Source: a virus (Duplodnaviria; Heunggongvirae; Uroviricota; Caudoviricetes). Taken from it: 64,000 nucleotides of DNA. The position numbers and the translations under genes were made by a program. Positions within the stretch are counted from its first letter, which is position 1; the number at the start of each line of letters is the position of its first letter. This document shows positions 1 to 64,000 of the stretch, piece by piece. A model generated the notes under the pieces. The model was not told the DNA's origin and ran no database searches. It was given only the letters and a program-made list of their open reading frames with translations. The DNA lies in the IMG/VR virus record IMGVR_UViG_2877948078_000003; one strand, 5' to 3'.

Positions 1-156
1 TTGTCATAGCGTTCGCCTTACTTTGAGATGAACCTTTGCTGCATAGGAGATCAGCCCGTCAAGGCTCACCAGCACTAACTGACTACTCAAAGGCTCATTC
101 CAAAGGGTTTGGTTCGACGTGGTTGAGTGCGCTGCGATGCGCGGTGAAATACCTGT

Positions 157-185
157 ACAAAAATGCCCCGCATCTGCGAGGCATT
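157..185 (-). terminator. Rho-independent terminator downstream of Rz (hairpin reads as a terminator on both strands)
   Basis: GC-rich hairpin TGCCCCGCATCTGCGAGGCA flanked by A run and T run, about 40 bp past the Rz stop on the minus strand. Confidence 0.5.
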
Positions 186-224
186 TTCCTGAAAGTCACG
201 TATTAAATTTCAGTGAAATTAAAA

Positions 225-677
225 TTATTTTAAGCACTGCGTCCTGATGTACTCCTGCAGGTAGTTGACCTGCGCGGTTATCTTGTCGATTCCACTTCTG
301 AGACGGTAATAATTGAGTTCAGCATCTGCTGTAAGTCCTGGGCTTTCTCCATCGCCCATGCTGCTGGCTCCGGTCGTTGACTTTGCACAGGTGGCGGCGA
401 CTTGCAGGCGCTTACGCCCAGCAGAAACATCAGCACGGAGACTTTCGATAGTCGCGTTAGCATCAGCAAGCTCCTTTGTGTATCTGGCGTCAAGTTCTGC
501 TACATCACGTTGACGCTTCTGCATGTCAGCGATGATGTACCTGGCTTTATCGCGCTGTTCTTTATAGGTAATGGCGTTATCACGGTAATGATTAACAGCC
601 CATGACAGGCAGACGATGATGCAAATAACCAGAGCGGAGATAATCGCGGCTACTCTTCTCACTGATCTATCCCCCAA
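225..677 (-). CDS. Rz: i-spanin Rz (inner-membrane spanin subunit)
   Basis: 150 aa with N-terminal TM segment then coiled-coil-like region; overlaps the endolysin stop; last gene of the lysis cassette; lambda Rz-like. Confidence 0.8.
278..463 (-). CDS. Rz1: o-spanin Rz1 lipoprotein, embedded in Rz in another frame
   Basis: Embedded ORF with lipobox-like LLGVSAC followed by proline-rich CKSPPPV...PAAWAMEK, resembling lambda Rz1; start codon uncertain (Met at 463 or 430). Confidence 0.55.
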
Positions 678-1192
678 CAGGCTAATGCGCTTTCCTGGTC
701 ACGACGAATAACCTGTCCGTAGCAGTTATTTGAACGTGTGCGGCAATCACGCCCACCGTCCTTAATCCACCAGCGAATCGACTCACAGGCACCTTTACGA
801 TCACCGGCATTAAGCCGCTTATAAAACGTCGACGGGAAACACTTACCCGGGCCAATGTTGTAAGGACAGAATGACGCAATACCCGCTTTCTGGGGTTCAG
901 TCAGTGGCACTTTGATGTTTTTCGCCACCCATGCCAGCGCCTTATCACGCTCAATGGCGTTAACCCGGTCGCATTTCCCCTTCGACAGCTTCATGCCAGG
1001 AATAACAGGCTTGCCATCCACCATGATGGCACCTCGGCAGATGGTCCAGATACCCGCACCATCACGGTATGCCGTGGTGTGGTTGCCTTCCTTTTCATCC
1101 AGAAACTGGTCGAGGATTTCAGGCGCAGAAGCACCTGCGGCAATCAGCGCCAGAACGGCAGCCGATAAACCATAGCGGAGTTTCCTGCTCAT
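659..1192 (-). CDS. R: SAR endolysin, phage lysozyme (GH24, R21/P1 Lyz type)
   Basis: 177 aa; N-terminal signal-anchor-release-like hydrophobic segment; catalytic E-x8-D-x5-T pattern in [24 protein letters not shown]; sits between holin and Rz. Confidence 0.85.
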
Positions 1193-1196
1193 CAGC

Positions 1197-1412
1197 TTAC
1201 TCTCCCCGTGCCGCCTTACGCCGGTCCTCTCTGATTTTGAAATACAGGTTCGTCAGGTACGTCAGCAGACCAAACAGCAGACTCCCCAGCACGCCTATTG
1301 CCGCCCACTGAGACGGGGAAACCCTGTCCAGCAACTGCAGGAACCAGTAGCCCGTTCCCACCGCTGACGTGGTGTATGACACACCTGTTGTGATTTTTTC
1401 CATCTGGTACAT
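1197..1412 (-). CDS. S: Pinholin / antiholin with dual start (phage 21 S21-like)
   Basis: 71 aa starting MYQMEK (Met1 and Met4 dual-start motif); two TM helices; C-terminus [20 protein letters not shown] as I recall for S21; RBS GGAG upstream. Confidence 0.85.
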
Positions 1413-1781
1413 ACCCCGTCTCCCGCAATCCGGAAGCTCACAACATGAAAAAGGCCGCCAGTGCTCCACTGACAGCCTCGTGTAGTTACTCTGAGTGCCC
1501 AACAATTCCCTGTCAAACGTGTTGACATTAAGAATCGCTTTTGTGTAGAAAAATTATGGCATGCATAACAATAAAACCTCACAGCCGTACTATTTCCACC
1601 AGAAGCATGACGCATTTCTCCCTGTGCTTACTGGTGGATTTTTTTTGCCCCGCAAATACCGCTGACACATATTGACAATAAGAATATTTTTCATTTAAAA
1701 ATATTCATGTACAAAAATGTTTCTCTGGAGTGTCCATAGAGCTCACCCGCCAGTCCATTCCGGTAACTGGCGGCTTTTTTA

Positions 1782-2244
1782 TCATGCCGCAGTGTCTGTG
1801 CTGTTCACTTCCACCGCAATGCTGTCAATCAGCAGCGTATACGTCGCCGATTTTGATATATCGGTCAGTTGCAGTTTGTCCACCGCCCCCGATGCCGGTG
1901 ACTTCACCAGTGTGAACGCCGCTCCCCGTTTCTCATCCAGTACTGGTGTCACCTGAATGCTGTTGTTTCCGGCAAACTCAAAAGCCAGCGTGTGCCATCC
2001 GTTATCAAAGACCCCGAATGTATCCAGCTTCGCATTCGGCTTCCTGTGATGCATCGCGTTCAGGTTCGTCGTATCCGTCTGCAGGAAGAAAGACATCAGC
2101 ATATCGTTACCTTCTCCTGACAGCGTCACCCCCTCCGGCAGGGACGACAACTGCCAGTAAATGCCCAGGGCAAACTGATTCGGCACCAGTGAACCCGGCA
2201 ACTTAAACCGTACGCTCACACGTCCGCCCTTCTTCAGTAACTCC
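1782..2244 (-). pseudogene. nanS-p: 3' (C-terminal) fragment of a nanS-p-type sialate O-acetylesterase gene, cut off by the Mu-like insertion
   Basis: Translation ELLKKGGRVSVRFKLPGSL...IDSIAVEV aligns to the C-terminal ~155 aa of the intact 680-aa paralogue at 36834-38876; homology stops exactly at the Mu-like left end. Confidence 0.8.
2240..2244. repeat. Left copy of the 5-bp target-site duplication ACTCC
   Basis: ACTCC directly outside the prophage left terminus; identical pentamer at 41125-41129; removing the element and one copy restores the nanS-p frame (GAELLKKGG). Confidence 0.6.
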
Positions 2245-2420
2245 TGTAACCAGGTGAATCATTTGATACCAACGAGGGTTTTAGTGAAAGGAGGTGAAAT
2301 CACCTGTAAGATACTGAAATAAAACAGGTGATGTCTGGATGAGCGCTTAAAGTCTATTTGATACCGATTGTGCAATAATTAATCGTTTATTCTAAAATCG
2401 GCAAAACTTTTGATACTGCG
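2245..2420 (+). repeat. Mu-like left end (attL) with repeated candidate transposase-binding motifs
   Basis: Begins 5'-TG; TTTGATACC at 2262-2270 and 2357-2365, TTTGATACT at 2408-2416; the reverse complement GGTATCAAA / AGTATCAAA recurs three times at the right end. Confidence 0.55.
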
Positions 2421-2494
2421 ATCTCAACTTTTTAAAGCGTTTAAAACTTCATTAAATCTATATGGCAACTAACATACGGGCCAGCCTCGCCAAA

Positions 2495-3025
2495 CTAACC
2501 CGCTTTAGATTCTACCGGATTTGATTGCCTACTTGTCTCGGTTTTTTCCAAAATCTCTCTGACGCAATCGTCTGGCATATCTACAATCATCAACGCAGCC
2601 AGGCGCTTCCTGCCTTCTAGTTGTAATAAATCCTGGTTTTCTTTATCCAGCAGTGTCAGAACCGTCTCTACACCTTTGCGAGCAAGGAGATTGGTTAACT
2701 GTTCTCGTTCGTCTTTCGTAAGGAATGAAAGCATCTGTGTAAGTTGATCTCCCTTATCACCAGAACGACCAAAATTACCACAAATACCAACATCGTTTGG
2801 TGATTCACCCTTGCCCTCTTTAAGCCACTCAAGACTAACTCCTTCACTTTCAGAAATTCGTATAAGGATACTTTCTCTGGGGGCTGGTTGTGTTTGTCCT
2901 CCCTTGAAATAGCTGTTTAATGTGTTGATATTGATTCCCCACGCTCTGGCAGCTGCACTTCTTGAAGGGTAGCGCTTTGTAAGCATTCCAATACGTTCAA
3001 TAACAGGTTCTTTTCCCTGCGACAT
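2495..3025 (-). CDS. c: Mu-type repressor (c / Repc-like)
   Basis: Leftward gene between attL and ner; N-terminal HTH-like region MSQGKEPVIERIGMLTKRYPSRSAAARAWGININTLNSYF; likely start at the internal Met (ORF extends to 3100). Confidence 0.7.
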   Translation of the reverse strand: MSQGKEPVIERIGMLTKRYPSRSAAARAWGININTLNSYFKGGQTQPAPRESILIRISESEGVSLEWLKEGKGESPNDVGICGNFGRSGDKGDQLTQMLSFLTKDEREQLTNLLARKGVETVLTLLDKENQDLLQLEGRKRLAALMIVDMPDDCVREILEKTETSRQSNPVESKAG

Positions 3026-3215
3026 AAAGATACCTCTTGGTGCTTTTCTAAGGAAAGGTTTCTTTCTATTTATCCAATTGAAAAATAAGGATAAAAGCAA
3101 AAAATAGCCAAAACACCAAAAATACCTTGATTTGGTATTTTTAGTGATGCATTATTTACCCGTGCAGATATCCGCACGAATATCCGCGCGGGTAACTTTT
3201 TAGAATAGAGGAAGT
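3026..3215. promoter_or_regulatory. Divergent repressor/early promoter and operator region (Mu O1-O3, Pe, Pc equivalent)
   Basis: AT-rich intergenic region between divergent repressor and ner genes; assigned by position only. Confidence 0.4.
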
Positions 3216-3464
3216 ATGAGTAGAAGAGAAGTTTCAGATCACGATTGGCCGCCTGAAATCATCAAGGCGCGCTTACACATGGCTGGCTTATCACTGCGCT
3301 CTTTATCTTTAAAGGCTGGTTACAGCAGGGATTCGCTGAAAAGCGTATTACGTACTCCTTGCCGACCGTATCAGCAAATAATTGCTGATGCTCTTGGGGT
3401 ATCGCCTGAAGAAATCTGGCCCAGTAGATACCAGGTTAAGAGCTATATGAGAAAGGCGTCATGA
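3216..3464 (+). CDS. ner: Ner-like DNA-binding protein (negative regulator of early transcription)
   Basis: 82 aa; motif GLSLRSLSLKAGYSRDSLKSVL...IIADALGVSPEEIWPSRY resembles Mu Ner; directly upstream of the transposase. Confidence 0.8.
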   Translation: MSRREVSDHDWPPEIIKARLHMAGLSLRSLSLKAGYSRDSLKSVLRTPCRPYQQIIADALGVSPEEIWPSRYQVKSYMRKAS

Positions 3465-3465
3465 T

Positions 3466-5556
3466 ATGTATGTCATTGCAAAAGAACTGATTGGCGCGCC
3501 CGGAATGCCTGCTACAACAAAAGGTATTCGCCAGGCATTACAACGTTACGTACAAGGGAAAAGCTGTTGTTCCCGTCGTCGCTCAGGCTCTAAAGCAACT
3601 GAATACAGCATCGACTGTTTACCTGAAGTGACGCAGCAGGCATTACGTGAACGTTATGCCCTGCAACTGATGACGCAAAAAGCCGATGAATCACCGGCTC
3701 CGGTGGTGACAAAGGCCAGACGCTCATCTGACGTGGTTGATGCGGTGGAGGCATATCGCGGATCACCACAACTGATGGTCGAACGCCTCAATGCCCTGAC
3801 TGAAAACCAGCGCCAGGTGGCTGATGCACGAATCGCGATCGTCAGCGAAGTGATGAAAGTCGCGCAACAACCCGGTTTCAGCTGCGCGAAGGCTATCCGG
3901 TTTATCGTTGACAACCTGGCACGTTCACAGCTGGACGAGCGCATTGTGGCAATGGTTGAGACGGCGAACGCCAAAAAGGGAAACAGCCGTGCGTTGAGTG
4001 AAATCACGCTGAAGCGATGGATTGCGGCCTTTAACAAGGCACAGAACGCCGCTGAACGCCTGCTTTTACTGGCACCGGGTAAACGCCAGGAAATAAAAGC
4101 CGAAGATATTAACTGGCTGCCCGAATTTCTGGCGCAGTATCGCCAGTCAAACGGCCGACCAATGACCGAGGCTTACGAGGATTTTGTTGCTGAATGGCAG
4201 CACCGGCACGCTGATGAGCCTTATATGCTCGATATCATGCCCTCTTATGACACCATTCGCCGCGCAATGAAGAAACTGCCGGAAGTGGTGAAACAAAAAG
4301 GCCGGGTGACAGGCAGTGAATACCGTCAGCTTGAGGGATTCACGCGCCGCGACTGGTCCAGAATGCCGGTGAATTATGTCTGGATTGGTGACGGTCACGG
4401 CATGAAGATGAAATGCAGGCACCCGGTTCACGGGCGGCCATTTGCACCGGAAGTGACCTTTGTTATCGACGGTGGCACGCGCTTTGTGGTGGGCTGGAGC
4501 CTTGACCTGGCTGAAAATGTTTTCGCCGTAGCCGGTGCCATACAGCACGGTATTCGCCATCACGGCAAACCGTTTCTGTATTACTCGGATAACGGTTCGG
4601 GGGAAACCGCCGACATCCTGGATAAGGAGGTTGTGGGGATCCTGCCGCGCCTGGGGATTAATCACCCGACAGGGATTGCCGGTAATCCGCAGGGGCGAGG
4701 CATTATCGAACGGCTTAACCGCACATTACCGATGCGCATAGCCCGTAAATACCGCACCTATTTCGGGAAAGGTGCAGATCGCGAGACGTTACGCAAAACC
4801 AACCGCGATTTACGCTCGGCATTCACTGCCCTGCAACAGGACAAACGGCTGAACGCCCGGCAGCAGTCAGCGATGCGTGATTTACCGTCCTGGCCTGAAC
4901 TGATTGATGCCATCCGTGATGGTGTCGAGTGGTACAACAACCGGCCGCACAGCGGATTGCCGGTGAAACCGAACGGTAAGCATTACAGCCCGGCGGAATA
5001 CAGGAAAAAACGCCTGGCAGAAGAGGACACGGAAATTGAATGGCTGTCCGATGTTGAGCTGCGGGATATGTTCCGGCCGATGGTGGAACGCCCGGTAAGA
5101 CGCTGTGAAATACGCTGGCTGAATAATATTTACTACGCGCCCGAGCTGCGTGATGAGCATGGCCGTAAGGTGCTTATCAGCTATGACATTCATGATGCCG
5201 AACGAATTACCGTGCGTCGCCTGGATGGCAGCGTGATTTGCGAGGCGGTATGGGACGGCAATAAACGCGAAGCCTTCCCGGTCAGCGCGGAATACTACAA
5301 ACAGCAGCAACGCCTTAAAGGCATGCGTAAACGCGCAGAGGAAAAAATCCGTGATGCCGAGGATGAGGTGGTCAACGTGCTGGAGCACAAGCCGCAAGAG
5401 CCCTGGCTGGAAAACATCTATCGCCCGGTAGGTAATACGGTGGCCGTTCAGCAACCTGCCGTTGATGATGAGCCTGATGAAGAATACGAGCGTAATTTCC
5501 AGCGGGGATTGCAGTTGCTCGAAGCGAAATTAAAAGAAAATGACCCGCTGGCCTGA
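3466..5556 (+). CDS. A: Mu-type DDE transposase A
   Basis: 696 aa (MuA is ~663 aa); internal DDE-like region (VWIGDGHG ... YYSDNGSGE ... IERLNRTL); position after ner. Confidence 0.9.
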   Translation: MYVIAKELIGAPGMPATTKGIRQALQRYVQGKSCCSRRRSGSKATEYSIDCLPEVTQQALRERYALQLMTQKADESPAPVVTKARRSSDVVDAVEAYRGSPQLMVERLNALTENQRQVADARIAIVSEVMKVAQQPGFSCAKAIRFIVDNLARSQLDERIVAMVETANAKKGNSRALSEITLKRWIAAFNKAQNAAERLLLLAPGKRQEIKAEDINWLPEFLAQYRQSNGRPMTEAYEDFVAEWQHRHADEPYMLDIMPSYDTIRRAMKKLPEVVKQKGRVTGSEYRQLEGFTRRDWSRMPVNYVWIGDGHGMKMKCRHPVHGRPFAPEVTFVIDGGTRFVVGWSLDLAENVFAVAGAIQHGIRHHGKPFLYYSDNGSGETADILDKEVVGILPRLGINHPTGIAGNPQGRGIIERLNRTLPMRIARKYRTYFGKGADRETLRKTNRDLRSAFTALQQDKRLNARQQSAMRDLPSWPELIDAIRDGVEWYNNRPHSGLPVKPNGKHYSPAEYRKKRLAEEDTEIEWLSDVELRDMFRPMVERPVRRCEIRWLNNIYYAPELRDEHGRKVLISYDIHDAERITVRRLDGSVICEAVWDGNKREAFPVSAEYYKQQQRLKGMRKRAEEKIRDAEDEVVNVLEHKPQEPWLENIYRPVGNTVAVQQPAVDDEPDEEYERNFQRGLQLLEAKLKENDPLA

Positions 5557-5627
5557 AATAAAAAAATAACCCGAGCGGCGACTCAGGTTATTTGATTAAA
5601 CAAGGTATCAAATGAGAGGTTAATAAT

Positions 5628-6560
5628 ATGACTGATATTAACGATGTAATCAAGACCATTGATGAACTTATTGATGGCGGCGTACTGACGCAGTATGCCA
5701 TCGCCAGAGAGGCGGGAATTTCCGACGGCACATTATCGGCTTTCCGTAAGGGAAAATATAAAGGCGATAACGCTGCTGTGGCTGCTTCCCTGCGCTCCTG
5801 GTATGAGAACTGGAATAAACAAAGCGCACTGCCGGAACCGCCGCAGTTTGTGGAAACGCAGACAGTCCAGGAGCTGCGCGCACTGTTTCAGGCGGTTCGT
5901 CTGATGGGCTGTATTAACGTTATTGTGGGCGTACCGGGTGTGGGTAAAACGGCCACCGCCCGTAATTACTGCCAGGAGCAACCAAACACCTGGATGATCA
6001 CCCTGTCTCCCGCGCATTCCAGCGTCACGGAGTGTCTGCTGGAGCTGGCCGATGCGCTGGGGATTGATTACACCCGCGCGAACAAAGGGGCATTATCCCG
6101 CGCCATCCGCCGTCGCCTGATGGGAACGCGCGGACTGGTGATTGTGGATGAGGCGGATCATCTTGGTATTGACGGTCTGGAGCAACTCCGGGCAATTCAG
6201 GACGCCACGGGGATCGGGATGGTGCTTATTGGTAACCCGCGCGGACTGTTTAAAGGTGGACGCCGCGCCTTTGATGATTTATCGCGCCTGTTCAGCCGTC
6301 TTGCCCGTACAAAACAACTTCGCAGGGCTAAAAAGGCGGATGTGCTGGCTATTGCCAGGGCATGGGGTATCAGTGGTGAGGCCGAGCTGGCTGTCATGCA
6401 GGCTATTGCTGAAAAACCGGGAGCATTACGTGTTCTGACACATACGCTTAACCAGGCGTGGCTCACAGCCAGCGGTGAAGGCGCGGCGCTGACAGAAAAA
6501 CATATTAATGCGGCCTTTAAAGAGGTTTACACCAACCCTGAATTACTCTCGCAGGTGTGA
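5628..6560 (+). CDS. B: Mu B-type ATPase (transposition target-DNA activator)
   Basis: 310 aa; N-terminal HTH; Walker A GVPGVGKT and Walker B VIVDEADHL; follows A. Confidence 0.85.
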   Translation: MTDINDVIKTIDELIDGGVLTQYAIAREAGISDGTLSAFRKGKYKGDNAAVAASLRSWYENWNKQSALPEPPQFVETQTVQELRALFQAVRLMGCINVIVGVPGVGKTATARNYCQEQPNTWMITLSPAHSSVTECLLELADALGIDYTRANKGALSRAIRRRLMGTRGLVIVDEADHLGIDGLEQLRAIQDATGIGMVLIGNPRGLFKGGRRAFDDLSRLFSRLARTKQLRRAKKADVLAIARAWGISGEAELAVMQAIAEKPGALRVLTHTLNQAWLTASGEGAALTEKHINAAFKEVYTNPELLSQV

Positions 6561-6784
6561 TTATGGCTGTATTTAATATTCCTGATATTTACGGACGCTT
6601 TTACCTGGTGAATTTCGATAACGTCAAAGCAGTCTCCATGTCTGACAGTGAAGAATGTGGCGATTTACTCTTTGAATTTAATGATCGCACCCGAATGGCA
6701 ATATCGGCAGGACTTGATCGTGAAGGTGCGAAAGAAGCTTACAGCAATATTTGTCGCTTTATCGGTGCAAGACGGGTTAGTTAA
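6557..6784 (+). CDS. Small early protein in the Mu kil position
   Basis: 75-aa ORF with GTG start overlapping the B stop (GTGA); named by position only. Confidence 0.45.
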   Translation: MIMAVFNIPDIYGRFYLVNFDNVKAVSMSDSEECGDLLFEFNDRTRMAISAGLDREGAKEAYSNICRFIGARRVS

Positions 6785-6796
6785 ACGAGAGGTTAT

Positions 6797-7216
6797 ATGA
6801 AAATGCAGATACAGCAGGAAATCAATGTTCTCCACAGCTTTCGAGAGTTTAACGTCGATGACGGGGAGGTTTGTGATTATATCTATGAATTGATGGACGG
6901 TGATGGTGTGTGTTTTCTGTATATAGACCTGTATCAGTGGTATGCAGACATGCAACTTGATTCCATCAGACGCCGTTTTAATCATGAATGCTTTGATGTG
7001 GATGTATGGGAAAGCCTGTGCTTTGGTTTTCTGATTATGGATGATTATCGCCAGGGGTGGCGACACGGTTACTCCATTCTTCGTGCAATCATGCGTGGCG
7101 AAACCCGAAAAATGCCGGGGATGGGTAAAGTTAATCGAGGCTTCCTGTCAGAGCTGGCTGCATTGCGCATGAATCCATTACTGATACAACCGGAGTTCAC
7201 TTATGAATTTGTTTGA
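6797..7216 (+). CDS. Hypothetical early protein (acidic, 139 aa)
   Basis: ORF with RBS GAGAGG upstream; early semi-essential region. Confidence 0.5.
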   Translation: MKMQIQQEINVLHSFREFNVDDGEVCDYIYELMDGDGVCFLYIDLYQWYADMQLDSIRRRFNHECFDVDVWESLCFGFLIMDDYRQGWRHGYSILRAIMRGETRKMPGMGKVNRGFLSELAALRMNPLLIQPEFTYEFV

Positions 7217-7433
7217 TTCACTGAATAACGCCCGTCGCCTGACCGAGCTTGCCGGTGCGGTACTGGAACGCAGTAAGCGCTATCCGCAACGCTTTGCACT
7301 GAAAACCACGCCGCCGGTAGGTGAGGTTCAGGGGAGTGGTGAGGAAATTGAAATCACCGTTAAGACCAACGGCCTGCGCCGCCGTGTGAAAGCCACCCGC
7401 ATAAGCGGATGCACGGTTTACTGGGAAGTATGA
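7203..7433 (+). CDS. Hypothetical early protein (76 aa)
   Basis: ORF overlapping the preceding stop; operon context. Confidence 0.4.
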   Translation: MNLFDSLNNARRLTELAGAVLERSKRYPQRFALKTTPPVGEVQGSGEEIEITVKTNGLRRRVKATRISGCTVYWEV

Positions 7434-7507
7434 AGTTGCTTCATGGTTCGGCTCTGTCATCAGGTCAGATGCCGGGTCAGTTATCCGAACAAAACGAGAG
7501 CCAGAGG

Positions 7508-7780
7508 ATGAGTAAAGTCGTACGCATTATTTTCGAATACAAGGAAGATGTTATCTGCAAAAACTCTGATGGCAGCACGCACAGAGGGGTAAGTCTGGAT
7601 ATACGTTCAACCGGAATAAAGAAGAAAGATAATGGACCCGCCATGATTTTTGGGGTGGTTATGCTGGCAGAAAGCAGAAACTTCGCAGAGCTTGTGGCAA
7701 TGAAAGCCAGTGCATTCATGAAAGACAGGGGTATGGCTTCCGGGGTTATTAACGGTAATGAATTTAATCAGCAGGGGTAA
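7508..7780 (+). CDS. Hypothetical early protein, tandem paralogue 1
   Basis: Starts MSKVVRIIFEYKED; the next gene starts MSKVRVIFEFEH, indicating a tandem duplication. Confidence 0.45.
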   Translation: MSKVVRIIFEYKEDVICKNSDGSTHRGVSLDIRSTGIKKKDNGPAMIFGVVMLAESRNFAELVAMKASAFMKDRGMASGVINGNEFNQQG

Positions 7781-7784
7781 TTCC

Positions 7785-8078
7785 ATGAGCAAAGTACGCG
7801 TTATTTTTGAATTTGAGCATGTTTCGCATGACGAAAAGCTGGCAGGCAATGACTGTGTTGAAGTGCATGAAAAGATTGGAGTGAATGTGAAAACAGAACG
7901 TGATACGGAGAACAGCCCGACGTCACTCTGTGATGTTTATGCAAGTATTCTCCAGTATCACAGTCCTGCAATTATTCAGCTTCTCTCAGCGGAATTTCAG
8001 GCATCTGTACAGGCTTTTGGGGCGGATGCCATCATTAAACGCCACCGTGTGCATAAAGCATCAGGCACGCTGCAATAA
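7785..8078 (+). CDS. Hypothetical early protein, tandem paralogue 2
   Basis: Starts MSKVRVIFEFEH; same operon and strand as paralogue 1. Confidence 0.45.
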   Translation: MSKVRVIFEFEHVSHDEKLAGNDCVEVHEKIGVNVKTERDTENSPTSLCDVYASILQYHSPAIIQLLSAEFQASVQAFGADAIIKRHRVHKASGTLQ

Positions 8079-8088
8079 GGAAAACAAA

Positions 8089-8619
8089 ATGGTTAAACGT
8101 GTTACAAAATTAAAGGCCGCAGCCGAGGCCGCACCACAGACCCGCGAAGAAGTCAGCCGCGATATCCGCACTCTGGGCGATATTCAGCGAGAGGCGCTGC
8201 GCCTGGAAACGGCAATGAATGATGAAGTGGCAGAAATCACCGCCCGTTATACGCCGCAGATTGAAAACCTTAAAAAAGAAATCAAAGTGCTTTTTAAAGG
8301 GATTCATGACTGGTGTAAAACCAACCGCAATGAGCTGACGAACGGCGGCGAAACCAAAACTGCCAATCTGACCACCGGAACGGTGTCATGGCGGCTGGGA
8401 AATCCATCATGCAGCGTCAGTCGTGATGTGGAAGGTGTGATTGAAATGCTGCGTCGTATGGGGCTTGAGCGCTTCATCCGCACGAAAGAGGAAGTGAATA
8501 AGCAAGCTGTCCTGGCGGAGCCGGATGCGGTGAAAGGGATTGCTGGTATTAAGGTGAATAAAGGCGCTGAAAGTTTTCATGTCGAGCCTTTTGAACAGGA
8601 CGCCGGACTGAATAAATAA
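8089..8619 (+). CDS. gam: Gam-like protein (Ku-like host-nuclease inhibitor / DNA-end binding)
   Basis: 176 aa; LGDIQREALRLETAMNDEVAEIT ... ELTNGGETKTANLTTGTVSWR ... RFIRTKEEVNK closely resembles Mu Gam as recalled. Confidence 0.8.
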   Translation: MVKRVTKLKAAAEAAPQTREEVSRDIRTLGDIQREALRLETAMNDEVAEITARYTPQIENLKKEIKVLFKGIHDWCKTNRNELTNGGETKTANLTTGTVSWRLGNPSCSVSRDVEGVIEMLRRMGLERFIRTKEEVNKQAVLAEPDAVKGIAGIKVNKGAESFHVEPFEQDAGLNK

Positions 8620-8703
8620 CACCGCATTAAATCTTTAAATATCACATCGTTTTAATTATGGCGCTTGCGTCAGGGGACTGCTCGCGCCTGAATGAGGCAT
8701 ATC

Positions 8704-9282
8704 ATGAGTATAAAATATCGTTATTTTAAAATGAATGAGCGCGATTCCCGTCATTATCACAGGGAATGGCTTGATTGCGCTGGCAGGGAGCGCAAGAAAT
8801 TGATTGATGATTTTCTCAGTAATCATAGAGCTAAAGGATACCTTTACTTCTGGTGTTATGGGCATATTTTTGTCACATCAATACTGGTTCATGAGGATGT
8901 TGATGTCGGAAGAAATAAGCGGGTGCTGTCTGATAAATTTGATGAAGATGGCCGCGTTTTATTTTCAGTTAAGCCCGACCGCAGATTCCGAGAGGGAAAA
9001 AAACTGAACAAAGCACTGAATATCTTAAACGAGAAGTTAAAACAGCTTCCGTCATTCAGTACCTGGATGGTTAATAAACTGGACTGCTATTTTGAGGTTT
9101 TTGGTGTCAGCAACGGCCGCACAGTTATGGCGTGCTCTTCTGCCGGGTTCTATGGCGACAAAGGGGCTGTTGTGGTTCGTATTCCTGTCGGTGAATCAGA
9201 TAATGCCTTTTCCCCTGAAAAGCTGCATCCGTCATTGATGGCAATCAAGCATTCCGAATTCATCGCAATAACGGAGGAATAA
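8704..9282 (+). CDS. Hypothetical protein, AT-rich cargo gene in the early region
   Basis: 193-aa ORF with RBS GAGG; local AT content clearly higher than flanking Mu-like genes; no recognisable motif. Confidence 0.5.
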   Translation: MSIKYRYFKMNERDSRHYHREWLDCAGRERKKLIDDFLSNHRAKGYLYFWCYGHIFVTSILVHEDVDVGRNKRVLSDKFDEDGRVLFSVKPDRRFREGKKLNKALNILNEKLKQLPSFSTWMVNKLDCYFEVFGVSNGRTVMACSSAGFYGDKGAVVVRIPVGESDNAFSPEKLHPSLMAIKHSEFIAITEE

Positions 9283-9285
9283 TTC

Positions 9286-9819
9286 ATGATTGATGCAAAA
9301 GTGCTTGAAGGGGTTAAAAACTGGCTGAGTATTTACGGGCGTCTGACTTGCGGTGTTCTGGCTGAAAAAATGAATATGCCGCCATCCTCGATGGTTTATT
9401 TTCTGCGTGATGCGGTTGATGCAGGCGTGCTGACGGAACGTAACGGTTTTTATGATATTCCGCGTCCCCGCCCGGTGCAGCCGGTTCGTCGCAAATGCAG
9501 CCAGGAATGTGCGGCTGATGATGTTCAGTGGTGCAGCTTCAGAAAGTCCCTGCCGTGGATTGAGGGGCATGATATTCCGTCGATGGCGTGGGAATTTGCT
9601 CAGGGCGTTCTGACCTGTGAAACCGTTTATGTGGTGGCTGAAGTTGATGAGCAGGCCATGAAAGAAGGCGTGCCCCAGTTTGTGATGGCGTATATCGACA
9701 TTCGCCTGGGTGTCATCATCTGCGGTTTAAGCGGCTGGAATATCACCGCGCGTGTTCTGCGCTACCTGATTGTTGACCGGACAGCAGCGCCTGCCGGGAT
9801 ATCTGCGGAGGTGGCGTAA
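9286..9819 (+). CDS. Hypothetical early protein (177 aa)
   Basis: ORF immediately downstream of the previous stop; operon context. Confidence 0.5.
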   Translation: MIDAKVLEGVKNWLSIYGRLTCGVLAEKMNMPPSSMVYFLRDAVDAGVLTERNGFYDIPRPRPVQPVRRKCSQECAADDVQWCSFRKSLPWIEGHDIPSMAWEFAQGVLTCETVYVVAEVDEQAMKEGVPQFVMAYIDIRLGVIICGLSGWNITARVLRYLIVDRTAAPAGISAEVA

Positions 9820-10334
9820 TGTTCTTTAAAACATCAAACCCTTCCGCGCTGGCTGCGTGGCAAAAATACCAGCAGGACTGCCAGAAAGTTAAGGATGAGG
9901 CAAAGCGCCTTGAGGCTGTGCTGAATGTTGCGTGCCGGTCGGTATTTGAATTCAGTATCAGTGGCTTTTGTTTTAAGGGGCTGCGTTTTACGGATGACAA
10001 ATATCCTTTTCATCGTGATTTATGGCGAAAACCAACTGCGTCGAATGGCTGGAGCTGCACACCGCGCACATCACGTATTCCCAAAGCCCTGCGCGTTGCC
10101 TCTGACGAACTTAACAGTCTGTGGCGTGAATATTCGCCCGTCACGTATGCCAGAACCGATGCCCTGTTGTTCTGGCTGGGCATTGATTTCTCGGCAATCC
10201 TGTTTGGCCCTGTGGAGTGGTTCTGCGTTGACGATGTGATTTACCTTCAGTGCGGCGTAAAACCCGCAAAACAGAAAATGACCGAAATTCTGTCTGATGA
10301 GTTTTATGCTGCTGAAAAGCGAGTCAGGGGGTGA
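9819..10334 (+). CDS. Hypothetical early protein (171 aa)
   Basis: ORF start overlaps the preceding stop; operon context. Confidence 0.5.
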   Translation: MFFKTSNPSALAAWQKYQQDCQKVKDEAKRLEAVLNVACRSVFEFSISGFCFKGLRFTDDKYPFHRDLWRKPTASNGWSCTPRTSRIPKALRVASDELNSLWREYSPVTYARTDALLFWLGIDFSAILFGPVEWFCVDDVIYLQCGVKPAKQKMTEILSDEFYAAEKRVRG

Positions 10335-10337
10335 TGC

Positions 10338-10889
10338 ATGATGATATTACAACCCATGGGGCGAAAAGGCCGTGCACCCGCTCATGTTCGCGCATGGACA
10401 CCTGAAGAAGATGCGCTGCTGATTGCGCTTTATCCATCCACCCCGGTTAAGGATATTGCTGTCAGGATAAAAAGAAGTTTCTGGGGTGTACATAACCGGA
10501 TTGTTTTATTACGCGGTACTTACCCGGAGTTGCTCAAATGCAAACGTCCAAGATTTAAACATGATGAAGATAAATTTATCCGAAAAAATGCCAGAACGAT
10601 GACCGGTAAGCAAATAGGAGAATATCTGGGGCGAGACCGGGATTCTGTCCACAATCGGGCGCGATATATTGGCGTAAGCATGAAAAAATACGGAGAATTG
10701 CTGCCCTTCACCCGTATACCTGACGATGATGTTCATCTTATTCGTGAATTACGGGATGCTGAATCACCACGACGTCTTACCTTCCGGGAAATAGGCGAGA
10801 AATTTGAATTATCCGAGAGTACGGTGAATTTTATTTATCACCATCGCCGGACTGCCGAGGACGCTGTATTACGGGAGTTAACGCCATGA
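10338..10889 (+). CDS. Hypothetical protein with repeated HTH-like segments (possible DNA-binding)
   Basis: 183 aa; three spaced helix-turn-helix-like stretches (WTPEEDALLIALY, GKQIGEYLGRDRDSVHNRARYIG, LTFREIGEKFELSESTV). Confidence 0.5.
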   Translation: MMILQPMGRKGRAPAHVRAWTPEEDALLIALYPSTPVKDIAVRIKRSFWGVHNRIVLLRGTYPELLKCKRPRFKHDEDKFIRKNARTMTGKQIGEYLGRDRDSVHNRARYIGVSMKKYGELLPFTRIPDDDVHLIRELRDAESPRRLTFREIGEKFELSESTVNFIYHHRRTAEDAVLRELTP

Positions 10890-11071
10890 TAAAGAGACTT
10901 GTATTTTTCGCAATTTTCGTTCCGGTGTTGGGGGTTGGTTTTATATTTGCGATTACAGGAAACCTGTCCATGATGCCAGATATTTGGTTCTTTATCAGGA
11001 TGTCGCTCTTCCTGTTTATTATGAATCTTCTTATCGACATATATATCCGTATTACTGGAAAACATAAATGA
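10886..11071 (+). CDS. Small membrane protein (2 predicted TM helices)
   Basis: 61 aa, strongly hydrophobic; first gene of an AT-rich sub-cluster. Confidence 0.45.
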   Translation: MIKRLVFFAIFVPVLGVGFIFAITGNLSMMPDIWFFIRMSLFLFIMNLLIDIYIRITGKHK

Positions 11072-11442
11072 GAAAAATCACGTCCTTGTCAGAGTTACAG
11101 GAGATGAATATGAGTATTGAATTAAGATCGTCTTATGAGTATCGCAAATTTCTTATCGCCGGAGGCATGAAACCGGAAGATGTGGAAAAAATCGTTTCTT
11201 TTATGGATAAGGAATGTGACAAGCGGGATGTGTCAGAAATTATTATGGATGACATGATTCTGGATTCAGTCGTGGCGTTAAGTCCGTTATGGATTGTGCA
11301 TTCTCTTGCGGAAATTGCCAAAGGCACCGATAAACAGGCAGCTGTTGCTGCCCTTCAGACGCTTAATGAAATGCGTATATCTCCACGCCCGACATTAATA
11401 CAGATGATTTTGTCCAGTATGGAGGATAAAGCAAATGAATAG
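11068..11442 (+). CDS. Hypothetical protein (124 aa)
   Basis: ORF overlapping neighbours by 4 bp; AT-rich sub-cluster. Confidence 0.45.
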   Translation: MRKITSLSELQEMNMSIELRSSYEYRKFLIAGGMKPEDVEKIVSFMDKECDKRDVSEIIMDDMILDSVVALSPLWIVHSLAEIAKGTDKQAAVAALQTLNEMRISPRPTLIQMILSSMEDKANE

Positions 11443-11632
11443 TCTACCCGCTGGATGGGCGCGCCCTCTGATGGCTAAGAAGTATCATTTTTTTAAAACT
11501 GGCGATAATATCAGTATATGTAGGCGGTGGTTATATCTGGCTCATAATCGCGAGCCGGATACATTTGAAAGCCCTGATGACTGTGCCGAATGTCGCAGAA
11601 GACTGAATAAGGAGAAAGATAATGGACAGTAG
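11435..11632 (+). CDS. Hypothetical small protein (65 aa)
   Basis: ORF overlapping neighbours; AT-rich sub-cluster. Confidence 0.4.
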   Translation: MNSLPAGWARPLMAKKYHFFKTGDNISICRRWLYLAHNREPDTFESPDDCAECRRRLNKEKDNGQ

Positions 11633-11918
11633 TTCGCAGTTGTTCTGGTGTTTATATATCACATCGTTTTTCGGTGCATTCGTCATTACACGATGGCTGT
11701 GCCGGAAAGTTATCAGTATTTTTCATAAAAAATACCTGATTGGGCTGGCGGCGACTTCTCTGATTAATGCACTTGCCAGATATCATAAGGGGGAATACTA
11801 CTCAAGAATAAAAACTGATGATGGTTTTAATATTTTTGTGATTCCTCCGGAGTATCGGGTTCAGCTCGATCGGGAAAGTAATATCTATCATATCAGCAGG
11901 AGTGTTGATACAGCATGA
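11622..11918 (+). CDS. Hypothetical membrane protein (98 aa)
   Basis: N-terminal hydrophobic helices; AT-rich sub-cluster; ends overlapping the gemA start. Confidence 0.45.
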   Translation: MDSSSQLFWCLYITSFFGAFVITRWLCRKVISIFHKKYLIGLAATSLINALARYHKGEYYSRIKTDDGFNIFVIPPEYRVQLDRESNIYHISRSVDTA

Positions 11919-12424
11919 GAGGGAAACTGATATCCGCTATTCATGTGGCAAAGCGCGAGCTTGCCCTGGATGATGAGACCTACACATTCGTACTACTGGC
12001 AGCCACCGGCAAAACCAGTTGCCGGGATATGTCACCCGGTGAGTTATCCCGCGTGCTGGATGTTTTCAAAAAACGCGGTTTTAAAGTGCGTCAGAAACCG
12101 GTTAACCGGGCCTTAAAACCGGGTACGGTGACCGCCAAAATTCGCGCCATCTGGAAAGTGATGCACCGGCAGGGCTTTATCTCTGATGGTGCGGAAACCG
12201 CTCTTAACCGCTGGGTGAAATCGCAGACGGCCGCGCAGAACGGCGGCGAAGGTGTGGCAAACTGGCAGTGGCTGGAGCAACACCCCGCCCTGGCCTCAGA
12301 TGTGCTGGAGCGTCTCAAGCGATGGCACCGCCGCAAAATGCTGGCCGCGATGGGAATGCCCGAACGCACGCTGATGGGGTATGACGCCGTTTGCAGGCAG
12401 TATGAAAAATCACTTCCCCGTTAA
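11915..12424 (+). CDS. gemA: GemA-like regulatory protein (Mu gp16 family)
   Basis: 169 aa; position directly upstream of mor; sequence character consistent with the Mu GemA family. Confidence 0.65.
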   Translation: MRGKLISAIHVAKRELALDDETYTFVLLAATGKTSCRDMSPGELSRVLDVFKKRGFKVRQKPVNRALKPGTVTAKIRAIWKVMHRQGFISDGAETALNRWVKSQTAAQNGGEGVANWQWLEQHPALASDVLERLKRWHRRKMLAAMGMPERTLMGYDAVCRQYEKSLPR

Positions 12425-12493
12425 CCCCAAATCCCGCCACAACGCGGGATTTTTATTTTAAACTTACCGGGAACGCGAGAACCGGAGGCTGAT

Positions 12494-12919
12494 ATGGCAG
12501 AAACTCAGATGAGCATGTTTGGTGGTGACAGTGAGCAACTGCACGCCCTTATCGACCGCCTTGATGACATCCCTGATGATGTTCTCAAAAAGAACTGGCC
12601 GCGGACCCTGTCAGAACTGGTTGAAGTCACCGGCGCAGAACTTCAGCGTCAGGGGATTGAGCCGGTACTGGCCGGTAAACTGGCACGCAAGGTGGCTGCG
12701 GCTCAGGCAGCCTATATGGGCGGACGGGGTTATTACCTGCCGGTCGGGGAATCTCTCTTTGCCGAGCTGCGAAACAATGAGATATTTTCGCGCTGGGACC
12801 GGGGCGAGAAGATTGAATCCCTTCGCCGCCATTACCGGATGTCAGAAACCCAGATTTATACCGTCATACGTGAACAGCGCCGTCTGCATCTGGCAAGAAC
12901 GCAACCGCCACTTTTCTGA
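12494..12919 (+). CDS. mor: Mor/C-family transcriptional activator (middle/late operon regulator)
   Basis: 141 aa; C-terminal HTH (RRHYRMSETQIYTVIREQRR); position between gemA and the lysis genes. Confidence 0.75.
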   Translation: MAETQMSMFGGDSEQLHALIDRLDDIPDDVLKKNWPRTLSELVEVTGAELQRQGIEPVLAGKLARKVAAAQAAYMGGRGYYLPVGESLFAELRNNEIFSRWDRGEKIESLRRHYRMSETQIYTVIREQRRLHLARTQPPLF

Positions 12920-12990
12920 TATTCCGCAAAGCCTGCCGCCTCTCCTTCACCGTTACGCTGACTCAGAGAACATCATGAGACAGCGTAACA

Positions 12991-13491
12991 ATGCCAAAAC
13001 TCCCCGCACCACTGCGTAAAAAGCTGATTGCCCTTGTTCTGGCCGGTGCCGGGACGTTCACGATTGCCACGCATTACACCGGTTACTGGGAAGGGAAAGA
13101 AAACTCCACGTATATCGATCCCACCGGTACACCCACCATCTGTTACGGCCATACCGGCCCGGATGTGAAACCGGGTATGACCCTGACAGATGAAGAATGC
13201 CTGGAACTACTGGAAAAGGACATGAAATGGGCCTTTGCGGCCATTGATCGGCGTGTTCAGGTGCCGCTTACCCGTGGTCAGACGGTGGCGCTGGCTTCGT
13301 GGATCTTCTGGGCCGGTGAAACGAACTTTCGCAACTCCACGCTTCTGCGCCTGATCAATGCCGGGCAGATGCCCGCGTCCTGTAAGCAGTATATCCGCTG
13401 GATTTATTCAAAGGGGGTGAAACTTCCCGGCCTTGAGGCCCGCCGTTCGGCGGATGAATGGTTATGTCGCTACGACTTGCCGAAAGTCTGA
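12991..13491 (+). CDS. lys: Mu-type endolysin (lysozyme with N-terminal signal-anchor)
   Basis: 166 aa; hydrophobic N-terminus; catalytic pattern WEGKENSTYIDPTGTPTICYGHTG (E...D...T). Confidence 0.8.
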   Translation: MPKLPAPLRKKLIALVLAGAGTFTIATHYTGYWEGKENSTYIDPTGTPTICYGHTGPDVKPGMTLTDEECLELLEKDMKWAFAAIDRRVQVPLTRGQTVALASWIFWAGETNFRNSTLLRLINAGQMPASCKQYIRWIYSKGVKLPGLEARRSADEWLCRYDLPKV

Positions 13492-13564
13492 ACCGCTTCT
13501 GGCGACCGCTCATGATAGCGCTGCTGTGTGCGGTACTGCTGTTACGGGGTGTCCTGTGGCTGCG

Positions 13565-13954
13565 GTGAATAACGCCTTACCGGCCCTGATTGCCGGGGCG
13601 TGCATGGCGGCGCTGGGGACTATCGCTGTACTGGTTGCCGCGATATGGGGAATGCACCAGAAGACGCAGCGCCTTGAAGACAATAATCAGGTGCTTGTGC
13701 GTGAGCGGGATGAGGCGCGTCAGGTGCTGGCAAATCAGCAGCACACCCTGCAACTCATTTCACAAATCAGTGAGGCGGCCACGAATGAAAAGCAACAGAA
13801 CATTCAGCACAGCGAGGAGCAGCAGAGCGTTGTCCGCCGGTCGCTGGCAGCAGTGCCTGCGGCCTCTGTCCCTGTTCCTGATGATGTGGCTGACCGGGTG
13901 CGCCGGGCCGTCTGTGAAATACGTGCCTGTGAAGCCGGTGCCGATCCCCGCTGA
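13565..13954 (+). CDS. Rz-like i-spanin of the Mu-like lysis module
   Basis: TM helix (LPALIAGACMAALGTIAVLVAAIWG) then coiled-coil-like region; GTG start inferred, upstream part of the longer ORF disregarded. Confidence 0.5.
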   Translation: MNNALPALIAGACMAALGTIAVLVAAIWGMHQKTQRLEDNNQVLVRERDEARQVLANQQHTLQLISQISEAATNEKQQNIQHSEEQQSVVRRSLAAVPAASVPVPDDVADRVRRAVCEIRACEAGADPR

Positions 13955-14156
13955 ATGGCTGGCTGACTGCCTGGTCCCTCCTGCGCCGGAGCCGTTCACG
14001 TTTGGGGCATCGGTCACTTACAACCTGCAACTGCTGGCGGTGATCAAGAACTGCAACGTGGATAAGGCCAGTATTCGTCGTCTGGAGGCGCGGCGACAAC
14101 ATGAATTTACTGATATGGCCGGAACGCCTGCTGTTCCGGCAGGAAAGACGAAGTAA
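13785..14156 (+). CDS. Rz1-like o-spanin lipoprotein, overlapping Rz in another frame
   Basis: Lipobox LTGCAGPS after a hydrophobic stretch, proline-rich mature part; start codon uncertain. Confidence 0.45.
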   Translation: MKSNRTFSTARSSRALSAGRWQQCLRPLSLFLMMWLTGCAGPSVKYVPVKPVPIPAEWLADCLVPPAPEPFTFGASVTYNLQLLAVIKNCNVDKASIRRLEARRQHEFTDMAGTPAVPAGKTK

Positions 14157-14166
14157 GGAAAAAGGT

Positions 14167-14394
14167 ATGGATGATTCAGATCGTGCTCAGGCTGTGATGG
14201 AGCGGGGATCAGAACGCGCCCTTTGTAACCGGCTGACACGTAAGCGCCAGGCAGTGGATACGCCGGGCAGACGTGTCTGCGCGGACTGTGGCGGAGAGAT
14301 CCCCGCCGCACGTCTTGTTGCTGTGCCGGATGCCATCCGTTGTGTGAACTGCCAGAACATCATGGAGGCCCGTCATGTGGGTCAGCATCGTTAA
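14167..14394 (+). CDS. TraR/DksA-family C4 zinc-finger protein
   Basis: 75 aa from the internal Met; CADCGGEIPAARLVAVPDAIRCVNC matches the C4-type CxxC-x17-CxxC motif. Confidence 0.6.
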   Translation: MDDSDRAQAVMERGSERALCNRLTRKRQAVDTPGRRVCADCGGEIPAARLVAVPDAIRCVNCQNIMEARHVGQHR

Positions 14395-14683
14395 AGATTA
14401 TGTTGTGCCGATCCTTTCGGCGACGGCAACCGCTGGCGGGATATTCATGGCGCTGATGCGCAAAACGTTTGTCCCCCGCGAGGCCTTTGAAAAACTCTCC
14501 GACCGCGTTGAGAAGGTGGAAACCCGTCTGTCGTCACTGCCGACAGAAGCCGAGGTCAACCGTCTGAATGTGGAAATCGTGACCCTGCGGGGTGAACTGA
14601 AAACCACGAACGCCACGCTCCGCTCTGTCTCCTATCAGAACGAACTGCTGCTGGAGCAGGCTGTAAGGAAAAAAACGCAATGA
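14375..14683 (+). CDS. Membrane/coiled-coil protein (Mu gp25 position)
   Basis: 102 aa; N-terminal TM helix then coiled coil. Confidence 0.5.
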   Translation: MWVSIVKDYVVPILSATATAGGIFMALMRKTFVPREAFEKLSDRVEKVETRLSSLPTEAEVNRLNVEIVTLRGELKTTNATLRSVSYQNELLLEQAVRKKTQ

Positions 14684-14970
14684 GTGATTTCATTACTGAA
14701 GATCAGCGTCTGGTCATTCTGCGGTCGCTGGCAGATTACAACGGTGAACTGGGTGAATCCGTGCTCCAGGACTGTCTGGATGATTACGGCCACCGCGTGT
14801 CCCGCGACACCGTTCACACCCACATTGCCTGGCTTGCCGAGCAGGGACTGGTGCGCAAACGTGTTCTGATTAACGGTTATTTCATCGCAGAGCTGACCGG
14901 CCGGGGGCAGGATGTGGCGGAAGGCCGCGCCAGTGTTCCGGGTGTGAAGAAACCACGCGCAAGGGGGTAA
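14680..14970 (+). CDS. Mu gp26-position protein
   Basis: 96-aa ORF, overlapping stop/start with neighbours. Confidence 0.5.
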   Translation: MSDFITEDQRLVILRSLADYNGELGESVLQDCLDDYGHRVSRDTVHTHIAWLAEQGLVRKRVLINGYFIAELTGRGQDVAEGRASVPGVKKPRARG

Positions 14971-14972
14971 CG

Positions 14973-15554
14973 ATGGACAAGCCGACGCGTGGTCGTGTAC
15001 GCAAGGTGGATTTGCTCCCCGACAGTATCCGTAAGCCGCTGCTGGAAATGCTGCGTGAAAAACGTCTGACGCAGGTCCAGATCCGCGAGGAAATCAACCG
15101 TCTGATCCGTGAGGCGGGCCTGCCGGAAGAGCAGCAGCTTTCACCGGCGGCCATCAGCCGGGAAGCCTCCCGTAATGAGCTGATTGCCCGTAACCTGCGT
15201 GATTTACGCGAGCAGACAAAAGCCATGATGGCCGAACTGGGGGACAAGCCGACCGGTGAAACCACTGCACTGATTCTGGAGATGTCCCGCGCCCTGATGT
15301 ACCGCCGTCTGCGTGCCGCCACCGAATCCCTGAACAGCGACAGCGACGTGGATATGCGTCTTATTAAGGACATCCTCCTGTCAGCACAGCGTGCGGAAAG
15401 TGCCGCCGAGCGCAGCATTAAGCGTGAAAAAGAAATCCGGGCTGCATTTGCTGAAGAGATGGCAAACGCCGTCACCGACGAGCTGCGCGGCGTGGACGGG
15501 ATGAGTGAACAGCTTGAGTCCCGTATTAAGGGGATTCTGTTGGGTAAAGCCTGA
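14973..15554 (+). CDS. Mu gp27-like protein (putative small terminase / DNA-binding)
   Basis: 193 aa, immediately upstream of the large terminase; N-terminal HTH-like segment. Confidence 0.6.
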   Translation: MDKPTRGRVRKVDLLPDSIRKPLLEMLREKRLTQVQIREEINRLIREAGLPEEQQLSPAAISREASRNELIARNLRDLREQTKAMMAELGDKPTGETTALILEMSRALMYRRLRAATESLNSDSDVDMRLIKDILLSAQRAESAAERSIKREKEIRAAFAEEMANAVTDELRGVDGMSEQLESRIKGILLGKA

Positions 15555-17218
15555 TGAATAACGCCGAAGAACGCTCACCCTTACTGACGAATACCGTCTC
15601 CACCCGCAAAATTGATCTGGCCGGTGAAAAAGCCCTGCTGGGCGTGGATGTGCCGGACAGCCTTGATTTGCCCGGTGATATGCCGGTGTTTCTGGATTAT
15701 CAGGCCCGCTGGTTTGAGGATGAAAGCGAGGTCTGCATCGCGGAAAAATCCCGCCGCACCGGGCTTACCTGGGCGGAAGCCGGGCGTAACGTCATTACCG
15801 CTGCAAAACCGAAGCGGCGTGGTGGCCGCAATGTGTTTTATGTGGGGTCAAAGCAGGAGATGGCGCTGGAATATATTTCTGCCTGTGCATTGTTCTCCCG
15901 TGCCTTTAACCAGCTGGCCGATGCTGATGTGTATGAGCAGACCTTCTGGGATCGGGATAAAAAAGAAGAAATTCTGACCTACATGATCCGCTTTCCGAAC
16001 AGTGGATTCAAAATTCAGGCGCTGTCTTCCCGTCCGTCAAACCTGCGCGGCCTTCAGGGGGATGTGGTGATTGATGAAGCCGCGTTCCACGAGTCGCTGG
16101 ATGAACTTCTCAAGGCGGCAATGGCGCTTACCATGTGGGGCGCGCGCGTGCGTATTATCTCCACGCATAACGGCGTCGATAATCTGTTTAATCAGTACAT
16201 TCAGGAAGCCCGCGAGGGGCGCAAGGATTACAGCGTCCACCGCATTACCCTGGATGATGCCATTACGGACGGGTTGTACCGTCGTATCTGTTATGTCACC
16301 GGCCGCGAATGGTCACCGGAAAGCGAGCAGAAGTGGCGTGATGATCTCTACAAAAACGCCCCGACCCGTGAGGATGCCGACGAGGAATACGGCTGTATCC
16401 CGAAAAAATCCGGCGGTGCCTATATTCCTCACGCACTTATTGAAATGGCGATGATCCGCGACATCCCGATTCTGACGTTTGAAGCCCCGGACGACTTCAT
16501 CAGCCGTGCCGCATGGCTGCGTGAATCGGAAGTTTTAACCTGGTGTGAAGAACATTTAAAACCGCTTTTAGAGGCGTTAAATCCCCGTTCCCGCTTCAGC
16601 TTCGGGGAAGACTTTGCCCGCACCGGTGACCTGTCCTGCTTTGTGCTGCTGGAAATCACTGAATCCCTGGCAAAACGCGAGGTGTTTCGCGTGGAGCTGC
16701 GCAACCTGCCGTATGCCCAGCAGGAGCAGGTGATGATGTACATCCTGACCCGCGTTCCGGCGCTGGTCGGTGCGGCGTTCGACGCCACCGGTAACGGCGA
16801 CTATCTGGCCGAAGCCGCGCTGCTGGCCTTTGGCCCGGACATCATCGACTGCGTGATGTTATCGCCGAAGTGGTACGGCGAGTGGATGCCAAAACTGAAG
16901 GCCGAGTTTGAAGATCAGAATATCCTCGTCGCCCGCCATCAGACCACGCTTGATGATTTGCGCCATGTGAAGATGGTGAACGGTATCCCGCAAATCGACA
17001 AGGGGCGCACGAAGGACCAGAACGCAACGGCTGTGAACGCCCGCCGCCATGGCGATTTTGCCGTGGCGCTCTGTATGGCAAACCGGGCGTCATACATGGA
17101 GGGCTTCATCCTGGATGAATCAGCCTGTCAGGCGCTGCCGGAGCGGTCGCGGGCAATGGAGGGCGGTTATCGTGATGACGATGAGGCATATCATGAATTT
17201 GATCGGGGGTGCTGGTAG
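15554..17218 (+). CDS. Terminase large subunit (Mu gp28-like)
   Basis: 554 aa; position and size match Mu gp28; ATPase/nuclease-type acidic motifs. Confidence 0.85.
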   Translation: MNNAEERSPLLTNTVSTRKIDLAGEKALLGVDVPDSLDLPGDMPVFLDYQARWFEDESEVCIAEKSRRTGLTWAEAGRNVITAAKPKRRGGRNVFYVGSKQEMALEYISACALFSRAFNQLADADVYEQTFWDRDKKEEILTYMIRFPNSGFKIQALSSRPSNLRGLQGDVVIDEAAFHESLDELLKAAMALTMWGARVRIISTHNGVDNLFNQYIQEAREGRKDYSVHRITLDDAITDGLYRRICYVTGREWSPESEQKWRDDLYKNAPTREDADEEYGCIPKKSGGAYIPHALIEMAMIRDIPILTFEAPDDFISRAAWLRESEVLTWCEEHLKPLLEALNPRSRFSFGEDFARTGDLSCFVLLEITESLAKREVFRVELRNLPYAQQEQVMMYILTRVPALVGAAFDATGNGDYLAEAALLAFGPDIIDCVMLSPKWYGEWMPKLKAEFEDQNILVARHQTTLDDLRHVKMVNGIPQIDKGRTKDQNATAVNARRHGDFAVALCMANRASYMEGFILDESACQALPERSRAMEGGYRDDDEAYHEFDRGCW

Positions 17219-18807
17219 TGGGACGCATAATTGATCTTGACGGAAAACCTTTCTCCTTTGACCCGGAGATGCAGAGTGCCGTGCTGGATATTCCGCAGAT
17301 TGCCAGCCGTTATATTGAGCATCCGGCCTCGGGTATCACCCCGAACCGGGCGGCACAGTGCCTTCGCGGGGCTGAACGTGGCGATCTGATTGCCCAGTCC
17401 GATCTGGCCGCTGACATTGAAGAAAAGGATACCCATCTTTTTGCAGAGCTGGGCAAGCGACGTCTTGCCATTCAGGGGGTGCCCTGGAGTATTGAGCCGC
17501 CCCCGAACGCCAGCGCGAATGAGAAAAAGGACGCGGAAATGCTCGACGAATACCTGCATTCCGCCGACTGGTTTGATGCCATGCTGTTTGATGCCACCGA
17601 TGCCATCCTGAAAGGCTATTCCTGCATGGAGATTGAGCACGGGATGCTCGGTAAAATGCACATCATCCGCGCCATCCGCTGGCGTGACAGCGGGCATTTC
17701 TGCCTTAACCCGGATGATTTGAGCGAACTGCGGCTGCGTGACGGCAGCCATGCCGGGGTGGCGTTTCAGCCCTTTGGCTGGATAGTGCATCAGTCACGTT
17801 CACGCACCGGTTACGGCGGCGCAACAGGGCTTGTCAGAACGCTTATCTGGCCGTTCATTTTCAAAAACTATTCCGTGCGCGATCTGGCTGAATTTCTGGA
17901 GGTGTACGGCCTGCCGATGAAGGTCGGTAAATACCCGTCCGGGGCAACACCGGAGCAGAAAAGCGCCCTGATGCGGGCGGTGATGGATATCGGGCGACGT
18001 ACAGGCGGGATCATCCCGGCCGGGATGTCGCTGGAGTTTCAGGCAGCCGCGAACGGTCAGGCCGATCCGTTTGAAACCATGATTTCGTGGGGGGAGCGTT
18101 CCATCTCCAAAGCAATACTCGGCGGCACGCTGACCACGGAAGCCGGAGACAAAGGCGCGCGCTCGCTGGGTGAAGTGCATAACGAGGTGCGCCGGGAAAT
18201 CAGGGATTCTGATTTACGCCAGCTGGCCGCCACGCTGAACCGCGATCTGGTGTATCCGCTGTATGCCCTGAACACCGCCCACGCCATTGATATCCGTCGC
18301 CTGCCGCGTATCTGTTTCCAGACAAAAGAGCCGGGGGATATCACCAAAATCACCAGTGCGGTGATGCAGCTCAGTACGGGGATGGATATTTCTGATCCCT
18401 GGATAAGGGAGCAGACCGGTATTCCGCAGCCCACGCCCGGTGAAGCCATCTTCCGTGTCCGTCAGAGTGGCAATGAACCTGCTCAGACAGACAAAGAGAT
18501 GCCACCGGAAAAACAGGAGAAGACAGAGCAGACAGCGCTGGCTGCCAGACTGCCGGAAGCGAAAAGCAGCCCCCGTGATGAACTGGACGACATGGGGGAT
18601 GCGGTGCCTGCCCGCCGGTTACAGGAGGCCATCGACCCGGTACTGGAGCCGGTCATTGATGCCATCAGAACGCGGGGGCTGGCGGAGGCACTGGCAGACC
18701 TGCCCGCCCTTTACCGTGAAATGGATGATTCCCGCCTGATGACGCTGCTCAGTGATGCCATGTTTGCTGCGGAAATGAAGGGGATGCTGGATGGCACAGG
18801 GGATTGA
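17209..18807 (+). CDS. Portal protein (Mu gp29 / H-like)
   Basis: 532 aa following the terminase; Mu-like portal size and order. Confidence 0.85.
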   Translation: MLVVGRIIDLDGKPFSFDPEMQSAVLDIPQIASRYIEHPASGITPNRAAQCLRGAERGDLIAQSDLAADIEEKDTHLFAELGKRRLAIQGVPWSIEPPPNASANEKKDAEMLDEYLHSADWFDAMLFDATDAILKGYSCMEIEHGMLGKMHIIRAIRWRDSGHFCLNPDDLSELRLRDGSHAGVAFQPFGWIVHQSRSRTGYGGATGLVRTLIWPFIFKNYSVRDLAEFLEVYGLPMKVGKYPSGATPEQKSALMRAVMDIGRRTGGIIPAGMSLEFQAAANGQADPFETMISWGERSISKAILGGTLTTEAGDKGARSLGEVHNEVRREIRDSDLRQLAATLNRDLVYPLYALNTAHAIDIRRLPRICFQTKEPGDITKITSAVMQLSTGMDISDPWIREQTGIPQPTPGEAIFRVRQSGNEPAQTDKEMPPEKQEKTEQTALAARLPEAKSSPRDELDDMGDAVPARRLQEAIDPVLEPVIDAIRTRGLAEALADLPALYREMDDSRLMTLLSDAMFAAEMKGMLDGTGD

Positions 18808-20122
18808 TTTAGGTTATGCCGCCACCCTTCCCTCAAAAGAGGCGGTGGCATACTTCCGCGCCAAAGGGGAGCATATCAGCTGGAACTGGTTCGAAACAGA
18901 CGCGGATGTTCATGCCCGTTCATTCACGGCGGCAAGAGTGGCACGCCTGGACGTACTGACCACACTACAGGCGGAAGTGCAGCGTGCTGTTGATGAGGGG
19001 ATTTCACAGAAAGCATTTATCAGCACGCTGACACCCCGCCTGCAAAAGCTGGGATGGTGGGGAAAACAGATTGTGGTGGACAGCGCCGGTAACGCAGAAG
19101 AAGTGCAGCTGGGCAGTCCCCGCCGTCTGGCGCTGATTTACAACGTGAACACCCGTGTGGCTTACAATGCCGGGCGTTACACGCAGATGATGAACAACAC
19201 GGACACGCATCCGTTCTGGCAGTATGTGGCGGTGATGGACAGCCGCACCCGCCCGGCGCATTCCGCTCTTAACGGTCTGGTATTCCGCTATGACGATCCG
19301 TTCTGGAATACACACTACCCACCCAATGGCTGGAACTGTCGCTGCCGTGTCCGGCCATTGTCTCAGGCCCGTCTGGATGCAATGGGGTTATCCGTTTCAT
19401 CCGGTCAGGATCATCTCTCCACCCGCAATGTTGAGGCTGGCGTGGATAAGCAGACCGGGGAAGTCAGAGAAATGCCGGTGACCACATATTCAGATGGCAC
19501 CAGAACCATGACACCGGATGTGGGCTGGTCATATAACCCCGGTTCGGCGGCGTTCGGCACAGACCAGGCGCTGATCCGTAAACTGATCGAGGTGAAAAGC
19601 CCGGCGCTGCGGGAAATGGTGGTTCAGGAGATGAACAACAGCCCGGAGCGGCAACTGGCGTTCCGCATCTGGGCAAAAAACATCATGAAAACCCGGCGAG
19701 GCGGTAACGATATCCGCACGCTGGGCTTTATGACCGAAAGCATTGCGCAGGCGGTGGAAAGCCGGACGGGAACGCCACCAGCCCGCCTGCTGGCGATGAG
19801 CGGTAAAAATGTGCTCCATGCGGACAGCATGAAACATCAGAATGACGGTATCGCCCTGACGCCGGAGGATTTCGGGCGCTTACCGGCAATGCTGGCAAGG
19901 CCAAAAGCGGTACTGTGGGACAAACGGCACAACAATCTGATGTATATCGTGGAAAATCAGGATGGCAGTGTGCAGATTGCCGTTAATGCACCGTACAGCC
20001 TGAAGCGTCAGCCGGATAAACTGGATGTGATTGTTAATGCTTACCGGGTTATCAATATGGATAAGCTGAAATCGGATGTCCGGGGCGGAATGCTTGAGGT
20101 ACTGGAAGGAGATATTGATTAA
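18791..20122 (+). CDS. Mu F-like head morphogenesis protein (gp30)
   Basis: 443 aa; follows portal; typical Mu F family features (NGWNCRCR motif). Confidence 0.8.
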   Translation: MAQGIDLGYAATLPSKEAVAYFRAKGEHISWNWFETDADVHARSFTAARVARLDVLTTLQAEVQRAVDEGISQKAFISTLTPRLQKLGWWGKQIVVDSAGNAEEVQLGSPRRLALIYNVNTRVAYNAGRYTQMMNNTDTHPFWQYVAVMDSRTRPAHSALNGLVFRYDDPFWNTHYPPNGWNCRCRVRPLSQARLDAMGLSVSSGQDHLSTRNVEAGVDKQTGEVREMPVTTYSDGTRTMTPDVGWSYNPGSAAFGTDQALIRKLIEVKSPALREMVVQEMNNSPERQLAFRIWAKNIMKTRRGGNDIRTLGFMTESIAQAVESRTGTPPARLLAMSGKNVLHADSMKHQNDGIALTPEDFGRLPAMLARPKAVLWDKRHNNLMYIVENQDGSVQIAVNAPYSLKRQPDKLDVIVNAYRVINMDKLKSDVRGGMLEVLEGDID

Positions 20123-20207
20123 CGGTCAGTGGCGGGGGTCGAACCCGCATACATGATCCACCCGGAGGCAGGCACCGACTTTACCAGTTAAGCGTACACT
20201 GACCGCC
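20123..20207. other. Structured inverted-repeat element between F and G (tRNA T-arm-like hairpin inside a 9-bp stem; possible terminator)
   Basis: CGGTCAGTG ... CACTGACCG encloses GCGGGGGTCGAACCCGC and is followed by a T-rich run; does not fold into a full tRNA cloverleaf. Confidence 0.3.
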
Positions 20208-20243
20208 TGTTTATTTTATATTCATCCTTTATGCGGAGGCAAT

Positions 20244-20717
20244 ATGTCATCCATTGATGCCGCTGTCGTTGTTGACGTTACGCGTCTCCAGCGGGTCTTT
20301 GCCCGGCTTCAGTTTGTGGGTGGTGGAAAAGACCTGACCCGCAGTGTGGCGTCCAGCCTTCTGTCATCGTCAGAAATGGCGTTTGAACAGGAAAAAGAGC
20401 CGGACGGCGAACGCTGGCATGACTGGTCAGATCCTTACCGCAAGTGGCGTACCCGTAAGGGATACATGCCCGGCAAAATCCTGACGCTGAACGGCGATCT
20501 GGCCCGACGCCTGACCACGGATTATGGCGATACCTGGGCGCTGATTGGATCAAATGAGCCTTATGCGGCCATTCATCAGTGGGGGGGCCTGCCAGGTATG
20601 CCGCCTGGACCGGCGGCCATTGGTGCACGTCCGTATATGGGCTTTGATCAGGTGGCAGAGCAGGAGATCATGGACGAAATCAGAAAACGCTTTAAAAAGG
20701 CCACAGAAACGCCTTAA
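20244..20717 (+). CDS. Mu G-like virion morphogenesis protein (gp31)
   Basis: 157 aa; position between F and I; size matches Mu G. Confidence 0.7.
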   Translation: MSSIDAAVVVDVTRLQRVFARLQFVGGGKDLTRSVASSLLSSSEMAFEQEKEPDGERWHDWSDPYRKWRTRKGYMPGKILTLNGDLARRLTTDYGDTWALIGSNEPYAAIHQWGGLPGMPPGPAAIGARPYMGFDQVAEQEIMDEIRKRFKKATETP

Positions 20718-20892
20718 TTGTTTAAGGTATGCAAATGCATTACCTTACCCCCTTCAGGCGCGTGTCGTGATTTTCTAACCTGTATTTAACGGGCTTTAAA
20801 ATCTGCGTGAAGCGCCTTTGCATTTTTTCCTGAAAGCACTTCCTGAAATCCCGCAAAACCCGCCCTGAAAATTCCCGGCCTATGCTGCCGGA

Positions 20893-22017
20893 ATGAAGAC
20901 GAAAAACACGCCCAAACTTGCTTATGCCATTCTGAATGCCATCAGCCTGTCCGCAGACGGGGACGGTGACTGGTGTCAGATCATGCCAGCCGGTCGGGTA
21001 AAGGCCCGTGACGGTCGCCCGGAAAAACCGGCCGAGGGCTGGCTGATCAACCATGCAGCCGTTGAGCGCATGGTCTCCCGTGTTGTGGCGCTCAATCAGC
21101 CGGTGAAAATTGACTACAACCACCAGACCCTGATTGAGGGACATCCGGCACCGGCTGCCGGTTTTGTGATGGCCTCACCGGAGAATTTTCGCTTCAGTGA
21201 AGAGCGAGGTTTCGAGGTGCGCCCGAAGTGGAACCCTCCGGCCCTTGAACATCTGCGTAATAACGAATTCCCCTGGTTTTCACCGGTGATTGGCTATGAC
21301 GAGAGCACCGGCGAACCTGTCGAACTTCGGATGCTGGCTATTACCGGTGACCCCGGTCTGACCGGCATGAATCCTGTCGCCGCACTGTCGGCGGATGACC
21401 TTTATAACGCCTTAAACCCTCCTTTAAAGGATACCTCCATGAATGAGCAATTACGCCAGTTGCTGACGGCGCTCGGTCTGACCGTGGCTGACGGTGACGA
21501 ATTTACGCCGGAGCTGGGCACGGCAGCGCTGTCTGCCCTCACCGGGATCAAAACCCGTGCGGATGCACACGACAACCTGAAAACACAGGTCGCCAGTCTG
21601 TCGGCAGAGCTGGAAACTGCAAAAGGCACACCGGCTGGCGGCAGTATTGACCTGACGAAATACGTGCCCGTTGAAACGTATAACGCCCTGCGTACCGAAT
21701 ACGTTGCGCTGTCGGCGCAGCACGGCAGCACCACGCTGGAGCAGTTGCTGGACAAGGCCGAGTCCGAAGGACGCATCTTCAAAAGTGAACGCGGCTATCT
21801 GGAACAACTGGGCGGGCAGATTGGCGTGGCGGCACTTTCTGCACAGCTTGACGCCCGCCAGCCGGTTGCGGCCCTGACCGGCCTTCAGACCGACACCGTG
21901 ACCGTGCCGGATAAAAAGACTGCCACCGCTGTGCTGTCGGCTGAAGATATCGCGGCCGCCAAACTGCTGGGTAAAACCGAAGCCGAGTTCCTGAAAATGA
22001 AAGAGGAAATGCAATAA
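20893..22017 (+). CDS. Mu I-like head protease / scaffold (gp32)
   Basis: 374 aa immediately upstream of the major head protein; C-terminal coiled-coil scaffold-like region. Confidence 0.75.
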   Translation: MKTKNTPKLAYAILNAISLSADGDGDWCQIMPAGRVKARDGRPEKPAEGWLINHAAVERMVSRVVALNQPVKIDYNHQTLIEGHPAPAAGFVMASPENFRFSEERGFEVRPKWNPPALEHLRNNEFPWFSPVIGYDESTGEPVELRMLAITGDPGLTGMNPVAALSADDLYNALNPPLKDTSMNEQLRQLLTALGLTVADGDEFTPELGTAALSALTGIKTRADAHDNLKTQVASLSAELETAKGTPAGGSIDLTKYVPVETYNALRTEYVALSAQHGSTTLEQLLDKAESEGRIFKSERGYLEQLGGQIGVAALSAQLDARQPVAALTGLQTDTVTVPDKKTATAVLSAEDIAAAKLLGKTEAEFLKMKEEMQ

Positions 22018-22964
22018 TGCCTACCCCGATTACACCGGCGATGATCACCGCCCTGATGACGGGCTACCGTTCTGATTTTCAGGCCGGGATGTCCATGGCC
22101 CCGTCGCAGTACAAAAAAATTGCGATGACCGTGCCCTCCACATCGAAATCCAACACCTACGGCTGGCTGGGGCAGTTCCCGCAGTTCCGTGAGTGGATCG
22201 GCTCCCGCGTCATCGAGAAGATGAAGGCCTATGGCTATGCCATCGTGAACAAAACCTTTGAAGGCACCGTCGCCATTAACCGCGATGACTTCGAAGACGA
22301 TAACCTCGGTATTTATTCCCCGTTGTTCCAGGAGATGGGGCGCGCTGCGGCGGTACAACCGGATGAGCTGGTCTTTGCTGCCCTGCGTGACGGGATCAGT
22401 GCGGCCTGCTATGACGGTCAGAACTTCTTTGATACCGAACATCCGGTTTACCCCAAAGTGGATGGCTCCGGGGATGCGCAGATGGTCAGCAATATGTTTG
22501 TGGCAAAAACCGGCTCTGTCGGCGCACAGGCTGATTACAGCGGTCCGGCCTGGTATCTGCTTGACTGCTCCCGCGCGGTAAAACCGCTGATTTATCAGGA
22601 TCGCCGTAAGGCTGAACTGGTTGCCCAGACCAAAGTCGATGAAGGTCGCGCATTCACCGATAACGAATTTGTGTTTGGTGCATCCGCCCGTCGCAATGTG
22701 GGCTACGGCTTCTGGCAGATGGCCTACATGATGCAGTCACCGCTGACGCTGGATGCACTGTGGCACGGCTGGTCAGCCATGCGCGAATTTACCGCTGACG
22801 GTGGCCGCAAACTCGGCATTAAACCCACCCATATTGTTGTCCCCACCTCGCTGGAAAAACAGGCGGTGCAGCTGCTGGAGCGTGAACTGTTCGCAGACGG
22901 AAACGCAACCGTCTCTAACGAGATGAAGGGCAAGCTGGAGCTGGTTGTCGCGGATTATCTGTAA
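22017..22964 (+). CDS. Major head subunit (Mu T / gp34-like)
   Basis: 315 aa; position and size as for Mu T. Confidence 0.85.
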   Translation: MPTPITPAMITALMTGYRSDFQAGMSMAPSQYKKIAMTVPSTSKSNTYGWLGQFPQFREWIGSRVIEKMKAYGYAIVNKTFEGTVAINRDDFEDDNLGIYSPLFQEMGRAAAVQPDELVFAALRDGISAACYDGQNFFDTEHPVYPKVDGSGDAQMVSNMFVAKTGSVGAQADYSGPAWYLLDCSRAVKPLIYQDRRKAELVAQTKVDEGRAFTDNEFVFGASARRNVGYGFWQMAYMMQSPLTLDALWHGWSAMREFTADGGRKLGIKPTHIVVPTSLEKQAVQLLERELFADGNATVSNEMKGKLELVVADYL

Positions 22965-23007
22965 ACGGTGAGCCGGGCTTACGGCCCGGCCCCTGCGGAG
23001 GGCAAAT

Positions 23008-23361
23008 ATGAATGAACATCACACTGTGGCAGCAACAGATGATTCAGGTCTTCAGGTCAGTGGTGACAATTCTGTCACGGTGCTGGCAGAAGTGCGTTGC
23101 AGTCGTTCGGCGTTTCGTCGTGCGGGGTTCCTGTTCACGCGTGGACGTCAGCAGGTTGAGGTCACCCCGGAGCAGCTTGCCCGACTGGAGGCGGAGCCAT
23201 GCCTCACTGTGCGAATACTACAGACGCCTGCTGATGATGCGGGGAGCGTGGCGGGTGTGGTTCATGCAGTGGCCGGTACAGATTTAGCCGAAGCCGGACA
23301 GGATACTCCCCGGAAAAAGACCGGTAACAAAGCGAAACAGGCGAAAAAGGCCCGCGCATGA
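23008..23361 (+). CDS. Hypothetical head-region protein (Mu gp35 position)
   Basis: 117-aa ORF; basic C-terminal tail. Confidence 0.5.
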   Translation: MNEHHTVAATDDSGLQVSGDNSVTVLAEVRCSRSAFRRAGFLFTRGRQQVEVTPEQLARLEAEPCLTVRILQTPADDAGSVAGVVHAVAGTDLAEAGQDTPRKKTGNKAKQAKKARA

Positions 23362-23777
23362 ATTACGCCACTGAAACCGATATGCGGGCGCGTTACCGCG
23401 AGGATTTGCTCAGGCCGTTACTGGCTGTGCCCCGTTCGGATGAGCCGGACACGCGCAAGCTGAACCGGGCGCTGACAGATGCGTCGGCGCTTATCGACAG
23501 CTATCTGTCCGCCCGTTACACGCTGCCGCTGGAGGTTATCCCGGCAGTTCTTGTTCAGCACTGTTGCGCGATTGCCTTTTATTACCTGTGCGATCAGCGA
23601 GCCTCCGATCAGGCGCGTGACCGTTACCGTGAAGCGCTGGCCTGGCTGAAAGATGTCATGAACGGCAATGTGCCGGTAGGTGTGGATACGAACGGTGCGG
23701 CCCCTGAATCCGGGGATTTACCGCAGGTTCAGTCTGATGCAGCGGTATTCGGGCGCAACCAGAAGGGCTTCATATGA
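23358..23777 (+). CDS. Mu gp36-like protein (head-tail joining region)
   Basis: 139-aa ORF with overlapping start; Mu order. Confidence 0.55.
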   Translation: MNYATETDMRARYREDLLRPLLAVPRSDEPDTRKLNRALTDASALIDSYLSARYTLPLEVIPAVLVQHCCAIAFYYLCDQRASDQARDRYREALAWLKDVMNGNVPVGVDTNGAAPESGDLPQVQSDAAVFGRNQKGFI

Positions 23778-24337
23778 TTACGGAAACCGAACAGGCATAC
23801 ATCGCCCGTATCCGTGAGTATTTCGGGAATGAACTGGTGTCTGTTGACACGCATCCCGGCGACTGGAGCGACAGCGTACTGCGCACCATGCTGATTAACG
23901 CCCCGGCGATCTACGTTGCCTGGCTGGGTGCCGGTGAAGGCCGTACCCGTGGTCGCCTGGTCAGTCACTGGGTGTTCTACGTCATCGGCGACATGCTCAA
24001 CGGGCGTGAGGCCAGCCGTCCCGGACTGTATCAGATTGTGGCCCGGCTGATTGCCGTGCTTAACGGCTTCAGAACCGAAAAAACTTCACCGCTTTACTTT
24101 GAAAAGGCGGTCAACGGTTACACCGAAACCCAGGCGGACAGTGGTGCGGTGATGTATGCGCTTTATTTCTCCTGCGAGGAAATGATCGCACCGCTGACCG
24201 ATATCAGCTCGCTGGACGACTTCCTGCGTCATTACGAAACCTTCACCGAACCGGAAGGTACACCGGCATTTGAGGCACACATCAGCCTGCCTGGTGCAAC
24301 CGCCGCCGGTGAAAAAGCCGGACCGTCAGAGGAATAA
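23774..24337 (+). CDS. Mu gp37-like protein
   Basis: 187-aa ORF with overlapping start; Mu order. Confidence 0.55.
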   Translation: MITETEQAYIARIREYFGNELVSVDTHPGDWSDSVLRTMLINAPAIYVAWLGAGEGRTRGRLVSHWVFYVIGDMLNGREASRPGLYQIVARLIAVLNGFRTEKTSPLYFEKAVNGYTETQADSGAVMYALYFSCEEMIAPLTDISSLDDFLRHYETFTEPEGTPAFEAHISLPGATAAGEKAGPSEE

Positions 24338-24340
24338 CAG

Positions 24341-24571
24341 ATGACAACCATTTTTATCAAACCCGCGCCGGGATGCCTGATTCGTGATCCCGACACAATG
24401 CGCCCGCTGGCACAGGAGGGGGAAGAAAAACCCTTCACACCGTTCTGGTGTCGGCGTCTTGATGACGGCGATGTGATTGAGATTGAAAAAACAGCCGGTT
24501 CTGCGGATGCACCGGCAGAAAAACCCGCAGCGACTGTAAAACCCGTGGCATCTGACAAGGAGGCTTCCTGA
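24341..24571 (+). CDS. Mu gp38-like small protein
   Basis: 76-aa ORF directly upstream of the tail sheath gene. Confidence 0.5.
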   Translation: MTTIFIKPAPGCLIRDPDTMRPLAQEGEEKPFTPFWCRRLDDGDVIEIEKTAGSADAPAEKPAATVKPVASDKEAS

Positions 24572-26052
24572 TGATCAACTTTGATTCCATCAGTAATACA
24601 AACCGTATTCCGCTTTTTCAGGCGGAATTCAATAACTCCATGGCGGTAACCGGTACTCCGCCGCAGCGTCAGTGTGTCCTGTTGTTCGGACAGAGAAGTT
24701 CTTCTGTTGGTGGTGTTATTAACGTTCCGTACCGTATCACAAGGGCAGAACAGGCCGCCGAGCGCTGGGGAAGAGGCTCCATGATTGCCCGCATGGTGGC
24801 TGAATTTATTGCCATCAATCCTGATACAGAACTGTATGCCATCGCACAGGATAACGGGACAGGCAAAAACGACGCCGGAACGATTACGATGAGCGGAACA
24901 TCCGTTGTTGACGGTGTGCTCAGTATTTATATCGCCGGTAAGGGGTATCCGGTGGCTGTCAGCAAAGGAGAAAAAGCGGCGGATGTTGCCGGAAAACTGG
25001 CTCTGCTCATAAATCAGGATCTGGATGCGCCTGTTGCTGCTGTGGCAAACGCCCCGTCAGACAATAGTGATGCCACAAAAAAAGTCATCGCACTGTCAGC
25101 AAAGTTCGTCAGCGAGTGTGACCATGATGTCCGGCTGAATTACTACCCGGAGGATGTTGCTCCGCTGGGGATTACCGTGATCATCTCCGGTCGCTCAGCC
25201 GTCCCCAAAAACCCGGATATCACCCGCAGCGTGGCTGCGATGGGGGATCGGCAGTACAACTATATCGTCATGCCGTATAAAGATGCAGCCAATCTGAAGA
25301 TTCTGGCGAACGAACTGCTGACGCGCTGGGGACCGGAAAAAATGAATGATGGTATGGTCTGGATGGCGCATACCGGTACGTTTGGTAATGTGTCCAGCTT
25401 CGGGGAGTCCAGAAATGATTTTCTGTTTACCTGTACCGCGATCCCAAAAGCACCGGAGCCGGATTATATCTGGGCAGCCACCCTGTGCGCCACCTGTGCG
25501 CCGTCTTTATCAGTCGATCCGGCGCGACCTCTGCAATCTCTGGCATTGCCTTCCCGACTGGCTCCGGCATTGTCTGCCCGCCTTACAAATGAGGAACGAA
25601 ACAGTCTGTTGTATACGGGGATTTCCACAGTAACGGTGGGAGCCGGTGATGTGATGCAGATTGAGCGTCAGGTGACCATGTATCGCCAGAACGCATACGG
25701 CGAAAGCGATCCCAGCTATCTGGATGTGGAAACCATCTACACCCTGTCATATCTGCGTTACTCCCTGCGGGTATTCATTACACAGCGTTTCCCCCGCCAT
25801 AAGCTGGCAGATGACGGAACGCCTGTTGGTCCCGGACAGTTCATTGTGACACCGCAGATCATGAAGCTCCAGTTGATTGCTCTGGGTGAAGAGTGGATTG
25901 AACAGGGGCTGGTCGAGAATATGGAGGTATTTAAAAACAATCTGCTTGTGGAGCGTAACGCAACCGATCGTAACCGTCTGGATGTGATGTGTACACCGGA
26001 CCTGGTTAACCAGTTCCGCTTCATGGCAGCGCAGATCCGTTTCATTTTGTGA
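24571..26052 (+). CDS. Contractile tail sheath protein (Mu L / gp39-like)
   Basis: 493 aa (Mu L ~495 aa); followed by the tube gene. Confidence 0.85.
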   Translation: MINFDSISNTNRIPLFQAEFNNSMAVTGTPPQRQCVLLFGQRSSSVGGVINVPYRITRAEQAAERWGRGSMIARMVAEFIAINPDTELYAIAQDNGTGKNDAGTITMSGTSVVDGVLSIYIAGKGYPVAVSKGEKAADVAGKLALLINQDLDAPVAAVANAPSDNSDATKKVIALSAKFVSECDHDVRLNYYPEDVAPLGITVIISGRSAVPKNPDITRSVAAMGDRQYNYIVMPYKDAANLKILANELLTRWGPEKMNDGMVWMAHTGTFGNVSSFGESRNDFLFTCTAIPKAPEPDYIWAATLCATCAPSLSVDPARPLQSLALPSRLAPALSARLTNEERNSLLYTGISTVTVGAGDVMQIERQVTMYRQNAYGESDPSYLDVETIYTLSYLRYSLRVFITQRFPRHKLADDGTPVGPGQFIVTPQIMKLQLIALGEEWIEQGLVENMEVFKNNLLVERNATDRNRLDVMCTPDLVNQFRFMAAQIRFIL

Positions 26053-26060
26053 GGTAAGGC

Positions 26061-26426
26061 ATGAGCGGAAAACAGTATCAGGGCACGGCCACTATCCGTG
26101 TGAACGGTCAGGAATACTCCACCCTTGAGGGGGCCACGTTCTCCCCGTCCGGCTTTGAGCGTGAAGTGGTGAAAGGCGCAAAAGTCTATGGCTATCGCGA
26201 GAAACCACGTGAAGCGACGCTGGACTGCAAATTTCCGGCAGGCGGAGACGGTTCACCGGCTGCTGATGAAATCAACACCTGGACTGCGGTCACCATCGAG
26301 TTTGTGGCGGACACCGGCGAAGTCCACATGATGACGAAGGCCTGGAGCAGTGAACCGGCCTCACTTGACGGTGGCGGGGAGATCTCCGCGAAGTTCGCCA
26401 GTGCCACCAGTACCCGTGTCCAGTAA
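26061..26426 (+). CDS. Tail tube protein (Mu M / gp40-like)
   Basis: 121 aa directly after sheath. Confidence 0.75.
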   Translation: MSGKQYQGTATIRVNGQEYSTLEGATFSPSGFEREVVKGAKVYGYREKPREATLDCKFPAGGDGSPAADEINTWTAVTIEFVADTGEVHMMTKAWSSEPASLDGGGEISAKFASATSTRVQ

Positions 26427-26440
26427 TCAGGAAAAATAAA

Positions 26441-26917
26441 ATGACCACACGTAAGAAAAAAACAGCGGTTTCTGACGAAGCCGTTATTGAGGCTATCCGT
26501 GATGCACTTGAGGACGGCGATCCACGCACCGCCGGTCTGGCTGAACAACTGGCGAAAGGCTATGTGGATCTGCTTGATGGTCTGCCATTCGGTGAGTCCC
26601 GTGAATACCGCGTCACCTTCCGTGAACTGACGGCGAAAGACAGCATTGATGCGGAAACCGATGCTGAACGTCTTATGGAAACCCGAAATGGCCCGGTTCT
26701 GGTGGCATCACCGGCCCTGCGCGGTATTGCGCTGCTGCGTCGCCAGATTGCCGCTGTCGGTGACATTCAGGGGCCGTTGTCACAACGCCAGATTGGACAG
26801 TTAAGCGAGCGCGATCTCTCCCGTCTGATGGCAGCGGTCAGCCTGCTGGATACAGCGCTTGCCGGAAAGCTGGCGGCTGATCGGGGGCGAGCAGGCGCAG
26901 TGTCGGGCGCAGATTGA
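26441..26917 (+). CDS. Tail assembly chaperone (Mu gp41-like)
   Basis: 158 aa between tube and tape measure. Confidence 0.55.
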   Translation: MTTRKKKTAVSDEAVIEAIRDALEDGDPRTAGLAEQLAKGYVDLLDGLPFGESREYRVTFRELTAKDSIDAETDAERLMETRNGPVLVASPALRGIALLRRQIAAVGDIQGPLSQRQIGQLSERDLSRLMAAVSLLDTALAGKLAADRGRAGAVSGAD

Positions 26918-27041
26918 AGAAGCGGCAATAGTGCTGGGGATGGTGACCAGAAGCGGCCCGGAATGGGCACTTAACCTCCCCTTATCGCAACTTTACCGGC
27001 ACTGCCAACAAACGGAAAAAATTCTCAGAACGAAGCAGTAA
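26859..27041 (+). CDS. Possible frameshift extension of the tail chaperone (overlapping ORF ending just before the tape-measure gene)
   Basis: 60-codon ORF in the +1 (equivalent to -2) frame overlapping the last 59 nt of the chaperone gene and stopping 3 nt before the tape-measure start; analogous to conserved tail-chaperone frameshifts. Confidence 0.35.
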   Translation: MPESWRLIGGEQAQCRAQIEEAAIVLGMVTRSGPEWALNLPLSQLYRHCQQTEKILRTKQ

Positions 27042-27044
27042 TCC

Positions 27045-29099
27045 ATGGCAAAAAACCTGAAAGCCTCCCTGATTGTCGATTTACTCGGCAATGTTTCCGC
27101 CAAATCCCGCCAGTGGTCACAGGAGCTGGGAGCGTTCTCCCGCGTCGGCAGGACGGGGCTGGGTGGTATTGGAAATGCAGCCCGCCGTGCCGGTCAGGAG
27201 ACAGAGCTTGTCGGCTCCCGTATGCAGCGTACGCTTGCCGGTGTCCGTGGCAGTATCCGCACGGTAACGTCGGATTTTGACCGTCTTCAGGGCAGTATTA
27301 CCGGCACACTGGGACGTCTCAGCAACCTTTACGGGATGCTGGCAGGAGGGGCTGCGGTCTACGGTTTTAATAAAGCCTTTATCCGCCCGGCCGCAGAGAT
27401 GGAGAACTATATTCTGCGTCTCAATGCCATTAATCATGGCGATACGGCAAAAACGGAAGCAGTGAAAGCCTGGGCGGTACAGAACGCAAAGGAAACCACC
27501 TGGGGGCTGGCGGGGGTTATGCAGGAATACGCCTCCAGTCGCGGGTTCGGTATGAGTGACAGGGAAGCCCGCCGCTTTATTACCATGCTTCAGGATCAGG
27601 GCGGCTATCACGGCTGGTCACTGTCAGATGCACAGGGTGCGTCCCTGCAACTCAAACAGATGTTTGCCCGCCAGAGTATCCAGGCCGCGGACGCCAGTAT
27701 CCTGACCGGATACGGGATAAACGTTTACCAGTTGCTGGCCGATAAACTGGGTGTAAACCAGAAGACCATCCGTGAGAAAGGCGAGAAAGGAAAACTGGGA
27801 CCGGACAGCATTCGGCTGTTATTTCAGGTGATGGCCGAACAGGCAAAAGGTGCCCAGAAAAACGCCATGAACTCATGGACAGGGATGACATCCATGATGG
27901 GCGACGTCTGGGACGGATTTGCCCGTGAAGTAATGGCAAAAGGGCCATTTGACAGCCTGAAAAAGAGCCTGAAAGGCTTCCTGGATTATGCCGATGCGGC
28001 ACAGAAAAGCGGCTTACAGGACAAGCTGGCCACACAAACAGCCTCAGCCCTGAATCAGGGGTTTGAGTATGCCAGAGACGCAGCGACGGGTTTTTACCGG
28101 GCCATTCAGAAAGTCAGGGAAACGCTTCAGGCATTGCGTGACGCTGGTTATGGCGATGCGCTGAATCGCATTGGTCAGGGCGCACAGACCGCCGCGAAAT
28201 ATCTCCTGTATATGTATCTCGCCACCCGTGCGCTGAAGGCTGTCCGCGCCATAGGTCTTGGGGCACTGCGACCGGGGGCGGCATTGTTGGGGTACGGGTT
28301 ATCCACGGCCGCTGTGCTGACCTCGCCTTTTCGTAAACCGCAGACCACCGTTCCGGGCACGCAGCCAGGACGTGGCCAGCGTTTTATGAACTTTCTTACC
28401 GGGGTAAATCCTGCTGCCGTTCAGCCCGTACTGGTCACCAACTGGCCTGCGGGTGGTCTGGCATCAGGTGGCGGGGATGTGGTGGTCAGCGGTGACGGCA
28501 AAACCGTGCGCGGTCGTAAAAAACGCGGCCCCGGACGTGGGCGGGGTGTTTCGACCGTTGTGACCGCAGGCGAACAACTGGCAGAGAGTGCCGGTAAACA
28601 GGGCTTCTTCGGTCGAATGATGAGCCGTGCCGGTGGTCTGCTTTCGGCTGCCGGAAACCGCATGGGACTGGGGCGTTTTGCCGGGCTTTTCCGTGGTGCT
28701 GGTCGGCTGGGTGGTGGTGCCCTGTGGGCCGGTGCCATGGCGGCTCCTGTACTGCTGGACAGCAGTGCCAGTGCCGTTGATAAAGCCGGTGCCGTGGGTT
28801 CCCTTGCCGGAAGTATCGCCGGTGGTGCGCTGGGGGCTGCCGCCGGTCCGGTCGGGGTTGCCATTGGTTCCACGGTGGGCAGTTATCTCGGTGATTATCT
28901 GGGGGGATGGCTGACCGAAGCCTGGCAGAAATTACGGGGCAGTGATGAAAATGGCGGACAGGCCACCGCGAAAACCGCCGCACGGGTGGAGCTTGTGGCC
29001 CCTGAAGGCTGGCGGGCACGCAGTATTGATGTGGATGATACCGTACAGCATGGCCTGGATGTGAACGTCTGGAACGGAGGGAACTATGGCCTCTACTGA
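27045..29099 (+). CDS. Tail tape measure protein (Mu gp42-like)
   Basis: 684 aa, Gly/Ala-rich with predicted TM-like stretches; position. Confidence 0.8.
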   Translation: MAKNLKASLIVDLLGNVSAKSRQWSQELGAFSRVGRTGLGGIGNAARRAGQETELVGSRMQRTLAGVRGSIRTVTSDFDRLQGSITGTLGRLSNLYGMLAGGAAVYGFNKAFIRPAAEMENYILRLNAINHGDTAKTEAVKAWAVQNAKETTWGLAGVMQEYASSRGFGMSDREARRFITMLQDQGGYHGWSLSDAQGASLQLKQMFARQSIQAADASILTGYGINVYQLLADKLGVNQKTIREKGEKGKLGPDSIRLLFQVMAEQAKGAQKNAMNSWTGMTSMMGDVWDGFAREVMAKGPFDSLKKSLKGFLDYADAAQKSGLQDKLATQTASALNQGFEYARDAATGFYRAIQKVRETLQALRDAGYGDALNRIGQGAQTAAKYLLYMYLATRALKAVRAIGLGALRPGAALLGYGLSTAAVLTSPFRKPQTTVPGTQPGRGQRFMNFLTGVNPAAVQPVLVTNWPAGGLASGGGDVVVSGDGKTVRGRKKRGPGRGRGVSTVVTAGEQLAESAGKQGFFGRMMSRAGGLLSAAGNRMGLGRFAGLFRGAGRLGGGALWAGAMAAPVLLDSSASAVDKAGAVGSLAGSIAGGALGAAAGPVGVAIGSTVGSYLGDYLGGWLTEAWQKLRGSDENGGQATAKTAARVELVAPEGWRARSIDVDDTVQHGLDVNVWNGGNYGLY

Positions 29100-30444
29100 C
29101 ACGCCGGGGCGTGGCTCCTTTCGTGGTGTACCGTTTCTGGTTTATCAGGAACAACGGGAACGGGGCGGACGTAACATTGTACGCCGTGAATATCCTCTGC
29201 GGGAAAGCGGCGGCGCGGATGATTTGGGGCCAAAACTCCCGGAGTTTACATTCACGGCTCTTGTGATCGGCGATGATCTTCAGACGCAGCGAAGCCGCCT
29301 GCGGGATGCGCTGCGGGCACCCGGTGCCGGTGAACTGATGCACCCGGATTACGGCACCTTAAACGTGCTGATAAACAGCTTTGAAAGCCGTTATAACGCC
29401 AGCGAACAGGGAACGGTTGAGTTCACAATCAACGTGATCCCCGCCTGTGATGATACCGCACCGGCGGTGGCTGAAGACACGGCTGCCGTTCTGGAGCAGA
29501 AAAGCGGTTCAGCAATGAATCAGTTGTTTAACACGCTTTCAGACGGCTGGACAGTGATTTCAGACGGCCTGCATGATGTGCAGGCCATGACCGACACCAT
29601 CAGCGATAAAATTGATGCGCTGGAGAATGCCGTTTCGGGAATGGGGATTGTGCAGGATATCAGTGCCTTTACGGCCAGTTTCACTGCCCTGAAAGGGAAT
29701 GCTGCCGCCCTGATTAATTCGCCCCGTCGCATGGCTGAATCTCTGGCCGGAATGTTTGCGGTGCTGACGGGACTGCCCGGCGATCCTTCCCTGTCACTGA
29801 CCGGGAAGGCCGCAACGCCGTCCGGCAGCCTGACCACAAACCGTGACAGCATGACAGAGCAGGCAATGCCGCAACTGTACCGCACACTTTCTTCCCTGCG
29901 TTATACCCTCAGCGGGCAGGATGATCCGCAGATCCTGATTGGTCTGACGCCTGCGGCACAGAAAAATATCTGTCTTCTGCGGACAGTCATGCAGAGCGCA
30001 ACCCTGGTGTCACAGGCGCAGACGGTAGGAAAACTGCTGGATCAGGTCGTCCGGCAGAGTGCGACGCACGTTCAGGATACTGACCGGGAGGGCGGACTGG
30101 CCTGGCTGGAAAGTTCTGCCGATGTGCAGCGGCTCAACCGGGATTTGAGTGATGCCCTGGAACAACAGGTGCTGGATTTGTCCGCACAGGGCCATACCGG
30201 AACCGCCCTTGCATTACGTGATGCCAGGCTTGCGCTGACAGAGGATTTAACAACGCGTAGCGTGCATCTTCCCGGCGCTTCTCAGGTCATGGTGCGAACC
30301 ACCGAACCGGCACTGGTCACGCTGTACCGTGCCACCGGCAACAGCCGTCGCTGGCAGTATTTTGTCCGCAGGAACAACATCCCTGATCCGGTTTTTGTTC
30401 CTGGTGGTCGCAGTGTGGAGGTGATCAGTGAGCAGCATGATTGA
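29086..30444 (+). CDS. Mu N-like DNA circularisation / tail protein (gp43)
   Basis: 452 aa; order after tape measure. Confidence 0.7.
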   Translation: MASTDTPGRGSFRGVPFLVYQEQRERGGRNIVRREYPLRESGGADDLGPKLPEFTFTALVIGDDLQTQRSRLRDALRAPGAGELMHPDYGTLNVLINSFESRYNASEQGTVEFTINVIPACDDTAPAVAEDTAAVLEQKSGSAMNQLFNTLSDGWTVISDGLHDVQAMTDTISDKIDALENAVSGMGIVQDISAFTASFTALKGNAAALINSPRRMAESLAGMFAVLTGLPGDPSLSLTGKAATPSGSLTTNRDSMTEQAMPQLYRTLSSLRYTLSGQDDPQILIGLTPAAQKNICLLRTVMQSATLVSQAQTVGKLLDQVVRQSATHVQDTDREGGLAWLESSADVQRLNRDLSDALEQQVLDLSAQGHTGTALALRDARLALTEDLTTRSVHLPGASQVMVRTTEPALVTLYRATGNSRRWQYFVRRNNIPDPVFVPGGRSVEVISEQHD

Positions 30445-31555
30445 GCTGTATATTGGTGGCAGTATTTTTTCCGGCTGGCTGACAGTAAGCGTCCGTCGTT
30501 CTCTGGAGCATCTGGCCGGGTCGTTTGAACTGGGGCTGATGCTGCCCGGTGAGCGCATCCCCTCAGCCCTGCGGACCGGTCAGTCCCTGACGCTCAGAAT
30601 TAACGGGCAGACGGTCATCAGTGGCTGGCTGGATCAGGTCAGTCAGCGGATCAGTGCAACCCGTCATCAGATCAGCATCAGCGGTCGGGATAAAACCGGC
30701 GACCTGGTGGACTGTGCCGCCATCCATCCCGGCAGTCAGTGGCGAAACCGGACGCTGGCACAGATTGCCGCAGATTTATGTGCGCCCTTCGGAATAGCCG
30801 TGCGCTGGCAGGTTAACGACGACACGGCTGCACGCCCCTTCAGCTCTTTTACCCTGGAAAACTCAGAAACCGTGGCGGATGCGCTGACCCGTGCGGCCCG
30901 GCATCGTGGGGTGCTGGTGACCAGTAATGCTGACGGCGATCTGGTGTTCACCCAGGCAGGAAATCAGCAGACGGACAGACTGGTGCTGGGGGAAAACCTG
31001 CTTGATGCCGATTACAACACGGACTGGCGCGGACGATACAGCGAATACCGTGTCCGGGGGCATGGACGCGGTGGTGGCAAACGGGGAGACAGCGAATCCG
31101 CCGCCCGGCTGGCGGCCCCTGTGGGTGTCATCAGTGATGATCAGATCGGTCGCTACCGGCCGAAAATCATCCTCGCCGATCAGCAGACAGACACCACCGG
31201 TGCACGGCAGCGCGCCCTGCGGGAGATGCGCCGTGCGGTTGCCCGTTCAGAGCGGTTTTCCGCCACCGTGCGTGGCTGGTTCCGGGATGATGGCCGGTTA
31301 TGGGATGTCAATCTGCTGACCGGTGTTTCGGCCCTGCGTTTCGGTATCGAACAGACTGAGCTGCTGGTCTGCCAGGTGGAGTTTTTACTGGATGAACAGA
31401 ACGGGGAAGTCACCCGGCTGGTCCTGGCACCGCGTGACGGCTTTATCGTTCCGGCAGAGCCGGACAGCAAAGGCCGTGGCGGTGGTTACGGTGACGATGT
31501 TGATGCCTTTATTCGCCAGCAGATGAAAAAACAGGGGATCAGCTTTGATGAATGA
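30428..31555 (+). CDS. Mu P-like tail/baseplate hub protein (gp44)
   Basis: 375 aa (Mu P ~379 aa); order. Confidence 0.75.
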   Translation: MSSMIELYIGGSIFSGWLTVSVRRSLEHLAGSFELGLMLPGERIPSALRTGQSLTLRINGQTVISGWLDQVSQRISATRHQISISGRDKTGDLVDCAAIHPGSQWRNRTLAQIAADLCAPFGIAVRWQVNDDTAARPFSSFTLENSETVADALTRAARHRGVLVTSNADGDLVFTQAGNQQTDRLVLGENLLDADYNTDWRGRYSEYRVRGHGRGGGKRGDSESAARLAAPVGVISDDQIGRYRPKIILADQQTDTTGARQRALREMRRAVARSERFSATVRGWFRDDGRLWDVNLLTGVSALRFGIEQTELLVCQVEFLLDEQNGEVTRLVLAPRDGFIVPAEPDSKGRGGGYGDDVDAFIRQQMKKQGISFDE

Positions 31556-32159
31556 TGAAGTGTTCAGCCGCCTGATTGCCCCGGTAACGCGCGGCATTCG
31601 CCTGTTGTTTGGCCGGGGCGTTCTGACCGGCACACATGACGAACTGAAAATGCAGAATGTGCAGCTCACCGGCATGGACGGCGAAACCTTTGATGATGTG
31701 GAGCGTCCCCAGCAGTACGGGCAGATCAGCGTTCCCCTGCCGGGTGCGGAAACCTTTTTTGCCTGTCTGGGCGGGCAGCGTGATCAGACCGTGGTGCTTG
31801 TGGTGGAAGACCGCCGCAGTCGCCCGACCGGACTCACTGCCGGAGATACCGGCGTGTATCACCATGAGGGACACCGTATACGTCTTACCCGCGACGGGAG
31901 GATCATCGTGACCTGTAAGACGCTGGAGATTTACGCCGATGAAGGTGTTCAGGTGGATACACCGGAAGCCACTTTTACGGGCAATGTCACGGTGGATAAA
32001 AACCTGCATATCAAAGGTAATCTGACCATTGACGGCACAGGAAAATCACAGGGTACGTTCACGATGTCCGAGGCTGTTATTGCCGGAATCACCTATTCCG
32101 GCCATGTACATCATGATAACGGTGAAGGCAGTAAGACAGGAGCGCCGGAGAATGGCTGA
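31545..32159 (+). CDS. Baseplate assembly protein V / spike (Mu gp45-like)
   Basis: 204 aa; order and size. Confidence 0.7.
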   Translation: MMNDEVFSRLIAPVTRGIRLLFGRGVLTGTHDELKMQNVQLTGMDGETFDDVERPQQYGQISVPLPGAETFFACLGGQRDQTVVLVVEDRRSRPTGLTAGDTGVYHHEGHRIRLTRDGRIIVTCKTLEIYADEGVQVDTPEATFTGNVTVDKNLHIKGNLTIDGTGKSQGTFTMSEAVIAGITYSGHVHHDNGEGSKTGAPENG

Positions 32160-32589
32160 TATTGCAATTGTGTGGGATAAGGGATGCGGTTCGCTGCAAC
32201 TGAACGGTGCAGACCTGCTGACAGATGACAGCCTGATGACAGCGGTTCTGATTTCACTGTTCACTGACCGCCGGGCACTGACGTCGGATGAAATCCCTGA
32301 TGGCACTCGTGACCGCCGGGGATGGTGGGGAGACAGCTTTCGCCAGCGTCCCATTGGCTCCCGTCTGTGGCTTCTCAGCCGGGAAAAAACGCTGGCCTCT
32401 GTGATAAGCCGTGCCCGTGCCTACGCGGATGAGGCGCTGGGCTGGCTCAGTCAGGATGGCGTGGCGTCATCCGTGGTCTGTCATGCAGAACGTGTGGGGC
32501 ACGCGCGGCTGGCGCTTTCGGTGCGCATAACCCTGCCTGATGGTTCGGTAAGACCCATGATTTTTTATGCTGATCTTAAGGGGGAGTAA
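32152..32589 (+). CDS. Baseplate protein (Mu gp46 / W-like)
   Basis: 145 aa from ATG at 32152 (longer upstream ORF disregarded); order and size match Mu gp46. Confidence 0.7.
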   Translation: MADIAIVWDKGCGSLQLNGADLLTDDSLMTAVLISLFTDRRALTSDEIPDGTRDRRGWWGDSFRQRPIGSRLWLLSREKTLASVISRARAYADEALGWLSQDGVASSVVCHAERVGHARLALSVRITLPDGSVRPMIFYADLKGE

Positions 32590-33671
32590 TGCCTTATCAG
32601 CCTTTACCGCTGGCACAGTTAATCACGCAGACACAGCAGGATATCAGCCAGCGTCTTCCCGGTTCGCAGCCGGGCGTGAATGAAACCACCCTGAATGCCA
32701 TTGCGTATGCTCAGGCAGGATTGTCTGCACAGGAGCATGAACATCTGGCCTGGATTGCACGTCAGATCATCCCGACAGAAGCCGATGAAGCCGAGTTGCT
32801 GAAGCACTGCGCTTTCTGGGGTGTCATGCGTAAACCCGCCTCACGGGGTGACGGGCCGGTTCAGCTGATGCTGACCACGGATGCGGGGATCACGGAAGGT
32901 GTGCTTCTCCAGCGCAGTGACGGCGTGGTTTACCGCATCACCTCCTCACTGACCGGTAAAGCCGGTACGCTGAATGTCAGTGTGGAGGCCGAAAGTGCCG
33001 GTCGTGCGGGAAATGCCCCGGCAGGGACGAAACTGACGTTTGTCACTCCGCAGGCGGGGATCAACCAGACGGCCACGGTGACCGGAACAGGGATCACCGG
33101 TGGTGCGGATGTGGAAACGGTGCCGGAGCTGCTTTCCCGTCTGGTTTTCCGGGTGCAGAATCCGCCGTCCGGCGGTACACAGTACGATTTTGAACGCTGG
33201 GCGCGTGAAGTGCCGGGGGTGACGCGGGCATGGTGCCGCCCGGAATGGCCGCAGGCGGGCTGCGTGGGGGTGACGTTCGTTCAGGACAACAACCCGGACA
33301 TTTTTCCCGGTGAAGGTGATGTGAAACGTGTGGCGGATTATATCCGCAGTCATGATGATCCGGCGACCGGTCAGCCTGTCGGTCAGCCGCTGGGGCCGAC
33401 GGTGACCGTGTTTAAACTGACCAATAAGCCAGTGCCCTTCAGTATCAGGATCATCCCGAAAACACCGGAGAATCAGGCGGCAGTAAAACAGGCACTGACC
33501 GACCTGTTATACAACGAATCCCGCCCCGGCGGTCTGGTTCTGGCGTCGTCTTTCTGGCGTGCCGTGGCGGGGGTGAAAAATCTGGAGGATTTTGAAGTGC
33601 GCAGCCCGCTGACGTCGGTTCAGGCGGGAGACAGCGAGCTGCTGACAGTGGGGGAAATCACATGGCTGTAA
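32589..33671 (+). CDS. Baseplate J-like protein (Mu gp47)
   Basis: 360 aa; order and size. Confidence 0.8.
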   Translation: MPYQPLPLAQLITQTQQDISQRLPGSQPGVNETTLNAIAYAQAGLSAQEHEHLAWIARQIIPTEADEAELLKHCAFWGVMRKPASRGDGPVQLMLTTDAGITEGVLLQRSDGVVYRITSSLTGKAGTLNVSVEAESAGRAGNAPAGTKLTFVTPQAGINQTATVTGTGITGGADVETVPELLSRLVFRVQNPPSGGTQYDFERWAREVPGVTRAWCRPEWPQAGCVGVTFVQDNNPDIFPGEGDVKRVADYIRSHDDPATGQPVGQPLGPTVTVFKLTNKPVPFSIRIIPKTPENQAAVKQALTDLLYNESRPGGLVLASSFWRAVAGVKNLEDFEVRSPLTSVQAGDSELLTVGEITWL

Positions 33672-34222
33672 CCCTCACTCCGCATCAGCGCGCCCTGTTG
33701 CAGTTGCTGCCTGACGGACTGGCCTGGGACAAGCGGCCGTCATCCGTACTGGCTGCGTTATGCCTTGGCCTCAGCCATTCCACCGAACGTGTTGCATGGA
33801 CGGGAAAACAACTGCTGGCAGAACGTTTCCCTGACAGTTCCCGTCTGCTTCTGGAAGACTGGGAGCGTTATCTCGGCCTTCCCGAGTGTGATATGGCCGG
33901 AGCCACCATCACAGAACGACAGCGTTATGCCGGGAATAAATACCGGATGAAACCTTCGCTGAACCGTGAATTTTATATCCGGTTTGCGGCAGAGTTTGGT
34001 TATGAAATAGATATTCAGCCATCACCGTATTCACAGTGGGTCAGTATTGTCACGATAAACAGTGAAACCGGCTACCGGAATATGAATGTGCTGGATGATA
34101 TTCTCACCCCGCTGCGTATTTATGAGGGCGGTGCGCTGGAATGTATTCTGAACCGTTATAAGCCTGCATGGCAGACGTTTATTTACGTGTATGCAAACAG
34201 TCACGAGGAGGAGAATATTTAA
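33662..34222 (+). CDS. Tail protein (Mu gp48-like)
   Basis: 186 aa; directly upstream of the tail fibre gene. Confidence 0.65.
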
Positions 34223-35082
34223 TGTTTCATGTTGATAATAATTCCGGCGTGGCGAATATGCCTGCGCTGGCACCGGCGCAGAGTAATACCACCGCCTGGT
34301 TTACCGAAGGTGACGGACAAAAAGGTATCAGCTGGATTGGTCAGGACTGGCTGAATATTCTCCAGGCCGAACTGCTGAATATTCTGGCTGAAGCCAGTAT
34401 TCAGCCGGATAAGGCGCAGTTAAACCAGCTTACGCTGTCTATTAAAGCCATTATCGCTGCGAATGCTTTTTCCCGGAAAAATAACCTGAAAGAAATTGCT
34501 GATGCCGGTGCGGATGCTCAGCGTCTGGCCCGTGGTTATCTTGGTCTGGGGACGCTTGCCACAAAAAACAGTCTTGGTCCCGGTGACGTTAATGCCCTGG
34601 CGAAGGTTCAGAATCTCGCCGACCTGGAGAATAAGGGAACCGCCCGTAATAATCTGGATGTTTACAGCAAGAGCGAAGGTGATAACCGTTACCTGCGCAG
34701 GGAGCAGCACGGCGCAGACATTCCGAATAAAGGGGCTTTTATCGATAACCTCGGTTTACGGGATACGGTAAACAGGGCTGCGAATGCCCTGCCATCAAAC
34801 GGTACGGCTGTTGCAGCAAGCAGGCTGGCAAATACCCGCAGAATCAATGGTGTCGCCTTTGACGGGACGCAGGATATAAACATCACATCCGGCATAACTC
34901 AGAGGGATGCTGATGCCCGATATGTTCAGAACGTAATGCTGGGTGCAAGTGCGCGGACAGAGACAACAGCACCAGCTGGATGTGTTGTAACATTTGTGGA
35001 TGGTGGCAGTAAAATGGAGTTTATAATGTATAAGCCTGTTCAAATATATATCGGGGGAGCATGGAGAACAATCTCTGGCTGA
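34222..35082 (+). CDS. S: Tail fibre protein S (constant part plus variable tip in the current orientation)
   Basis: 287 aa from ATG 34222; the gix crossover site lies inside the gene at 34739-34764; C-terminal [17 protein letters not shown] tip. Confidence 0.7.
34739..34764. promoter_or_regulatory. gix-L recombination site (Gin/Hin-type 12-2-12 crossover site)
   Basis: TTATCGATAACC-TC-GGTTTACGGGAT resembles the Mu gix / Hin hix consensus; inverted copy at 36094-36119. Confidence 0.65.
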
Positions 35083-35168
35083 TTTTTATTTATTCTGCGA
35101 AGCATCAGTAATACCCGCAGACAAAAAAATATATCATCGGCGGGGTTTATATAAAATACAGGTGAAAA

Positions 35169-35690
35169 ATGGAACTAATCAACGTTAAGCGATATAACCC
35201 GGAACACAAACCCTATGGTGAGAATGTTCAGTATTTCCAGAGTGAGGACGGAAGGGATTTTTATGAATCTATCCCGCTTTTCACAAAGAAATACAAACTC
35301 TGTATTTCGCCTGTAACGGGTATTATCTGCTCTGTTGCTGAAGATGTCTCTGCTTTATATCCGGCAGGTTTTACTGTTGTTGAAGTGGACGAACTGCCGG
35401 AAGGTGTGAATATTGACGGTAACTGGCAGTTTTCTGATGGCCTGATATCAAAGGTGCCGGTAAACTGGAAGACGGTTGCTGAAAATCGCCGCTCATCGCT
35501 GCTCCAGGAGGCCAACGGAACCGTGGATGACTGGAAAACAGAATTAAAACTGGACATGATTAGCGATGAAAATAAATTAAAGCTGACGCGCTGGATGGCG
35601 TATATCCGACAGCTTAAAGAAATGCACTTTAATGATATTGCCAGTGAGGGGCATTACCAGGCGATTCCCTGGCCGGAAAAACCGGAATAA
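35169..35690 (+). CDS. U: Tail fibre assembly protein (U / Tfa-like)
   Basis: 173 aa immediately after S; Tfa-like N-terminus. Confidence 0.7.
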   Translation: MELINVKRYNPEHKPYGENVQYFQSEDGRDFYESIPLFTKKYKLCISPVTGIICSVAEDVSALYPAGFTVVEVDELPEGVNIDGNWQFSDGLISKVPVNWKTVAENRRSSLLQEANGTVDDWKTELKLDMISDENKLKLTRWMAYIRQLKEMHFNDIASEGHYQAIPWPEKPE

Positions 35691-35724
35691 TTCAGAGGGT
35701 GCATTCAGCACCCTTTTCTGTGGT

Positions 35725-36105
35725 TTACACTGAACTCACCGTTCTCCAGGCATTATTAATATAAATCTGAACCGGGCGATAATAGACCCCACCGATATTA
35801 TCCGCAGACCGGGAGCCGGTATCCTGTACATGAATACCGGAAAGCATACAACCTGCTGGTGTTTTATAATCCCAGGTGACTTCATTACCCGCAGGAGAGT
35901 GGCGGCTCTGAGCACCAAGTTGCACATTACGAACATATCTGCCGTCTGCTGTAGCCTGGGTCATACCGGATGTAATAGTGATGTCTTTTGTGCCATCGAA
36001 CGCAACACCATTAATTTTACGTGCCGCAGACAGCTTGTTTGCCGCTACGGCTGTACCATTCGATGGCAGGGCATTTGCAGCCCTGTTTACCGTTTCCCGT
36101 AAACC
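35725..36105 (-). CDS. Alternative tail-fibre C-terminal segment S' (expressed only after inversion; no own start codon)
   Basis: Minus-strand frame open from gix-R down to the stop at 35725; after inversion it fuses in frame to the S constant part; ends YRPVQIYINNAWRTVSSV, paralogous to the S tip. Confidence 0.55.
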   Translation of the reverse strand, partial: GLRETVNRAANALPSNGTAVAANKLSAARKINGVAFDGTKDITITSGMTQATADGRYVRNVQLGAQSRHSPAGNEVTWDYKTPAGCMLSGIHVQDTGSRSADNIGGVYYRPVQIYINNAWRTVSSV

Positions 36106-36119
36106 GAGGTTTCAGGGAT
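36094..36119. promoter_or_regulatory. gix-R recombination site
   Basis: TTCCCGTAAACC-GA-GGTTTCAGGGAT, inverted relative to gix-L. Confidence 0.65.
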
Positions 36120-36173
36120 GCCGTATATCTGCTTTAAAAGGCCTTTCCACCTCTTTTTAAGGAAGGTAAATAC

Positions 36174-36734
36174 ATGCTGATTGGCTATATACGCGTATCA
36201 ACAAATGACCAGAACACAGGTTTACAAAGAAATGCGCTGGAATGTGCAGGATGTGAGCAGATTTTTGAAGATAAAATGAGCGGAAACACAACGCAGCGAC
36301 CGGGACTGAAGCGGGCACTGAAGAAACTAAAACCCGGTGACACACTGATGGTCTGGAAACTGGACAGGCTGGGGCGCAGTATGCGCCACCTTGTTGCGCT
36401 GACAGATGAATTACAGCAACAGGGGATAAATTTTCGTAGTCTTACTGACAACATTGATACGTCAACCCCCATGGGGCGCTTCTTTTTTCACATAATGGGT
36501 GCGCTGGCAGAAATGGAGCGTGAATTAATTGTCGAACGGACACGGGCTGGTCTTGCAGCTGCCCGTGAAAGGGGACGAACCGGCGGCAGACCCCGCCGTC
36601 TCACGCAGGAACAATACGAGCAGGTTGGGCGTTTACTGGCCGGGGGTGTCAGTCGAAGACAGGTGGCACTTATTTTTGATATCGGCCTTTCAACCCTTTA
36701 TCGTTATTATCCTGCGAGCGTTTCGGAAAAATAA
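36174..36734 (+). CDS. gin: Serine DNA invertase (Gin/Hin/Pin family)
   Basis: 186 aa; N-terminal MLIGYIRVSTNDQ catalytic-serine motif; C-terminal HTH; adjacent to gix-R. Confidence 0.9.
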   Translation: MLIGYIRVSTNDQNTGLQRNALECAGCEQIFEDKMSGNTTQRPGLKRALKKLKPGDTLMVWKLDRLGRSMRHLVALTDELQQQGINFRSLTDNIDTSTPMGRFFFHIMGALAEMERELIVERTRAGLAAARERGRTGGRPRRLTQEQYEQVGRLLAGGVSRRQVALIFDIGLSTLYRYYPASVSEK

Positions 36735-36833
36735 GACGCTCCCTTTGTTGGGCCTTTACTGAATTAACGCAAAATGGCGTTTATCGGTCTGTGGATATGA
36801 TAATTCTGTTTATTCAGGAACAGGCTGATTATT

Positions 36834-38876
36834 ATGACGTCCAAATGGGTTCAACTATCATCAATGCCCGGAAACTTTACCGTTAAAGTTTCCGGTGGTA
36901 CAGCGGCATTTCTTGAGGCTCCCTTTCCTCCGGCTGAAGCGAAAGGAGGAATGACATTTGCTGACTGTCTCATCAGTTTTAATACACGGGATTGCCTGTG
37001 GGTAAGACCAGTATCCGGTGATCCGAGTGTGGAAATTACCGGAGCGGGTATTGGTGCGGTCATTCCGTTAAGTGCTGATGTTGCCGGTACTGCTGAACCG
37101 TCAGACTGGGATAATGCTGAAACACATACCCGTCCGTCAGGAAATGAAACGGCTTCCAGCTCCCCTTCCTGGTATTACGTGGTGGTTCTTGCTGGTCAGT
37201 CAAACGGTATGGCTTACGGTGAAGGTCTGCCACTGCCGGAGACATATGACCGCCCCGAACCGCGTATTATGCAGTTAGCCCGTCGCAGTACAGTCACGCC
37301 GGGAGGTAAAGCCTGTCAGTATAACGACATCATTCTGGCCGACCACTGTCTGCATGATGTGCAGGATATGAGTGGAAAAAATCACCCGAAAGCGGATGTG
37401 GCTAAAGGGCAATATGGCACCGTGAGTCAGGGGCTTCACATTGCCAAAAAACTGCTGCCGTTTATTCCGGCAGATGCGGGGATTCTGCTGGTTCCCTGCT
37501 GTCGTGGCGGTTCTGCATTCACGGCGGGTGCTGACGGCACGTACAGTGACAGCACGGGTGCTTCAGAGGACTCAGCCCGCTGGGGTGTGGATAAGCCGCT
37601 GTATAAGGACTTAATCAGCCGGACAAAAGCGGCACTGGCGAAGAACCCGAAAAACCGCCTGCTTGCTGTGGTGTGGATGCAGGGCGAGTTTGATATTGAT
37701 GCGAAGCCGACGGAGCATTCTGCGCTGTTTCTGGCGATGGTGGAAAAATTCCGCACAGACCTGGCTGAAAAAGCGGAGCAGTGTATTGGTGGCCGGACTG
37801 AAACTGTGCCGTGGATTTGTGGCGATACCACGTATTTCTGGAAAAAGAAAAATGAACCGGCATATCAGGCAATCTATGGCGGCTACAAAAACAAAACAGA
37901 TAAAAACATTCATTTCGTCCCATTAATGACAGATGAAAATGGCGCGAATGTACCCACCAACAATCCGACAGAAGACCCGGATATTGAATCCATTGGTTAT
38001 TACGGCTCAACGTGGCGTAACAGTGCTGCCACCTGGACATCTGCGGACCGGGCCAGCCATTTCAGTGCCTGGGCGCGCCGGGGAATTATTTCCGACCGTC
38101 TGGCCACGGCTGTTCTGACTCACGCAGGGCGAACCACAGTAAAAGCCGATGTTCCATCTTCTGAAACTGATGCGCCAACGCCGTCACCTTCAGAAGCTGA
38201 AACAGTAACCACAACAACACTGCTGTCTTACCGTGCCAGTGAGTCTGAAGGGAAGCTGACCGAACAGGGCTGGAGTGCAGGTGGAGGTAAAGCGGAAATT
38301 GTTGCCGATGAAGGTGCAACAGGTGGTACCGCGATGAAGCTGAGCAAGGAGACAGGAGTGGGGTCATGGTATCTGGAGCATGATGCCGGCACTGGCGCTG
38401 AACTGCTGAAAAATGGCGGTTTAATCAGCTGCCGCTTTAAGGCATCCGGTGAACTGGTAGCAAATCAGTATGTCATTGCTCTTTACTGGCCGGTTTCCTC
38501 TCTGCCGCAGGGTGTCACCCTGACAGGGGATGCAGGGAATAATCTGCTGGCAGCGTTTTACATCCAGACAGATGCAAAAGACCTGAATGTGATGTACCAC
38601 AATGCGAAGGTGGCGACAAACAACCTGAAACTGGGAAGCTTTGGCGCATTTGATAACGAATGGCATACGCTGGCCTTCCGCTTTGCCGGGAATAACAGCC
38701 TTCAGGTGACGCCGGTTATTGATGGTCAGGATGGCACACCGTTCACGCTGACGCAGTCACCGGTCAGTGCCTTTGCGACGGATAAACTGCATGTGACAGA
38801 CATTACCAAAAATGCGACTTACCCCGTGCTGATTGACAGCATTGTGGTGGAAGTGAAAAAAGCGGTAACAGAATAA
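36834..38876 (+). CDS. nanS-p: NanS-p-type sialate O-acetylesterase (SGNH/DUF303 esterase with C-terminal lectin-like domain), cargo inside the Mu-like prophage
   Basis: 680 aa; central block VVVLAGQSNGMAYGEG ... VVWMQGEFD typical of the NanS family; ~75-85% identical over most of its length to the split host-prophage copy but with a different N-terminal ~130 aa. Confidence 0.8.
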   Translation: MTSKWVQLSSMPGNFTVKVSGGTAAFLEAPFPPAEAKGGMTFADCLISFNTRDCLWVRPVSGDPSVEITGAGIGAVIPLSADVAGTAEPSDWDNAETHTRPSGNETASSSPSWYYVVVLAGQSNGMAYGEGLPLPETYDRPEPRIMQLARRSTVTPGGKACQYNDIILADHCLHDVQDMSGKNHPKADVAKGQYGTVSQGLHIAKKLLPFIPADAGILLVPCCRGGSAFTAGADGTYSDSTGASEDSARWGVDKPLYKDLISRTKAALAKNPKNRLLAVVWMQGEFDIDAKPTEHSALFLAMVEKFRTDLAEKAEQCIGGRTETVPWICGDTTYFWKKKNEPAYQAIYGGYKNKTDKNIHFVPLMTDENGANVPTNNPTEDPDIESIGYYGSTWRNSAATWTSADRASHFSAWARRGIISDRLATAVLTHAGRTTVKADVPSSETDAPTPSPSEAETVTTTTLLSYRASESEGKLTEQGWSAGGGKAEIVADEGATGGTAMKLSKETGVGSWYLEHDAGTGAELLKNGGLISCRFKASGELVANQYVIALYWPVSSLPQGVTLTGDAGNNLLAAFYIQTDAKDLNVMYHNAKVATNNLKLGSFGAFDNEWHTLAFRFAGNNSLQVTPVIDGQDGTPFTLTQSPVSAFATDKLHVTDITKNATYPVLIDSIVVEVKKAVTE

Positions 38877-39025
38877 AAAAAATCCCGCCGGTCATGATAT
38901 GGCTGGCGGGAGCTACCTAACCCATAAAGGAAAATAAAAATACTCCCGAAGGAGTAGTTATCAGTCACTTCGTCATGTTTTTACCCGATAACGAATTATG
39001 TAGTCAATATCAAAGGTAAGGTTAT

Positions 39026-39208
39026 ATGACATTCGTTCATACAATGCTGCTTTATTTCTGCGCTGTGGTCAGTGCGTTATATCTGGTGAGCGGCGGTTAT
39101 AAGGTCATCAGAAATTATATTCGCCGTAAAATTGATGATGCGGCAGCTGAAAAACTCAGTAAAACAGCACAGGCACCGTCATCCCCAAACGACCCGCCCC
39201 CGCTCTGA
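39026..39208 (+). CDS. Hypothetical small membrane protein
   Basis: 60 aa with one TM helix; RBS AAGG upstream; downstream of the esterase. Confidence 0.4.
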   Translation: MTFVHTMLLYFCAVVSALYLVSGGYKVIRNYIRRKIDDAAAEKLSKTAQAPSSPNDPPPL

Positions 39209-39243
39209 TAACGGGGCAATATACCTGCAAAAGGAGAATATTC

Positions 39244-39489
39244 ATGCCAGAGATTAAAGGCACGGTTACTGAAGAGCTTGTCAAACAGGCACTTTATTCT
39301 GAAGAAGTGAACCGCGTGCTGAAGGCGCAGGTTCGCAAGGATTTTGAGGCACAAATCGACGCATATGTTGATGAAGTGCTGGCCCGAATGGTTGGCCGTT
39401 CTCCGGCTGAAAACAGCACGGAAAATGAGCCTCAACCCGTAGAGCAACCAGAGCCGGTTCAGCCCGGAACTGACGGTACTATGATGTAA
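39244..39489 (+). CDS. Hypothetical small acidic protein
   Basis: 81 aa; RBS AAGGAG 6 nt upstream of ATG. Confidence 0.45.
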   Translation: MPEIKGTVTEELVKQALYSEEVNRVLKAQVRKDFEAQIDAYVDEVLARMVGRSPAENSTENEPQPVEQPEPVQPGTDGTMM

Positions 39490-39796
39490 CAATACCGACC
39501 GGCAGGTTTCCCTGCCGGGTGAATTTGTTAATGCACGTTTTGTGTATTTTCCCTCCGGGGAGAACAGGCAGGACATATCAGCATCCTGAAACAGGAAGCA
39601 TTTTTTGGTTTGTATGTCTTGCCATTTTGAGATCGAGAACGGCGATAGATGAGCTGTAAGGGAGTCTTACAGGCAGGGCAAACAGGCTCTTTATCCATGA
39701 TAAAGATCTCCTTTTTATGCATCTCTGCTTTACAGGAGACCGGGGAATATCATAGGATACGACACGAGCTCGAAGTAAAGCATTGATGCAAGTTTT

Positions 39797-39835
39797 TACA
39801 GATTGACCCAGCATAGTTCCAGCTATGCTGGGTTT
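39797..39835 (+). terminator. Rho-independent terminator
   Basis: Hairpin CCCAGCATAG-TTCCAG-CTATGCTGGG followed by TTTCCCTTTTAT. Confidence 0.5.
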
Positions 39836-39989
39836 CCCTTTTATGTAGTATCCTGTTGATTTGAAACATACTACATATACGCGCGATCCTACCTTCACTG
39901 TATAAAAAGTCAATAAAATGATCATTTTATGATCGTTTTCACCACCTAACTCTTCGTTTTCTTTAAGTAAATAATCACCGCCCTGAATC

Positions 39990-40100
39990 ATTGTTGATGA
40001 CTTTTCAATCTATTTGTTGTATCAATTAAACAAATCGAATCGATCGTTTTTGTCGATCGATTGCATGAGAAAGGCATCAACAACAAAGCAGGAGGTTATG
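39990..40100 (+). promoter_or_regulatory. Putative com-mom promoter region with clustered GATC (Dam) sites
   Basis: AT-rich region with GATC-containing repeats (AATCGATCG, GTCGATCGATT) just upstream of com, as in Mu where Dam methylation and C control Pmom. Confidence 0.4.
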
Positions 40101-40105
40101 CGGCC

Positions 40106-40306
40106 ATGTATCGAAACATACGGTGCCGACACTGCAATAAGCTACTGGCACGGGCCAGTTTCAGTTATCTGGAAGTAAAATGTCCGCGCTGTAAAACCCT
40201 CAATCAAATCACATCTCCGAGCGCCACAGAGCACCCCACATACACAAGGAAATCCTGTCGTGGGGAACAGAAAGCAAGTCACATCCCGAATCATCAGCAC
40301 GCCTGA
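40106..40306 (+). CDS. com: Com-like zinc-finger translational activator of mom
   Basis: [31 protein letters not shown] (CxxC ... CxxC) resembles Mu Com; RBS AGGAGG upstream; overlaps the mom start. Confidence 0.7.
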
Positions 40307-40997
40307 ACTTATTCGCTATAACGACAATATCGTTGGTTATGGCTCCCGTGAGTTGCGGGTTGAGACAATAAGTTGCTGGCTGGCCAGACTGGTCATCGTC
40401 AATAAACATTACAGCCACCGTTTCGTAAATAACTCCTACCTTCATCTGGGCATATTTTCAGAACGGGAACTTGTTGGCGTAATGCAATGGGGTTACGCCC
40501 TTAACCCAAACAGTGGTGCACACGTCGTAACGGGTACGCAGAACCGAGAATATATGGAGCTTAACCGGCTATGGCTGCATGACTGTATGCCGAGAAACTC
40601 CGAATCAAGGGCAATCAGTTACGCGCTCAAGCTAATCAGACAGCTTTATCCGCAGGTACAGTGGGTTCAGTCGTTTGCAGATGAGCGTTGTGGCTGTCTT
40701 GGTGTCGTGTATCAGGCAAGCAATTTTGATTATGTAGGCAGCCATGAATCAACATTCTATGAACTTGATGGCGAGTGGTATCACGAGATTTGCAGGAATG
40801 CCATTAAACGAGGCGGACAACGAGGTGAACATCTGAGGGCTAATATCGACAGAGCCAGTGTTCATAAGTTCCGACAGTTTCGTTACATCCGGTTTCTGAA
40901 CAAGAGGGCCAGAAAACGCCTCAACACAAAGCTATTCAAAGTCCAGCCTTACCCAAAACCACAAACTGTTAAAACCGGTTTGAAAGAGATTGGGTGA
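40260..40997 (+). CDS. mom: Mom-like DNA modification protein (anti-restriction adenine modification)
   Basis: 245 aa starting at GTG inside the com 3' end as in Mu; last gene before the right end. Confidence 0.7.
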
Positions 40998-41039
40998 GTG
41001 CTTAAAAACTCATTCTAAAACGCAAAGGAAAAGCGCCGA

Positions 41040-41124
41040 TTTAGTATCAAATAAGTTGCGTATCGGCGTTTTTCAGCGGTATCAAATGAAATGCAAATCG
41101 GTATCAAAAAAATCGCCGCGCTAT
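41040..41124 (+). repeat. Mu-like right end (attR) with inverted candidate transposase-binding motifs
   Basis: AGTATCAAA at 41043-41051, GGTATCAAA at 41078-41086 and 41100-41108: reverse complements of the left-end motifs; terminus reads ...CGCGCTAT rather than the canonical CA. Confidence 0.55.
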
Positions 41125-41129
41125 ACTCC
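41125..41129. repeat. Right copy of the 5-bp target-site duplication ACTCC
   Basis: Identical to 2240-2244. Confidence 0.6.
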
Positions 41130-42631
41130 GCACCCTGTCCGGCTGCATCATGCTCCAGAAACCAGATGTGGTTTTCCGGTTTGTTCAGTTGCAGAGCCTT
41201 ACCTCCCGTAGCCCCCGCATCACTGACCACCGCTTCAGCAATGTTTTTGTTAACACTGTCTCCGCCCGCCGGTTTGTGATAATAGCGCCAGCCCTGTGAT
41301 GCCAGGTCTTCGCCGGATGCCAGCAGACTCATCAGGGTTCGGTTACTGACCGGGGCTTCCGCCTCTCTCTCCGGACCTTCACCGGAAGGTACGGTGGGCT
41401 TCACCATATCAGGCTGTTTTCCGGTAATGAATTCAGCGGTTCTCCCGGCGTGCACCAGAATCGCCGTTGCCAGACGGTCGGAAATAATCCCCCGGCGTGC
41501 CCAGGTGCTGAAATGGCTCGCCCTGTCCTGTGACGTCCAGGTGGCTGAGCTGTCACGCCATTTCGAACCGTAATACCCGATACCCGGAATGTCCGGGTCT
41601 TCTTCCGGTTTGTTCGTCGGCACATTCACCCCGTTCTCATCCGTCATGAACGGTACGAAATGGATATTCTTTTCCGTTTTGTTTTTATAGCTGCCGTACA
41701 CCGTCTGGTACGTGGATTCGTTCTTCTGCTTCCAGAAATACGTCGTGTCCCCGCATATCCAGGGAACACTGCCAGCAGAGCCACTGACGCACTGGCCTGC
41801 CATATCCGCCAGGTCTGCACGGAATTTATCAACCAGCGCACCAAACTGTGCTGCGTGATTTCCGGGCGTGCCGTCAAAATCAAATTCCCCCTGCATCCAC
41901 ACCACGGCAAACAGCACATTTTTCGGGTTCTTCTTCAGTGCTGCTTTTGTTCGACCGATAAGGTCCTTATACAGCGGCTTGTCCACACCCCAGCGCGCTG
42001 AATTCTCCGAGGCACCGCCAGCGTCACTGTATGTGCCATCAGCTCCGGTGGTGAACGCTGAACCACCACGACAGCACGGAACCAGCAGAATACCCGCATT
42101 CGCCGGTATAAACGGCAGCTGTTTTTTGGCGATATGCAGCCCCTGCCCCACGGTACCGTACTGCCCCTTTGACAGGTCCGCTTTCGGATGGTTAAGGCGG
42201 CTCATGTCCTGCACATCATGCAGACAATGGTCCGCCGGAATGATGTCGTTATATTTGCATGCTGCACCGCCCGGTGTCACCGTACTGCGGCGCGCCAGCT
42301 GCTTAATGCGCGGGTCCGGACGGTCATATGTCTCCGGCAGCGGAAGACCTTCACCATACGACATGCCATTTGACTGCCCTGCCAGAACCACAACAAAGTA
42401 ATACTCCGGGTCGCTGGTGGCACTGACAGCCACCACCTTACCCTCATTACCGGTCACCGCCACTGGTGTGGTGACATCACCTTCCGCCGCAATGGCCTGC
42501 ATCAGGGTATAAGGCGTGATGGCCACCGGACTGCCAAATGGCTGCCAGCCCTCCTTCAGTTTTTGTGTCAGTCGTTCAGCAAGGTCTGACGGCGATGCCG
42601 CCCTGACCACATCGTAGTGTTTAAATGCCAT
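41125..42631 (-). pseudogene. nanS-p: 5' (N-terminal) part of the nanS-p-type esterase gene interrupted by the Mu-like prophage
   Basis: Minus-strand translation from ATG 42631 through ...FLEHDAAGQGAE is NanS-like; beyond 41125 the frame reads through Mu-like end sequence to a fortuitous stop at 41015. Confidence 0.8.
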
Positions 42632-42699
42632 GAATCCTCCCGGCCGGGATAATGTTCTGAGTCAGAGAAGGCACGGGCTGACCTCCGGAAACACAAAAG

Positions 42700-42858
42700 T
42701 CACACAGAAAAACAGCCCGCAAAAAAGAAATACGCCCTTACAGTTGCGCAAGGTGATTACTCTAAGGTATTATTAGGGTGCTGAATAAATTACTTCACGT
42801 TTTGTTATTTATTCCTTGCTTCCTTGCCAACCGCTCTTCCCAGGAGCGGTTTTTTTTT
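42700..42858 (+). ncRNA. Candidate small RNA / conserved promoter-terminator module (copy 1)
   Basis: TTGCGC-18 bp-TATTAT promoter-like pair followed ~75 nt later by hairpin CCGCTCTTCCCAGGAGCGG plus T9; a second diverged copy at 45455-45590 keeps the same signals. Confidence 0.3.
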
Positions 42859-42859
42859 A

Positions 42860-43890
42860 CATGTAAAAAGGCTCCTGCGATGAGGAGCCTGGATGTATGC
42901 CTAATCTCTGTATACTGCATGGTGCCGGGTGCCTCCCGGTGAACAAATGTCCGTGATATCAGTCGGCCACACAGGAAATGATACGATATCACCCCTCCGC
43001 ACAGGGGGATTCACCATGCCCGTTTTTTTTAACAAACTCCTCATCAATCAGACAATCATCAACCTCATGAATTGTGAGGAATTTAACATTTCACAACACA
43101 GCCTTTTCCCTGCATAAAAAAGCCCCTCCGGAGAGGGGCTTCGCTACGTGTCTGTTAACCATATGCATGATGCCGGGTGCCTCCCGGTGAGTTCAGTATC
43201 AGCACCTGAACCCGCACAGAAAGGATAGAGTAGAAACACCTGCGCTGATATGCCCCTCCGCTCAGGGGGATTCACCATGCAGAACTTTTTTAACAACTCC
43301 CCGTAAGACAGGCAAGCATCAACCATCTGAACTGTGAGGAATTTAACATTTCACAACACAGCGTTTTTCCTGCATAAAAAAGCCCCTCAGGAGAGGGGCT
43401 GACACTGCGTATCTGTATCATCATGAACATGGTGCCGGGTGCCTCCCGGTGAGTCCAGTCTGGTGTCCCTGAACCCGCGTTTGCATTGCCTACAACAGAA
43501 AAGATGCAAATCACACCAGTCGCCCCTCCGCACAGGGGGATTCACCATGCAGAACTTTTTTAACAACTCCCCCTCAGACAGGCAAGCATCAACCATCTGA
43601 ACTGTGAGGAATTTAACACTTAACAACACAGCCTTTTCCCGCACAAAAAAAGCCCCTCCGGAGAGGGGCCGATCGCTATGTATACACCATAAGCAGCATA
43701 GTGCCGGGTGCCTCCCGGTAGATTCAGCCTGACTACTGAATCTGCGTATTGTGACCATCGCTATGGAGACCATGTCAGACGCCCCTCCGCACAGGGGGAT
43801 TCACTATGCTGGCTCGTTTTTACAAGACTTCCATCGATCAGACAATAGCCCATCAACCGAATTGTGAGTCATTTAACATTTCCATGAGGT
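42860..43890. repeat. Tandem array of four ~250-270-bp non-coding direct repeats with conserved hairpins and a variable core
   Basis: Each unit carries GGTGCCGGGTGCCTCCCGGTGA, CCCCTCCGCACAGGGGGATTCACCATGC, a variable ~40-bp segment, TGTGAGGAATTTAACATTTCACAACACAG and terminator-like AAAAAGCCCCTCCGGAGAGGGGCT; no ORF conserved between units. Confidence 0.7.
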
Positions 43891-44127
43891 AACTGATATC
43901 CAGCTAACAATCATCTACAATGGACGAAGCCAGTTCCAGAACTTGCCCACGGTACAGCAACAACCACTGCATACACATAATTACCACCGGACTCTCTGAA
44001 CCTGCCTACTGGCTAACCCCAGATACAACACCACCAGTCACAAAAGCATCTTATTCTGAAGTACAACTGCCGTGCGGCAGATACTAAAAGCGCCTGTATG
44101 TAACAACATAAATATACAGGATATGTT

Positions 44128-44406
44128 TTATCCACGGGATATAATTTTGATTTCATCAAAACCGTTACTACCTGCAATTCTGTTGTACTCCTGAACAAGA
44201 CTCAGTAACTCCGAATTAGCCGCGGTGAACTCCTCACAGACGTTCCGAAGTGCATCTACATCCAGAAGAACCATCTCCTGACCTGAACGTCGATCAGGGG
44301 TACAAAATAAAACTGTCAGACGACTGAAGACCTTTGTTCGTTCCACATTGACGGCTTCAATACGCTGTAACAGTTGGCTACATCTGATTTTCTCATCAAT
44401 ATTCAC
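44128..44406 (-). CDS. Hypothetical protein (92 aa) downstream of the AraC-family regulator
   Basis: ORF on the cargo strand, AT-rich. Confidence 0.45.
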   Translation of the reverse strand: MNIDEKIRCSQLLQRIEAVNVERTKVFSRLTVLFCTPDRRSGQEMVLLDVDALRNVCEEFTAANSELLSLVQEYNRIAGSNGFDEIKIISRG

Positions 44407-44495
44407 GCAAACACCAAATGATTATAACTTTTTATGCTGAACACATTCAGACTATATCTAATACAGTCAATCAATATATGCCTGATGAAAAAACA

Positions 44496-45221
44496 TCAGA
44501 TAACGTCTGCTTTCTGCAAATATGCATAGCTCTCAGGTGGTGCACCATAATACTGGTGAAATACAGAAATGAAGTAGGACTTACTTGAGTAACCACATTT
44601 TTCCGCTATCGCTTGTCCACACTCTCGCTGGAAACATACAAGATTAACAGCAACACGCATTCGCTCCTCCAGCAACAACCGACTAAAGCTATAACCTTCA
44701 TCCTTAAGTTTTCGCTTCAACAAGCTTTCGCTCATATGCAATTGTAATGCAATCACACCAAGCATCCAGCCTGCCGATATGTCGGTCTGAATTATAGCCC
44801 TTACTTTACAGCTGATATTATTTACAGCACCGGACAAAAATAATGGCAGACGTCTGTCTGTTGCAAATAAGGAGATACATGAAAATGCGGTTATAACAGA
44901 GAAATCCTTCAAAGTATCACTGGATTCACTATGCTGGGTTATTAAAGCCTCCGCCAGTTCCGTATTGTAAATATCAGACATCAAATAAAGAGGCATTTTT
45001 GTCGGTGTATACTCCGTCATTTCACACTCCCTTTCCAGATACTGATTGACGACGCTGTTACTTATATCTGCCATTTTCACTCTGTCGGCATAAGCACAGA
45101 AAAGCCCTCTTATATTTCTGGCAACAAGCATAACACTTCCGGCATCGAGTGAAACTTTTTCTTTTTCAAGAAAAATATCTATCGGATAGCGAATCAGGAC
45201 CACAGAGCAGGCAACATCCAT
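44496..45221 (-). CDS. AraC/XylS-family transcriptional regulator (prophage-encoded, PatE/GadX-like class)
   Basis: 241 aa; C-terminal double HTH of the AraC family (KCGYSSKSYFISVFHQYYGAPPESY); AT-rich. Confidence 0.8.
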   Translation of the reverse strand: MDVACSVVLIRYPIDIFLEKEKVSLDAGSVMLVARNIRGLFCAYADRVKMADISNSVVNQYLERECEMTEYTPTKMPLYLMSDIYNTELAEALITQHSESSDTLKDFSVITAFSCISLFATDRRLPLFLSGAVNNISCKVRAIIQTDISAGWMLGVIALQLHMSESLLKRKLKDEGYSFSRLLLEERMRVAVNLVCFQRECGQAIAEKCGYSSKSYFISVFHQYYGAPPESYAYLQKADVI

Positions 45222-45304
45222 TTTGAATTAACCTGAGCAAAAAGACTTAATACCAGTATATTCCAAAAATGGCATTTTGGGAGATTACTTCTGCAAACCG
45301 CTCC

Positions 45305-45448
45305 CGCTAAATACATCCCTGATTTCCTGCGCAGTCTGTTCAAAACGCCCGGTATCCAGCTCAACGCCAGTTGCACGACGCCCCAGCGCCATCGCTGCTT
45401 TAACTGCCGAACCCTACCCCATGAAGAAATCTGCAACCAGGACACCCG
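45305..45448 (-). pseudogene. 3' remnant of a second N6-adenine methyltransferase gene
   Basis: ~140 bp near-identical to the 3' end of the methyltransferase gene at 46829-46990; homology breaks sharply at 45448/45449 where the promoter-terminator module begins. Confidence 0.55.
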
Positions 45449-45454
45449 GCAGAA

Positions 45455-45590
45455 GGGAGACTACAGCCCGCAATTCGAAAAAGGCCACGCTATTGCGCAG
45501 AGTGATTACTGTCGGGTATTATTCGCCAGTTGAAGTATTACTTCACGTTTTATTGTTTATTCCTTGCCGCCCGCGTCTCCCAGCGCGGGC
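45455..45590 (+). ncRNA. Candidate small RNA / conserved promoter-terminator module (copy 2)
   Basis: Same TTGCGC / TATTAT signals and terminator hairpin GCCCGCGTCTCCCAGCGCGGGC + T7 as copy 1. Confidence 0.3.
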
Positions 45591-45596
45591 TTTTTT

Positions 45597-45860
45597 TGTC
45601 CATAAGAAAGCCCCTCCGGAGAGGGGCTGAAGCCGCATTTCTGTATCACCATGAGCATGGTGCCGGGTGCCTCCCGGTGAGTTCAGCCCGGTGACACCAA
45701 ACCCGCGTATTCTCGCTTACGATCATCAAAGAGATCATACCGTTCACCAGTCGCCCCTCCGCACAGGGGGATTCACCATGCGAAATTTTTTTAACAAATG
45801 CTCAGTCTGACAGGCAACTGTCAACTTACTGAATTGTGAGGGATTTAACACTTCACAGAA
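45597..45860. repeat. Solo fifth copy of the ~260-bp repeat unit
   Basis: Contains all conserved blocks of the array units with its own variable core. Confidence 0.65.
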
Positions 45861-45916
45861 CAATATCTTTCCAGCGCCCCAAAATCATCAGGACAGGAGA
45901 AAATCTTCTCCCCCTG

Positions 45917-46345
45917 TCAGAGTTTAAAATCCAGCACGCCATTTCTAAATGCTTTATATACTCCTGAAGACGGTGGTGATGGTATATCAGCATTCTTTAC
46001 TGCATTCATCGCTTCACGACATAAATCGGGATCACCGCTTTCTCTTTTAACCTGTAGCAGAAGACCATTCGGGGCCATATACATTCTCAGTGAACACTCT
46101 TTTCCTGAATACTTACTCGCATCCTTTAACTGTTCTTCTATGGCTTTCCTGACCTGAATGGCATACTGCCGGATTTCTTCACTGGCATCAGGGGTACGTT
46201 CCGATGAGCTCAAATTTTGCGACTTTATTAATTTATCTGAGTGATACAGAGAAGCATCATGATTATTTGTCGATACATCTTTTGTGCAGCCAGTTGTCAG
46301 ACTGGCTAATATCAAAACAAGAACAGGTACAGCACGGCAATACAT
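45917..46345 (-). CDS. Lipoprotein of unknown function
   Basis: 142 aa; signal peptide with lipobox LTTGC. Confidence 0.6.
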   Translation of the reverse strand: MYCRAVPVLVLILASLTTGCTKDVSTNNHDASLYHSDKLIKSQNLSSSERTPDASEEIRQYAIQVRKAIEEQLKDASKYSGKECSLRMYMAPNGLLLQVKRESGDPDLCREAMNAVKNADIPSPPSSGVYKAFRNGVLDFKL

Positions 46346-46623
46346 TTATCCATCTCCATATTAACAAGAACAATTATCTATAAAATATAGTAAATATGCG
46401 GGATCCGGGAGGACTTGTAACTATCATCTCCGGATCAGCATGTAGTTTTTATTTTTCCGGATGATATATGCCGCAATAATACCCCTGCATACAGATGCCT
46501 GCAAATATCTACGAAGCATCCGGCGAGAATAAACAAGGAAGTCTGAGGCTATCTTATATGATAGCCTGTTGCTCAAAAGACAATGATTCACTCATCAGAA
46601 CCAACAACGCATAATGCAGATAA

Positions 46624-46700
46624 TGGACCGCCATCGAGGACTCGAACCCCGCGCAGCCAGCTTCGAAGGCTGGCGCTCTATCCCGATGAGCTAATGGCGG
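46624..46700 (-). tRNA. tRNA-Arg (anticodon UCG)
   Basis: Cloverleaf folded by hand: acceptor CCGCCAT/ATGGCGG, D stem GCTC/GAGC, anticodon stem CCAGC/GCTGG with loop CTTCGAA, T loop TTCGAGT, encoded CCA. Confidence 0.85.
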
Positions 46701-46709
46701 TATGTGATA

Positions 46710-46785
46710 TGGTGGCCCTTGCTGGATTTGAACCAGCGACCTGGCGATTATGAGTCGCTCGCTCTCACCACTGAGCTAAAGGGCC
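46710..46785 (-). tRNA. tRNA-Ile2 (anticodon CAU, ileX/ileZ-like); tRNA-Met not excluded
   Basis: GGCCCTTTAGCTCAGTGGTGAGAGC...CTCATAA...GGTTCAAATCC...GGGCCACCA closely resembles E. coli ileX as recalled; anticodon loop CTCATAA. Confidence 0.85.
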
Positions 46786-46825
46786 GGGCGCAGGATAATA
46801 ACGGTACGTAACTAATCCTGCAATA

Positions 46826-47884
46826 TCATCCATTCTGACTGACTAAATCCTGTACTTCCCTGACCGTCTGCTCAAAACGTTCAGTCTCCAGCTCAACGCC
46901 AGTTGCACGACGCCCCAGCGCCATCGCGGCTTTGACTGTCGAACCCGACCCCATGAAGAAATCTGCAACCAGGTCCCCCGGACGACTGCTCGCGCTGATT
47001 ATCTGCTGCAGCATTTCTGCCGGTTTTTCGCACGGATGTTTCCCGGGATAGTACTGCACCGGTTTATGCGTCCACACATCCGTGTACGGCACCTGCGCCG
47101 TCACGCCAAAATACCGCCGCAGATGCTTATATTCACTCTGCAGTTCCGCATACTGCCGGTTCAGTGAAGTATACGTCTCCAGCAGCTGGTGGTGGGGCTT
47201 TTCCAGTTCACCGCGCTGATGCTTCTCTTCTGCCACCCGGGCAAACAGCGCCTGTAATTTCAGATAATCACTTTCGTTCGGTAGCTGCCACTGACTGGCA
47301 CTGAACCAGTGCGACACCATGTTTTTCTTTCCTGTGGCATCCACTATCTGTTTTGCCGTTATCCCCAGGGCAGCACGCGCATCACGAAAGTAAGCAATCA
47401 GCGGAGCCATCACATGCTGTTTCAGTGCCCTGCCCTTCGCCTCATACCCGGCATCTTTCGGACGATACGGCCCCTGATAATGTTCCGCGAACAGAATGCG
47501 CTCTGTGGCGGGGAAATACGCCCTCAGGCTTTCCTTGTTGCACCCGTTCCAGCGTCCGGACGGCTTCGCCCAGATAATATGGTTCAGCACACTGAAGCGT
47601 TCACGCATCATGATTTCGATATCAGATGCCAGGCGATGGCCACAGAACAGGTAAAGACTTCCGGCAGGTTTCAGCACCCGCCAGAACTGCGCCAGACACT
47701 GGTCCAGCCATTTCAGGTAATCCTCATCACCCGTCCACTGGTTATCCCAGCCCTCAGGCTTCACTTTAAAGTACGGCGGGTCCGTGACTATCAGGTCAAC
47801 AGAATTTTCGGGTAACGACCGGATAAATTCCAGGCAGTCGGCGTTGATTAACTCACAACTGGATATTTTTACAGTATTAAACAT
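46826..47884 (-). CDS. DNA N6-adenine (or N4-cytosine) methyltransferase, orphan
   Basis: 352 aa; DPPY motif (IVTDPPYF) near the N-terminus and FxGxG (FFMGSGST) near the C-terminus; no adjacent restriction endonuclease. Confidence 0.85.
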   Translation of the reverse strand: MFNTVKISSCELINADCLEFIRSLPENSVDLIVTDPPYFKVKPEGWDNQWTGDEDYLKWLDQCLAQFWRVLKPAGSLYLFCGHRLASDIEIMMRERFSVLNHIIWAKPSGRWNGCNKESLRAYFPATERILFAEHYQGPYRPKDAGYEAKGRALKQHVMAPLIAYFRDARAALGITAKQIVDATGKKNMVSHWFSASQWQLPNESDYLKLQALFARVAEEKHQRGELEKPHHQLLETYTSLNRQYAELQSEYKHLRRYFGVTAQVPYTDVWTHKPVQYYPGKHPCEKPAEMLQQIISASSRPGDLVADFFMGSGSTVKAAMALGRRATGVELETERFEQTVREVQDLVSQNG

Positions 47885-48035
47885 GGATCATTAAGCCTGT
47901 CTCTGATAAGCTCATACCGCTTTTGCGCAAAGCAGATGGGCCTGAGGTTTGCTTGTGACCCCAACGCATGAGCAGATGGCTGGTGAGTGCCCCTAACACC
48001 CACCAGCCGCCCATTTACCACAAATAAAAAAGCCT

Positions 48036-48233
48036 TCAGGACTGAAGGCGTCTGTAACAACCAAACTGATAGTCTGCCAGACCCGCCATAACAAGCTGGG
48101 TCAGTATTAGCTGGCAGCGTTCGCGTGAAAGGTACGTATTCTGTGCAATCTCCCCGACTGTCGCCGGTTCGGTGGCACTTAATTCATTAAAAACTGCTCT
48201 GGCGGTTTCTGTCATATCCTGCTGTTTCAGCAT
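48036..48233 (-). CDS. Small HTH/winged-helix-like protein
   Basis: ~65 aa from the internal Met (ORF extends to 48269); TVGEIAQNTYLSRERCQLILTQLVMAGL resembles a DNA-binding helix pair. Confidence 0.4.
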   Translation of the reverse strand: MLKQQDMTETARAVFNELSATEPATVGEIAQNTYLSRERCQLILTQLVMAGLADYQFGCYRRLQS

Positions 48234-48406
48234 GTCTTTTTCCCTTTTCCGGTTAACGTGACACACCAATAACTCTTGTCAAAAAAGCCAGCAAGCTGAA
48301 AGACCGGTATTAATAACCACCTGCACATTTTATGTACTGCACCATTTTTCTGGCATAAAAAAACCGCTCAATGCCGGGCAGTAAAATCTTTATTACTCAG
48401 GAAATT

Positions 48407-49120
48407 TTAACGTACTCTGACAGTATTAATTTCAAAATCATTAATATTTCCGCTATTAAATATAACGAATTTCTTACCCCCACTCCTGTATGATTTCGAT
48501 AACACCAGACGATCATCATAGCGCGCAATAATGTAATACCATACATTCTCATAGTGGACCGCCTGATATTCCCTCTTAAACTGTGGTTTGTACCAACCGG
48601 CAATAAGAGAGAATGCCCAGAAATAAATCATAAACCCAGCCATCATGAACTCAATTCGGTGATGGCGAATAATAGACATTTCCGAAAAACATTTGACTGA
48701 AACAAGTCTTCTTCCAGACCTGACAAAAAGCGTGATTGCAAAGGCAGCAAGAACGCAGAAAATCAGTACATCTGGCTCAACATGCTGATGAATTACAGAA
48801 AACTCCAGAACAGGTGGAATAAAAAGCAGCAATATCGCGAGAAAAAGCCGGATAAAACTCAAATTTTGTATATTGCGCTTTTGTTTTATGCCCAAAAAGA
48901 AAACAATACCAACTCCCCATCCAATAAGGAATATAACAATAACTGTCACAGCATAAAACAAACTTCGTGCTACATCATCGACACCAGCCCCGACAACCCA
49001 CCATGGAAAGCCATAGTAAAATGAAGTACCCCACCCATAGAAATAAGCGCTCCCCCATCCGAGACAGCCCATATAAGCAACAAAAAGTGAAGAGTTTCTG
49101 AGCAGAGCACTGTCATCCAT
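48407..49120 (-). CDS. Multi-pass integral membrane protein, AT-rich cargo gene directly downstream of Q
   Basis: 237 aa; ~5 predicted TM helices in the N-terminal 160 aa plus a soluble C-terminal ~70 aa; local GC far below the prophage average. Confidence 0.6.
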   Translation of the reverse strand: MDDSALLRNSSLFVAYMGCLGWGSAYFYGWGTSFYYGFPWWVVGAGVDDVARSLFYAVTVIVIFLIGWGVGIVFFLGIKQKRNIQNLSFIRLFLAILLLFIPPVLEFSVIHQHVEPDVLIFCVLAAFAITLFVRSGRRLVSVKCFSEMSIIRHHRIEFMMAGFMIYFWAFSLIAGWYKPQFKREYQAVHYENVWYYIIARYDDRLVLSKSYRSGGKKFVIFNSGNINDFEINTVRVR

Positions 49121-49372
49121 AGTAACACCATTAACAACTCAAAAATATCAACACACATTACATAACAAATTGGATTCCATGCAGTCAAGGGGCGTCATTG
49201 ATGGAGAAAGTATTGGCACAATCGTCATCACGTTTAATGTCTATGCCATTTTTTGGGGGGTAAAAACCCGCTCGGTCACGGGTTTTAGTGGCTTTGCCAT
49301 CACGTATAATAACGGCAAAATATCAGATTTACACGAAATATATGCCTTTTTATCTACTTTTGCAATACTTTG
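49121..49372 (-). promoter_or_regulatory. Putative Q-dependent late promoter region (pR'/tR'-like)
   Basis: Intergenic region immediately downstream of the Q-like gene with hairpin AAAACCCGTGACCGAGCGGGTTTTT on the transcribed strand; by analogy with lambdoid pR'-qut-tR'. Confidence 0.35.
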
Positions 49373-50044
49373 CTATGAAAATGCCGCCTTTTGTTTTGAA
49401 CGTGTTCCCTCCACCAACAATAAAGCTTCACTATCCAGCCGATGAAAAATGTGTTTCATTGCAACCCAGTGACCAGTAAATGTCTTGGACCAGTTTTTGG
49501 TTGTTACTCCCACCAGTAACGCCAGTTCCTGGTATTCGTAACCTTCCCCACCAAAAAGCTCAGCTTTTACCGCCTGCGCCGCCAACCAGATCAACGTCTT
49601 CAGGCGCACCAGAGTTTTTCCTGCAATTTTTCTGGTACCGGATTGAGCATTAAATTCAGTCCACGCCCACTGCGTTATCGCGATCTGATGCTCCCAGCAA
49701 ATGCTACCGCTGTAACACCACAGCAGCCAGGCTTTATGATGTTCTTCAAGAGACAGAACGGCGCGTCGCCATGATGATGTCGAAAACTCAACCGGACTGA
49801 CCAGGGCAATTGATGAGCCTTTCGCCAGTGATTGTTTACCCGGGATCGGGGGATTATCCCGCGTGATCATTTTTCCGGTTACCTCATCGCGGTAACGAAT
49901 TTTTTTGCGTCTGTAACGCCCTGTATCGAACAGGGCATTTTCCTGCCAGACTTCCAGCTGGCCTTTTGTCGACCCACTAAGATCCGCAGTGGCAATCATG
50001 AGTTGCTCACGAACAAACTGTAAATACTGGTTATTCATGCACAC
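49373..50044 (-). CDS. Putative antitermination protein Q (long Q family)
   Basis: 223 aa located directly after rusA as in DLP12/Qin-type prophages; assignment rests mainly on position. Confidence 0.55.
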   Translation of the reverse strand: MCMNNQYLQFVREQLMIATADLSGSTKGQLEVWQENALFDTGRYRRKKIRYRDEVTGKMITRDNPPIPGKQSLAKGSSIALVSPVEFSTSSWRRAVLSLEEHHKAWLLWCYSGSICWEHQIAITQWAWTEFNAQSGTRKIAGKTLVRLKTLIWLAAQAVKAELFGGEGYEYQELALLVGVTTKNWSKTFTGHWVAMKHIFHRLDSEALLLVEGTRSKQKAAFS

Positions 50045-50393
50045 CCACCTCTGTAATTCTTATCTCCAGCCGTCCACCAGATACTGGCTTGCCACGTACA
50101 ATATTGATTTCATCAAACTGCTCATCGTCCATTAACAACCCCGCGTGCGTCAGCGCATCCAGCGGTGCTTTCAGAATATTGTCCAGGTCACGGCGGCGCT
50201 TATCCGGTGGCTCTGCAATAATTTTTATTGCCAGCCGTCCGGACAGGCTTAATTTCAGTCGCTGCTGGCGAACAATAAGCGCCACTGCCCGGCGATAACG
50301 CTCCCCGGCTTTTGATACAAAATATGTGCTGCCACGGCGTCGCCAGTAAGTGTTCACCGTCGGCGGGTAAGGTAAAACCAAATCTATGAGCAT
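50031..50393 (-). CDS. rusA: RusA Holliday-junction resolvase
   Basis: 120 aa; YPPTVNTYWRRRG ... RRDLDNILKAPLDALTHAG matches the RusA family. Confidence 0.85.
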   Translation of the reverse strand: MLIDLVLPYPPTVNTYWRRRGSTYFVSKAGERYRRAVALIVRQQRLKLSLSGRLAIKIIAEPPDKRRRDLDNILKAPLDALTHAGLLMDDEQFDEINIVRGKPVSGGRLEIRITEVGVHE

Positions 50394-50405
50394 CAGTCAC
50401 CTCTT

Positions 50406-51455
50406 TTACCCGAGCACGCCAGTCGCAAAGGCGTGATCAAGAAAACGAAAAATTAACTCAATCTGAGAGCCGTACTTTTTCTCAAACTTCAGCGGGTCTG
50501 CATGAAGTTCGTTGTGGTGCTCCCGGCACAACGGTAGCGTGAAAATATCGTGGGCCTTTGTTCCCACTCCCCCCTGACCATGACCAATCAGGTGATGCGG
50601 ATCGTCAGCTGGCTTACCACAACACGCACACGGCTGTGTCTTTACCCAGCGCGTGTATTTCTCATTAACCCAACGGCGACGTTTAGGCCGCCTCATGAAC
50701 GATTCAGGAGACTCCGGATCAACGGCGATACTGACAACCGTTTTTTTCTGTGGTGGATTTTGTTGCTGGTGGACGTGAAGTGGCAGCGCAATATTTTTTG
50801 TGCGCTGCTTCAGTATGCTGATGGCTGTCTGTTCTCCCGGTACGATGTCACTCTCACGGTATACGGAGCGGATTTTTTCCGCTGGTAATCCCAGCGAACG
50901 ACGCGCTACTGCCTCAGGTAGTGCATCCACCACCTGATTGCAGGCCGCCCACCAGGATAATTCGGCCAGCGATAACTCCCTCTCCTGCGTACCGCTTATT
51001 GCGTGACGGATGACATCAATCATCCAGGCAACCAGATTCTGCTGAGCAAGTTGATCGAGTGATTCTGATGTCTGGTCGCGCAGCTGGTTGTCACAGTGCC
51101 AGCACAACACCATCGCGCCGGTACCATAACGGTGAATGACTGTTTCGCTGTGATGATAATCGCCGTGTGGCCACTGGCAGGATTTCACGTGACGTAATAA
51201 CCAGTCAGACAGTGCACCTGCACCACCTGCTGCACGAATAACCCGCTCATCGCTGAAAAATGGCAGTAATGTTTTATCCTCTGCCAGCGGCTGGCGAACG
51301 GCAGGAACGACTCCGGACGGCAGACCGCGCATGTTTTTCGGTTCCGGCTTCACCAATATTCTGCCGTTATGGAATACTGACATTGATTCACGGCCTGGCT
51401 TAACGATAACCAGACCGAGTTCCGGTACCAGAACAGGTCGAAGTAATACCCGCAC
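50406..51455 (-). CDS. DUF968 / YdfU-like prophage protein
   Basis: 349 aa; C-terminal Cys/His-rich motif CACCGKPADDPHHLIGHGQGG ... CREHHNELH; position between hok and rusA as in Qin. Confidence 0.65.
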   Translation of the reverse strand: MRVLLRPVLVPELGLVIVKPGRESMSVFHNGRILVKPEPKNMRGLPSGVVPAVRQPLAEDKTLLPFFSDERVIRAAGGAGALSDWLLRHVKSCQWPHGDYHHSETVIHRYGTGAMVLCWHCDNQLRDQTSESLDQLAQQNLVAWMIDVIRHAISGTQERELSLAELSWWAACNQVVDALPEAVARRSLGLPAEKIRSVYRESDIVPGEQTAISILKQRTKNIALPLHVHQQQNPPQKKTVVSIAVDPESPESFMRRPKRRRWVNEKYTRWVKTQPCACCGKPADDPHHLIGHGQGGVGTKAHDIFTLPLCREHHNELHADPLKFEKKYGSQIELIFRFLDHAFATGVLG

Positions 51456-51456
51456 G

Positions 51457-51735
51457 TTACCTCCAGATGCGCTGCTGGAATGTGCGGGACGGACGCGGTG
51501 GGCGTTCGGAATAAGGGAGCCTGACGGAGATTATCCAGTGACGACGATCGAAGCTGAGATCTTTCTGAAACTCGTAACCACGTCTGCGGTAGCACTGAAT
51601 CAGCCATTCGGCCTGTTCTTCAGTGCATGGGTCATGCTGGAACCAGTCAGATTTGAATGCATGAGAACACCGCCCGTGCCTGCTGGCAAAGACGGCTGAA
51701 TTATCAGAATTGTTAAGTTTCTTGTAATGCACCAC
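51457..51735 (-). CDS. Hypothetical protein (92 aa)
   Basis: ORF whose stop overlaps the DUF968 gene start. Confidence 0.4.
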   Translation of the reverse strand: MVHYKKLNNSDNSAVFASRHGRCSHAFKSDWFQHDPCTEEQAEWLIQCYRRRGYEFQKDLSFDRRHWIISVRLPYSERPPRPSRTFQQRIWR

Positions 51736-51800
51736 TACTATCCTCGTAATGGTGCGACAGACGCCAGTTGTTCAGGCTGGCTTTACTACAGCATTATAAT

Positions 51801-51995
51801 CTAGTCTCTTTTAATGCTGAAGTAACTGACCGAATCCGCATGCGATTCTTTGCTGATCAGAATAACATCAGATGGCAATGGCATTACGATAAACTCACCA
51901 TTCCCAAGAACTATTACTTCATAATTACCTGGTATAGAAAGCGCAGCAATTAATTCCTTATCGTTCATAACAAAAATCCCATGAACTATAAACAC
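51801..51995 (-). CDS. Hypothetical small protein (64 aa)
   Basis: ORF between hok and the DUF968-region genes. Confidence 0.35.
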   Translation of the reverse strand: MFIVHGIFVMNDKELIAALSIPGNYEVIVLGNGEFIVMPLPSDVILISKESHADSVSYFSIKRD

Positions 51996-52248
51996 CTCCC
52001 CTTATGGGGGCCATCCCTCTTATCCCTGCGCGCTACTTAAGAGCCTCGATTCTAGCCGTGAAGACATGCCAATCAACAGCAATAAACCACCTGAATAACA
52101 GAATCAGCCAGCCACATCGGTACAACCAGATGCATCACGCTCACCGAAAATAAACAACAAAAAACCGCCGAAGCGAGTTAAGTGGGGTGCGTTGAGGATG
52201 CCTGACACATCAGAGGTGGCGAGGGATTTCTCCCTCGCCTGGTCACTC

Positions 52249-52404
52249 TTACTTCTCAGATTCGTAGTCTACGAAGACAGCAACCTCCGTCTGGCCGGTT
52301 CGGATTCGTACCTCGCAGAGGTCTTTCCTCGTTACCAGTGCCGTCACTATGACGGTTAAACAGATGACGATCAGGGCGATTAACATCGCCTTTTGCTGCT
52401 TCAT
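52249..52404 (-). CDS. hok: Hok/Gef-family type I toxin
   Basis: 51 aa MKQQKAMLIALIVICLTVIVTALVTRKDLCEVRIRTGQTEVAVFVDYESEK, near-identical to Hok/Gef toxins as recalled; the frame is also open upstream (70 codons in total). Confidence 0.85.
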   Translation of the reverse strand: MKQQKAMLIALIVICLTVIVTALVTRKDLCEVRIRTGQTEVAVFVDYESEK

Positions 52405-52700
52405 AGCCTGCTTCTCCTTGCCTTTCGGCACGTAAGAGGCTAACCTACGTTTGTGAAGCATAGATTGGGCCTCAGATTAATGTTAAGTGTCCTGCAAGAC
52501 GCGTAATGTTAACTGGGGCTTTTCTCTGTCTGCCTTACGGCGGCATGCCCGAGGCAAACAGCCTCAAGCACCCGCAGCAATTCTACTTAACTCTCCTTTT
52601 CCCGCAAACCGTTTTTATCCCCAGCGGCAAATCGAATACACCACCAGCGCCACCGCCAGTGCGATTCCTACCGTTGTGAATGCTTCAGACCAGGTCATCG
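52405..52700 (-). promoter_or_regulatory. hok mRNA leader region, expected to carry the mok-overlap and sok-like antisense RNA
   Basis: Inferred from the conserved organisation of hok/sok loci; GC-rich structured leader upstream of hok. Confidence 0.35.
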
Positions 52701-53039
52701 TAAAATATCCTCCACGCTTATCAGTCCGTTCCGCTCCAGATAACTCATCGCCTTATCCGGTAATTTGCAGTCTGGCTTCGCTTTCCTCAGTTGCCAGGTT
52801 AACTGCTTTACCAGCATGGTTAACTCATCGACCAGACGCTGATATCCCACTGGTTTGTATTCATGCAATTTACCGGCTGGCTCTGCTGCCAGCGATACCA
52901 GTGCGATTTCCAGAACAGCAATATCCATCTTATATGTGCGGATGATGTCATGGTCGATTGTGCCCGGTATGCACAGTCTCTGTGCTTCAATAGTCTCCTC
53001 TGCGTGAGCTATTAACTGCTCCCTGGTAAAAGTCGTCAT
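52695..53039 (-). CDS. Hypothetical nin-region protein (114 aa), tandem paralogue
   Basis: Starts MTTFTREQL and contains [10 protein letters not shown]; the upstream neighbour starts MTTITKERI and contains [10 protein letters not shown]. Confidence 0.5.
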
Positions 53040-53203
53040 GCCGTAGCCCCTTCTTGATATTTTTCAAACCAGAACACAACCGGCTCTGCTTCCAGCGATG
53101 CCAGCGCAATCCGTGCCAGTTCCATTTGTTCACCACGGGTAAGCCCGTTTTCAAGCGGGTTTTTAATGAACAATTCAATACGTTCTTTGGTAATAGTGGT
53201 CAT
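53036..53203 (-). CDS. Hypothetical small protein (55 aa), tandem paralogue of the downstream gene
   Basis: Hand-translated [58 protein letters not shown]; ATGA overlap with the next gene; below the 60-aa cut-off of the ORF track. Confidence 0.45.
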
Positions 53204-53213
53204 GTGTTACTCC

Positions 53214-53477
53214 TTAACCCGTAGTGCTTTCAACTGATGAGGGGAACAAAATCTTTTCATCAAACCCTGCATTCATATCATGAACAGCAACACACCAATC
53301 CATCGACGAACGATTATCAAGAGCCTCCATGATTTCATCCATGCGGCGTAGGTCATACAGGTAAATGCTTTTATCGCCAATGGTGTAAAAGCCAATTTTT
53401 TTCGGTGATGGACAGCGATCAAGAACTTCCTGTAATTCGTTCAACCATGCCCGTTCTTTTTTTGTCAAAGTTGCCAT
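53214..53477 (-). CDS. Hypothetical protein (87 aa)
   Basis: Start at the internal ATG with RBS AAGGAA upstream. Confidence 0.45.
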   Translation of the reverse strand: MATLTKKERAWLNELQEVLDRCPSPKKIGFYTIGDKSIYLYDLRRMDEIMEALDNRSSMDWCVAVHDMNAGFDEKILFPSSVESTTG

Positions 53478-53478
53478 A

Positions 53479-53697
53479 TCAGTTTTCCTTATACGGATTA
53501 ATTTTATTGTGCAGTGTGTTGAACGACGCCCATACAACGTCGGTATACAATTCAGTAACTGGCTCAATTATTTTCCCGATTGCCCAGACAAAAATTAGAG
53601 GGGATATCGGTATCATCAATACGATAAACAGAATGTGAAACAAAAATTCTGTCGCCCTACTTTTTTGCGGATATTCTTTTCTGAATAATGTAGTCAT
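53479..53697 (-). CDS. Small membrane protein (72 aa)
   Basis: One strongly hydrophobic helix (FLFHILFIVLMIPISPLIFVWAIG). Confidence 0.4.
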   Translation of the reverse strand: MTTLFRKEYPQKSRATEFLFHILFIVLMIPISPLIFVWAIGKIIEPVTELYTDVVWASFNTLHNKINPYKEN

Positions 53698-53729
53698 TTC
53701 TTACCGCCCTTTCGGGCGGCCTCCCGACA

Positions 53730-53942
53730 TTAATCGTTGTGGTAACTCATGGCTTCATTTGCAGCATCAACCGGATCAACCTCCCACCAGCAATAATTTG
53801 GTGCGTTTCCTTCAGGTGTCCACGGTTCTAATTCATTTTTTGCCACATTCTCGTCGCCAGTAATTTTAAAAATCTGCTCAGAGAATTTTTTCACCCACTC
53901 GTTATATTTTTCAGTGTTAATAATTTTCTGTGTATTTGACAT
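53730..53942 (-). CDS. Hypothetical protein (70 aa)
   Basis: ORF with RBS GGAGG upstream. Confidence 0.45.
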   Translation of the reverse strand: MSNTQKIINTEKYNEWVKKFSEQIFKITGDENVAKNELEPWTPEGNAPNYCWWEVDPVDAANEAMSYHND

Positions 53943-54047
53943 AGATATACCTCCAGTTAAGGATTGAATTTTATTTACAGTGCTGAACTTAATTATTCAG
54001 ATTTGGATTATGCTTTCTCTTCACGAAGTTCCGATTGTTAATTTGGC

Positions 54048-54455
54048 TCACAACAGCACCTTCTGAAAATTCCCCTGATAGAAAGCCAGCACACGCTGCA
54101 TAACTTCGCTCTGGCGGCACTCACGACAAATTATGTTCTGCCGTCTGTTGTAACGACGTATTTCTCCGTCAGGTAACTTTCGAATCAGTGTCGGGTCAGC
54201 AGCCTTCTCCGGTGTCTTACGCCATACGCGATACGCCTGCTCTGATGGAAATACCCCGCAATCAGAGAGCCAGACATCACCACTGGCCGCAAGCGCACCA
54301 GATAAACGACGAATAGCGGTCTTACTGACACCCGTGTTATCTGCCAGTTGTCGAAAAGTTTCTCGTCCGCTCAGGCGCACGAATTCCACAATGCGCGCCT
54401 TCACTTCTTCCCGCTCTTCTGGTGTAAATACTTTTGCCATAAGCGCCTCCGGCAA
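54048..54455 (-). CDS. HTH-containing hypothetical protein (135 aa)
   Basis: HTH-like segment ETFRQLADNTGVSKTAIRRLSG; Cys pair near the C-terminus. Confidence 0.5.
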   Translation of the reverse strand: MPEALMAKVFTPEEREEVKARIVEFVRLSGRETFRQLADNTGVSKTAIRRLSGALAASGDVWLSDCGVFPSEQAYRVWRKTPEKAADPTLIRKLPDGEIRRYNRRQNIICRECRQSEVMQRVLAFYQGNFQKVLL

Positions 54456-55226
54456 TCACTTTTCCGATACAACACGGCGGGAAGAATCAGTAATCTGTCG
54501 AACAATATCCCGGTGCTTGTTCAGCTCCCGCAGCGCGGCGCAGACTCGCTCCCACTTCTGAACATCACTTTTCGCCCTGCGCAGCGCCAGGTTTGCCCTG
54601 CGCAGGGACGGAAAAATCAGCTCATCTGCTTGCGTTTTGGTAAACGATGGCAACGACTGCACAATGTCCGCCACAGTTTCTGTTTTAATTTCTTCCTGTG
54701 TTGCGGCTTCCCGGACTGGTAACGCAGCACCTGCTGGCTGAGGAAAGGCCTTACCATCATTTTCCGTTACCGGCGCGGCTTTCGGATCTGCTGGTAAATT
54801 ACCCCCCGGCATGCAGTAACGAAATTTACCGTTCTGATTAACGCGTGCCAGCCGCCCCGTTGCGGTTACCACCGCCAGCGTGGAGGCAACCTTGCGAGTA
54901 CTGACGCCGAACTTACCCGCCAGTTCCTCACACGTTTTAGCACCATCCTGACCGATAAACTCAATCATCATGTCTGCGGTAACTTTTTGTTCGACCTCCC
55001 CGGTCAGCATATCCTGTGCTTCAGATTTTACTGGCCGCTCTTCGGTTACCCGGGATTCACCTTCGCCAGCCAGAAACCAGGTGTGACCCGTTTTATCAAC
55101 AACGCCATTTTTTTTGAGTTCCCACAGTTCGTTGAGAACTTCTTCACGGCTGATATCAAGCCGCGCCGCCAGTTCAACAGAATTGGCTTTACCCATCGCT
55201 TTCAGTGCATGCAATACGGTTTCCAT
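54456..55226 (-). CDS. Hypothetical replication-region protein with two winged-helix-like segments
   Basis: 256 aa directly downstream of the DnaC-like gene. Confidence 0.5.
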   Translation of the reverse strand: METVLHALKAMGKANSVELAARLDISREEVLNELWELKKNGVVDKTGHTWFLAGEGESRVTEERPVKSEAQDMLTGEVEQKVTADMMIEFIGQDGAKTCEELAGKFGVSTRKVASTLAVVTATGRLARVNQNGKFRYCMPGGNLPADPKAAPVTENDGKAFPQPAGAALPVREAATQEEIKTETVADIVQSLPSFTKTQADELIFPSLRRANLALRRAKSDVQKWERVCAALRELNKHRDIVRQITDSSRRVVSEK

Positions 55227-55255
55227 TAAAACTTCCTCCGGATAAAAATTACTTC

Positions 55256-55996
55256 TCAGTTCCTGTGCTGGCTGACGTTCGGACGCCAGCTCTCCCAGTT
55301 AAACGTCACCCAGCGACCACCGTTCATGGACATGCGGTCCATCACCCGCTCGCCGAGAAGTGTATTCATCGCTGCATGGTTAAGATTTGTCAGCATCCCC
55401 ACACTGAGTAACGATGCCGTTCTGCGGTCAACAATCTGATTCAGCGTGACCTGCTCATTACGCGTATCCCGTTGCATGCCAATTTCATCCAGTACCAGCA
55501 GGTCAACGCCACACAATCCCTGCAAAAATTTTTCGCCCGAGTTTTTGTTGTCGTAGCTGCCATGTAACGCCAGCATCACATCCGCCACTGTTATCACAAT
55601 CACACTGCGACCTTTCGCCAGAAGGTGGTTGCCAATAGCCGCCGCCAGGTGGTTTTTTCCTGTGCCAGGCCTGCCACTGAAAACAAAATTCGTACAGCCG
55701 CCTTCCAGCTCTGCCGCAATGGATTTCGCCTGACTCAGGGCATGGCGCTGACCATCGTTCTGCACCCGGTAGTTACCGAACGTACACTTCCGGTGAAGCG
55801 GCTGGATACCGGAGCGGTTAATGATTTTTTCAACCCGCGTCTGATGATTCAGACGATTAACCTCCTCGCTTCGCTTACGCCCTTCAGCAAGCTGCCATTC
55901 CCGCCACTCCGCCACCCTACGGTACGGAGGGATTGCATCCTGCGGCACAAATCTGCTGACTCTTGCCAGAACACCACCTGACGTAATGTTTTTCAT
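55256..55996 (-). CDS. DnaC/IstB-like replication ATPase (helicase-loader homologue)
   Basis: 246 aa; Walker A GRPGTGKNHLAAAIG and Walker B LLVLDEIG. Confidence 0.8.
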   Translation of the reverse strand: MKNITSGGVLARVSRFVPQDAIPPYRRVAEWREWQLAEGRKRSEEVNRLNHQTRVEKIINRSGIQPLHRKCTFGNYRVQNDGQRHALSQAKSIAAELEGGCTNFVFSGRPGTGKNHLAAAIGNHLLAKGRSVIVITVADVMLALHGSYDNKNSGEKFLQGLCGVDLLVLDEIGMQRDTRNEQVTLNQIVDRRTASLLSVGMLTNLNHAAMNTLLGERVMDRMSMNGGRWVTFNWESWRPNVSQHRN

Positions 55997-56002
55997 GGTG
56001 CG

Positions 56003-56971
56003 CTACCCCCTGAAACCAGGCGGAATTTCGGTATCCGGTTCAGAAATATGATTCACGCAACGCTGCGCGGGCGAACGCCCCAGGCGAATAACCAGTTCAT
56101 CCCATTTTTCCCGGAGTTTTGCCGGACTCATGATGTTTTTTACCCAGAACGAATCCCGCTGAACACGCCCAAACATTTCACAAATCTGTCGGTGACTACG
56201 TCCATCCAGCATACGCATCATGCGCACATCATTCGCCCAGGTCGTCCAGTTAGGCTCTCTGGGGCGTGATACCTCCCCATCATCACTGGCGGCCTGTTCA
56301 TACAACGCAACAACCCGTCCCCAGATCCACTGTGCACACGTCAAATCCTCCCGGGTTCCCCACTGTCGCTTCGGGACATTCCAGGTATGCGCATCCGGGT
56401 GTTTCTCCAGAAATCGCTCAACCGGTGATGATTGTTTTTCGTCCGGCAGTGAAACGTCCGGACAAGAAGATCTTTTATCTGACGGTTCAGGTTTTAATAC
56501 TGACGGATCGGGGTCAATCATCGCCCCCCTAATCGGCAGTTTTTTATCAACAGTTGATCCATCAAAATTTGACGGGCCAACCGTTGAGGGGTCAATATTT
56601 GACGGGTCATTTTTTGCCAGGCTAATTTTTCTTTTTGGTTTATATGCCTCACGCGCCGCCGCTGCAGCTGCTTCAAGTTTTTCCACATTAAGCCGATAGA
56701 TATTGCTTACGTTACGCCCACCGACCTTACGCTCTTCCTTCGTCAGCCAGCCCTCTTTCGCCAGTTCTGCAATAGCAGATTTAACGGTGGATTCACTTCT
56801 TGCACCGATCTGACGCCGGATAGTTTCAATAGCAGGCCATGACACGCCCTCGTCATTGCTGTAGTCTGCAAGACGGGCCATAACTGCCACCCTGGATAAG
56901 ATCATGCCGGTGAAGGCGCACCCTTCCCAGACAAGACCATGAAGCTTGCTGCTCATAACCCCCCCGAACAC
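56003..56971 (-). CDS. Replication initiation protein (O-like, N-terminal HTH)
   Basis: 322 aa; N-terminal winged-helix (WPAIETIRRQIGARSESTVKSAIAELAKEGWL); position upstream of the DnaC-like gene. Confidence 0.65.
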   Translation of the reverse strand: MFGGVMSSKLHGLVWEGCAFTGMILSRVAVMARLADYSNDEGVSWPAIETIRRQIGARSESTVKSAIAELAKEGWLTKEERKVGGRNVSNIYRLNVEKLEAAAAAAREAYKPKRKISLAKNDPSNIDPSTVGPSNFDGSTVDKKLPIRGAMIDPDPSVLKPEPSDKRSSCPDVSLPDEKQSSPVERFLEKHPDAHTWNVPKRQWGTREDLTCAQWIWGRVVALYEQAASDDGEVSRPREPNWTTWANDVRMMRMLDGRSHRQICEMFGRVQRDSFWVKNIMSPAKLREKWDELVIRLGRSPAQRCVNHISEPDTEIPPGFRG

Positions 56972-56978
56972 CGTGCTT

Positions 56979-57404
56979 TTAGTGCATCACCACAGCATTC
57001 CCTGCCGGGCCGCCGCGATTTATCTGGTCATATAAAACGACCGCTGACGCAACAAAATCATCGACATCCTTCACCAGCCGATCTCGCCGTTCGACAATCT
57101 CCCGGTAATACTCAGAACTGTGACTGCGCATACGGGCCACCAGCAAAGGCGGCATCGCCTTTTCGATCGCCGGTAACAACGCCTGAATTTTTTCAATAGC
57201 ATCAGACGTGTCCTTCTCCACCCAGCGGAAAATTTTCTGGGTATTACGGGCCAGGGCTTCCGGATGGCTGTCGTCGTAAAGTTCCGGGAACGTCATCCCC
57301 AGTTCGAAATAAGCCCGAGCTATTTCAGCTGCAGGTACTTTCTCACCGTCCGGATACGCCCAAGCATTCATCGCCATGCGGATGTGTTCATGCTTGATTT
57401 TCAT
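56979..57404 (-). CDS. YdaT-like regulatory protein (cII position)
   Basis: 141 aa directly after the cro-like gene, as in Rac-type prophages. Confidence 0.5.
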   Translation of the reverse strand: MKIKHEHIRMAMNAWAYPDGEKVPAAEIARAYFELGMTFPELYDDSHPEALARNTQKIFRWVEKDTSDAIEKIQALLPAIEKAMPPLLVARMRSHSSEYYREIVERRDRLVKDVDDFVASAVVLYDQINRGGPAGNAVVMH

Positions 57405-57663
57405 GAATCAACTCCGGTGTATTTTGTGTGTTAGCCTTATCTCCAGCAGGCAACCCGTCGGTTGGATTCGGATATAAATCTGGTCGCAATTCATGAGGAG
57501 TCACCCCAGTTGCAATATAAATTTGACGAACCCGCTCCCCTGTCGGCACTCGACCATTGTATTCATTTGCCCATTTGTGTATTTGAGACGGCCAAGCCCC
57601 TATTGCACGCCCTAGCGGACGAATACCACCAGCAATCTTTATTGCCTTGTCCAATGCTGTCAT
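57388..57663 (-). CDS. Cro-like repressor (YdaS/DicC class)
   Basis: 91 aa; HTH-like segment; divergent from the CI-like repressor gene. Confidence 0.6.
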   Translation of the reverse strand: MTALDKAIKIAGGIRPLGRAIGAWPSQIHKWANEYNGRVPTGERVRQIYIATGVTPHELRPDLYPNPTDGLPAGDKANTQNTPELIHENQA

Positions 57664-57766
57664 ACAACCTCCAATTCAATCAGCCACAACAATTGTTCAC
57701 TTAAAGAGAACATAAGTCAACACTACGAGGAATTGTTAGTGTTCACTGAACGGTTATAATTGCTAA
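57664..57766. promoter_or_regulatory. Immunity-region operator/promoter interval (OR-like)
   Basis: Palindrome TGTTCACTTAAAGAGAACA at 57704-57722 and half-site GTGTTCACTGAACGG; a related palindrome TGTTCATTTGAAGAGAACA lies right of the repressor gene. Confidence 0.5.
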
Positions 57767-58156
57767 ATGGACATGAGAAAAAAGCAATACGACACCCCGC
57801 TGGCAGAAAGGTTAGATACGATCTCGCAACAGCATCATTTAAGCGGTTCAGATTTAGCGCGCATCGCTGGTGTAGGACGCTCATCAGTCAACGCCTGGAA
57901 AAAAAGAGGGACAATCAGTAAAGATTCCGCAGCCAAAATTGCAGAAGCGACAAATGTTTCCCTTTCCTGGCTACTGACAGGAAAAGAAGATACAAACAGA
58001 GAGGCGCTTGATGATGATGAGAAAGCCCTGCTTGATGTTTACAGAAACCTGCCACCTGTAGAGCGTAGAAATATGCTGGCAGCTTTTCAAATGCGCCTTC
58101 AAAAACTGACCGAATTTTACTCAGAATACGTTGACCCAATAACGCGACAAAAATAA
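57767..58156 (+). CDS. CI-like repressor of DicA/RacR type (HTH_XRE, no LexA-like protease domain)
   Basis: 129 aa; HTH LSGSDLARIAGVGRSSVNAWKKRG; divergent from the cro-like gene. Confidence 0.75.
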   Translation: MDMRKKQYDTPLAERLDTISQQHHLSGSDLARIAGVGRSSVNAWKKRGTISKDSAAKIAEATNVSLSWLLTGKEDTNREALDDDEKALLDVYRNLPPVERRNMLAAFQMRLQKLTEFYSEYVDPITRQK

Positions 58157-58175
58157 TTCTTTATTTTACAAAACA

Positions 58176-58202
58176 ATACCGCCGGAAGGCGGTTTTTTTT
58201 TG
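58176..58202 (+). terminator. Rho-independent terminator after the repressor gene
   Basis: Hairpin CGCCGGAAGGCGG followed by T9. Confidence 0.6.
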
Positions 58203-58204
58203 CC

Positions 58205-58250
58205 TCTTGCGCATTCACAATGTTGACATATGTTCATTTGAAGAGAACAA
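58205..58250 (+). promoter_or_regulatory. Putative pL-like promoter with operator palindrome
   Basis: TTGACA at 58221-58226 overlapping palindrome TGTTCATTTGAAGAGAACA (58229-58247). Confidence 0.45.
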
Positions 58251-58325
58251 TATATCCCATCAAAGCACAACGGTGCGACAGGTCTTAGTTCCGCCCCCCC
58301 GGCGTTAAGGGCAAATGAGGTCAAC

Positions 58326-58478
58326 ATGGATACGCTCAATCTTGGCAACAACGAATCTCTGGTATGCGGCGTGTTTCCCAACCAGGACGGCACGTTTACC
58401 GCGATGACGTATACCAGAAGCAAAACGTTTAAAACTGAAGCTGGCGCGCGTCGCTGGTTAGCAAGAAACTCTGACTAA
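58326..58478 (+). CDS. Small early-left protein (50 aa; ydfA/ydaF-like position)
   Basis: Hand-translated ORF MDTLNLGNNESLVCGVFPNQDGTFTAMTYTRSKTFKTEAGARRWLARNSD with RBS GAGG 6 nt upstream. Confidence 0.5.
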   Translation: MDTLNLGNNESLVCGVFPNQDGTFTAMTYTRSKTFKTEAGARRWLARNSD

Positions 58479-58591
58479 TGAAGTCTGGTAGTTAAGGAAT
58501 CCTCCACGGGGAGAACTGGTGCACACGCGCCGGACACAAGCAAGCATCCGGCATGCTCTTTAACAATCTGGATATCCATAACAGTAACAAT

Positions 58592-59149
58592 CTACAGATT
58601 GCCGTTCAGTTTTCTGGCCAACTCCTCAATAGATGGAGGCGATACATAATCCGGATTTTTATTCATAAGAAACTGATTTTCACAGTAGAGGCACCTGCTT
58701 TTATGAAAAAACTCATGTTCTCTAACCGGGAATGGTTGAAGTATCGATACTATCTTTTGTCCAAAACATTTTGGACAAAGATGCATGATTATGCTGCCGC
58801 CGTTCACGGTTACCTCCTTCGAGTACACAAAAGTTCCCGACTCAAGTTGGTTAAGGATATAACCTTCCGTCTGAGCCTCAAAGTTTTCAAATTCTGCAAT
58901 TTTAGCTTTGAGAGAAGCATTTATTTCTTGATAAGTGCTCACCAGCTCAACGAGAGACACGCATTCGTGCTGAATAGATGCAAGCTTTGAGTTCAGTTCA
59001 CCAATAGCCGCATTTACTTCAGCTTGAGTTTTTGCCTCGTTCATTAGTTTTGCAATCTGAGCGGTTTCACGAATAGCCGTCATTGCTGCCGTTAATTCAG
59101 CGATCACATTCAATACTCTTATTGTTGTTGGGGATATCCAGATTAACAA
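58592..59149 (-). CDS. Coiled-coil protein with C-terminal CxxC-x24-CxxC zinc-ribbon, oriented against the pL operon
   Basis: 185-aa ORF (TTG start; alternative ATG at 59083 gives 163 aa); ~100 aa heptad-like helix then CPKCFGQK ... CLYCENQ. Confidence 0.5.
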   Translation of the reverse strand: MLIWISPTTIRVLNVIAELTAAMTAIRETAQIAKLMNEAKTQAEVNAAIGELNSKLASIQHECVSLVELVSTYQEINASLKAKIAEFENFEAQTEGYILNQLESGTFVYSKEVTVNGGSIIMHLCPKCFGQKIVSILQPFPVREHEFFHKSRCLYCENQFLMNKNPDYVSPPSIEELARKLNGNL

Positions 59150-59635
59150 GATCCTTGTTGTTGGGGAATAACAGGTCCACCTCGCCTGACGTGGTTAAAA
59201 GCAGGCACACAACACGAAAGCGCTCGGCGAAGTTAGTCTCTCTGTATATGTCGTCGTTAAATGTAATTCGATCGTGCGCTTCCGGTTGTGGCAATCCGCG
59301 AAATGGCGCGGCGGTAAGTATGGCTGGGGCTTCCTCCATTGCTCCAGAAAATGCACCGGGTTGTCAGGTTGACCATACGCCTGAGTGACAACACCGCCAC
59401 AACAACCTCTGTTATCACTTTTCTGGTGATTCGGCGGAAATGGATATCCGCCATTTTTAAAGTGTATTTTGTGATGCGGTGAATGCGGCTAAGCGCACGC
59501 GGAACAGTTAAAACAAGCGGTCTTTTACTGGCGTAACAGACATCAACTAACAATCCGGCGTTAATTGTTAACTGGTTAACGTCACCTGGAGGCACCAGGC
59601 ACCACATCACAAAATTCATTGTTGAGGACGCGATA

Positions 59636-59824
59636 ATGGAAACGTCACTACCAAACGTTAATACATCTGAAGGGTGTTTTAATATTGGTATTCTGCTCAG
59701 TAACCGGGAGTTTACTGAGGACGCCATCAGGATGAGAAAATATGAGCCTTATCTTCTCAATGATAATTCCATACTCTCCAGAATTGCCCTTCTTGAACTT
59801 GGCATTTTCGGAGGGCAGCAGTGA
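59636..59824 (+). CDS. Hypothetical small protein (62 aa)
   Basis: RBS GAGGA 7 nt upstream of ATG; stop overlaps the next start. Confidence 0.4.
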   Translation: METSLPNVNTSEGCFNIGILLSNREFTEDAIRMRKYEPYLLNDNSILSRIALLELGIFGGQQ

Positions 59825-60009
59825 GTTCAGCGTTTGCACTGATGATGACGGTTTTTCTGATAACAGGTGAGCCACAGAATGTGATTACCGGAATTTATGC
59901 CAGTAAAGAATCCTGCCATCAGGCAAGAGACGAGCAAAAAATTTCCGGTGAATGTCTCCCGTTAAACAAAGTATCGCTGTACCTGAATAACGAAACACCG
60001 GCTGGATAA
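59821..60009 (+). CDS. Small signal-peptide/membrane protein (62 aa)
   Basis: GTG start overlapping the upstream stop; hydrophobic N-terminus SAFALMMTVFLITG. Confidence 0.4.
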   Translation: MSSAFALMMTVFLITGEPQNVITGIYASKESCHQARDEQKISGECLPLNKVSLYLNNETPAG

Positions 60010-60104
60010 CCCGCCAGCCATATTAACGCCATACCAACGGATTAAAAATGCCAGCAATGGCAGGGATTCGTTCACCCTGAAATCTGTAATGAGGTTTAAA
60101 CACA

Positions 60105-62576
60105 ATGAGTAAAATATTTATTTGCGCCGCCATTCCTGACGAACAGGCAATAAAAAACGAGGGCGCTGTTGCTGTGGCCACAGCCATTGAAGCCGGTGAT
60201 GAACGTCGCGCCCGCGCAAAATTTCACTGGCAATTCCTTGAACATTATCCGGCTGCTCAGGACTGCGCTTATAAATTTCTTGTCTGTGAGGATAAACCCG
60301 GTACACCCCGCCCAGCCCTCGACTCCTGGGATGCTGAATATATGCTGGAAAACCGCTGGGATGAGGCGTCTGCTTCCTTTGTCCCGGTTGAGACTGAATC
60401 AGATCCGATGAACGTCACTTTTGACAAGCTGTCCCCTGAAGTACAGAACGCTGTCATGGTTAAGTTCGACACATGTGAAAACATCACCGTTGATATGGTG
60501 ATTAGCGCACAGGAATTGTTGCAGGAAGACATGGCAACCTTCGACGGACATATCGTTGAAGCGTTGATGAAAATGCCAGAAGTTAACGCCATGTATCCGG
60601 AGATTAAACTGCATGCCATCGGGTGGGTTAAGCATAAATGTAAGCCTGGTGCCAAATGGCCAGAAATTCAGGCAGAGATGCGCATCTGGAAAAAACGTCG
60701 CGAAGGTGAACGCAAGAAAACCGGAAAATATACGTCTGTTGTTGATCTCGCACGCACCAGAGTTAACCAGCACCTCACCGAAAACTCAGCAGCAAAAATC
60801 AACCCTGTCACTACAGCCATTCGTCGCGAATACAGGCAGACATGGAAAACACTGGATAAAGAACTGGCCTGCGCCCTCTGGCCCGGGGATGTGGATGCAG
60901 GAAACATTGACGGTACCATCCATCGCTGGGCTAAAAATGAGGTTATCGACAAGGATCGCGAAGACTGGAAGCGTATCTCAGCATCAATGCGCAAACAGCC
61001 TGATGCGCTTCGCTATGACCGTCAGACTATTTTCGGCCTTGTTCGTGAGCGCCCGATCGACATTCACAAAGATCCCGTTGCACTGAACAAATACATCAGC
61101 GAATACCTGACGACAAAGGGCGTGTTTGAACATGAAGAAACAGACCAGAGCTCTGCTGATGCTATCCTGTCGTCAGCAGCACAAACTGATCCAGTGGAGA
61201 CGGCGGAATCCAATTCTCAAAAAAATGAAATCCTGGTGGAAGCTGAACCATCTGTAGAGCGTGAAGGACCGTTTTATTTCGTCTTTACCGATAAGGACGG
61301 GGAAAAATACGGCAGGGCAAACAAACTTTCTGGCCTGGACAAGGCGCTGGCTGCCGGTGGTACCGAAATCTCAAAAGAAGAATATTTTGCCCGAAAAAAT
61401 GGCACATATACGGGCTTACAGCAAAATACAGATACCGCAGAAGATTCAGAACAACCAGAGCCGGTAAAAGTTACCGCAGACGAAGTAAACAAAATTATGC
61501 AGGCAGCCAATATCAGCCAGCCTGACACCGATAAATTGCTTGCTGCATCACGTGGTGAATTTGTTGAAGGGATGAGCGACCCGAATAATCCGAAATGGGT
61601 TAAGGGGATTGAAACCCGCGATTCTGAGAACCAGAACCAGCCCGAATCGGAACAAAACGACCAGAAAGCGGAACATAACAGCCCAAATGCGTTACAAAAC
61701 GAGCCAGAAACGAAACAGCCTGAACCAGAAGAGCAACAAGAACCGGAAAAAGTCTGCACCGCCTGCGGTCAGATCGGCGGCGGCAACAGTCCTGACTGTG
61801 GCGCGGTGATGGGCGACGCAACATACCAGGAAACATTCGATGAAAAAAATCGGGCTGAAGTTCAGGAAGATGATCCGGAGGAAATGGAAGGCCCTGAACA
61901 TCCGAACAATGAGAATGCTGGTAACGATCAGCATCACACCAGCGATAGTGAAACTGGAGAGGCGGCAGATCCCTTAATTGCGGTGAACGGTCATCACGTT
62001 ATCACATCCACCAGCAGAGTGTGGATTCACCTGTCGGTCGACCTTGAAACGATGGGAACAAATCCTGATGCGCCAATCAACTCTATTGGCGGTAAATTTT
62101 TTGATCCGGCAACCGGAGAGATGGGGCCTGAATTCAGTAAAGCTATCGATCTGGAAACCTCCGGCGGAATCATCGACCGTAAAACAATAAAGTGGTGGGC
62201 GAAACGATCACGCGAAGCACAATCCGCTATTTTTACCGATGAAATCTCGTTAGATGTTGCTCTCCGGCTATTCATAGAATTTATCGAAAAAAACTCCGGC
62301 GGGCGTTTTGTCCAGGTATGGGGAAATGGAGCCAACTTCGACAACGTAATTTTACGCCGTTCATATGAACGGCAGGGGATCCCCTGCCCGTGGCTTTACT
62401 ACAACGATCGCGATGTACGCACAATCGTTGAACTGGGTAATGCCATTGGCTTTGATGTCAGAATGGCTATTCCATTCGAAGGCGTACCCCACAATGCGCT
62501 GGACGATGCCCGTCACCAGGCAAAACAAGTTTCAGCAATCTGGCAAAAACTGATCCCGAGTCAGGCTGATTTTTAA
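60105..62576 (+). CDS. Large prophage exonuclease with C-terminal DnaQ-like (DEDDh) 3'-5' exonuclease domain
   Basis: 823 aa; C-terminal motifs SVDLETMG (Exo I), NGANFDNVIL (Exo II), HNALDDARHQA (Exo III); acidic low-complexity linker; pL-operon position of exo/recE. Confidence 0.75.
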   Translation: MSKIFICAAIPDEQAIKNEGAVAVATAIEAGDERRARAKFHWQFLEHYPAAQDCAYKFLVCEDKPGTPRPALDSWDAEYMLENRWDEASASFVPVETESDPMNVTFDKLSPEVQNAVMVKFDTCENITVDMVISAQELLQEDMATFDGHIVEALMKMPEVNAMYPEIKLHAIGWVKHKCKPGAKWPEIQAEMRIWKKRREGERKKTGKYTSVVDLARTRVNQHLTENSAAKINPVTTAIRREYRQTWKTLDKELACALWPGDVDAGNIDGTIHRWAKNEVIDKDREDWKRISASMRKQPDALRYDRQTIFGLVRERPIDIHKDPVALNKYISEYLTTKGVFEHEETDQSSADAILSSAAQTDPVETAESNSQKNEILVEAEPSVEREGPFYFVFTDKDGEKYGRANKLSGLDKALAAGGTEISKEEYFARKNGTYTGLQQNTDTAEDSEQPEPVKVTADEVNKIMQAANISQPDTDKLLAASRGEFVEGMSDPNNPKWVKGIETRDSENQNQPESEQNDQKAEHNSPNALQNEPETKQPEPEEQQEPEKVCTACGQIGGGNSPDCGAVMGDATYQETFDEKNRAEVQEDDPEEMEGPEHPNNENAGNDQHHTSDSETGEAADPLIAVNGHHVITSTSRVWIHLSVDLETMGTNPDAPINSIGGKFFDPATGEMGPEFSKAIDLETSGGIIDRKTIKWWAKRSREAQSAIFTDEISLDVALRLFIEFIEKNSGGRFVQVWGNGANFDNVILRRSYERQGIPCPWLYYNDRDVRTIVELGNAIGFDVRMAIPFEGVPHNALDDARHQAKQVSAIWQKLIPSQADF

Positions 62577-62640
62577 TGTTCAACCCCGGTCGTCGTCCGC
62601 AAGCTATAGTGGCGGCGGCCATGATTAGCGAACAACGCTC

Positions 62641-62889
62641 ATGGCAAGACTTATTCTGCTCACTGAGTGGGCAAAAGAGGAATTCAGTGAACCGGTCCCT
62701 ACTCCGGGCACGTTAAGTAAATACGCTAAAGCCGGAATGATATTTCCTCTCCCCAAAAAAGTTGGAAGACACTGGCGAGTGGATCCTCGAGCTCGCTTTG
62801 TCGGAATGGTAAACAAGCCGGAAGTGATCGCCACAGATCACCCTGCGTTGAAGAGGATACTGGAAGATGGCGCGCCCACGAAAATATAA
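62641..62889 (+). CDS. xis: Excisionase (Xis-like)
   Basis: 82 aa immediately upstream of int with overlapping ends; lambda Xis-like size and basic character. Confidence 0.6.
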   Translation: MARLILLTEWAKEEFSEPVPTPGTLSKYAKAGMIFPLPKKVGRHWRVDPRARFVGMVNKPEVIATDHPALKRILEDGAPTKI

Positions 62890-64000
62890 AACTGAAGTTC
62901 CGGGATTATCTCCGTATTTTGACAAAAGAAATAACAAAGTTTACTGGCGTTACAGGCATCCCATAACAGGAAAAAATCACGGGCTCGGCAGTATTGACCA
63001 GAAACAGGCAGAAGCTATTGCAGCAGAAGCGAACAGCCGTCTTGCCAGGCAACAAATGGAACAAATGCTCACTCTGCAGGAGAAAATTATTCGTGATACC
63101 GGTGGTTCATCAACCGTTTCTGTTTTTCTGAATAGTTACCGAAAAATTCAACAGGAAAGATATGAAAACGGAGAGATCAAACTCAACACACTGAAACAGA
63201 AAGCATCCCCTCTCAGGGTATTTGATGAACGTTTTGGTACCAGACCATTAGATGCCATAACCGTAAAAGATGTGGTATCGGTGCTGGAAGATTATAAGGC
63301 AAAAGGACATAACAGAATGGGACAAATTTTCAGGAAAGTACTGATTGATGTTTTCCGGGAGGCCCAGCAAATGGGCGATGTCTCGCCAGGCTTTAACCCT
63401 GCAGAATCGGCAAAAAAACCACAGGTACGGATATCACGGCAACGACTGACCTTTGATGAGTGGATGATGATTTATAATGCAGCGGAAAAGGATGGTTACT
63501 TTTTACAGCGTGGTATGCTGCTGGCGCTGATGACAGGCCAGCGCCTTTCAGATATTTGCAAAATGAAATTTTCGGATATCAGGGATGGTTATCTTCATGT
63601 CGAACAGCAAAAAACAGGAACCCGGATTGCCATCCCTCTGGCTCTGCGTTGTGATAAATTAAATCTCACCCTGGATGATGTGGTGTCATCCTGTCGCGAT
63701 TGCGTTCTTAGTCCGTGGTTATTGCACCACCATCATGCTAAAGGGACAGCTAAGCGCGGCGGGATGGTTAAGCCAGCAACGTTAACCGTTGCATTTAAAA
63801 AAGCCCGGGATTCTGTGGATTACAACTGGCGTGCTAATGGCACCCCACCCTCTTTCCATGAGCAGAGATCTTTATCAGAACGATTGTTCAGAGAACAGGG
63901 AATTGATACCAAAATTTTGCTGGGCCATTCGAATCAAAAAATGACCGATATTTACAACGACGCACGCGGTAAGGAATGGAAAAAACTGGTCATTAGATGA
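62867..64000 (+). CDS. int: Tyrosine integrase (lambda Int family)
   Basis: 377 aa; C-terminal catalytic region with R ... HxxR ... Y pattern (LLGHSNQKMTDIY); stop codon is the last triplet of the window. Confidence 0.85.
   Translation: MARPRKYKTEVPGLSPYFDKRNNKVYWRYRHPITGKNHGLGSIDQKQAEAIAAEANSRLARQQMEQMLTLQEKIIRDTGGSSTVSVFLNSYRKIQQERYENGEIKLNTLKQKASPLRVFDERFGTRPLDAITVKDVVSVLEDYKAKGHNRMGQIFRKVLIDVFREAQQMGDVSPGFNPAESAKKPQVRISRQRLTFDEWMMIYNAAEKDGYFLQRGMLLALMTGQRLSDICKMKFSDIRDGYLHVEQQKTGTRIAIPLALRCDKLNLTLDDVVSSCRDCVLSPWLLHHHHAKGTAKRGGMVKPATLTVAFKKARDSVDYNWRANGTPPSFHEQRSLSERLFREQGIDTKILLGHSNQKMTDIYNDARGKEWKKLVIR

Follow-up and report, generated by a model that had tools for sequence, protein, structure and literature searches.

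How did the nanS-p gene of a lambdoid prophage come to lie in two parts separated by 38.9 kb of DNA, and what is the DNA that separates them? In the window (the whole 64,000-nucleotide stretch of viral DNA analysed here), the minus-strand gene is split by transposition: a complete Mu-like prophage of the Sp18 type (2245-41125, plus strand, 38,881 bp, 5'-TGTAACC...GCGCTATA-3') is nested within the lambdoid prophage. The 5' part of nanS-p (41126-42631, minus strand, codons 1-502, with DUF1737 and SASA domains) starts at 42631 and reads ...HDAAGQGAE as far as the junction; the 3' part (1782-2244, minus strand, codons 503-654, with the DUF6645 domain) picks up in frame at 2243 with ELLKKGGRVSVRFKL... 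Removal of the insert together with one copy of the flanking repeat restores an open reading frame of 654 aa. The nested Mu-like element, the split gene and the restored reading frame had been described in a first-pass annotation of the same DNA, which called for an alignment of the flanks to E. coli genomes lacking the insertion; such an alignment finds an uninterrupted nanS-p locus in which the two flanks are contiguous, so that the nested arrangement stands as proposed. At least 10 complete genomes contain the empty site, matched at 100% identity over 359 bp, with the gene annotated there as a SASA family carbohydrate esterase, and the restored 25.1-kb window aligns to strain SI-NP020, which carries an uninterrupted prophage at the ompW site, in a single HSP of 25,115 bp at 99.92% identity. 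In its present state the truncated gene runs on for 36 extra codons inside the element to a stop at 41015; no record of this 538-aa fusion of nanS-p and element sequence was found anywhere, and none of the complete E. coli genomes searched (a collection of 5,426) spans either junction of the present insertion, the evidence for which comes from one assembly.

An element of 38,880 bp had been placed between the junctions, ending in ...GCGCTAT and bordered by a clean 5-bp target duplication; the element itself is confirmed, whereas its size, its right terminus and the length of the duplication had to be revised. ACTCC does occur at both junctions (2240-2244 and 41125-41129), and phage Mu makes target duplications of 5 bp, so that the present window alone would allow an element spanning 2245-41124 with a Mu-standard duplication. 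In nine of nine independent insertions, Sakai Sp18 among them, the base after ...GCGCTAT is nevertheless an A and the next four nucleotides repeat the last four of the left flank; agreement with that flank extends to the fifth base in two of the nine (the chance rate), and in the other seven this base differs. The A at 41125 is thus the last base of the element, which ends in ...CTATA, and the duplication is the 4-bp CTCC (left copy 2241-2244, right copy 41126-41129, the latter read from the junction sequence and the insertion survey); the fifth matching base in the present window is a coincidence. All right-end matches listed include this A, reaching position 41125 or farther, and the depositors of two related GenBank records (LC727895 and LC727881) also annotated the duplication as 4 bp. 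The arrangement of terminal repeats points the same way. The motif TTTGATACY occurs eight times in the window, where 0.9 occurrences would be expected; six of the eight copies are no more than 175 bp away from an end of the element: three on the plus strand at the left end (2262-2270, 2357-2365 and 2409-2417) and three, found by the same motif search in inverted orientation on the minus strand, at the right end (41043-41051, 41078-41086 and 41100-41108). By analogy with the L1-L3 sites of Mu, these repeats are putative transposase-binding sites. With a right end at 41125, and with no other, the distance from the terminus to the first TTTGATACC repeat is 17 nt on both sides of the element; on all these grounds, a 5-bp ACTCC duplication is very improbable. 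A variant, in which the stagger is 5 bp and a retained flap nucleotide appears as a pseudo-constant A, was also ruled out: it predicts the A in part of the insertions, and the A is seen in all. No target consensus was apparent by eye among the nine insertion sites. In the Sakai genome, the annotated Sp18 feature (5040971-5079729) is offset from the true ends by 1 bp on the left and 5 bp on the right.

The same termini bear on whether the locus arose by transposition at all. The lambdoid nanS-p and a paralogue carried by the element are inverted with respect to each other and only ~2.2 kb apart (41126-42631 on the minus strand and 36834-38876 on the plus strand), and the present junction occurs in no other genome searched; a rearrangement or a misassembly through homology between the two genes could be imagined on that basis. 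However, the two proteins are only 65% identical in amino acids, the breakpoints fall outside the paralogue, and both coincide exactly with termini that are used, with a target duplication, at hundreds of other loci; recombination or misassembly via the paralogue is therefore rejected as extremely improbable. Of the 5,426 complete E. coli genomes, at least 231 match the left end from query position 1 onwards, and they do so at many different loci; at unrelated loci, the left end is found in 231-568 genomes and the right end in 997. The flanking sequences (tauA, comEC, vasI, sorM, dcuC, ypdB, a phage portal gene and others) are those of an element that moves by transposition and not by site-specific integration. 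We hold it to be very probable that a Mu-like phage of the Sp18 family integrated by DDE transposition into nanS-p of the ompW lambdoid. The entry point of this phage is codon 502/503, and the phage itself codes for an A protein of the MuA type and for a MuB-type AAA+ protein, B.

The gene content of the element agrees with this origin. The Mu gene order proposed in the first-pass annotation is borne out by Pfam domains and by the PGAP annotation of a copy in E2865, from which gene order and names were transferred. At the left end, a putative c-type repressor gene (2495-3025, minus strand), assigned by position only, is divergent from the early operon; it has no family match in Pfam, and corresponds to a "hypothetical protein" at L005 551-1081. 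It is followed on the plus strand by the gene for transposase A (3466-5556, 696 aa; Pfam Mu-transpos_C 1.5e-17 and HTH_Tnp_Mu_1 1.7e-6), a MuA-type DDE transposase whose DDE core resembles those of retroviral integrases, and by the adjoining gene for a MuB-like AAA+ transposition and target-capture protein (5628-6560, plus strand, 310 aa; Phage-MuB_C 9.4e-25 and AAA_22 4.1e-18). The nearest phage relatives of transposase A are SuMu (43%) and D3112-like phages (~30%); Mu is absent from the ten most frequent organism names among its tblastn matches, and phmmer found no MuA structure. Downstream, and likewise on the plus strand, lie a gene for a Mor-family late activator (12494-12919, named after the homologous CDS of the E2865 copy) and a head module (15554-22964) comprising a large-terminase-like gene (15554-17218, PGAP), a Mu-type portal (17209-18807, Portal_Mu 3.3e-93), the major head protein gpT (22017-22964, Mu-like_gpT 6.7e-119) and, by their PGAP names, a minor head protein and a protease. 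A contractile-tail module (24571-35690, plus strand; ORFs and PGAP names) encodes the sheath, tube, tape measure, baseplate, tail fibre and fibre assembly proteins. An invertible tail-fibre segment (34747-36111), with inverted repeats of 200 nt (34747-34946 and 35912-36111) at its borders, precedes a Gin-like serine invertase (36174-36734, plus strand; Pfam Resolvase 4.2e-51 and HTH_7). The plus strand then carries the NanS-p-like esterase paralogue (36834-38876, 680 aa, with SASA and DUF6645 but without DUF1737) and, with com before it, the DNA modification gene mom (40260-40997; Pfam Mom 4.7e-77, Com and Mom both being annotated in the E2865 copy). Portal gp29, gpT, Gin and Mom are thus recognised by Pfam (Portal_Mu, Mu-like_gpT, Resolvase, Mom), and Gam, Mor and Com are named by PGAP in the E2865 copy. 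Judged by the lengths of its open reading frames, the element looks intact from the repressor-position gene through com/mom, lysis genes included.

The recipient is a lambda-like prophage at E. coli ompW, which in the SI-NP020 reference occupies ~52 kb between the ompW fragments. As annotated by PGAP in the SI-NP020 prophage, which is 99.9% identical to and collinear with the restored window, it has int-xis, a repressor/cro-type switch, replication genes, Q, nanS-p, the holin-lysozyme-Rz cassette and a lambda-type set of head and tail genes, from terminase through tail fibre, that lie outside the window. The same annotation locates the antiterminator gene Q at 49373-50038 (minus strand); the lysis cassette spans 225-1412 (minus strand), with holin at 1197-1412, lysozyme at 659-1192 and an Rz-like gene at 225-662, and the first-pass positions of the Q/pR' region (~49.1-50.0 kb) and of the lysis genes (0.2-1.4 kb) hold, with Q itself at ~49.4-50.0 kb. 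Insertion would enlarge the composite prophage from ~52 kb to ~91 kb across the lambdoid. As ~91 kb would exceed what a lambda-type head can package, the lambdoid has probably lost its mobility as a unit; this consequence of size is a firmer one than any uncoupling of its late genes from Q.

To reach the genes for holin, lysozyme and Rz and those for morphogenesis, Q-dependent transcription would have to traverse 38.9 kb of DNA, running antisense to the Mu-like genes, and lambdoid late-gene expression would be at least delayed. The first-pass annotation suggested that the late operon is probably uncoupled from Q. A strong version of this view, in which a polar effect of the insert fully uncouples the lysis and morphogenesis genes from Q/pR' so that no late expression follows induction, is conceivable, and we lean moderately against it. 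The foreign DNA between Q (49.4-50.0 kb) and holin (1.4 kb), the antisense direction of transcription relative to nearly all Mu-like genes, and a hairpin located where the repressor-position gene (minus strand) ends speak for such a block. However, Q-modified RNA polymerase ignores terminators across tens of kilobases, and resists both intrinsic and Rho-dependent terminators over the whole ~25-kb lambda late operon, so that read-through of 39 kb of antisense DNA may still occur; matches to a terminator consensus, moreover, do not count as evidence of function. Downstream of Q, a scan returned one weak promoter-like match (49365-49337), and a terminator scan of that region found none. Published Stx2 titres of strains with Mu-interrupted Stx phages do not discriminate between coupling and uncoupling, because these strains also carry a second Stx phage.

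The insertion falls on a domain boundary of the NanS-p protein, severing the esterase part from DUF6645. In Pfam, the restored protein has DUF1737 at residues 3-50, SASA at 80-277 and DUF6645 at 504-617, a domain order which, together with the position of the gene between Q and the lysis genes, identifies it as a NanS-p on sequence grounds. The truncated protein would keep DUF1737 and SASA; as the DUF6645 jelly-roll domain that it lacks is reported to contribute to activity (bioRxiv 10.64898/2026.04.10.717836, citing Franke et al. 2020), NanS-p is probably inactive or impaired. An intact paralogue with the motif GAELLKNGG had been noted at the outset; it is present and lies inside the element, as the esterase gene at 36834-38876. 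Upstream of nanS-p, Rfam reports four adjacent copies of STnc100, and Tandem Repeats Finder detected no array.

Does the nesting reflect more than chance? It might be proposed that phages of the Sp18 family land, or are kept, in resident lambdoids more often than expected and cripple these competitors by splitting Q off from the genes for lysis and morphogenesis and making the genome oversized, which would amount to a conflict between prophages, and that the 4-bp stagger and TA terminus denote a chemistry distinct from that of Mu. We regard this combined proposal as unlikely. By a rough count, 7 of 24 named insertion flanks are phage or IS sequences (P = 0.08 against a mobile-element content of 16%), and in closed genomes of CC119, 6 of 10 Mu-like phages sit in mobile elements (PMC10132054); both counts would follow just as well if purifying selection removed insertions that hit useful genes of the chromosome. 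The event is of an ordinary and already known type, its site being one not seen in the genomes searched: the presence of Sp18-like phages inside prophages, including Stx phages, has been published (PMC10132054), and nested Mu-like phages are already annotated in GenBank (LC727895 and LC727881). The nested insertion as such brings little new biology. It offers an example of a transposable phage able to inactivate, along with a resident lambdoid, one copy of a gene for a mucus-sugar esterase, and adds to the prophage-driven diversity of STEC-like E. coli; in prophage calling and annotation, composite regions of at least 90 kb in which a Mu-like phage lies within a lambdoid are to be reckoned with. 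The TA terminus and the duplication of 4 bp amount to a minor curiosity. In practice, the Sp18 family is to be delimited by TG...TA and a 4-bp duplication and not by the 5-bp/CA rule of Mu. Literature searches for a 4-bp duplication in Sp18, SuMu or Yersinia Mu-like phages, and for papers describing the 4-bp stagger and TA terminus as departures from Mu, returned nothing.

In comparison with known systems, the restored 654-aa protein shares DUF1737, SASA and DUF6645 with other NanS-p sialate O-acetylesterases of Stx and lambdoid phages, and its gene shares both their location, with the Q/tRNA region on one side and the holin gene on the other, and 100% DNA identity across the junction with nanS-p alleles of other genomes; unlike NanS-p of other lambdoids, it is here split between the esterase part and DUF6645. 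The element is a member of the Sp18 family: it has termini identical to those of Sakai Sp18 of E. coli O157:H7 (TGTAACCAGGTG... and ...CGCCGCGCTATA), with the same 4-bp duplication, and the gene order of Sp18-like STEC phages, including the NanS-p-like/DUF1378/DUF826 cargo and com-mom. Sakai Sp18 itself, which is reported to be intact, spontaneously induced and packaged but not inducible by MMC (PMC2669165), differs in its site, sorM in place of nanS-p of the ompW lambdoid. The Sp18-type copy in E2865 is ~97% identical in the early and head regions, whereas its tail module is only ~78-82% identical and its invertible tail-fibre segment has the opposite orientation. Closest in circumstance are Mu_JNE122137 and Mu_JNE082796 (LC727895 and LC727881), which are ~97% identical to the element and also nested in lambdoid prophages; their hosts are Stx1a and Stx2c phages at prfC (PMC10132054), whereas the present host is a non-Stx lambdoid at ompW with nanS-p as the target. 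With bacteriophage Mu, the element has in common a repressor-position gene, A and B, a semi-essential region with Gam, Mor, lysis genes, a Mu-type portal/gpT head, a contractile tail, a Gin-type invertible fibre segment, com/mom, multiple putative transposase-site repeats at both ends and near-random insertion sites. By contrast, its transposase is distant from that of Mu, it carries a NanS-p-like esterase, and in place of the CA right terminus and 5-bp duplication of Mu it has TG on the left and TA on the right in every copy examined, with a duplication of 4 bp in all nine insertions.

The minus-strand nanS-p ORF of the lambdoid prophage starts at position 42631 and is translated up to ...HDAAGQGAE, where it meets a Mu-like transposable prophage of the Sp18 family; its remainder, ELLKKGGRVSVRFKL..., continues in frame on the minus strand from 2243 downwards. 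At the left junction ...CAGTAACTCC abuts TGTAACCAGGTG..., and at the right junction ...CGCCGCGCTATACTCC abuts GCACC.... Deletion of the insert with one repeat copy yields a 654-aa ORF, and a 359-bp empty-site query is matched at 100% identity in at least ten complete E. coli genomes, with SASA family carbohydrate esterase as the annotation of every match. Uninterrupted alleles of the gene thus exist, in agreement with the first-pass annotation, which had described nanS-p as split and had named non-contiguous flanks in an uninterrupted locus as a refuting result. The window restored in this way (25,115 bp) aligns as a single HSP, at 99.92% identity, to the ompW-adjacent prophage of strain SI-NP020; the flanks are contiguous in this uninterrupted locus, and the objection of non-contiguous flanks therefore fails. 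On these alignments, the insertion is real and its core reading, a Mu-like prophage splitting a lambdoid nanS-p, is right. An insertion at this site was absent from the complete E. coli genomes searched, as was the 538-aa fusion ORF from the protein-position index.

Between ompW fragments, the uninterrupted SI-NP020 prophage measures about 52 kb, with no annotated stx gene. Its PGAP order runs from int, xis, an exonuclease, a repressor/cro-type switch, replication genes, hok/sok, DUF968, RusA and Q to a methyltransferase, two tRNAs, nanS-p, holin, lysozyme and Rz, followed by two genes annotated as “sce7726 family protein” and “beta family protein” and by the full lambda-type gene set, terminase through tail fibre. 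In the window, a sok antitoxin RNA (Rfam, 115.8 bits; 52399-52573, minus strand) and the Hok/Gef gene annotated in the reference copy make up what is, by annotation, a hok/sok module in the early-to-Q region. The two tRNA genes between Q and nanS-p (46624-46785, minus strand) are Arg(TCG) and Met(CAT) by ARAGORN, the second being tRNA-Ile by PGAP in the reference copy, i.e., its CAT anticodon is read as Ile. Five full-length matches to STnc100 (Rfam RF02076; 119-172 bits) lie on the minus strand at 42859-43838 and 45598-45810; four are back to back, within the lambdoid late transcription unit, in an ORF-poor stretch of about 1.9 kb directly upstream of nanS-p.

The exact ends of the element were placed by comparing nine independent insertions: the window, the Stx phages LC727895 and LC727881, E2865, RM8385, RM9245, 90-3040, 10153 and Sakai Sp18, the prototype of the family. 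The right terminus had been read as ...GCGCTAT and the target repeat as a clean 5-bp ACTCC. In all nine insertions, an A directly follows ...GCGCTAT, and the four bases after it repeat the last four of the left flank. The fifth left-flank base (A, T, T, C, C, C, G, A, T) equals the constant A in only two, the chance expectation, and the 5-bp reading ACTCC comes down to a one-base coincidence. All listed right-end matches in other genomes run through this A, the depositors of LC727895 and LC727881 annotated 4-bp duplications, and the distance from the terminal TTTGATACC repeat to the terminus is 17 nt at both ends only when 41125 is taken as the right end. Because of these four lines of evidence, the element is placed at 2245-41125 (38,881 bp; 5'-TG...TA-3') with a CTCC duplication, one base beyond the former right terminus. 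Sakai Sp18 as annotated (NC_002695.2 5040971-5079729) is 1 bp short of the element at its start and runs 5 bp past the far end, an overshoot made up of the duplicated 4 bp plus one base of flank.

Gene order was read from the PGAP-annotated E2865 copy: a divergent leftmost gene, an HTH protein, a Mu-type transposase (A) and an AAA ATPase (B); Gam, gp16 and Mor; lysozyme and spanin; terminase, DUF935 portal, minor head protein, protease and gpT; sheath, tube, tape measure and baseplate; a tail fibre with invertible segment and a recombinase; a DUF6645 protein, DUF1378 and DUF826 as cargo; and Com and Mom. In the window's own ORFs, Pfam finds Mu-transpos_C and HTH_Tnp_Mu_1 in A, Phage-MuB_C and AAA in B, and Portal_Mu, Mu-like_gpT, Resolvase and Mom; each element end has three TTTGATACY repeats, in inverted orientation. 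Since the major ORFs all have the same lengths as in annotated relatives, the prophage looks intact. Identity to the E2865 copy, which is of the Sp18 type, is about 97% in the early and head regions and about 78-82% in the tail module (25210-34902), and the element is, by this comparison, a mosaic; taken overall, it is closest (98%) to relatives in bovine isolates such as OkiPb01696. The tail-fibre segment (34747-36111), bordered on both sides by 200-nt inverted repeats and adjoining a Gin-like invertase, is flipped relative to the E2865 copy, so that the switch appears active within the family. The element's own NanS-p-like esterase (36834-38876, plus strand; SASA and DUF6645, without DUF1737) is 65% identical to the interrupted gene and is followed by DUF1378 and DUF826 in the E2865 copy; cargo of this kind is usual in the late regions of lambdoids, which suggests that genes have moved between the two phage types.

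A match to the left 200 bp of the element, always starting at element base 1-3, is present in 231 of the 5,426 complete genomes, and 209 genomes have 80% or more of its right 25 kb (best at 98% identity). The query across the right junction, made up in equal parts of element right end and nanS-p flank, had matches in 997 genomes, a figure that thus includes genomes with nanS-p alone. Among the genes that flank left-end insertions in a spread sample are those for phage portal, head closure, tail tip, lysis and DUF1367. Such elements are named Sp18-like Mu-like phages in the literature; Sp18 is reported to be intact, spontaneously induced and packaged, and not MMC-inducible (PMC2669165). In CC119 STEC, six of ten such phages lie inside mobile elements, several within Stx phages (PMC10132054), so that both the element and its nesting in lambdoid prophages were already known.

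The insertion point, codon 502/503, falls exactly between the DUF1737 and SASA part of NanS-p and DUF6645 (residues 504-617; Pfam). As the C-terminal jelly-roll domain contributes to enzymatic activity, according to a preprint (bioRxiv 10.64898/2026.04.10.717836, citing Franke et al. 2020), the 538-aa fusion product, cut from DUF6645, is probably impaired. The composite prophage measures about 91 kb, similar to Mu-bearing Stx phage records (93 kb). Lambda packaging limits exclude such a length, and the composite would be too big for a lambda-type head. To reach the lysis genes, late transcription from downstream of Q would have to traverse 38.9 kb in which it runs antisense to the Mu-like genes. 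Full uncoupling of the lambdoid late operon from Q is possible but speculative, and we lean against it because Q-modified polymerase is terminator-resistant across the whole lambda late operon.

The transposase (3466-5556, plus strand) gives weak phmmer matches to retroviral integrase cores among PDB chains and none to any MuA chain; its closest relatives by tblastn against phage genomes are SuMu (43%) and D3112-like Pseudomonas phages (about 30%). By these searches, it is only a distant relative of MuA. The 4-bp duplication and TA right end, the sole and mildly unusual point of the case, are already on record in GenBank features, and no discussion of them was found in the literature searched. 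In both features the family differs from phage Mu, and the distance of the transposase may be connected with a duplication of 4 rather than 5 bp.

Follow-up and report, generated by a model that had tools for sequence, protein, structure and literature searches.

In phage Mu the semi-essential (SE) region of the early operon comprises 14 ORFs, few of which have an assigned function. A single long early transcript covers it together with A and B, and its deletion restores host viability after infection (PMC3325207). The Mu-like phages of Pseudomonas aeruginosa consist of a conserved core and short variable ORFs that are restricted to fixed loci, and genes aiding phage survival have been reported from the accessory slots of Pseudomonas Mu-like phages (PMC4378225).

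Position and gene content of the block

The window analysed here, the whole stretch of 64,000 nucleotides, contains a Mu-like prophage at about 2246-41125, in which c, ner, A, B, Gam, GemA and Mor were identified by Pfam and by comparison with Mu. The block at 6557-11918 lies between ner-A-B upstream and gemA-mor downstream, all in one orientation, and very probably represents the SE segment of the early operon in an E. coli transposable prophage of the Mu type. The first-pass annotation had already placed a Mu-type semi-essential early region between B and gemA. This placement is right, with kil and the nuclease inhibitor gene gam inside the block, and the ORFs it had listed are all present at their coordinates on the + strand. 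Where it had given at least 13 ORFs we count 14, all on the + strand and tightly packed or overlapping, and o7 has 192 aa instead of 193. The features are as follows.

5628-6560, + strand: transposition protein B, the upstream boundary (Pfam Phage-MuB_C 9.4e-25, and AAA_22; 48% identity to Mu B by tblastn)
6563-6784, + strand: o1, acidic, 73 aa (phrog_3375, 3e-41, family labelled unknown function); a GTG at 6557 overlaps the B stop
6797-7216, + strand: o2, acidic, 139 aa, distant homologue of Mu gp8 (E7)
7203-7433, + strand: o3, Kil homologue, host killing/septation block (phrog_2679 'Kil protein', 3e-39)
7442-7507, + strand: 3' end left over from a phrog_1518 'host nuclease inhibitor' gene that has been deleted, forming the kil-o4 spacer and carrying the o4 ribosome-binding site
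7508-7780, + strand: o4, basic, 90 aa (phrog_4107, 6.5e-55)
7785-8078, + strand: o5, 97 aa (phrog_2230, 1e-37)
8089-8619, + strand: Gam, DNA-end-binding host-nuclease inhibitor (Pfam Phage_Mu_Gam 2e-39; 54% identical to Mu Gam, full length)
8704-9282, + strand: o7, 192-aa Pfam DUF5420 protein, a rare AT-rich allele in the gam-gp11 slot
9286-9819, + strand: o8, Mu gp11 homologue (67% identical; Pfam Gp11_C 4.6e-40)
9819-10334, + strand: o9, Mu gp12 (E13) homologue (55% identical over 169 aa; phrog_2314, 9e-85)
10338-10889, + strand: o10, basic, 183 aa, three HTH-like modules (phrog_323 'transcriptional regulator', 6e-59)
10886-11071, + strand: o11, 61-aa two-pass membrane protein in a replaceable slot (GC 0.355)
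11110-11442, + strand: o12, acidic, 110 aa (mechanical ORF from 11068; phrog_1988, 5e-44, aligned from residue 15)
11435-11632, + strand: o13, basic, 65 aa (phrog_2358, 2e-32)
11622-11918, + strand: o14, 98 aa, invariant N-terminal hydrophobic anchor and hypervariable C-terminal domain (phrog_17269, 9e-66)
11915-12424, + strand: GemA, the downstream boundary, with its start overlapping the stop codon of o14 (Pfam GemA 9.5e-30; 43% identical to Mu GemA)
12429-12452, + strand: strong terminator-like hairpin directly 3' of gemA (9-bp stem, 5 GC pairs, T-rich tail)

Counterparts in Mu and lineage-specific proteins

Kil, Gam, gp11 and gp12 have clear homologues in the block, while gp8/E7 (o2) and gp9/E8 (within o10) are matched distantly and gp7/E6 (o5) doubtfully. 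The earlier view that only Gam is recognisable therefore does not hold, since Kil, DUF5420, Gp11_C and several Mu homologues are recognised as well. About half of the 14 have Mu counterparts; o1, o4, o5, o7/DUF5420 and o11-o14 are specific to this enterobacterial Mu-like lineage. A homologue of o3 carries the label 'Kil protein family' in RefSeq, and o3 itself matches Mu Kil weakly (BLASTP, E=8e-5). The match between o2 and Mu gp8, each 139 aa long, covers 76 aa at 32% identity (BLASTP, E=1e-4) with the common motif F[ND]VD[LV]WE; only 9 representative clusters of o2 were found among 1.84 billion proteins. For o5, Mu gp7 matches phrog_2230 at E=0.009, but hhalign of o5 with Mu gp7 alone was negative, and a distant relationship is possible though doubtful.

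The proteins o4 and o5 had been described as a tandem duplicate pair, which is overstated. Their first 10-12 residues are nearly identical, and BLASTP aligns them at 24% identity over 54 aa (E=0.005). The hhalign probability of 85-87%, however, is restricted to the first 33-42 columns, and the two proteins fall in different PHROGs families. Thus the N-terminal 35-45 residues or so are related and the remainder is not. Homologues of o4 come almost exclusively from E. coli. Its AF2 model (mean pLDDT 70.7; strands 6-18 and 24-35, helix 44-73) predicts a beta-hairpin followed by a long helix, for which Foldseek gave no match at E<=0.001 in BFVD or PDB.

In o10, a putative DNA-binding protein with a pI of 10.0, modules 2 and 3 correspond to the two modules of Mu gp9/E8 (z=12.4 and 5.8; BLASTP E=7e-9 for o10 against gp9), so that o10 has the same two modules and one extra. 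Module 1 is only marginally similar to module 2 (z=2.1), and the Pfam matches, Myb for module 1 and an AsnC/sigma-70 r4 HTH for module 3, are below threshold. The three HTH-like repeats noticed before are plausible, though below threshold. The N-terminal segment of o8 looks, by eye only, like a winged HTH.

Among the o11-o14 products two small membrane proteins had been noted. This is clear for o11, which has two hydrophobic segments (Kyte-Doolittle 19-residue maximum 2.79), whereas the single anchor of o14 is borderline by hydropathy in the window allele (1.43) and scores 1.8-2.1 in the other group of alleles. The RefSeq start of o12 corresponds to 11110. o13 matches just the N-terminal half of the 146-position phrog_2358 profile, and its cysteines C29, C50 and C53 are kept in all alleles.

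Distribution and a mosaic of replaceable slots

Matching DNA was found in 232 of 5,426 complete E. coli genomes, with at least 80% of the region covered in only 23. A presence/identity matrix over 35 related loci shows the block, at the sequence level, to be a mosaic of replaceable slots. The backbone of B, kil, gam, gp11, gp12 and gemA is 90-100% identical in most relatives and is interrupted by the presence/absence slots o2 (missing in about half of the related loci), o11 and the phrog_1518 gene, and by slots with divergent alleles, namely o7 (only 23% identity), o14 (about 50%), o5 (about 58%), o10 (about 73%) and o1 (about 76%). The second allele group of o5 lies at 57-59% identity, and the groups of o1 at about 98%, 90% and 76%. 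Two relatives fill the o11 slot with two unrelated genes (phrog_6925 and phrog_6158). Two others, L004 and L005, have the phrog_1518 gene intact (about 4e-41 to 4e-43), and the window aligns to them on either side of a gap where it lacks about 210 bp. o4 is absent from a further two loci, where o5 follows the leader sequence of o4. In o14 the breakpoint falls within the gene: besides alleles of about 93-100% identity there is a group of about 50%, residues 7-27 are identical between the groups and the other residues far more divergent, and the ORF length is the same in all alleles.

The suspected AT-richness is confirmed, with a GC content of 0.355-0.449 in o1, o2, o4, o5, o7 and o11-o14 against 0.53-0.56 in B, kil, gp11 and gemA. 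The term cargo fits only in part. o2 and the window allele of o7 are indeed rare (9-10 of the 232 genomes), but o11-o14 are common (at least 80% of this sub-cluster covered in 108 of 221 genomes), and o1, o7 (DUF5420) and o12 are lineage backbone and not recent cargo, because their conservation extends to a Mu-like prophage of Citrobacter (55% identity for o1, 40% for o12).

Expression, coding status and possible roles

Overlaps of 1-14 bases occur at seven junctions (o2/o3, o8/o9, o10/o11, o11/o12 with the 11068 start, o12/o13, o13/o14 and o14/gemA) and also at B/o1, provided that the GTG at 6557 is the start; RefSeq uses the ATG (222 bp). Shine-Dalgarno sequences are visible at most starts, and the overlapping junctions from o10 to gemA point to translational coupling within the early operon. 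Across 2200-13200 neither promoter-like sites (10 against 14.5 expected) nor terminator-like sites (12 against 12.1) are enriched, and the few weak hairpin matches within 6557-11918 belong to a region-wide count not above that of shuffled sequence. The hairpin at 12429-12452 is the probable end of the early transcript. Judging from the layout and from Mu, the genes would be translationally coupled and would share a transcript that starts at the early promoter upstream of ner and ends at the hairpin after gemA, so that their products would be synthesised during the first minutes of the lytic cycle. As a class, and not as a mechanism, these products may condition the host for replicative transposition. 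As in Mu, Kil would block division or kill the cell, Gam would cap DNA ends against exonucleases and GemA would modulate host gene expression; o10 probably and the gp11 homologue perhaps bind DNA, and the membrane proteins o11 and o14 and the acidic o1, o2 and o12 would most likely bind host factors.

It could be argued that the prophage is defective, that its early region is non-coding or decaying, and that many of the small ORFs are open only by chance. Several are short (61-98 aa) and have no assigned function, the window has lost the phrog_1518 gene, frameshifts occur in some database copies of o5 and o4, and pN/pS among close o14 alleles is about 1 (6 synonymous, 22 non-synonymous differences). 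This explanation is most improbable and already largely refuted by the allele, pN/pS and o14 length data. Every ORF except o2 belongs to a PHROG family (E 1e-5 to 1e-104), and o2 has homologues, Mu gp8 among them; the ORFs are also annotated by RefSeq in relatives, and the unique alleles across the 35 loci are free of in-frame stops, two o4 alleles excepted. In 13 of 14 ORFs pN/pS is below 1 (o1 0.22, o2 0.48, o3 0.15, o4 0.30, o8 0.15, o9 0.19, o11 0.36 with few sites, o12 0.18, o13 0.16), and for 13 of 14 the annotated frame has the lowest value (0.10-0.48 against 0.6-4 in shifted frames), the contrast being weak for o2 and o7 (0.44-0.48 in frame, 0.64-0.84 out of frame). Length and frame of o14 are kept across alleles just 50% identical, and Shine-Dalgarno motifs and coupled junctions argue in the same direction. 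A coding signal is thus present in the comparative alignments, and the lineage-specific genes are under purifying selection, apart from the close o14 alleles, whose ratio fits relaxed or diversifying selection rather than simple purifying selection.

Given that the ORFs are genes, some of o1, o2, o4, o5, o7 and o11-o14 might inhibit anti-phage defence (RM, CRISPR, Abi etc.), the region being an anti-defence island; in that case the divergent alleles would be the outcome of an arms race with host immunity. The genes are small and early by position, several products are acidic (pI 4.9, 4.8 and 4.9 for o1, o2 and o12), the AT-rich genes adjoin the known nuclease inhibitor Gam, relatives hold the extra 'host nuclease inhibitor' gene, the divergent alleles sit within an otherwise well conserved backbone, and phage-survival genes are reported from the Pseudomonas slots (PMC4378225). 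We nevertheless regard this as rather unlikely. Apart from Gam, no link of the block to known anti-defence families was detectable by sequence: the 12 proteins without assigned function matched no PHROG or Pfam family annotated as anti-defence, and nothing in NCBIfam, a PADLOC scan of 10 of them, with models of defence and not of anti-defence, gave no match, no PDB homologues were found for o2, o7, o8, o9 and o10, and AF2 models of o7 and o4 had no significant fold match. The earlier proposal of anti-defence or host-manipulation genes is therefore unsupported, though not refuted. Still less probable is a moron or lysogenic-conversion cassette, in which o11-o14 are expressed from the repressed prophage for superinfection exclusion or another host benefit. 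The sub-cluster has the lowest GC of the region (0.355-0.444), two membrane-anchored proteins, unrelated genes replacing o11 in relatives and the hypervariable o14 domain. However, a promoter-like site is absent upstream of o11, and the sole + strand match (11216-11243) lies inside o12, such sites being below the shuffled-sequence count. A credible terminator is absent within or after o11-o14, the sole terminator-like match in the cluster being a weak opposite-strand hairpin of 5 pairs, and all junctions of the cluster overlap, o10/o11 and o14/gemA included. Moreover, o12 is conserved in the Citrobacter prophage, and roughly half of the related E. coli prophages carry o11-o14.

We favour the SE assignment: the block, with its 14 small genes, is ordinary for a Mu-like prophage type common in E. 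coli. The SE region of Mu likewise has 14 ORFs, and the Mu-like phages of P. aeruginosa display the same architecture as the E. coli block (PMC4378225).

Setting of the region in a Mu-like prophage

The 14 ORFs between B and gemA (o1 to o14; 6557-11918, + strand) belong to a Mu-like prophage, whose early genes are arranged as follows.

2495-3100, divergent, ORF in the position of the Mu repressor c, assigned by place only
3216-3464, + strand, ner, early gene upstream of A
3466-5556, + strand, transposase A
5628-6560, + strand, B, with Pfam Phage-MuB_C and AAA domains
11915-12424, + strand, GemA (Pfam), downstream of the region
12494-12919, + strand, Mor (Pfam), followed by a lysozyme

With B on one side and gemA/mor on the other, 6557-11918 is the B-gemA stretch and therefore corresponds to the semi-essential (SE) early region of phage Mu. 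The first-pass annotation had placed it in a Mu early region, which is correct judging from B, GemA and Mor (Pfam) and from ner and A upstream. The region is located between B and gemA/mor on the same strand of a transposable prophage, it includes both kil (phrog_2679, 3e-39) and gam (PF07352, 2e-39), and it has gp11 and gp12 in common with Mu, at 67% and 55% identity over the full length. The ORF at 2495-3100 has no significant family match, and a BLASTP comparison with Mu c was negative.

Repeats of TTTGATAC are found near 2262-2416 and their reverse complements near 41044-41108, i.e. near both prophage ends; these repeats are likely to be transposase-binding sites. Because a 5-bp duplication, ACTCC, flanks both junctions, the prophage extends from about 2246 to 41125.

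The ACTCC-flanked prophage (junctions at about 2241-2246 and 41125-41130) splits a nanS-p-like esterase gene of a lambdoid prophage into an N-terminal DUF1737+SASA part (41126-42631, - strand) and a C-terminal DUF6645 part (1782-2219, - strand); lambdoid lysis genes are located at 225-1505 (- strand). Near its tail-fibre end the Mu-like prophage itself encodes a 680-aa protein (36834-38876, + strand) with a SASA esterase and a DUF6645 domain, the same pair as in the interrupted lambdoid gene, and a Mom-family gene (40260-40997) lies 3' of it. In the stretch from the lambdoid tRNA genes to the esterase gene the sRNA family STnc100 occurs in five copies, four in tandem at 42859-43838 and a fifth at 45598-45810, with a gene for an AraC-family regulator between the fourth and the fifth copy (intervals of this observation: 42859-45810, 44496-45221, 46627-46785 and 52399-52573, all - strand). 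A sok antitoxin RNA is found farther along. The interval from the tRNA genes to the esterase gene is where Stx phages carry stx, and no stxA-sized ORF was found in it here.

Coding capacity and recognisable proteins

An ORF listing of the interval returned 14 + strand ORFs, in line with those claimed in the first-pass annotation.

6557/6563-6784, o1, PHROG family without assigned function
6797-7216, o2, distant Mu gp8/E7 homologue (139 aa in both; 32% identity over 76 aa; common F[ND]VD[LV]WE motif)
7203-7433, o3, Kil homologue (phrog_2679, 3e-39; weak match to Mu Kil)
7508-7780, o4, PHROG family without assigned function
7785-8078, o5, PHROG family without assigned function
8089-8619, o6, Gam (PF07352, 2e-39; 54% identity to Mu Gam)
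8704-9282, o7, Pfam DUF5420 (51.3 bits, cut-off 26)
9286-9819, o8, Mu gp11 (67% identity; Pfam Gp11_C, 4.6e-40)
9819-10334, o9, Mu gp12 (55% identity)
10338-10889, o10, contains Mu gp9/E8 (module alignments, z=12.4 and 5.8)
10886-11071, o11, PHROG family without assigned function
11068/11110-11442, o12, PHROG family without assigned function
11435-11632, o13, PHROG family without assigned function
11622-11918, o14, PHROG family without assigned function

The same 14 ORFs are present in the RefSeq annotation of the closest E. coli relative, and RefSeq calls in the E. coli relatives agree with the ORFs of the window; in STEC1585 12 of the 14 are annotated, o7 being absent and o11 replaced by other genes. 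That the ORFs are merely chance open frames is essentially refuted, and we rejected this explanation, by a comparison of 35 related loci (eight from annotated genomes and phage Mu, 27 from IMG/VR). Among the unique alleles in-frame stops occur in two o4 alleles only, and for 13 of the 14 ORFs pN/pS is 0.10-0.48 in the annotated frame, below the values of both shifted frames. The exception is o14, whose close alleles differ by 6 synonymous and 22 non-synonymous changes (pN/pS about 1), but whose frame and length are kept even in alleles that are only 50% identical. Therefore the ORFs are genes, and the comparison does not show the lack of coding signal that would have refuted the first-pass proposal.

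Two starts differ between the ORF listing and RefSeq. Most likely o1 begins at ATG 6563 rather than GTG 6557, and o12 at ATG 11110 rather than 11068, the positions at which the respective PHROG alignments begin. The overlap of B with o1 exists only with the GTG start, and that of o11 with o12 requires the 11068 start. Further overlaps are found between o2 and o3 (14 nt) and at o8/o9, o10/o11, o12/o13, o13/o14 and o14/gemA. Most ORF starts carry a Shine-Dalgarno motif.

According to the first-pass annotation only Gam was recognisable, which is wrong: identifications are also available for o2, o3, o7, o8, o9 and o10. Thus established functions can be given for two of the 14 proteins only, Kil and Gam, and the ORFs do not all match functionally established Mu proteins. 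The family of o2 is very small, with 9 clusters in a full HMMER scan of 1.84 billion representatives. The N-terminus of gp11 may form a winged-HTH-like segment, a reading made by eye and without profile support.

Three HTH-like repeats had been proposed for o10. Modules 2 and 3 of this protein are homologous to the two gp9 modules, with z=12.4 and 5.8 relative to shuffled sequences. The extra N-terminal module 1 shows only a marginal likeness to module 2 (z=2.1), and all Pfam scores are below gathering: Myb with 13.8 bits for module 1 (23.6 against a threshold of 24.4 in a 73%-identical o10 allele) and AsnC-type HTH with 19-21 bits for module 3, which gives sub-threshold matches to AsnC and sigma-70 region 4 HTH, while module 2 has no Pfam match. 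Therefore three HTH-like modules are only plausible.

The AT-richness noted before was confirmed, with a GC content of 0.355-0.449 for o1, o2, o4, o5, o7 and o11-o14; the values are 0.53-0.56 for B, kil, gp11 and gemA and 0.52-0.61 for the late region. Promoter-like and terminator-like sites are not enriched across 2200-13200, a strong hairpin (12429-12452) is located immediately 3' of gemA, and an Rfam scan found no RNA families inside the region. With its overlapping junctions, unenriched motifs and the hairpin, the layout is compatible with a single early transcript. Its AT-richness could mark o11-o14 as a moron, i.e. an independently expressed insert. This interpretation is disfavoured, and a promoter/terminator-flanked moron was rejected, as promoter-like and terminator-like sites flanking the cluster were not found on the + strand and its junctions overlap the neighbouring genes, to which they are coupled.

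Mosaic structure and allelic slots

By megablast, DNA matching the region is found in 232 of 5,426 complete E. coli genomes, only 23 of which cover at least 80% of it.

Occurrence of three blocks of the region in complete E. coli genomes (block; genomes with any match; genomes with at least 80% cover)
o1-o5 with o2; 232; 10
o7 (window allele); 125; 9
o11-o14; 221; 108

For the o7 block most other genomes match the first 71 bases after gam only. Close copies are found, for example, in the Mu-like prophages of RM9245 (94.9% identity over 96% of the region) and STEC1585 (97.7% over 85%); these two and O157:H7 ECP19-798 represent Mu-like prophages of Shiga-toxigenic and other E. coli, in which the family is common. 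Two GenBank Stx-phage records with 78-81% coverage carry the label 'region of the inserted Bacteriophage Mu-like phage'. The prophage family is presumably the Sp18 type of O157 Sakai. Sp18 has been named as a Mu-like prophage (PMC4406740, PMC13502914).

None of the listed genomes contains the whole region at one identity level. In a matrix of the 35 loci, a stable backbone consists of B, kil, gam, gp11 and gp12, which are 90-100% identical among the relatives from E. coli and IMG/VR, with two lower or missing kil values as exceptions. Other positions are occupied or empty (o2, o4, o11 and, in few loci, o12-o13) or show deep allelic splits (o7 about 23%, o14 about 50%, o5 57-59%, o10 72-74%, o1 65-78% identity). 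The window copy combines rarer pieces, namely o1-o5 with o2, its own o7 allele and the lack of phrog_1518, with the common o11-o14, whereas in the O157:H7 copy o2 is missing, phrog_1518 is present and DUF5420 is represented by the 23%-identity allele. This phrog_1518 gene of 282 bp, annotated as 'host nuclease inhibitor', is intact in two relatives (L004 and L005); its 3' remnant forms the 75-bp kil-o4 spacer (7434-7507), and about 210 bp of the gene are missing in the window and in its closest relatives.

Beyond E. coli, a Citrobacter braakii prophage keeps o1 (55%), kil (70%), DUF5420 (47%), gp11, gp12, o12 (40%) and gemA, and therefore these genes are part of the backbone of the enterobacterial Mu-like lineage. 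A search of genome contigs with gp12 gave no match for the single protein and, with a two-sequence alignment, one locus, again from Citrobacter braakii. In the 1.3-kb interval between kil and DUF5420 of strain ATCC 51113 (L036, 3584-4886) tblastn found no match to the window Gam or to Mu Gam.

The pair o4/o5 had been described as a tandem duplication. This applies to the N-termini, which are nearly alike (MSKVVRIIFEY and MSKV-RVIFEF), but not to most of the two proteins. BLASTP yields 24% identity over 54 residues (E=0.005), hhalign of the family alignments gives 85-87% probability for the first 33-42 columns only (columns 1-34 or 1-45 of 90), and the proteins belong to separate PHROG families; full-length duplicates were therefore rejected. 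In an AF2 model of o4 (pLDDT 70.7), residues 6-35 are predicted to form a long beta-hairpin, to which the common part corresponds, and residues 44-73 a long helix; Foldseek found no match for this model in BFVD and PDB at E<=0.001. In two related loci (L006, 2609-2950, and L012, 2031-2480) o4 is absent and o5 follows the leader that precedes o4 elsewhere (window 7434-8078), which is consistent with a deletion by recombination between the near-identical 5' ends. In our reading, o4 and o5 did not arise by recent duplication but are either ancient paralogues or genes with a common recombined 5' module. Hardly any members of the two families are found outside E. coli. Mu gp7 was rejected as a secure homologue of o5, with a PHROG match of E=0.009 only and a negative hhalign result. 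Some database homologues of o5 (P0051, P0060, P0062) are frameshift fusions into an alternative frame, which in the window is a long mechanical ORF (7900-8619, + strand) that extends into gam. Such fusions probably reflect pseudogenes or errors of sequencing, and naive alignments of the o5 family are contaminated by them.

The protein o7 is well above the gathering threshold of DUF5420 (PF17457), its residues 83-189 aligning to profile positions 80-181 of 184. Because the common E. coli protein of this slot, only about 23% identical, belongs to the same PHROG (phrog_2260, 1e-74), o7 is a divergent allele and not unrelated cargo. It is more AT-rich than the backbone. Its nearest relatives beyond E. 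coli are from Salmonella (45-52%) and Citrobacter (47%). SfMu, like the window, has DUF5420 encoded between gam and its gp11 homologue (RefSeq), in Citrobacter braakii the equivalent slot holds the 47%-identical homologue, and in some Yersinia Mu-like phages the gam-gp11 interval is about 500 bp longer than in Mu, with an extra gene unnamed in the annotation. Mu itself has no gene in this slot but only a 100-bp gap.

Within the o11-o14 cluster, o11 (61 aa) has two strongly hydrophobic segments and basic termini, and in o14 a hydrophobic segment near the N-terminus, LFWCLYITSFFGAFVITRWL, precedes CRK. The o14 anchor (residues 7-27) is identical in both allele groups (alleles in L018-L026 and L032), while the C-terminal 68 or so residues diverge far more, so that the allelic breakpoint is inside the gene. 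This points to a recombination breakpoint or to diversifying selection within o14.

Possible functions and comparison with known phages

The region would form the distal part of an early transcript that starts at the early promoter and is made at once on induction or infection. By analogy to Mu, Kil would stop division or kill the host, Gam would protect DNA ends and GemA would modulate host gene expression; o10 (basic, pI 10.0), and perhaps gp11, would probably bind DNA.

The first-pass annotation regarded the small genes as plausible anti-defence or host-manipulation genes. Among the ORFs only Gam qualifies as a member of a known anti-defence family by sequence or fold. Scans of the 14 proteins against Pfam, PHROGs and NCBIfam found nothing beyond Kil, Gam, DUF5420, Gp11_C and the sub-threshold HTH, no ORF except Gam falls into an anti-defence-annotated PHROG or Pfam family, and PADLOC gave no match for ten of the proteins. 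A PDB sequence search with o2, o7, o8, o9, o10 and the DUF5420 profile returned nothing credible (best E=0.03-0.07, unrelated enzymes), the AF2 models of o7 and o4 have no fold match, and literature searches on DUF5420, on SE-region functions of Mu and on anti-defence genes in Mu early regions found nothing specific. No functional lead came from these sources, which thus neither support nor contradict an anti-defence role of the early lineage-specific proteins. Genes of this kind, whose products are small, early, acidic or anchored in the membrane and whose alleles are deeply split, often prove to target host factors, and on this ground we give such a role a modest probability, well below even.

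It is possible, but on balance doubtful, that the early proteins specific to this lineage include one or more new inhibitors of a host defence or of some essential process of the host. The acidic o1, o2 and o12, the beta-hairpin-helix proteins o4/o5, DUF5420 (o7) and the membrane-anchored o14 with its hypervariable C-terminal domain are candidates. If such an inhibitor exists, the divergent alleles in fixed slots would be the trace of an arms race against targets in E. coli. For a conserved new function beside Gam, DUF5420 is the strongest single candidate, because prophages of E. coli, Shigella (SfMu) and Citrobacter all have it in the gam-gp11 slot or the corresponding position and Salmonella has close homologues. 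The natural variation of this E. coli lineage, in gene presence and between alleles of 23-76% identity set in an otherwise near-identical backbone, could help to choose the first genes for testing, namely o7/DUF5420, o14 and o2.

Altogether, the first-pass observation was largely right, and its interpretation was right on the placement. The region is an ordinary genomic feature that occurs widely among sequenced E. coli, and it adds nothing to what is known of Mu-like phages; it provides modest leads only, namely the recurrent DUF5420 slot beside gam and the anchored, hypervariable o14.

Among known systems the SE region of Mu (kil to gemA, Mu_5 to Mu_16; AF083977) comes closest. In Mu this region comprises 14 ORFs, most without assigned function; it has been known for decades to be harmful to the host and helpful to the phage, and for Mu itself it is known to be dispensable for plaque formation while affecting burst size and host viability (PMC3325207). 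Both regions have the same position and orientation between B and gemA/mor, 14 small ORFs, tight gene packing, a hairpin after the operon and homologues of seven genes (Kil, gp8/E7, Gam, gp11, gp12, gp9/E8 and GemA). DNA similarity is limited to gam, gp11 and the start of gp12 (about 69%, 21% of the query). The gene order differs: in Mu kil comes first and E8 is upstream of gam, whereas in the window o1 and o2 precede kil and the E8-like o10, with its extra N-terminal module, follows gp12. By BLASTP seven window ORFs (o1, o4, o7, o11-o14) have no Mu counterpart and o5 is doubtful, while four Mu ORFs, gp6 (E5), gp13 (E14), gp14 (E15) and Mu_54, have none in the window. Unlike in Mu, gemA of the window is not preceded by a gap or promoter region of its own.

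The Mu-like phages of Pseudomonas are another lineage, with DNA similarity to the window over about 150 bp of gam only and no accessory-gene homology seen; an anti-CRISPR or other known accessory function was not found in the window region. These phages have a conserved core and, at specific loci, short variable ORFs without function, interpreted as horizontally acquired adaptive genes (PMC4378225). The slot-wise pattern of core and accessory genes in the window is that of the Pseudomonas Mu-like phages (PMC4378225).

What the first reader, a model, noticed from the sequence alone, without database searches (positions are those of the whole stretch)
26441..27041. Probable programmed frameshift in the tail assembly chaperone of the Mu-like prophage
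A 60-codon ORF in the +1 (equivalent to -2) frame overlaps the last 59 nt of the chaperone gene and stops 3 nt before the tape-measure start. This is the arrangement expected for the conserved G/GT-type frameshift of tailed phages. From memory, Mu itself was reported to use an unusual -2 shift at the equivalent position; I cannot verify that here.
Basis: partly seen in the sequence, partly recalled or inferred. Interest (0 to 1): 0.4.

Follow-up and report, generated by a model that had tools for sequence, protein, structure and literature searches.

The report
Mu-type -2 frameshift in tail chaperone
This Mu-like prophage carries the same eight-base slippery site that phage Mu uses to slide ribosomes back two bases and make a longer version of its tail assembly chaperone. 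The finding is correct, but it is an expected copy of a known mechanism.

Summary
ORF1 (26441-26917, 158 aa, Pfam Gp41_Mu) is overlapped by an ORF in the +1/-2 frame. That frame is open from 26829, has a TTG at 26859, and stops at 27041, 3 nt before the tape-measure ATG at 27045.

The overlap alone is not unusual: about 15% of shuffles give one. The comparison with relatives carries the case.
- The octamer GG GGG CGA lies at 26883-26890, in the same frame as the site where Mu's -2 shift was verified.
- In 70 distinct relatives (Escherichia, Citrobacter, Pasteurella, Alteromonadaceae, Shewanella, Vibrio; down to about 33% protein identity) the three codons are fixed even at synonymous positions. 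Other invariant residues use 3-6 codons.
- The second frame always continues for 46-51 codons to the tape-measure start.
- It evolves as coding sequence: differences on its codon positions 1/2/3 are 588/317/1036.
- In 22 of 62 distinct loci, including Mu, it has no start codon of its own.

The predicted product is 200 aa (150 + 50, junction ...DRGR|EQAQ...). It is absent from public protein collections. PGAP leaves the 127-nt gap unannotated.

No conserved downstream RNA structure was found.

This is a new member of a known kind, of low interest.

The parts
24571..26052 (+). Tail sheath gene (context)
   Evidence: Pfam Phage_sheath_1 2.9e-32 and Phage_sheath_1C 6.4e-23; phrog_165 tail sheath 2.7e-186.
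26061..26426 (+). Tail tube gene (context). It lies immediately upstream of the chaperone, as in Mu.
   Evidence: Pfam Tail_tube 8.1e-31; phrog_185.
26441..26917 (+). ORF1: tail assembly chaperone, the Mu gp41 homologue (158 aa). This is the product of ordinary translation.
   Evidence: Pfam Gp41_Mu PF23746 1e-31; phrog_508 tail assembly chaperone 1.1e-43; 48% identical to Mu gp41. AF2 model pLDDT 80.6; best BFVD match is Mu FS-gp41, E 2.3e-14.
26883..26890 (+). Slippery octamer GG GGG CGA. In frame 0, GGG (26885-26887) sits in the P site and CGA (26888-26890) in the A site. This is the proposed site of tandem -2 slippage.
   Evidence: Identical in sequence and frame to the Mu site. Present in frame in 62 of 64 distinct related regions. 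Codons CGG 67/AGG 2, GGG 70/70, CGA 69/69. Information 1.86-2.0 bits at every position of the octamer.
26889..27041 (+). Second-frame ('T-like') segment read after the shift: 50 codons (EQAQCRAQIEEAAIVLGMVTRSGPEWALNLPLSQLYRHCQQTEKILRTKQ) plus the stop at 27039-27041.
   Evidence: phrog_12783 3.7e-35. Aligns with the Mu FS-gp41 C-terminus and with 35 other distinct T segments of 46-51 aa. Substitutions concentrate on its third codon positions.
26829..26888 (+). Probably not translated in this frame.
   Evidence: Frame limits. No Shine-Dalgarno-like sequence in the 15 nt before the TTG (TGCTGGATACAGCGC; my reading). 22 of 62 distinct relatives have no ATG/GTG/TTG here.
27045..29099 (+). Tape measure protein gene. 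It starts 3 nt after the stop of the second frame.
   Evidence: Pfam TMP_3 4e-18; phrog_973 2.3e-199.

Best explanation
Most ribosomes translate ORF1 to its stop at 26915-26917 and make the 158-aa chaperone, the Mu gp41 homologue.

A minority slip when GGG (26885-26887) is in the P site and CGA (26888-26890) is in the A site. Both tRNAs slide two bases toward the 5' end on GG GGG CGA. The tRNA-Gly re-pairs with GGG (26883-26885). The inosine-containing tRNA-Arg re-pairs with GGC (26886-26888) at two of three positions. Decoding resumes at GAG (26889) in the second frame and runs to TAA (27039-27041).

The result is a 200-aa fusion (residues 1-150 of ORF1 plus 50 new residues, junction ...LAADRGR|EQAQCR...). 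By analogy with lambda gpG/gpGT, the common part would coat the tape measure protein and the extra C-terminal segment would recruit the tail tube protein. Neither protein would stay in the finished tail.

Shown here: the anatomy, the identity of the site with Mu's, nucleotide-level constraint on the site, and purifying selection on the second frame.

Inferred from Mu and lambda: that the shift happens, that it is -2 rather than +1, its efficiency, and the roles of the two products.
For: 1. Same site as the verified case. PMC3458567 gives the Mu site as GG GGG CGA with tandem -2 slippage. The Mu record notes 'verified -2 translational frameshift' for Mu_56. Window and Mu both read CGG GGG CGA in the ORF1 frame. 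Applying the -2 rule to Mu reproduces UIW09302.1 and Swiss-Prot P0DJY4 (188 aa) exactly, whereas the +1 version is not in the collection.

2. Constraint at synonymous sites. In 70 distinct relatives the three codons are CGG 67/AGG 2, GGG 70/70 and CGA 69/69. Thirteen other nearly invariant G, R, L, S, A and P columns use 3-6 codons each. Information is 1.86-2.0 bits at every position of the octamer (1.68 at the base before it), against 0.1-0.4 at most flanking third positions. The third base of the preceding Arg codon is always G, which a -2 re-pairing of tRNA-Gly needs and a +1 slip does not.

3. The second frame is conserved. In 64 of 64 distinct regions it stays open 100-145 nt past the ORF1 stop. 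T segments are 46-51 aa and, in all but one of the 89 loci (where no start was located), end between 14 nt before and 23 nt after the tape-measure start. Differences beyond the ORF1 stop fall 588/317/1036 on its codon positions 1/2/3, and position 3 carries the most in all five clades. It matches phrog_12783 at 3.7e-35.

4. Relatives pin the shift window. In L008 the second frame opens only 12 nt before the first post-shift codon. In L087 CGA is followed directly by TAA. Together they confine the shift to about 14 nt ending with the octamer (window 26877-26890).

5. Independent initiation is unlikely. 22 of 62 distinct loci, Mu included, have no ATG/GTG/TTG upstream in that frame.

6. Context is the Mu tail module: sheath, tube, chaperone, tape measure, DNA-circularisation protein. 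No promoter- or terminator-like site lies between them.
Against: - No protein or ribosome data exist for this prophage. Whether it is active is unknown.
- No stimulatory element was found. Downstream folding is no better than shuffles (z -0.36 for the window, -0.95 for Mu). RNAalifold on 14 diverged sequences predicts no pairs. There is no Rfam match. Many -1 sites have such an element.
- The sequence alone cannot separate -2 from +1, because both reach the same frame.
- In this window a TTG at 26859 could in principle start the second frame on its own.
- Two relatives depart from the octamer yet keep the second frame (AAG GGG CGA in Citrobacter braakii; CGG GGG GAG in one IMG/VR contig). So the exact octamer is not strictly required, or those copies are defective or mis-sequenced.
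- The primary paper (Xu et al. 2004) could not be read here. The -2 assignment rests on two reviews and the GenBank and Swiss-Prot records.
Confidence: 0.85

Rival explanations
1. A +1 ribosomal frameshift. The P-site tRNA-Gly slips from GGG to GGC while the poorly decoded CGA waits in the A site. This gives a 199-aa fusion with junction ...DRG|EQAQ....
For: It reaches the same frame. CGA is invariant (69/69), which would also suit a 'hungry codon' +1 mechanism. By my own knowledge, CGA is inefficiently decoded through an I:A wobble pair.
Against: Mu's shift on the identical octamer is recorded as -2. The deposited Mu product equals the -2 reconstruction, not the +1 one. The third base of the preceding Arg codon is G in all 69 Arg codons, with no CGU, CGC, CGA or AGA. 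That constraint is needed only for backward re-pairing.
Confidence: 0.06
2. ORF2 is a separate small gene translated from its own start (TTG 26859) as a 60-aa protein. Some records deposit it this way ('hypothetical protein'; D108 gp41.5).
For: A TTG exists at 26859. The exact 60-aa sequence is deposited as a hypothetical protein in several E. coli records. D108 annotates a separate '41.5'. PHROGs holds the segment as its own family, phrog_12783.
Against: No Shine-Dalgarno-like sequence precedes the TTG (my reading). 22 of 62 distinct relatives, including Mu, have no ATG/GTG/TTG upstream. Where a start exists its position is not conserved, and it is mostly TTG. Alignable conservation begins at the octamer, not upstream of it. 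The D108 '41.5' start corresponds to a CTG codon when mapped onto the near-identical Mu sequence; the D108 sequence itself was not read.
Confidence: 0.03
3. Transcriptional slippage on the G5 run. This would produce mRNAs with one G fewer or two more, which encode the fusion directly.
For: The site contains a homopolymer. One relative has a G7 run (L085). Assemblies with one G fewer, encoding a fused protein, exist (P0107, P0122, P0128).
Against: By established knowledge, productive slippage by bacterial RNA polymerase generally needs longer runs, usually of A or T. The invariance of CGA after the run has no role in a transcriptional model. Mu's event is described as ribosomal.
Confidence: 0.03
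4. There is no recoding. The overlap is a chance open frame in a 127-nt spacer.
For: Open alternative frames of this length are common by chance. PGAP annotates nothing there.
Against: Third-position bias of substitutions in all five clades. Conserved length and sequence of the segment. phrog_12783 at 3.7e-35. The invariant octamer.
Confidence: 0.01

Closest known systems
Phage Mu gp41 / FS-gp41 (Mu_41 and Mu_56; UIW09302.1; Swiss-Prot P0DJY4), the experimentally verified -2 frameshift
   Same: Gene order is sheath, tube, chaperone, tape measure. The Pfam family is Gp41_Mu. The sequence C GG GGG CGA G is identical, in the same frame, near the 3' end of ORF1. The second-frame segment is 50 aa in both and clearly homologous (C-R-x-x-I-E-x-A-A ... 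SGPEWAL-x-LPLS ... RHCQQ). The third frame is closed. The best structural match of the ORF1 model is Mu FS-gp41, E 2.3e-14, TM 0.74.
   Different: The chaperone part is only 48% identical. ORF1 is 158 aa against 144 aa, with a longer N-terminus. The octamer starts 34 nt before the end of the ORF1 stop, against 28 nt in Mu. The second frame is open 89 nt into ORF1, against 38 nt, and contains a TTG. The T stop lies 3 nt before the tape-measure ATG, against 14 nt. The fusion is annotated for Mu but for none of the E. coli prophage copies examined.
Lambda gpG / gpGT tail assembly chaperones (-1 frameshift)
   Same: Two products share an N-terminus and are encoded just upstream of the tape-measure gene. 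The longer one is made by a low-frequency programmed shift near the end of the first ORF. Neither product is in the virion (PMC5009743). The extension ends at the tape-measure start.
   Different: Lambda shifts -1, on a heptamer. Here the -1 frame closes after 14 nt and only the -2/+1 frame is open. Lambda has a non-contractile tail. No sequence similarity to it was detected (no lambda-family Pfam hit).
P2 gpE / gpE+E' and the Pfam family Phage_TAC_7 (PF10109, 'E, or 41 or 14')
   Same: It is a contractile-tail phage with the chaperone pair between the tube and tape-measure genes. ORF1 gives a weak PF10109 match, and many close homologues carry PF10109 in the precomputed annotation.
   Different: The window protein's PF10109 score (23.3 bits) is below the curated cut-off of 25. 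P2 is reported to shift -1 ('-1 (or -2 in Mu)'; PMC2628397).

Membership tests
Mu-type -2 frameshifting tail assembly chaperone (gp41 / FS-gp41) | ORF1 belongs to the Gp41_Mu protein family | tested here: met
   PF23746 1e-31, 109.6 bits against a cut-off of 27; phrog_508; 48% identity to Mu gp41.
Mu-type -2 frameshifting tail assembly chaperone (gp41 / FS-gp41) | Slippery sequence GG GGG CGA, with GGG and CGA as zero-frame codons, near the 3' end of ORF1 | tested here: met
   26883-26890, frame checked. Identical to Mu.
Mu-type -2 frameshifting tail assembly chaperone (gp41 / FS-gp41) | The second frame (-2/+1) is open from the slip site to about the tape-measure start and is homologous to the Mu FS extension | tested here: met
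   26889-27041, 50 codons, aligned with Mu's 50; phrog_12783 3.7e-35.
Mu-type -2 frameshifting tail assembly chaperone (gp41 / FS-gp41) | The fusion protein is actually made, and the shift is -2 (an extra Arg at the junction) | not testable with these tools
   Needs protein mass spectrometry or reporter assays. Inferred from Mu and from the constraint on the G preceding GGG.
Conserved G/GT-type tail assembly chaperone frameshift of tailed phages (Xu, Hendrix and Duda 2004) | Two overlapping ORFs between the major tail (tube) gene and the tape-measure gene | tested here: met
   Tube 26061-26426, ORF1 26441-26917, second frame to 27041, tape measure 27045-29099.
Conserved G/GT-type tail assembly chaperone frameshift of tailed phages (Xu, Hendrix and Duda 2004) | The second ORF lacks its own translation start and is conserved as coding sequence among relatives | tested here: met
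   22 of 62 relatives have no start codon. The window's TTG has no Shine-Dalgarno-like sequence before it (my reading). Codon-position bias is 588/317/1036.
Conserved G/GT-type tail assembly chaperone frameshift of tailed phages (Xu, Hendrix and Duda 2004) | A canonical -1 shift on an X XXY YYZ heptamer | tested here: not met
   The -1 frame closes 14 nt after the ORF1 stop. Only the -2/+1 frame is usable. This is the known Mu exception, not a failure of the functional analogy.
Conserved G/GT-type tail assembly chaperone frameshift of tailed phages (Xu, Hendrix and Duda 2004) | A stimulatory RNA structure or Shine-Dalgarno-like element flanking the slip site | tested here: inconclusive
   No significant or conserved downstream structure and no Rfam hit. 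GGAG lies about 10 nt upstream only in the Shewanella/Vibrio clade, and a conserved G lies at -13. This feature is not required of every member.

The most novel reading that the evidence does not exclude
The Mu-type -2 site may work with no cis stimulator beyond the octamer, so its efficiency would be set by the competing tRNA-Arg species. The -2 model depends on the inosine tRNA-Arg reading CGA. The lambdoid prophage DNA flanking this Mu-like prophage encodes a tRNA-Arg(UCG) (46624-46700, minus strand). That tRNA would read CGA by Watson-Crick pairing and would re-pair poorly with GGC after a -2 slip. If it is expressed, one prophage could lower the chaperone ratio of its neighbour and so its tail assembly. 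Nothing here tests this. It rests on co-location and codon-anticodon reasoning only.
Probability: 0.05. Interest if true: 0.5.

Novelty: new member of a known kind. Interest (0 to 1): 0.2.

Why it matters
There are three practical points.
- A real protein of this prophage family is missing from annotation. The 200-aa fusion is not in a 15-billion-protein collection. PGAP leaves a 127-nt gap in the copies examined, and the family occurs in 230 of 5426 complete E. coli genomes. The extension is filed as a 'hypothetical protein' or as phrog_12783, 'unknown function'.
- Programmed -2 ribosomal frameshifting is rare; few cases are documented. The comparison here shows that the Mu octamer is fixed at nucleotide level across several gammaproteobacterial genera, with no detectable conserved downstream structure. 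That makes a compact natural test set for -2 mechanisms.
- Biologically it is what a specialist would expect in a Mu-like prophage.

Tried and rejected
With A3 on genome contigs it returned only 2 loci. I replaced it with six single-protein scans of IMG/VR.
- The primary paper, Xu et al. 2004 (PMID 15469818), is not held. I relied on two reviews, the KS10 paper and the database records.
- Full-text searches for GGGGGCGA gave only unrelated hits. The one phage hit was a ribosome-binding-site string in a table.
- The GeneTack paper mentions only an HK97-like chaperone cluster.
- A first version of my slip-site script used the wrong codon register and found nothing. It was corrected.
- Downstream RNA structure: MFE z-scores are -0.36 and -0.95 and RNAalifold predicts 0 pairs, so a stimulatory structure is rejected for now. 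Rfam gave nothing.
- PDB gave nothing, either by sequence or by fold (best E 0.5).
- The AF2 model of the 200-aa fusion without an alignment has pLDDT 45 and is not usable. Homologues of the fusion could not be supplied under the tool's input rule.
- A -1 shift is rejected because that frame closes after 14 nt.
- Stop-codon readthrough is rejected. The zero frame beyond TGA hits another stop 18 codons later. Conservation of that stretch was not examined.
- The 159-aa proteins clustered with ORF2 turned out to be ordinary ORF1 variants, not fusions.

Full report
**1. The observation**

- 26441..26917 (158 aa, ATG)
- 26859..27041 (60 aa, TTG)
- 27045..29099 (684 aa, ATG)

The overlap 26859-26917 is 59 nt. 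Three bases (27042-27044) separate the second stop from the next ATG. The second ORF lies one base forward of the first, which is the same as two bases back. Its frame is open from 26829, an 89-nt overlap. The third frame closes 14 nt after the ORF1 stop.

The geometry alone is not remarkable. About 15% of shuffles of the 124 nt past the ORF1 stop have no stop in a given frame. In this window 35 of 129 long ORFs have a +1 frame open that far beyond their stop.

**2. What the genes are**

| Window coordinates | Gene | Evidence |
|---|---|---|
| 24571-26052 | tail sheath | Phage_sheath_1 and Phage_sheath_1C; phrog_165 |
| 26061-26426 | tail tube | Tail_tube 8e-31 |
| 26441-26917 | tail assembly chaperone | Gp41_Mu PF23746 1e-31; phrog_508 |
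| 27045-29099 | tape measure | TMP_3; phrog_973 |
| 29086-30444 | DNA-circularisation protein, Mu gpN-like | DNA_circ_N |

- The 60-aa ORF has no Pfam family but matches phrog_12783 ('unknown function') at 3.7e-35.
- The region is about 99% identical to Mu-like prophages in E. coli 2012EL-2448 and in two Stx-phage records.
- Related copies occur in 230 of 5426 complete E. coli genomes.
- PGAP annotates only ORF1 and leaves the 127 nt before the tape-measure gene empty.
- No promoter- or terminator-like site lies in 25900-27400.

**3. The slippery site**

- PMC3458567 states that in the Mu tail assembly chaperone genes tandem -2 slippage occurs on GG GGG CGA. It says the inosine-containing tRNA-Arg makes a better post-slippage contact in the -2 frame than in the -1 frame.
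- The window reads gat CGG GGG CGA gca in the ORF1 frame, with the octamer at 26883-26890. Mu reads aac CGG GGG CGA gtg in the gp41 frame.
- Applying the -2 rule (decode CGA, then continue two bases back at GAG) to Mu gives a 188-aa protein. It is exactly UIW09302.1 and Swiss-Prot P0DJY4, 'FS-gp41'. The +1 version (187 aa) is not in the collection as a deposited Mu protein.
- The same rule applied to the window gives a 200-aa protein, 150 + 50 aa, with junction ...LAADRGR|EQAQCRAQIEE....
- Neither that sequence nor the 199-aa +1 version exists in the 15-billion-protein collection. ORF1 is there on about 1000 contigs, and the 60-aa ORF is there as a 'hypothetical protein'.

**4.

I gathered 89 loci. 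They came from annotated phages (Mu, D108, Yersinia Tongde, Pasteurella Pmp9, Klebsiella Kp4866-3, Alteromonadaceae B23, Shewanella MuM16-2, Vibrio martha 12B12 and 1.028.O), from E. coli genomes, from Citrobacter braakii and Apirhabdus apintestini, and from IMG/VR. They give 64 distinct 300-nt regions.

- *Second frame.* In all 64 regions the +1/-2 frame stays open 100-145 nt past the ORF1 stop.
- *Octamer.* In 62 of the 64 regions GGGGGCGA is present with GGG in the ORF1 frame, starting 10-58 nt before the end of the ORF1 stop.
- *Protein level.* Arg-Gly-Arg is invariant in the ORF1 alignment. It is found in the last 25 residues of 118 of the 120 best database homologues.
- *Codon level.* The three codons are CGG 67/AGG 2, GGG 70/70 and CGA 69/69. 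Thirteen other nearly invariant Gly, Arg, Leu, Ser, Ala and Pro columns each use 3 to 6 different codons.
- *Per-position information.* It is 1.68-2.0 bits across C GG GGG CGA, against 0.1-0.4 bits at most neighbouring third positions. The flanks are otherwise freely diverged.
- *Direction of the shift.* The third base of the Arg codon before GGG is always G. This fits backward re-pairing of tRNA-Gly on GGG; a +1 slip does not need it.

**5. The second frame is coding but not an independent gene**

- The 36 distinct post-shift segments are 46-51 aa long. In all but one of the 89 loci, where no tape-measure start was located, they end between 14 nt before and 23 nt after that start.
- They align within and partly between clades. 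Window and Mu share C-R-x-x-I-E-x-A-A ... SGPEWAL-x-LPLS ... RHCQQ.
- Beyond the ORF1 stop, pairwise differences fall 588/317/1036 on codon positions 1/2/3 of the second frame. Position 3 carries the most differences in each of five clades. The pairs are not phylogenetically independent, so the chi-square value is only indicative.
- 22 of 62 distinct loci, including Mu, have no ATG, GTG or TTG in that frame upstream of the shift point. Where one exists it is mostly TTG at varying positions. In the window I see no Shine-Dalgarno-like sequence in the 15 nt before it.
- Relatives also delimit the shift window. In L008 the second frame opens 12 nt before the first post-shift codon. In L087 CGA is followed directly by TAA. 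The shift must therefore occur within about 14 nt ending with the octamer (window 26877-26890).

**6. Stimulatory elements**

- The 93 nt from the octamer onward fold no better than shuffles (z -0.36 for the window, -0.95 for Mu).
- RNAalifold on 14 diverged sequences predicts no pair.
- Rfam has no match.
- GGAG lies about 10 nt upstream in the Shewanella/Vibrio clade only.
- A third-position G at -13 (window 26872) is conserved in 50 of 52 contexts. I cannot explain it.

**7. Structure**

- An AF2 model of ORF1 built with 32 homologues has pLDDT 80.6.
- Its best BFVD match is Mu FS-gp41 (E 2.3e-14, TM 0.74). Weaker matches (E 0.01-0.1) are proteins annotated as tail assembly chaperones from Bacillus phages, a haloarchaeal virus and siphoviruses.
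- PDB gives nothing by sequence or by fold.
- The fusion modelled without an alignment is unreliable (pLDDT 45).

**8. Mechanism and rivals**

The best-supported mechanism is tandem -2 ribosomal slippage on GG GGG CGA. It would yield a minor 200-aa fusion beside the major 158-aa chaperone. By analogy with lambda gpG/gpGT, the shared part would bind the tape measure and the extension would bind the tube protein.

- Shown here: the anatomy, the identity with Mu's site, the nucleotide-level constraint, and selection on the second frame.
- Inferred: that the shift occurs in this prophage, its direction, its efficiency and the protein roles.

| Rival | Probability | Main argument against |
|---|---|---|
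| +1 slip on GGG C | 0.06 | Mu data and the constrained preceding G |
| Independent translation from TTG 26859 | 0.03 | No start codon in many relatives |
| Transcriptional slippage on G5 | 0.03 | Run too short, and the invariant CGA is left unexplained |
| Chance open frame | 0.01 | Contradicted by the comparative data |

**9. Comparison with the known, and verdict**

This is a homologue of Mu gp41/FS-gp41 with the same slip site. It works like lambda G/GT and P2 E/E+E', but with a -2 shift instead of -1. The canonical -1 heptamer criterion is not met, exactly as in Mu.

It is a new, unannotated member of a known kind. Interest is low (0.2). The value lies mainly in annotation and in a compact comparative data set for a rare type of recoding.

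Noticed in passing
window 46624-46700 (-) and 46710-46785 (-): ARAGORN finds tRNA-Arg(UCG) and tRNA-Met(CAU) genes outside the Mu-like prophage. The surrounding DNA looks lambdoid: SASA-family esterase, DNA methyltransferase and DUF968 in the best-matching genomes. A UCG anticodon would read CGA, and by wobble CGG. Those are two of the three codons at the frameshift site. The link is speculative.
   Followed up: partly
window 2240-2244 and 41125-41129; prophage about 2245-41124: The Mu-like prophage starts at TGTAACC... (2245) and is flanked by a direct repeat, ACTCC (or CTCC). This is consistent with a transposition target duplication. The same prophage type sits in different places in other strains: hofC in E. 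coli 2012EL-2448, and inside Stx phages in LC727881 and LC727895.
   Followed up: partly
window 35169-36111, next to ORF 36174-36734: This roughly 0.94-kb segment is inverted relative to the E. coli 2012EL-2448 copy of the prophage. It lies beside a gene annotated there as a 'recombinase family protein'. It looks like a Mu G-segment-type invertible tail-fibre switch caught in the other orientation.
   Followed up: no
L013 about 1940-1947 (Citrobacter braakii ATCC 51113) and L085 about 1547-1554 (IMG/VR 3300038701_000691): These are the only two departures from the octamer among 64 distinct regions. One is AAG GGG CGA (first G replaced by A). The other is CGG GGG GAG (a G7 run, no CGA). Both keep an open, homologous second frame. 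They may be weaker or alternative slip sites, or sequencing errors.
   Followed up: partly
proteins P0107 (E. coli, 158 aa), P0122 and P0128 (Mu-like, 187 aa, Logan assemblies): These deposited proteins have the two frames already fused, with junction RG|D/E/Q, as if the G run were one base shorter. P0128 also has Q instead of E at the first post-junction residue. They are either homopolymer assembly errors or natural mutants that would make only the long form.
   Followed up: partly
window 26872 (13 nt upstream of the P-site GGG): A third-codon-position G is conserved in 50 of 52 distinct contexts, although neighbouring third positions vary freely. In the Shewanella/Vibrio clade it is part of GGAG about 10 nt upstream of the octamer. 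In the window and in Mu it is the G of CTG. Unexplained.
   Followed up: no
window 26918-27044, and the same gap in relatives: Annotation habit: PGAP leaves this gap empty in the copies examined, from a family present in 230 complete E. coli genomes. Several phage records do the same (Pmp9, B23, MuM16-2, martha 12B12, 1.028.O). D108 calls the segment a separate gene, '41.5'. PHROGs files it as phrog_12783, 'unknown function'.
   Followed up: yes
L089 11084-11781 and 14940-15521 (E. coli 2012EL-2448 prophage) against window about 10.9-12 kb: The closest annotated copy of the prophage carries an IS1A insertion and a gp27 pseudogene with an internal stop. Between 10892 and 11975 the window gives no long match to that copy, so the two differ here. 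Whether the window carries the IS1 was not checked, and its gp27 region was not examined further.
   Followed up: no
window 56521-56528 (-): A second GGGGGCGA lies on the minus strand, outside the prophage. My estimate is about two occurrences expected by chance in 128 kb of two strands, so it is probably meaningless.
   Followed up: no
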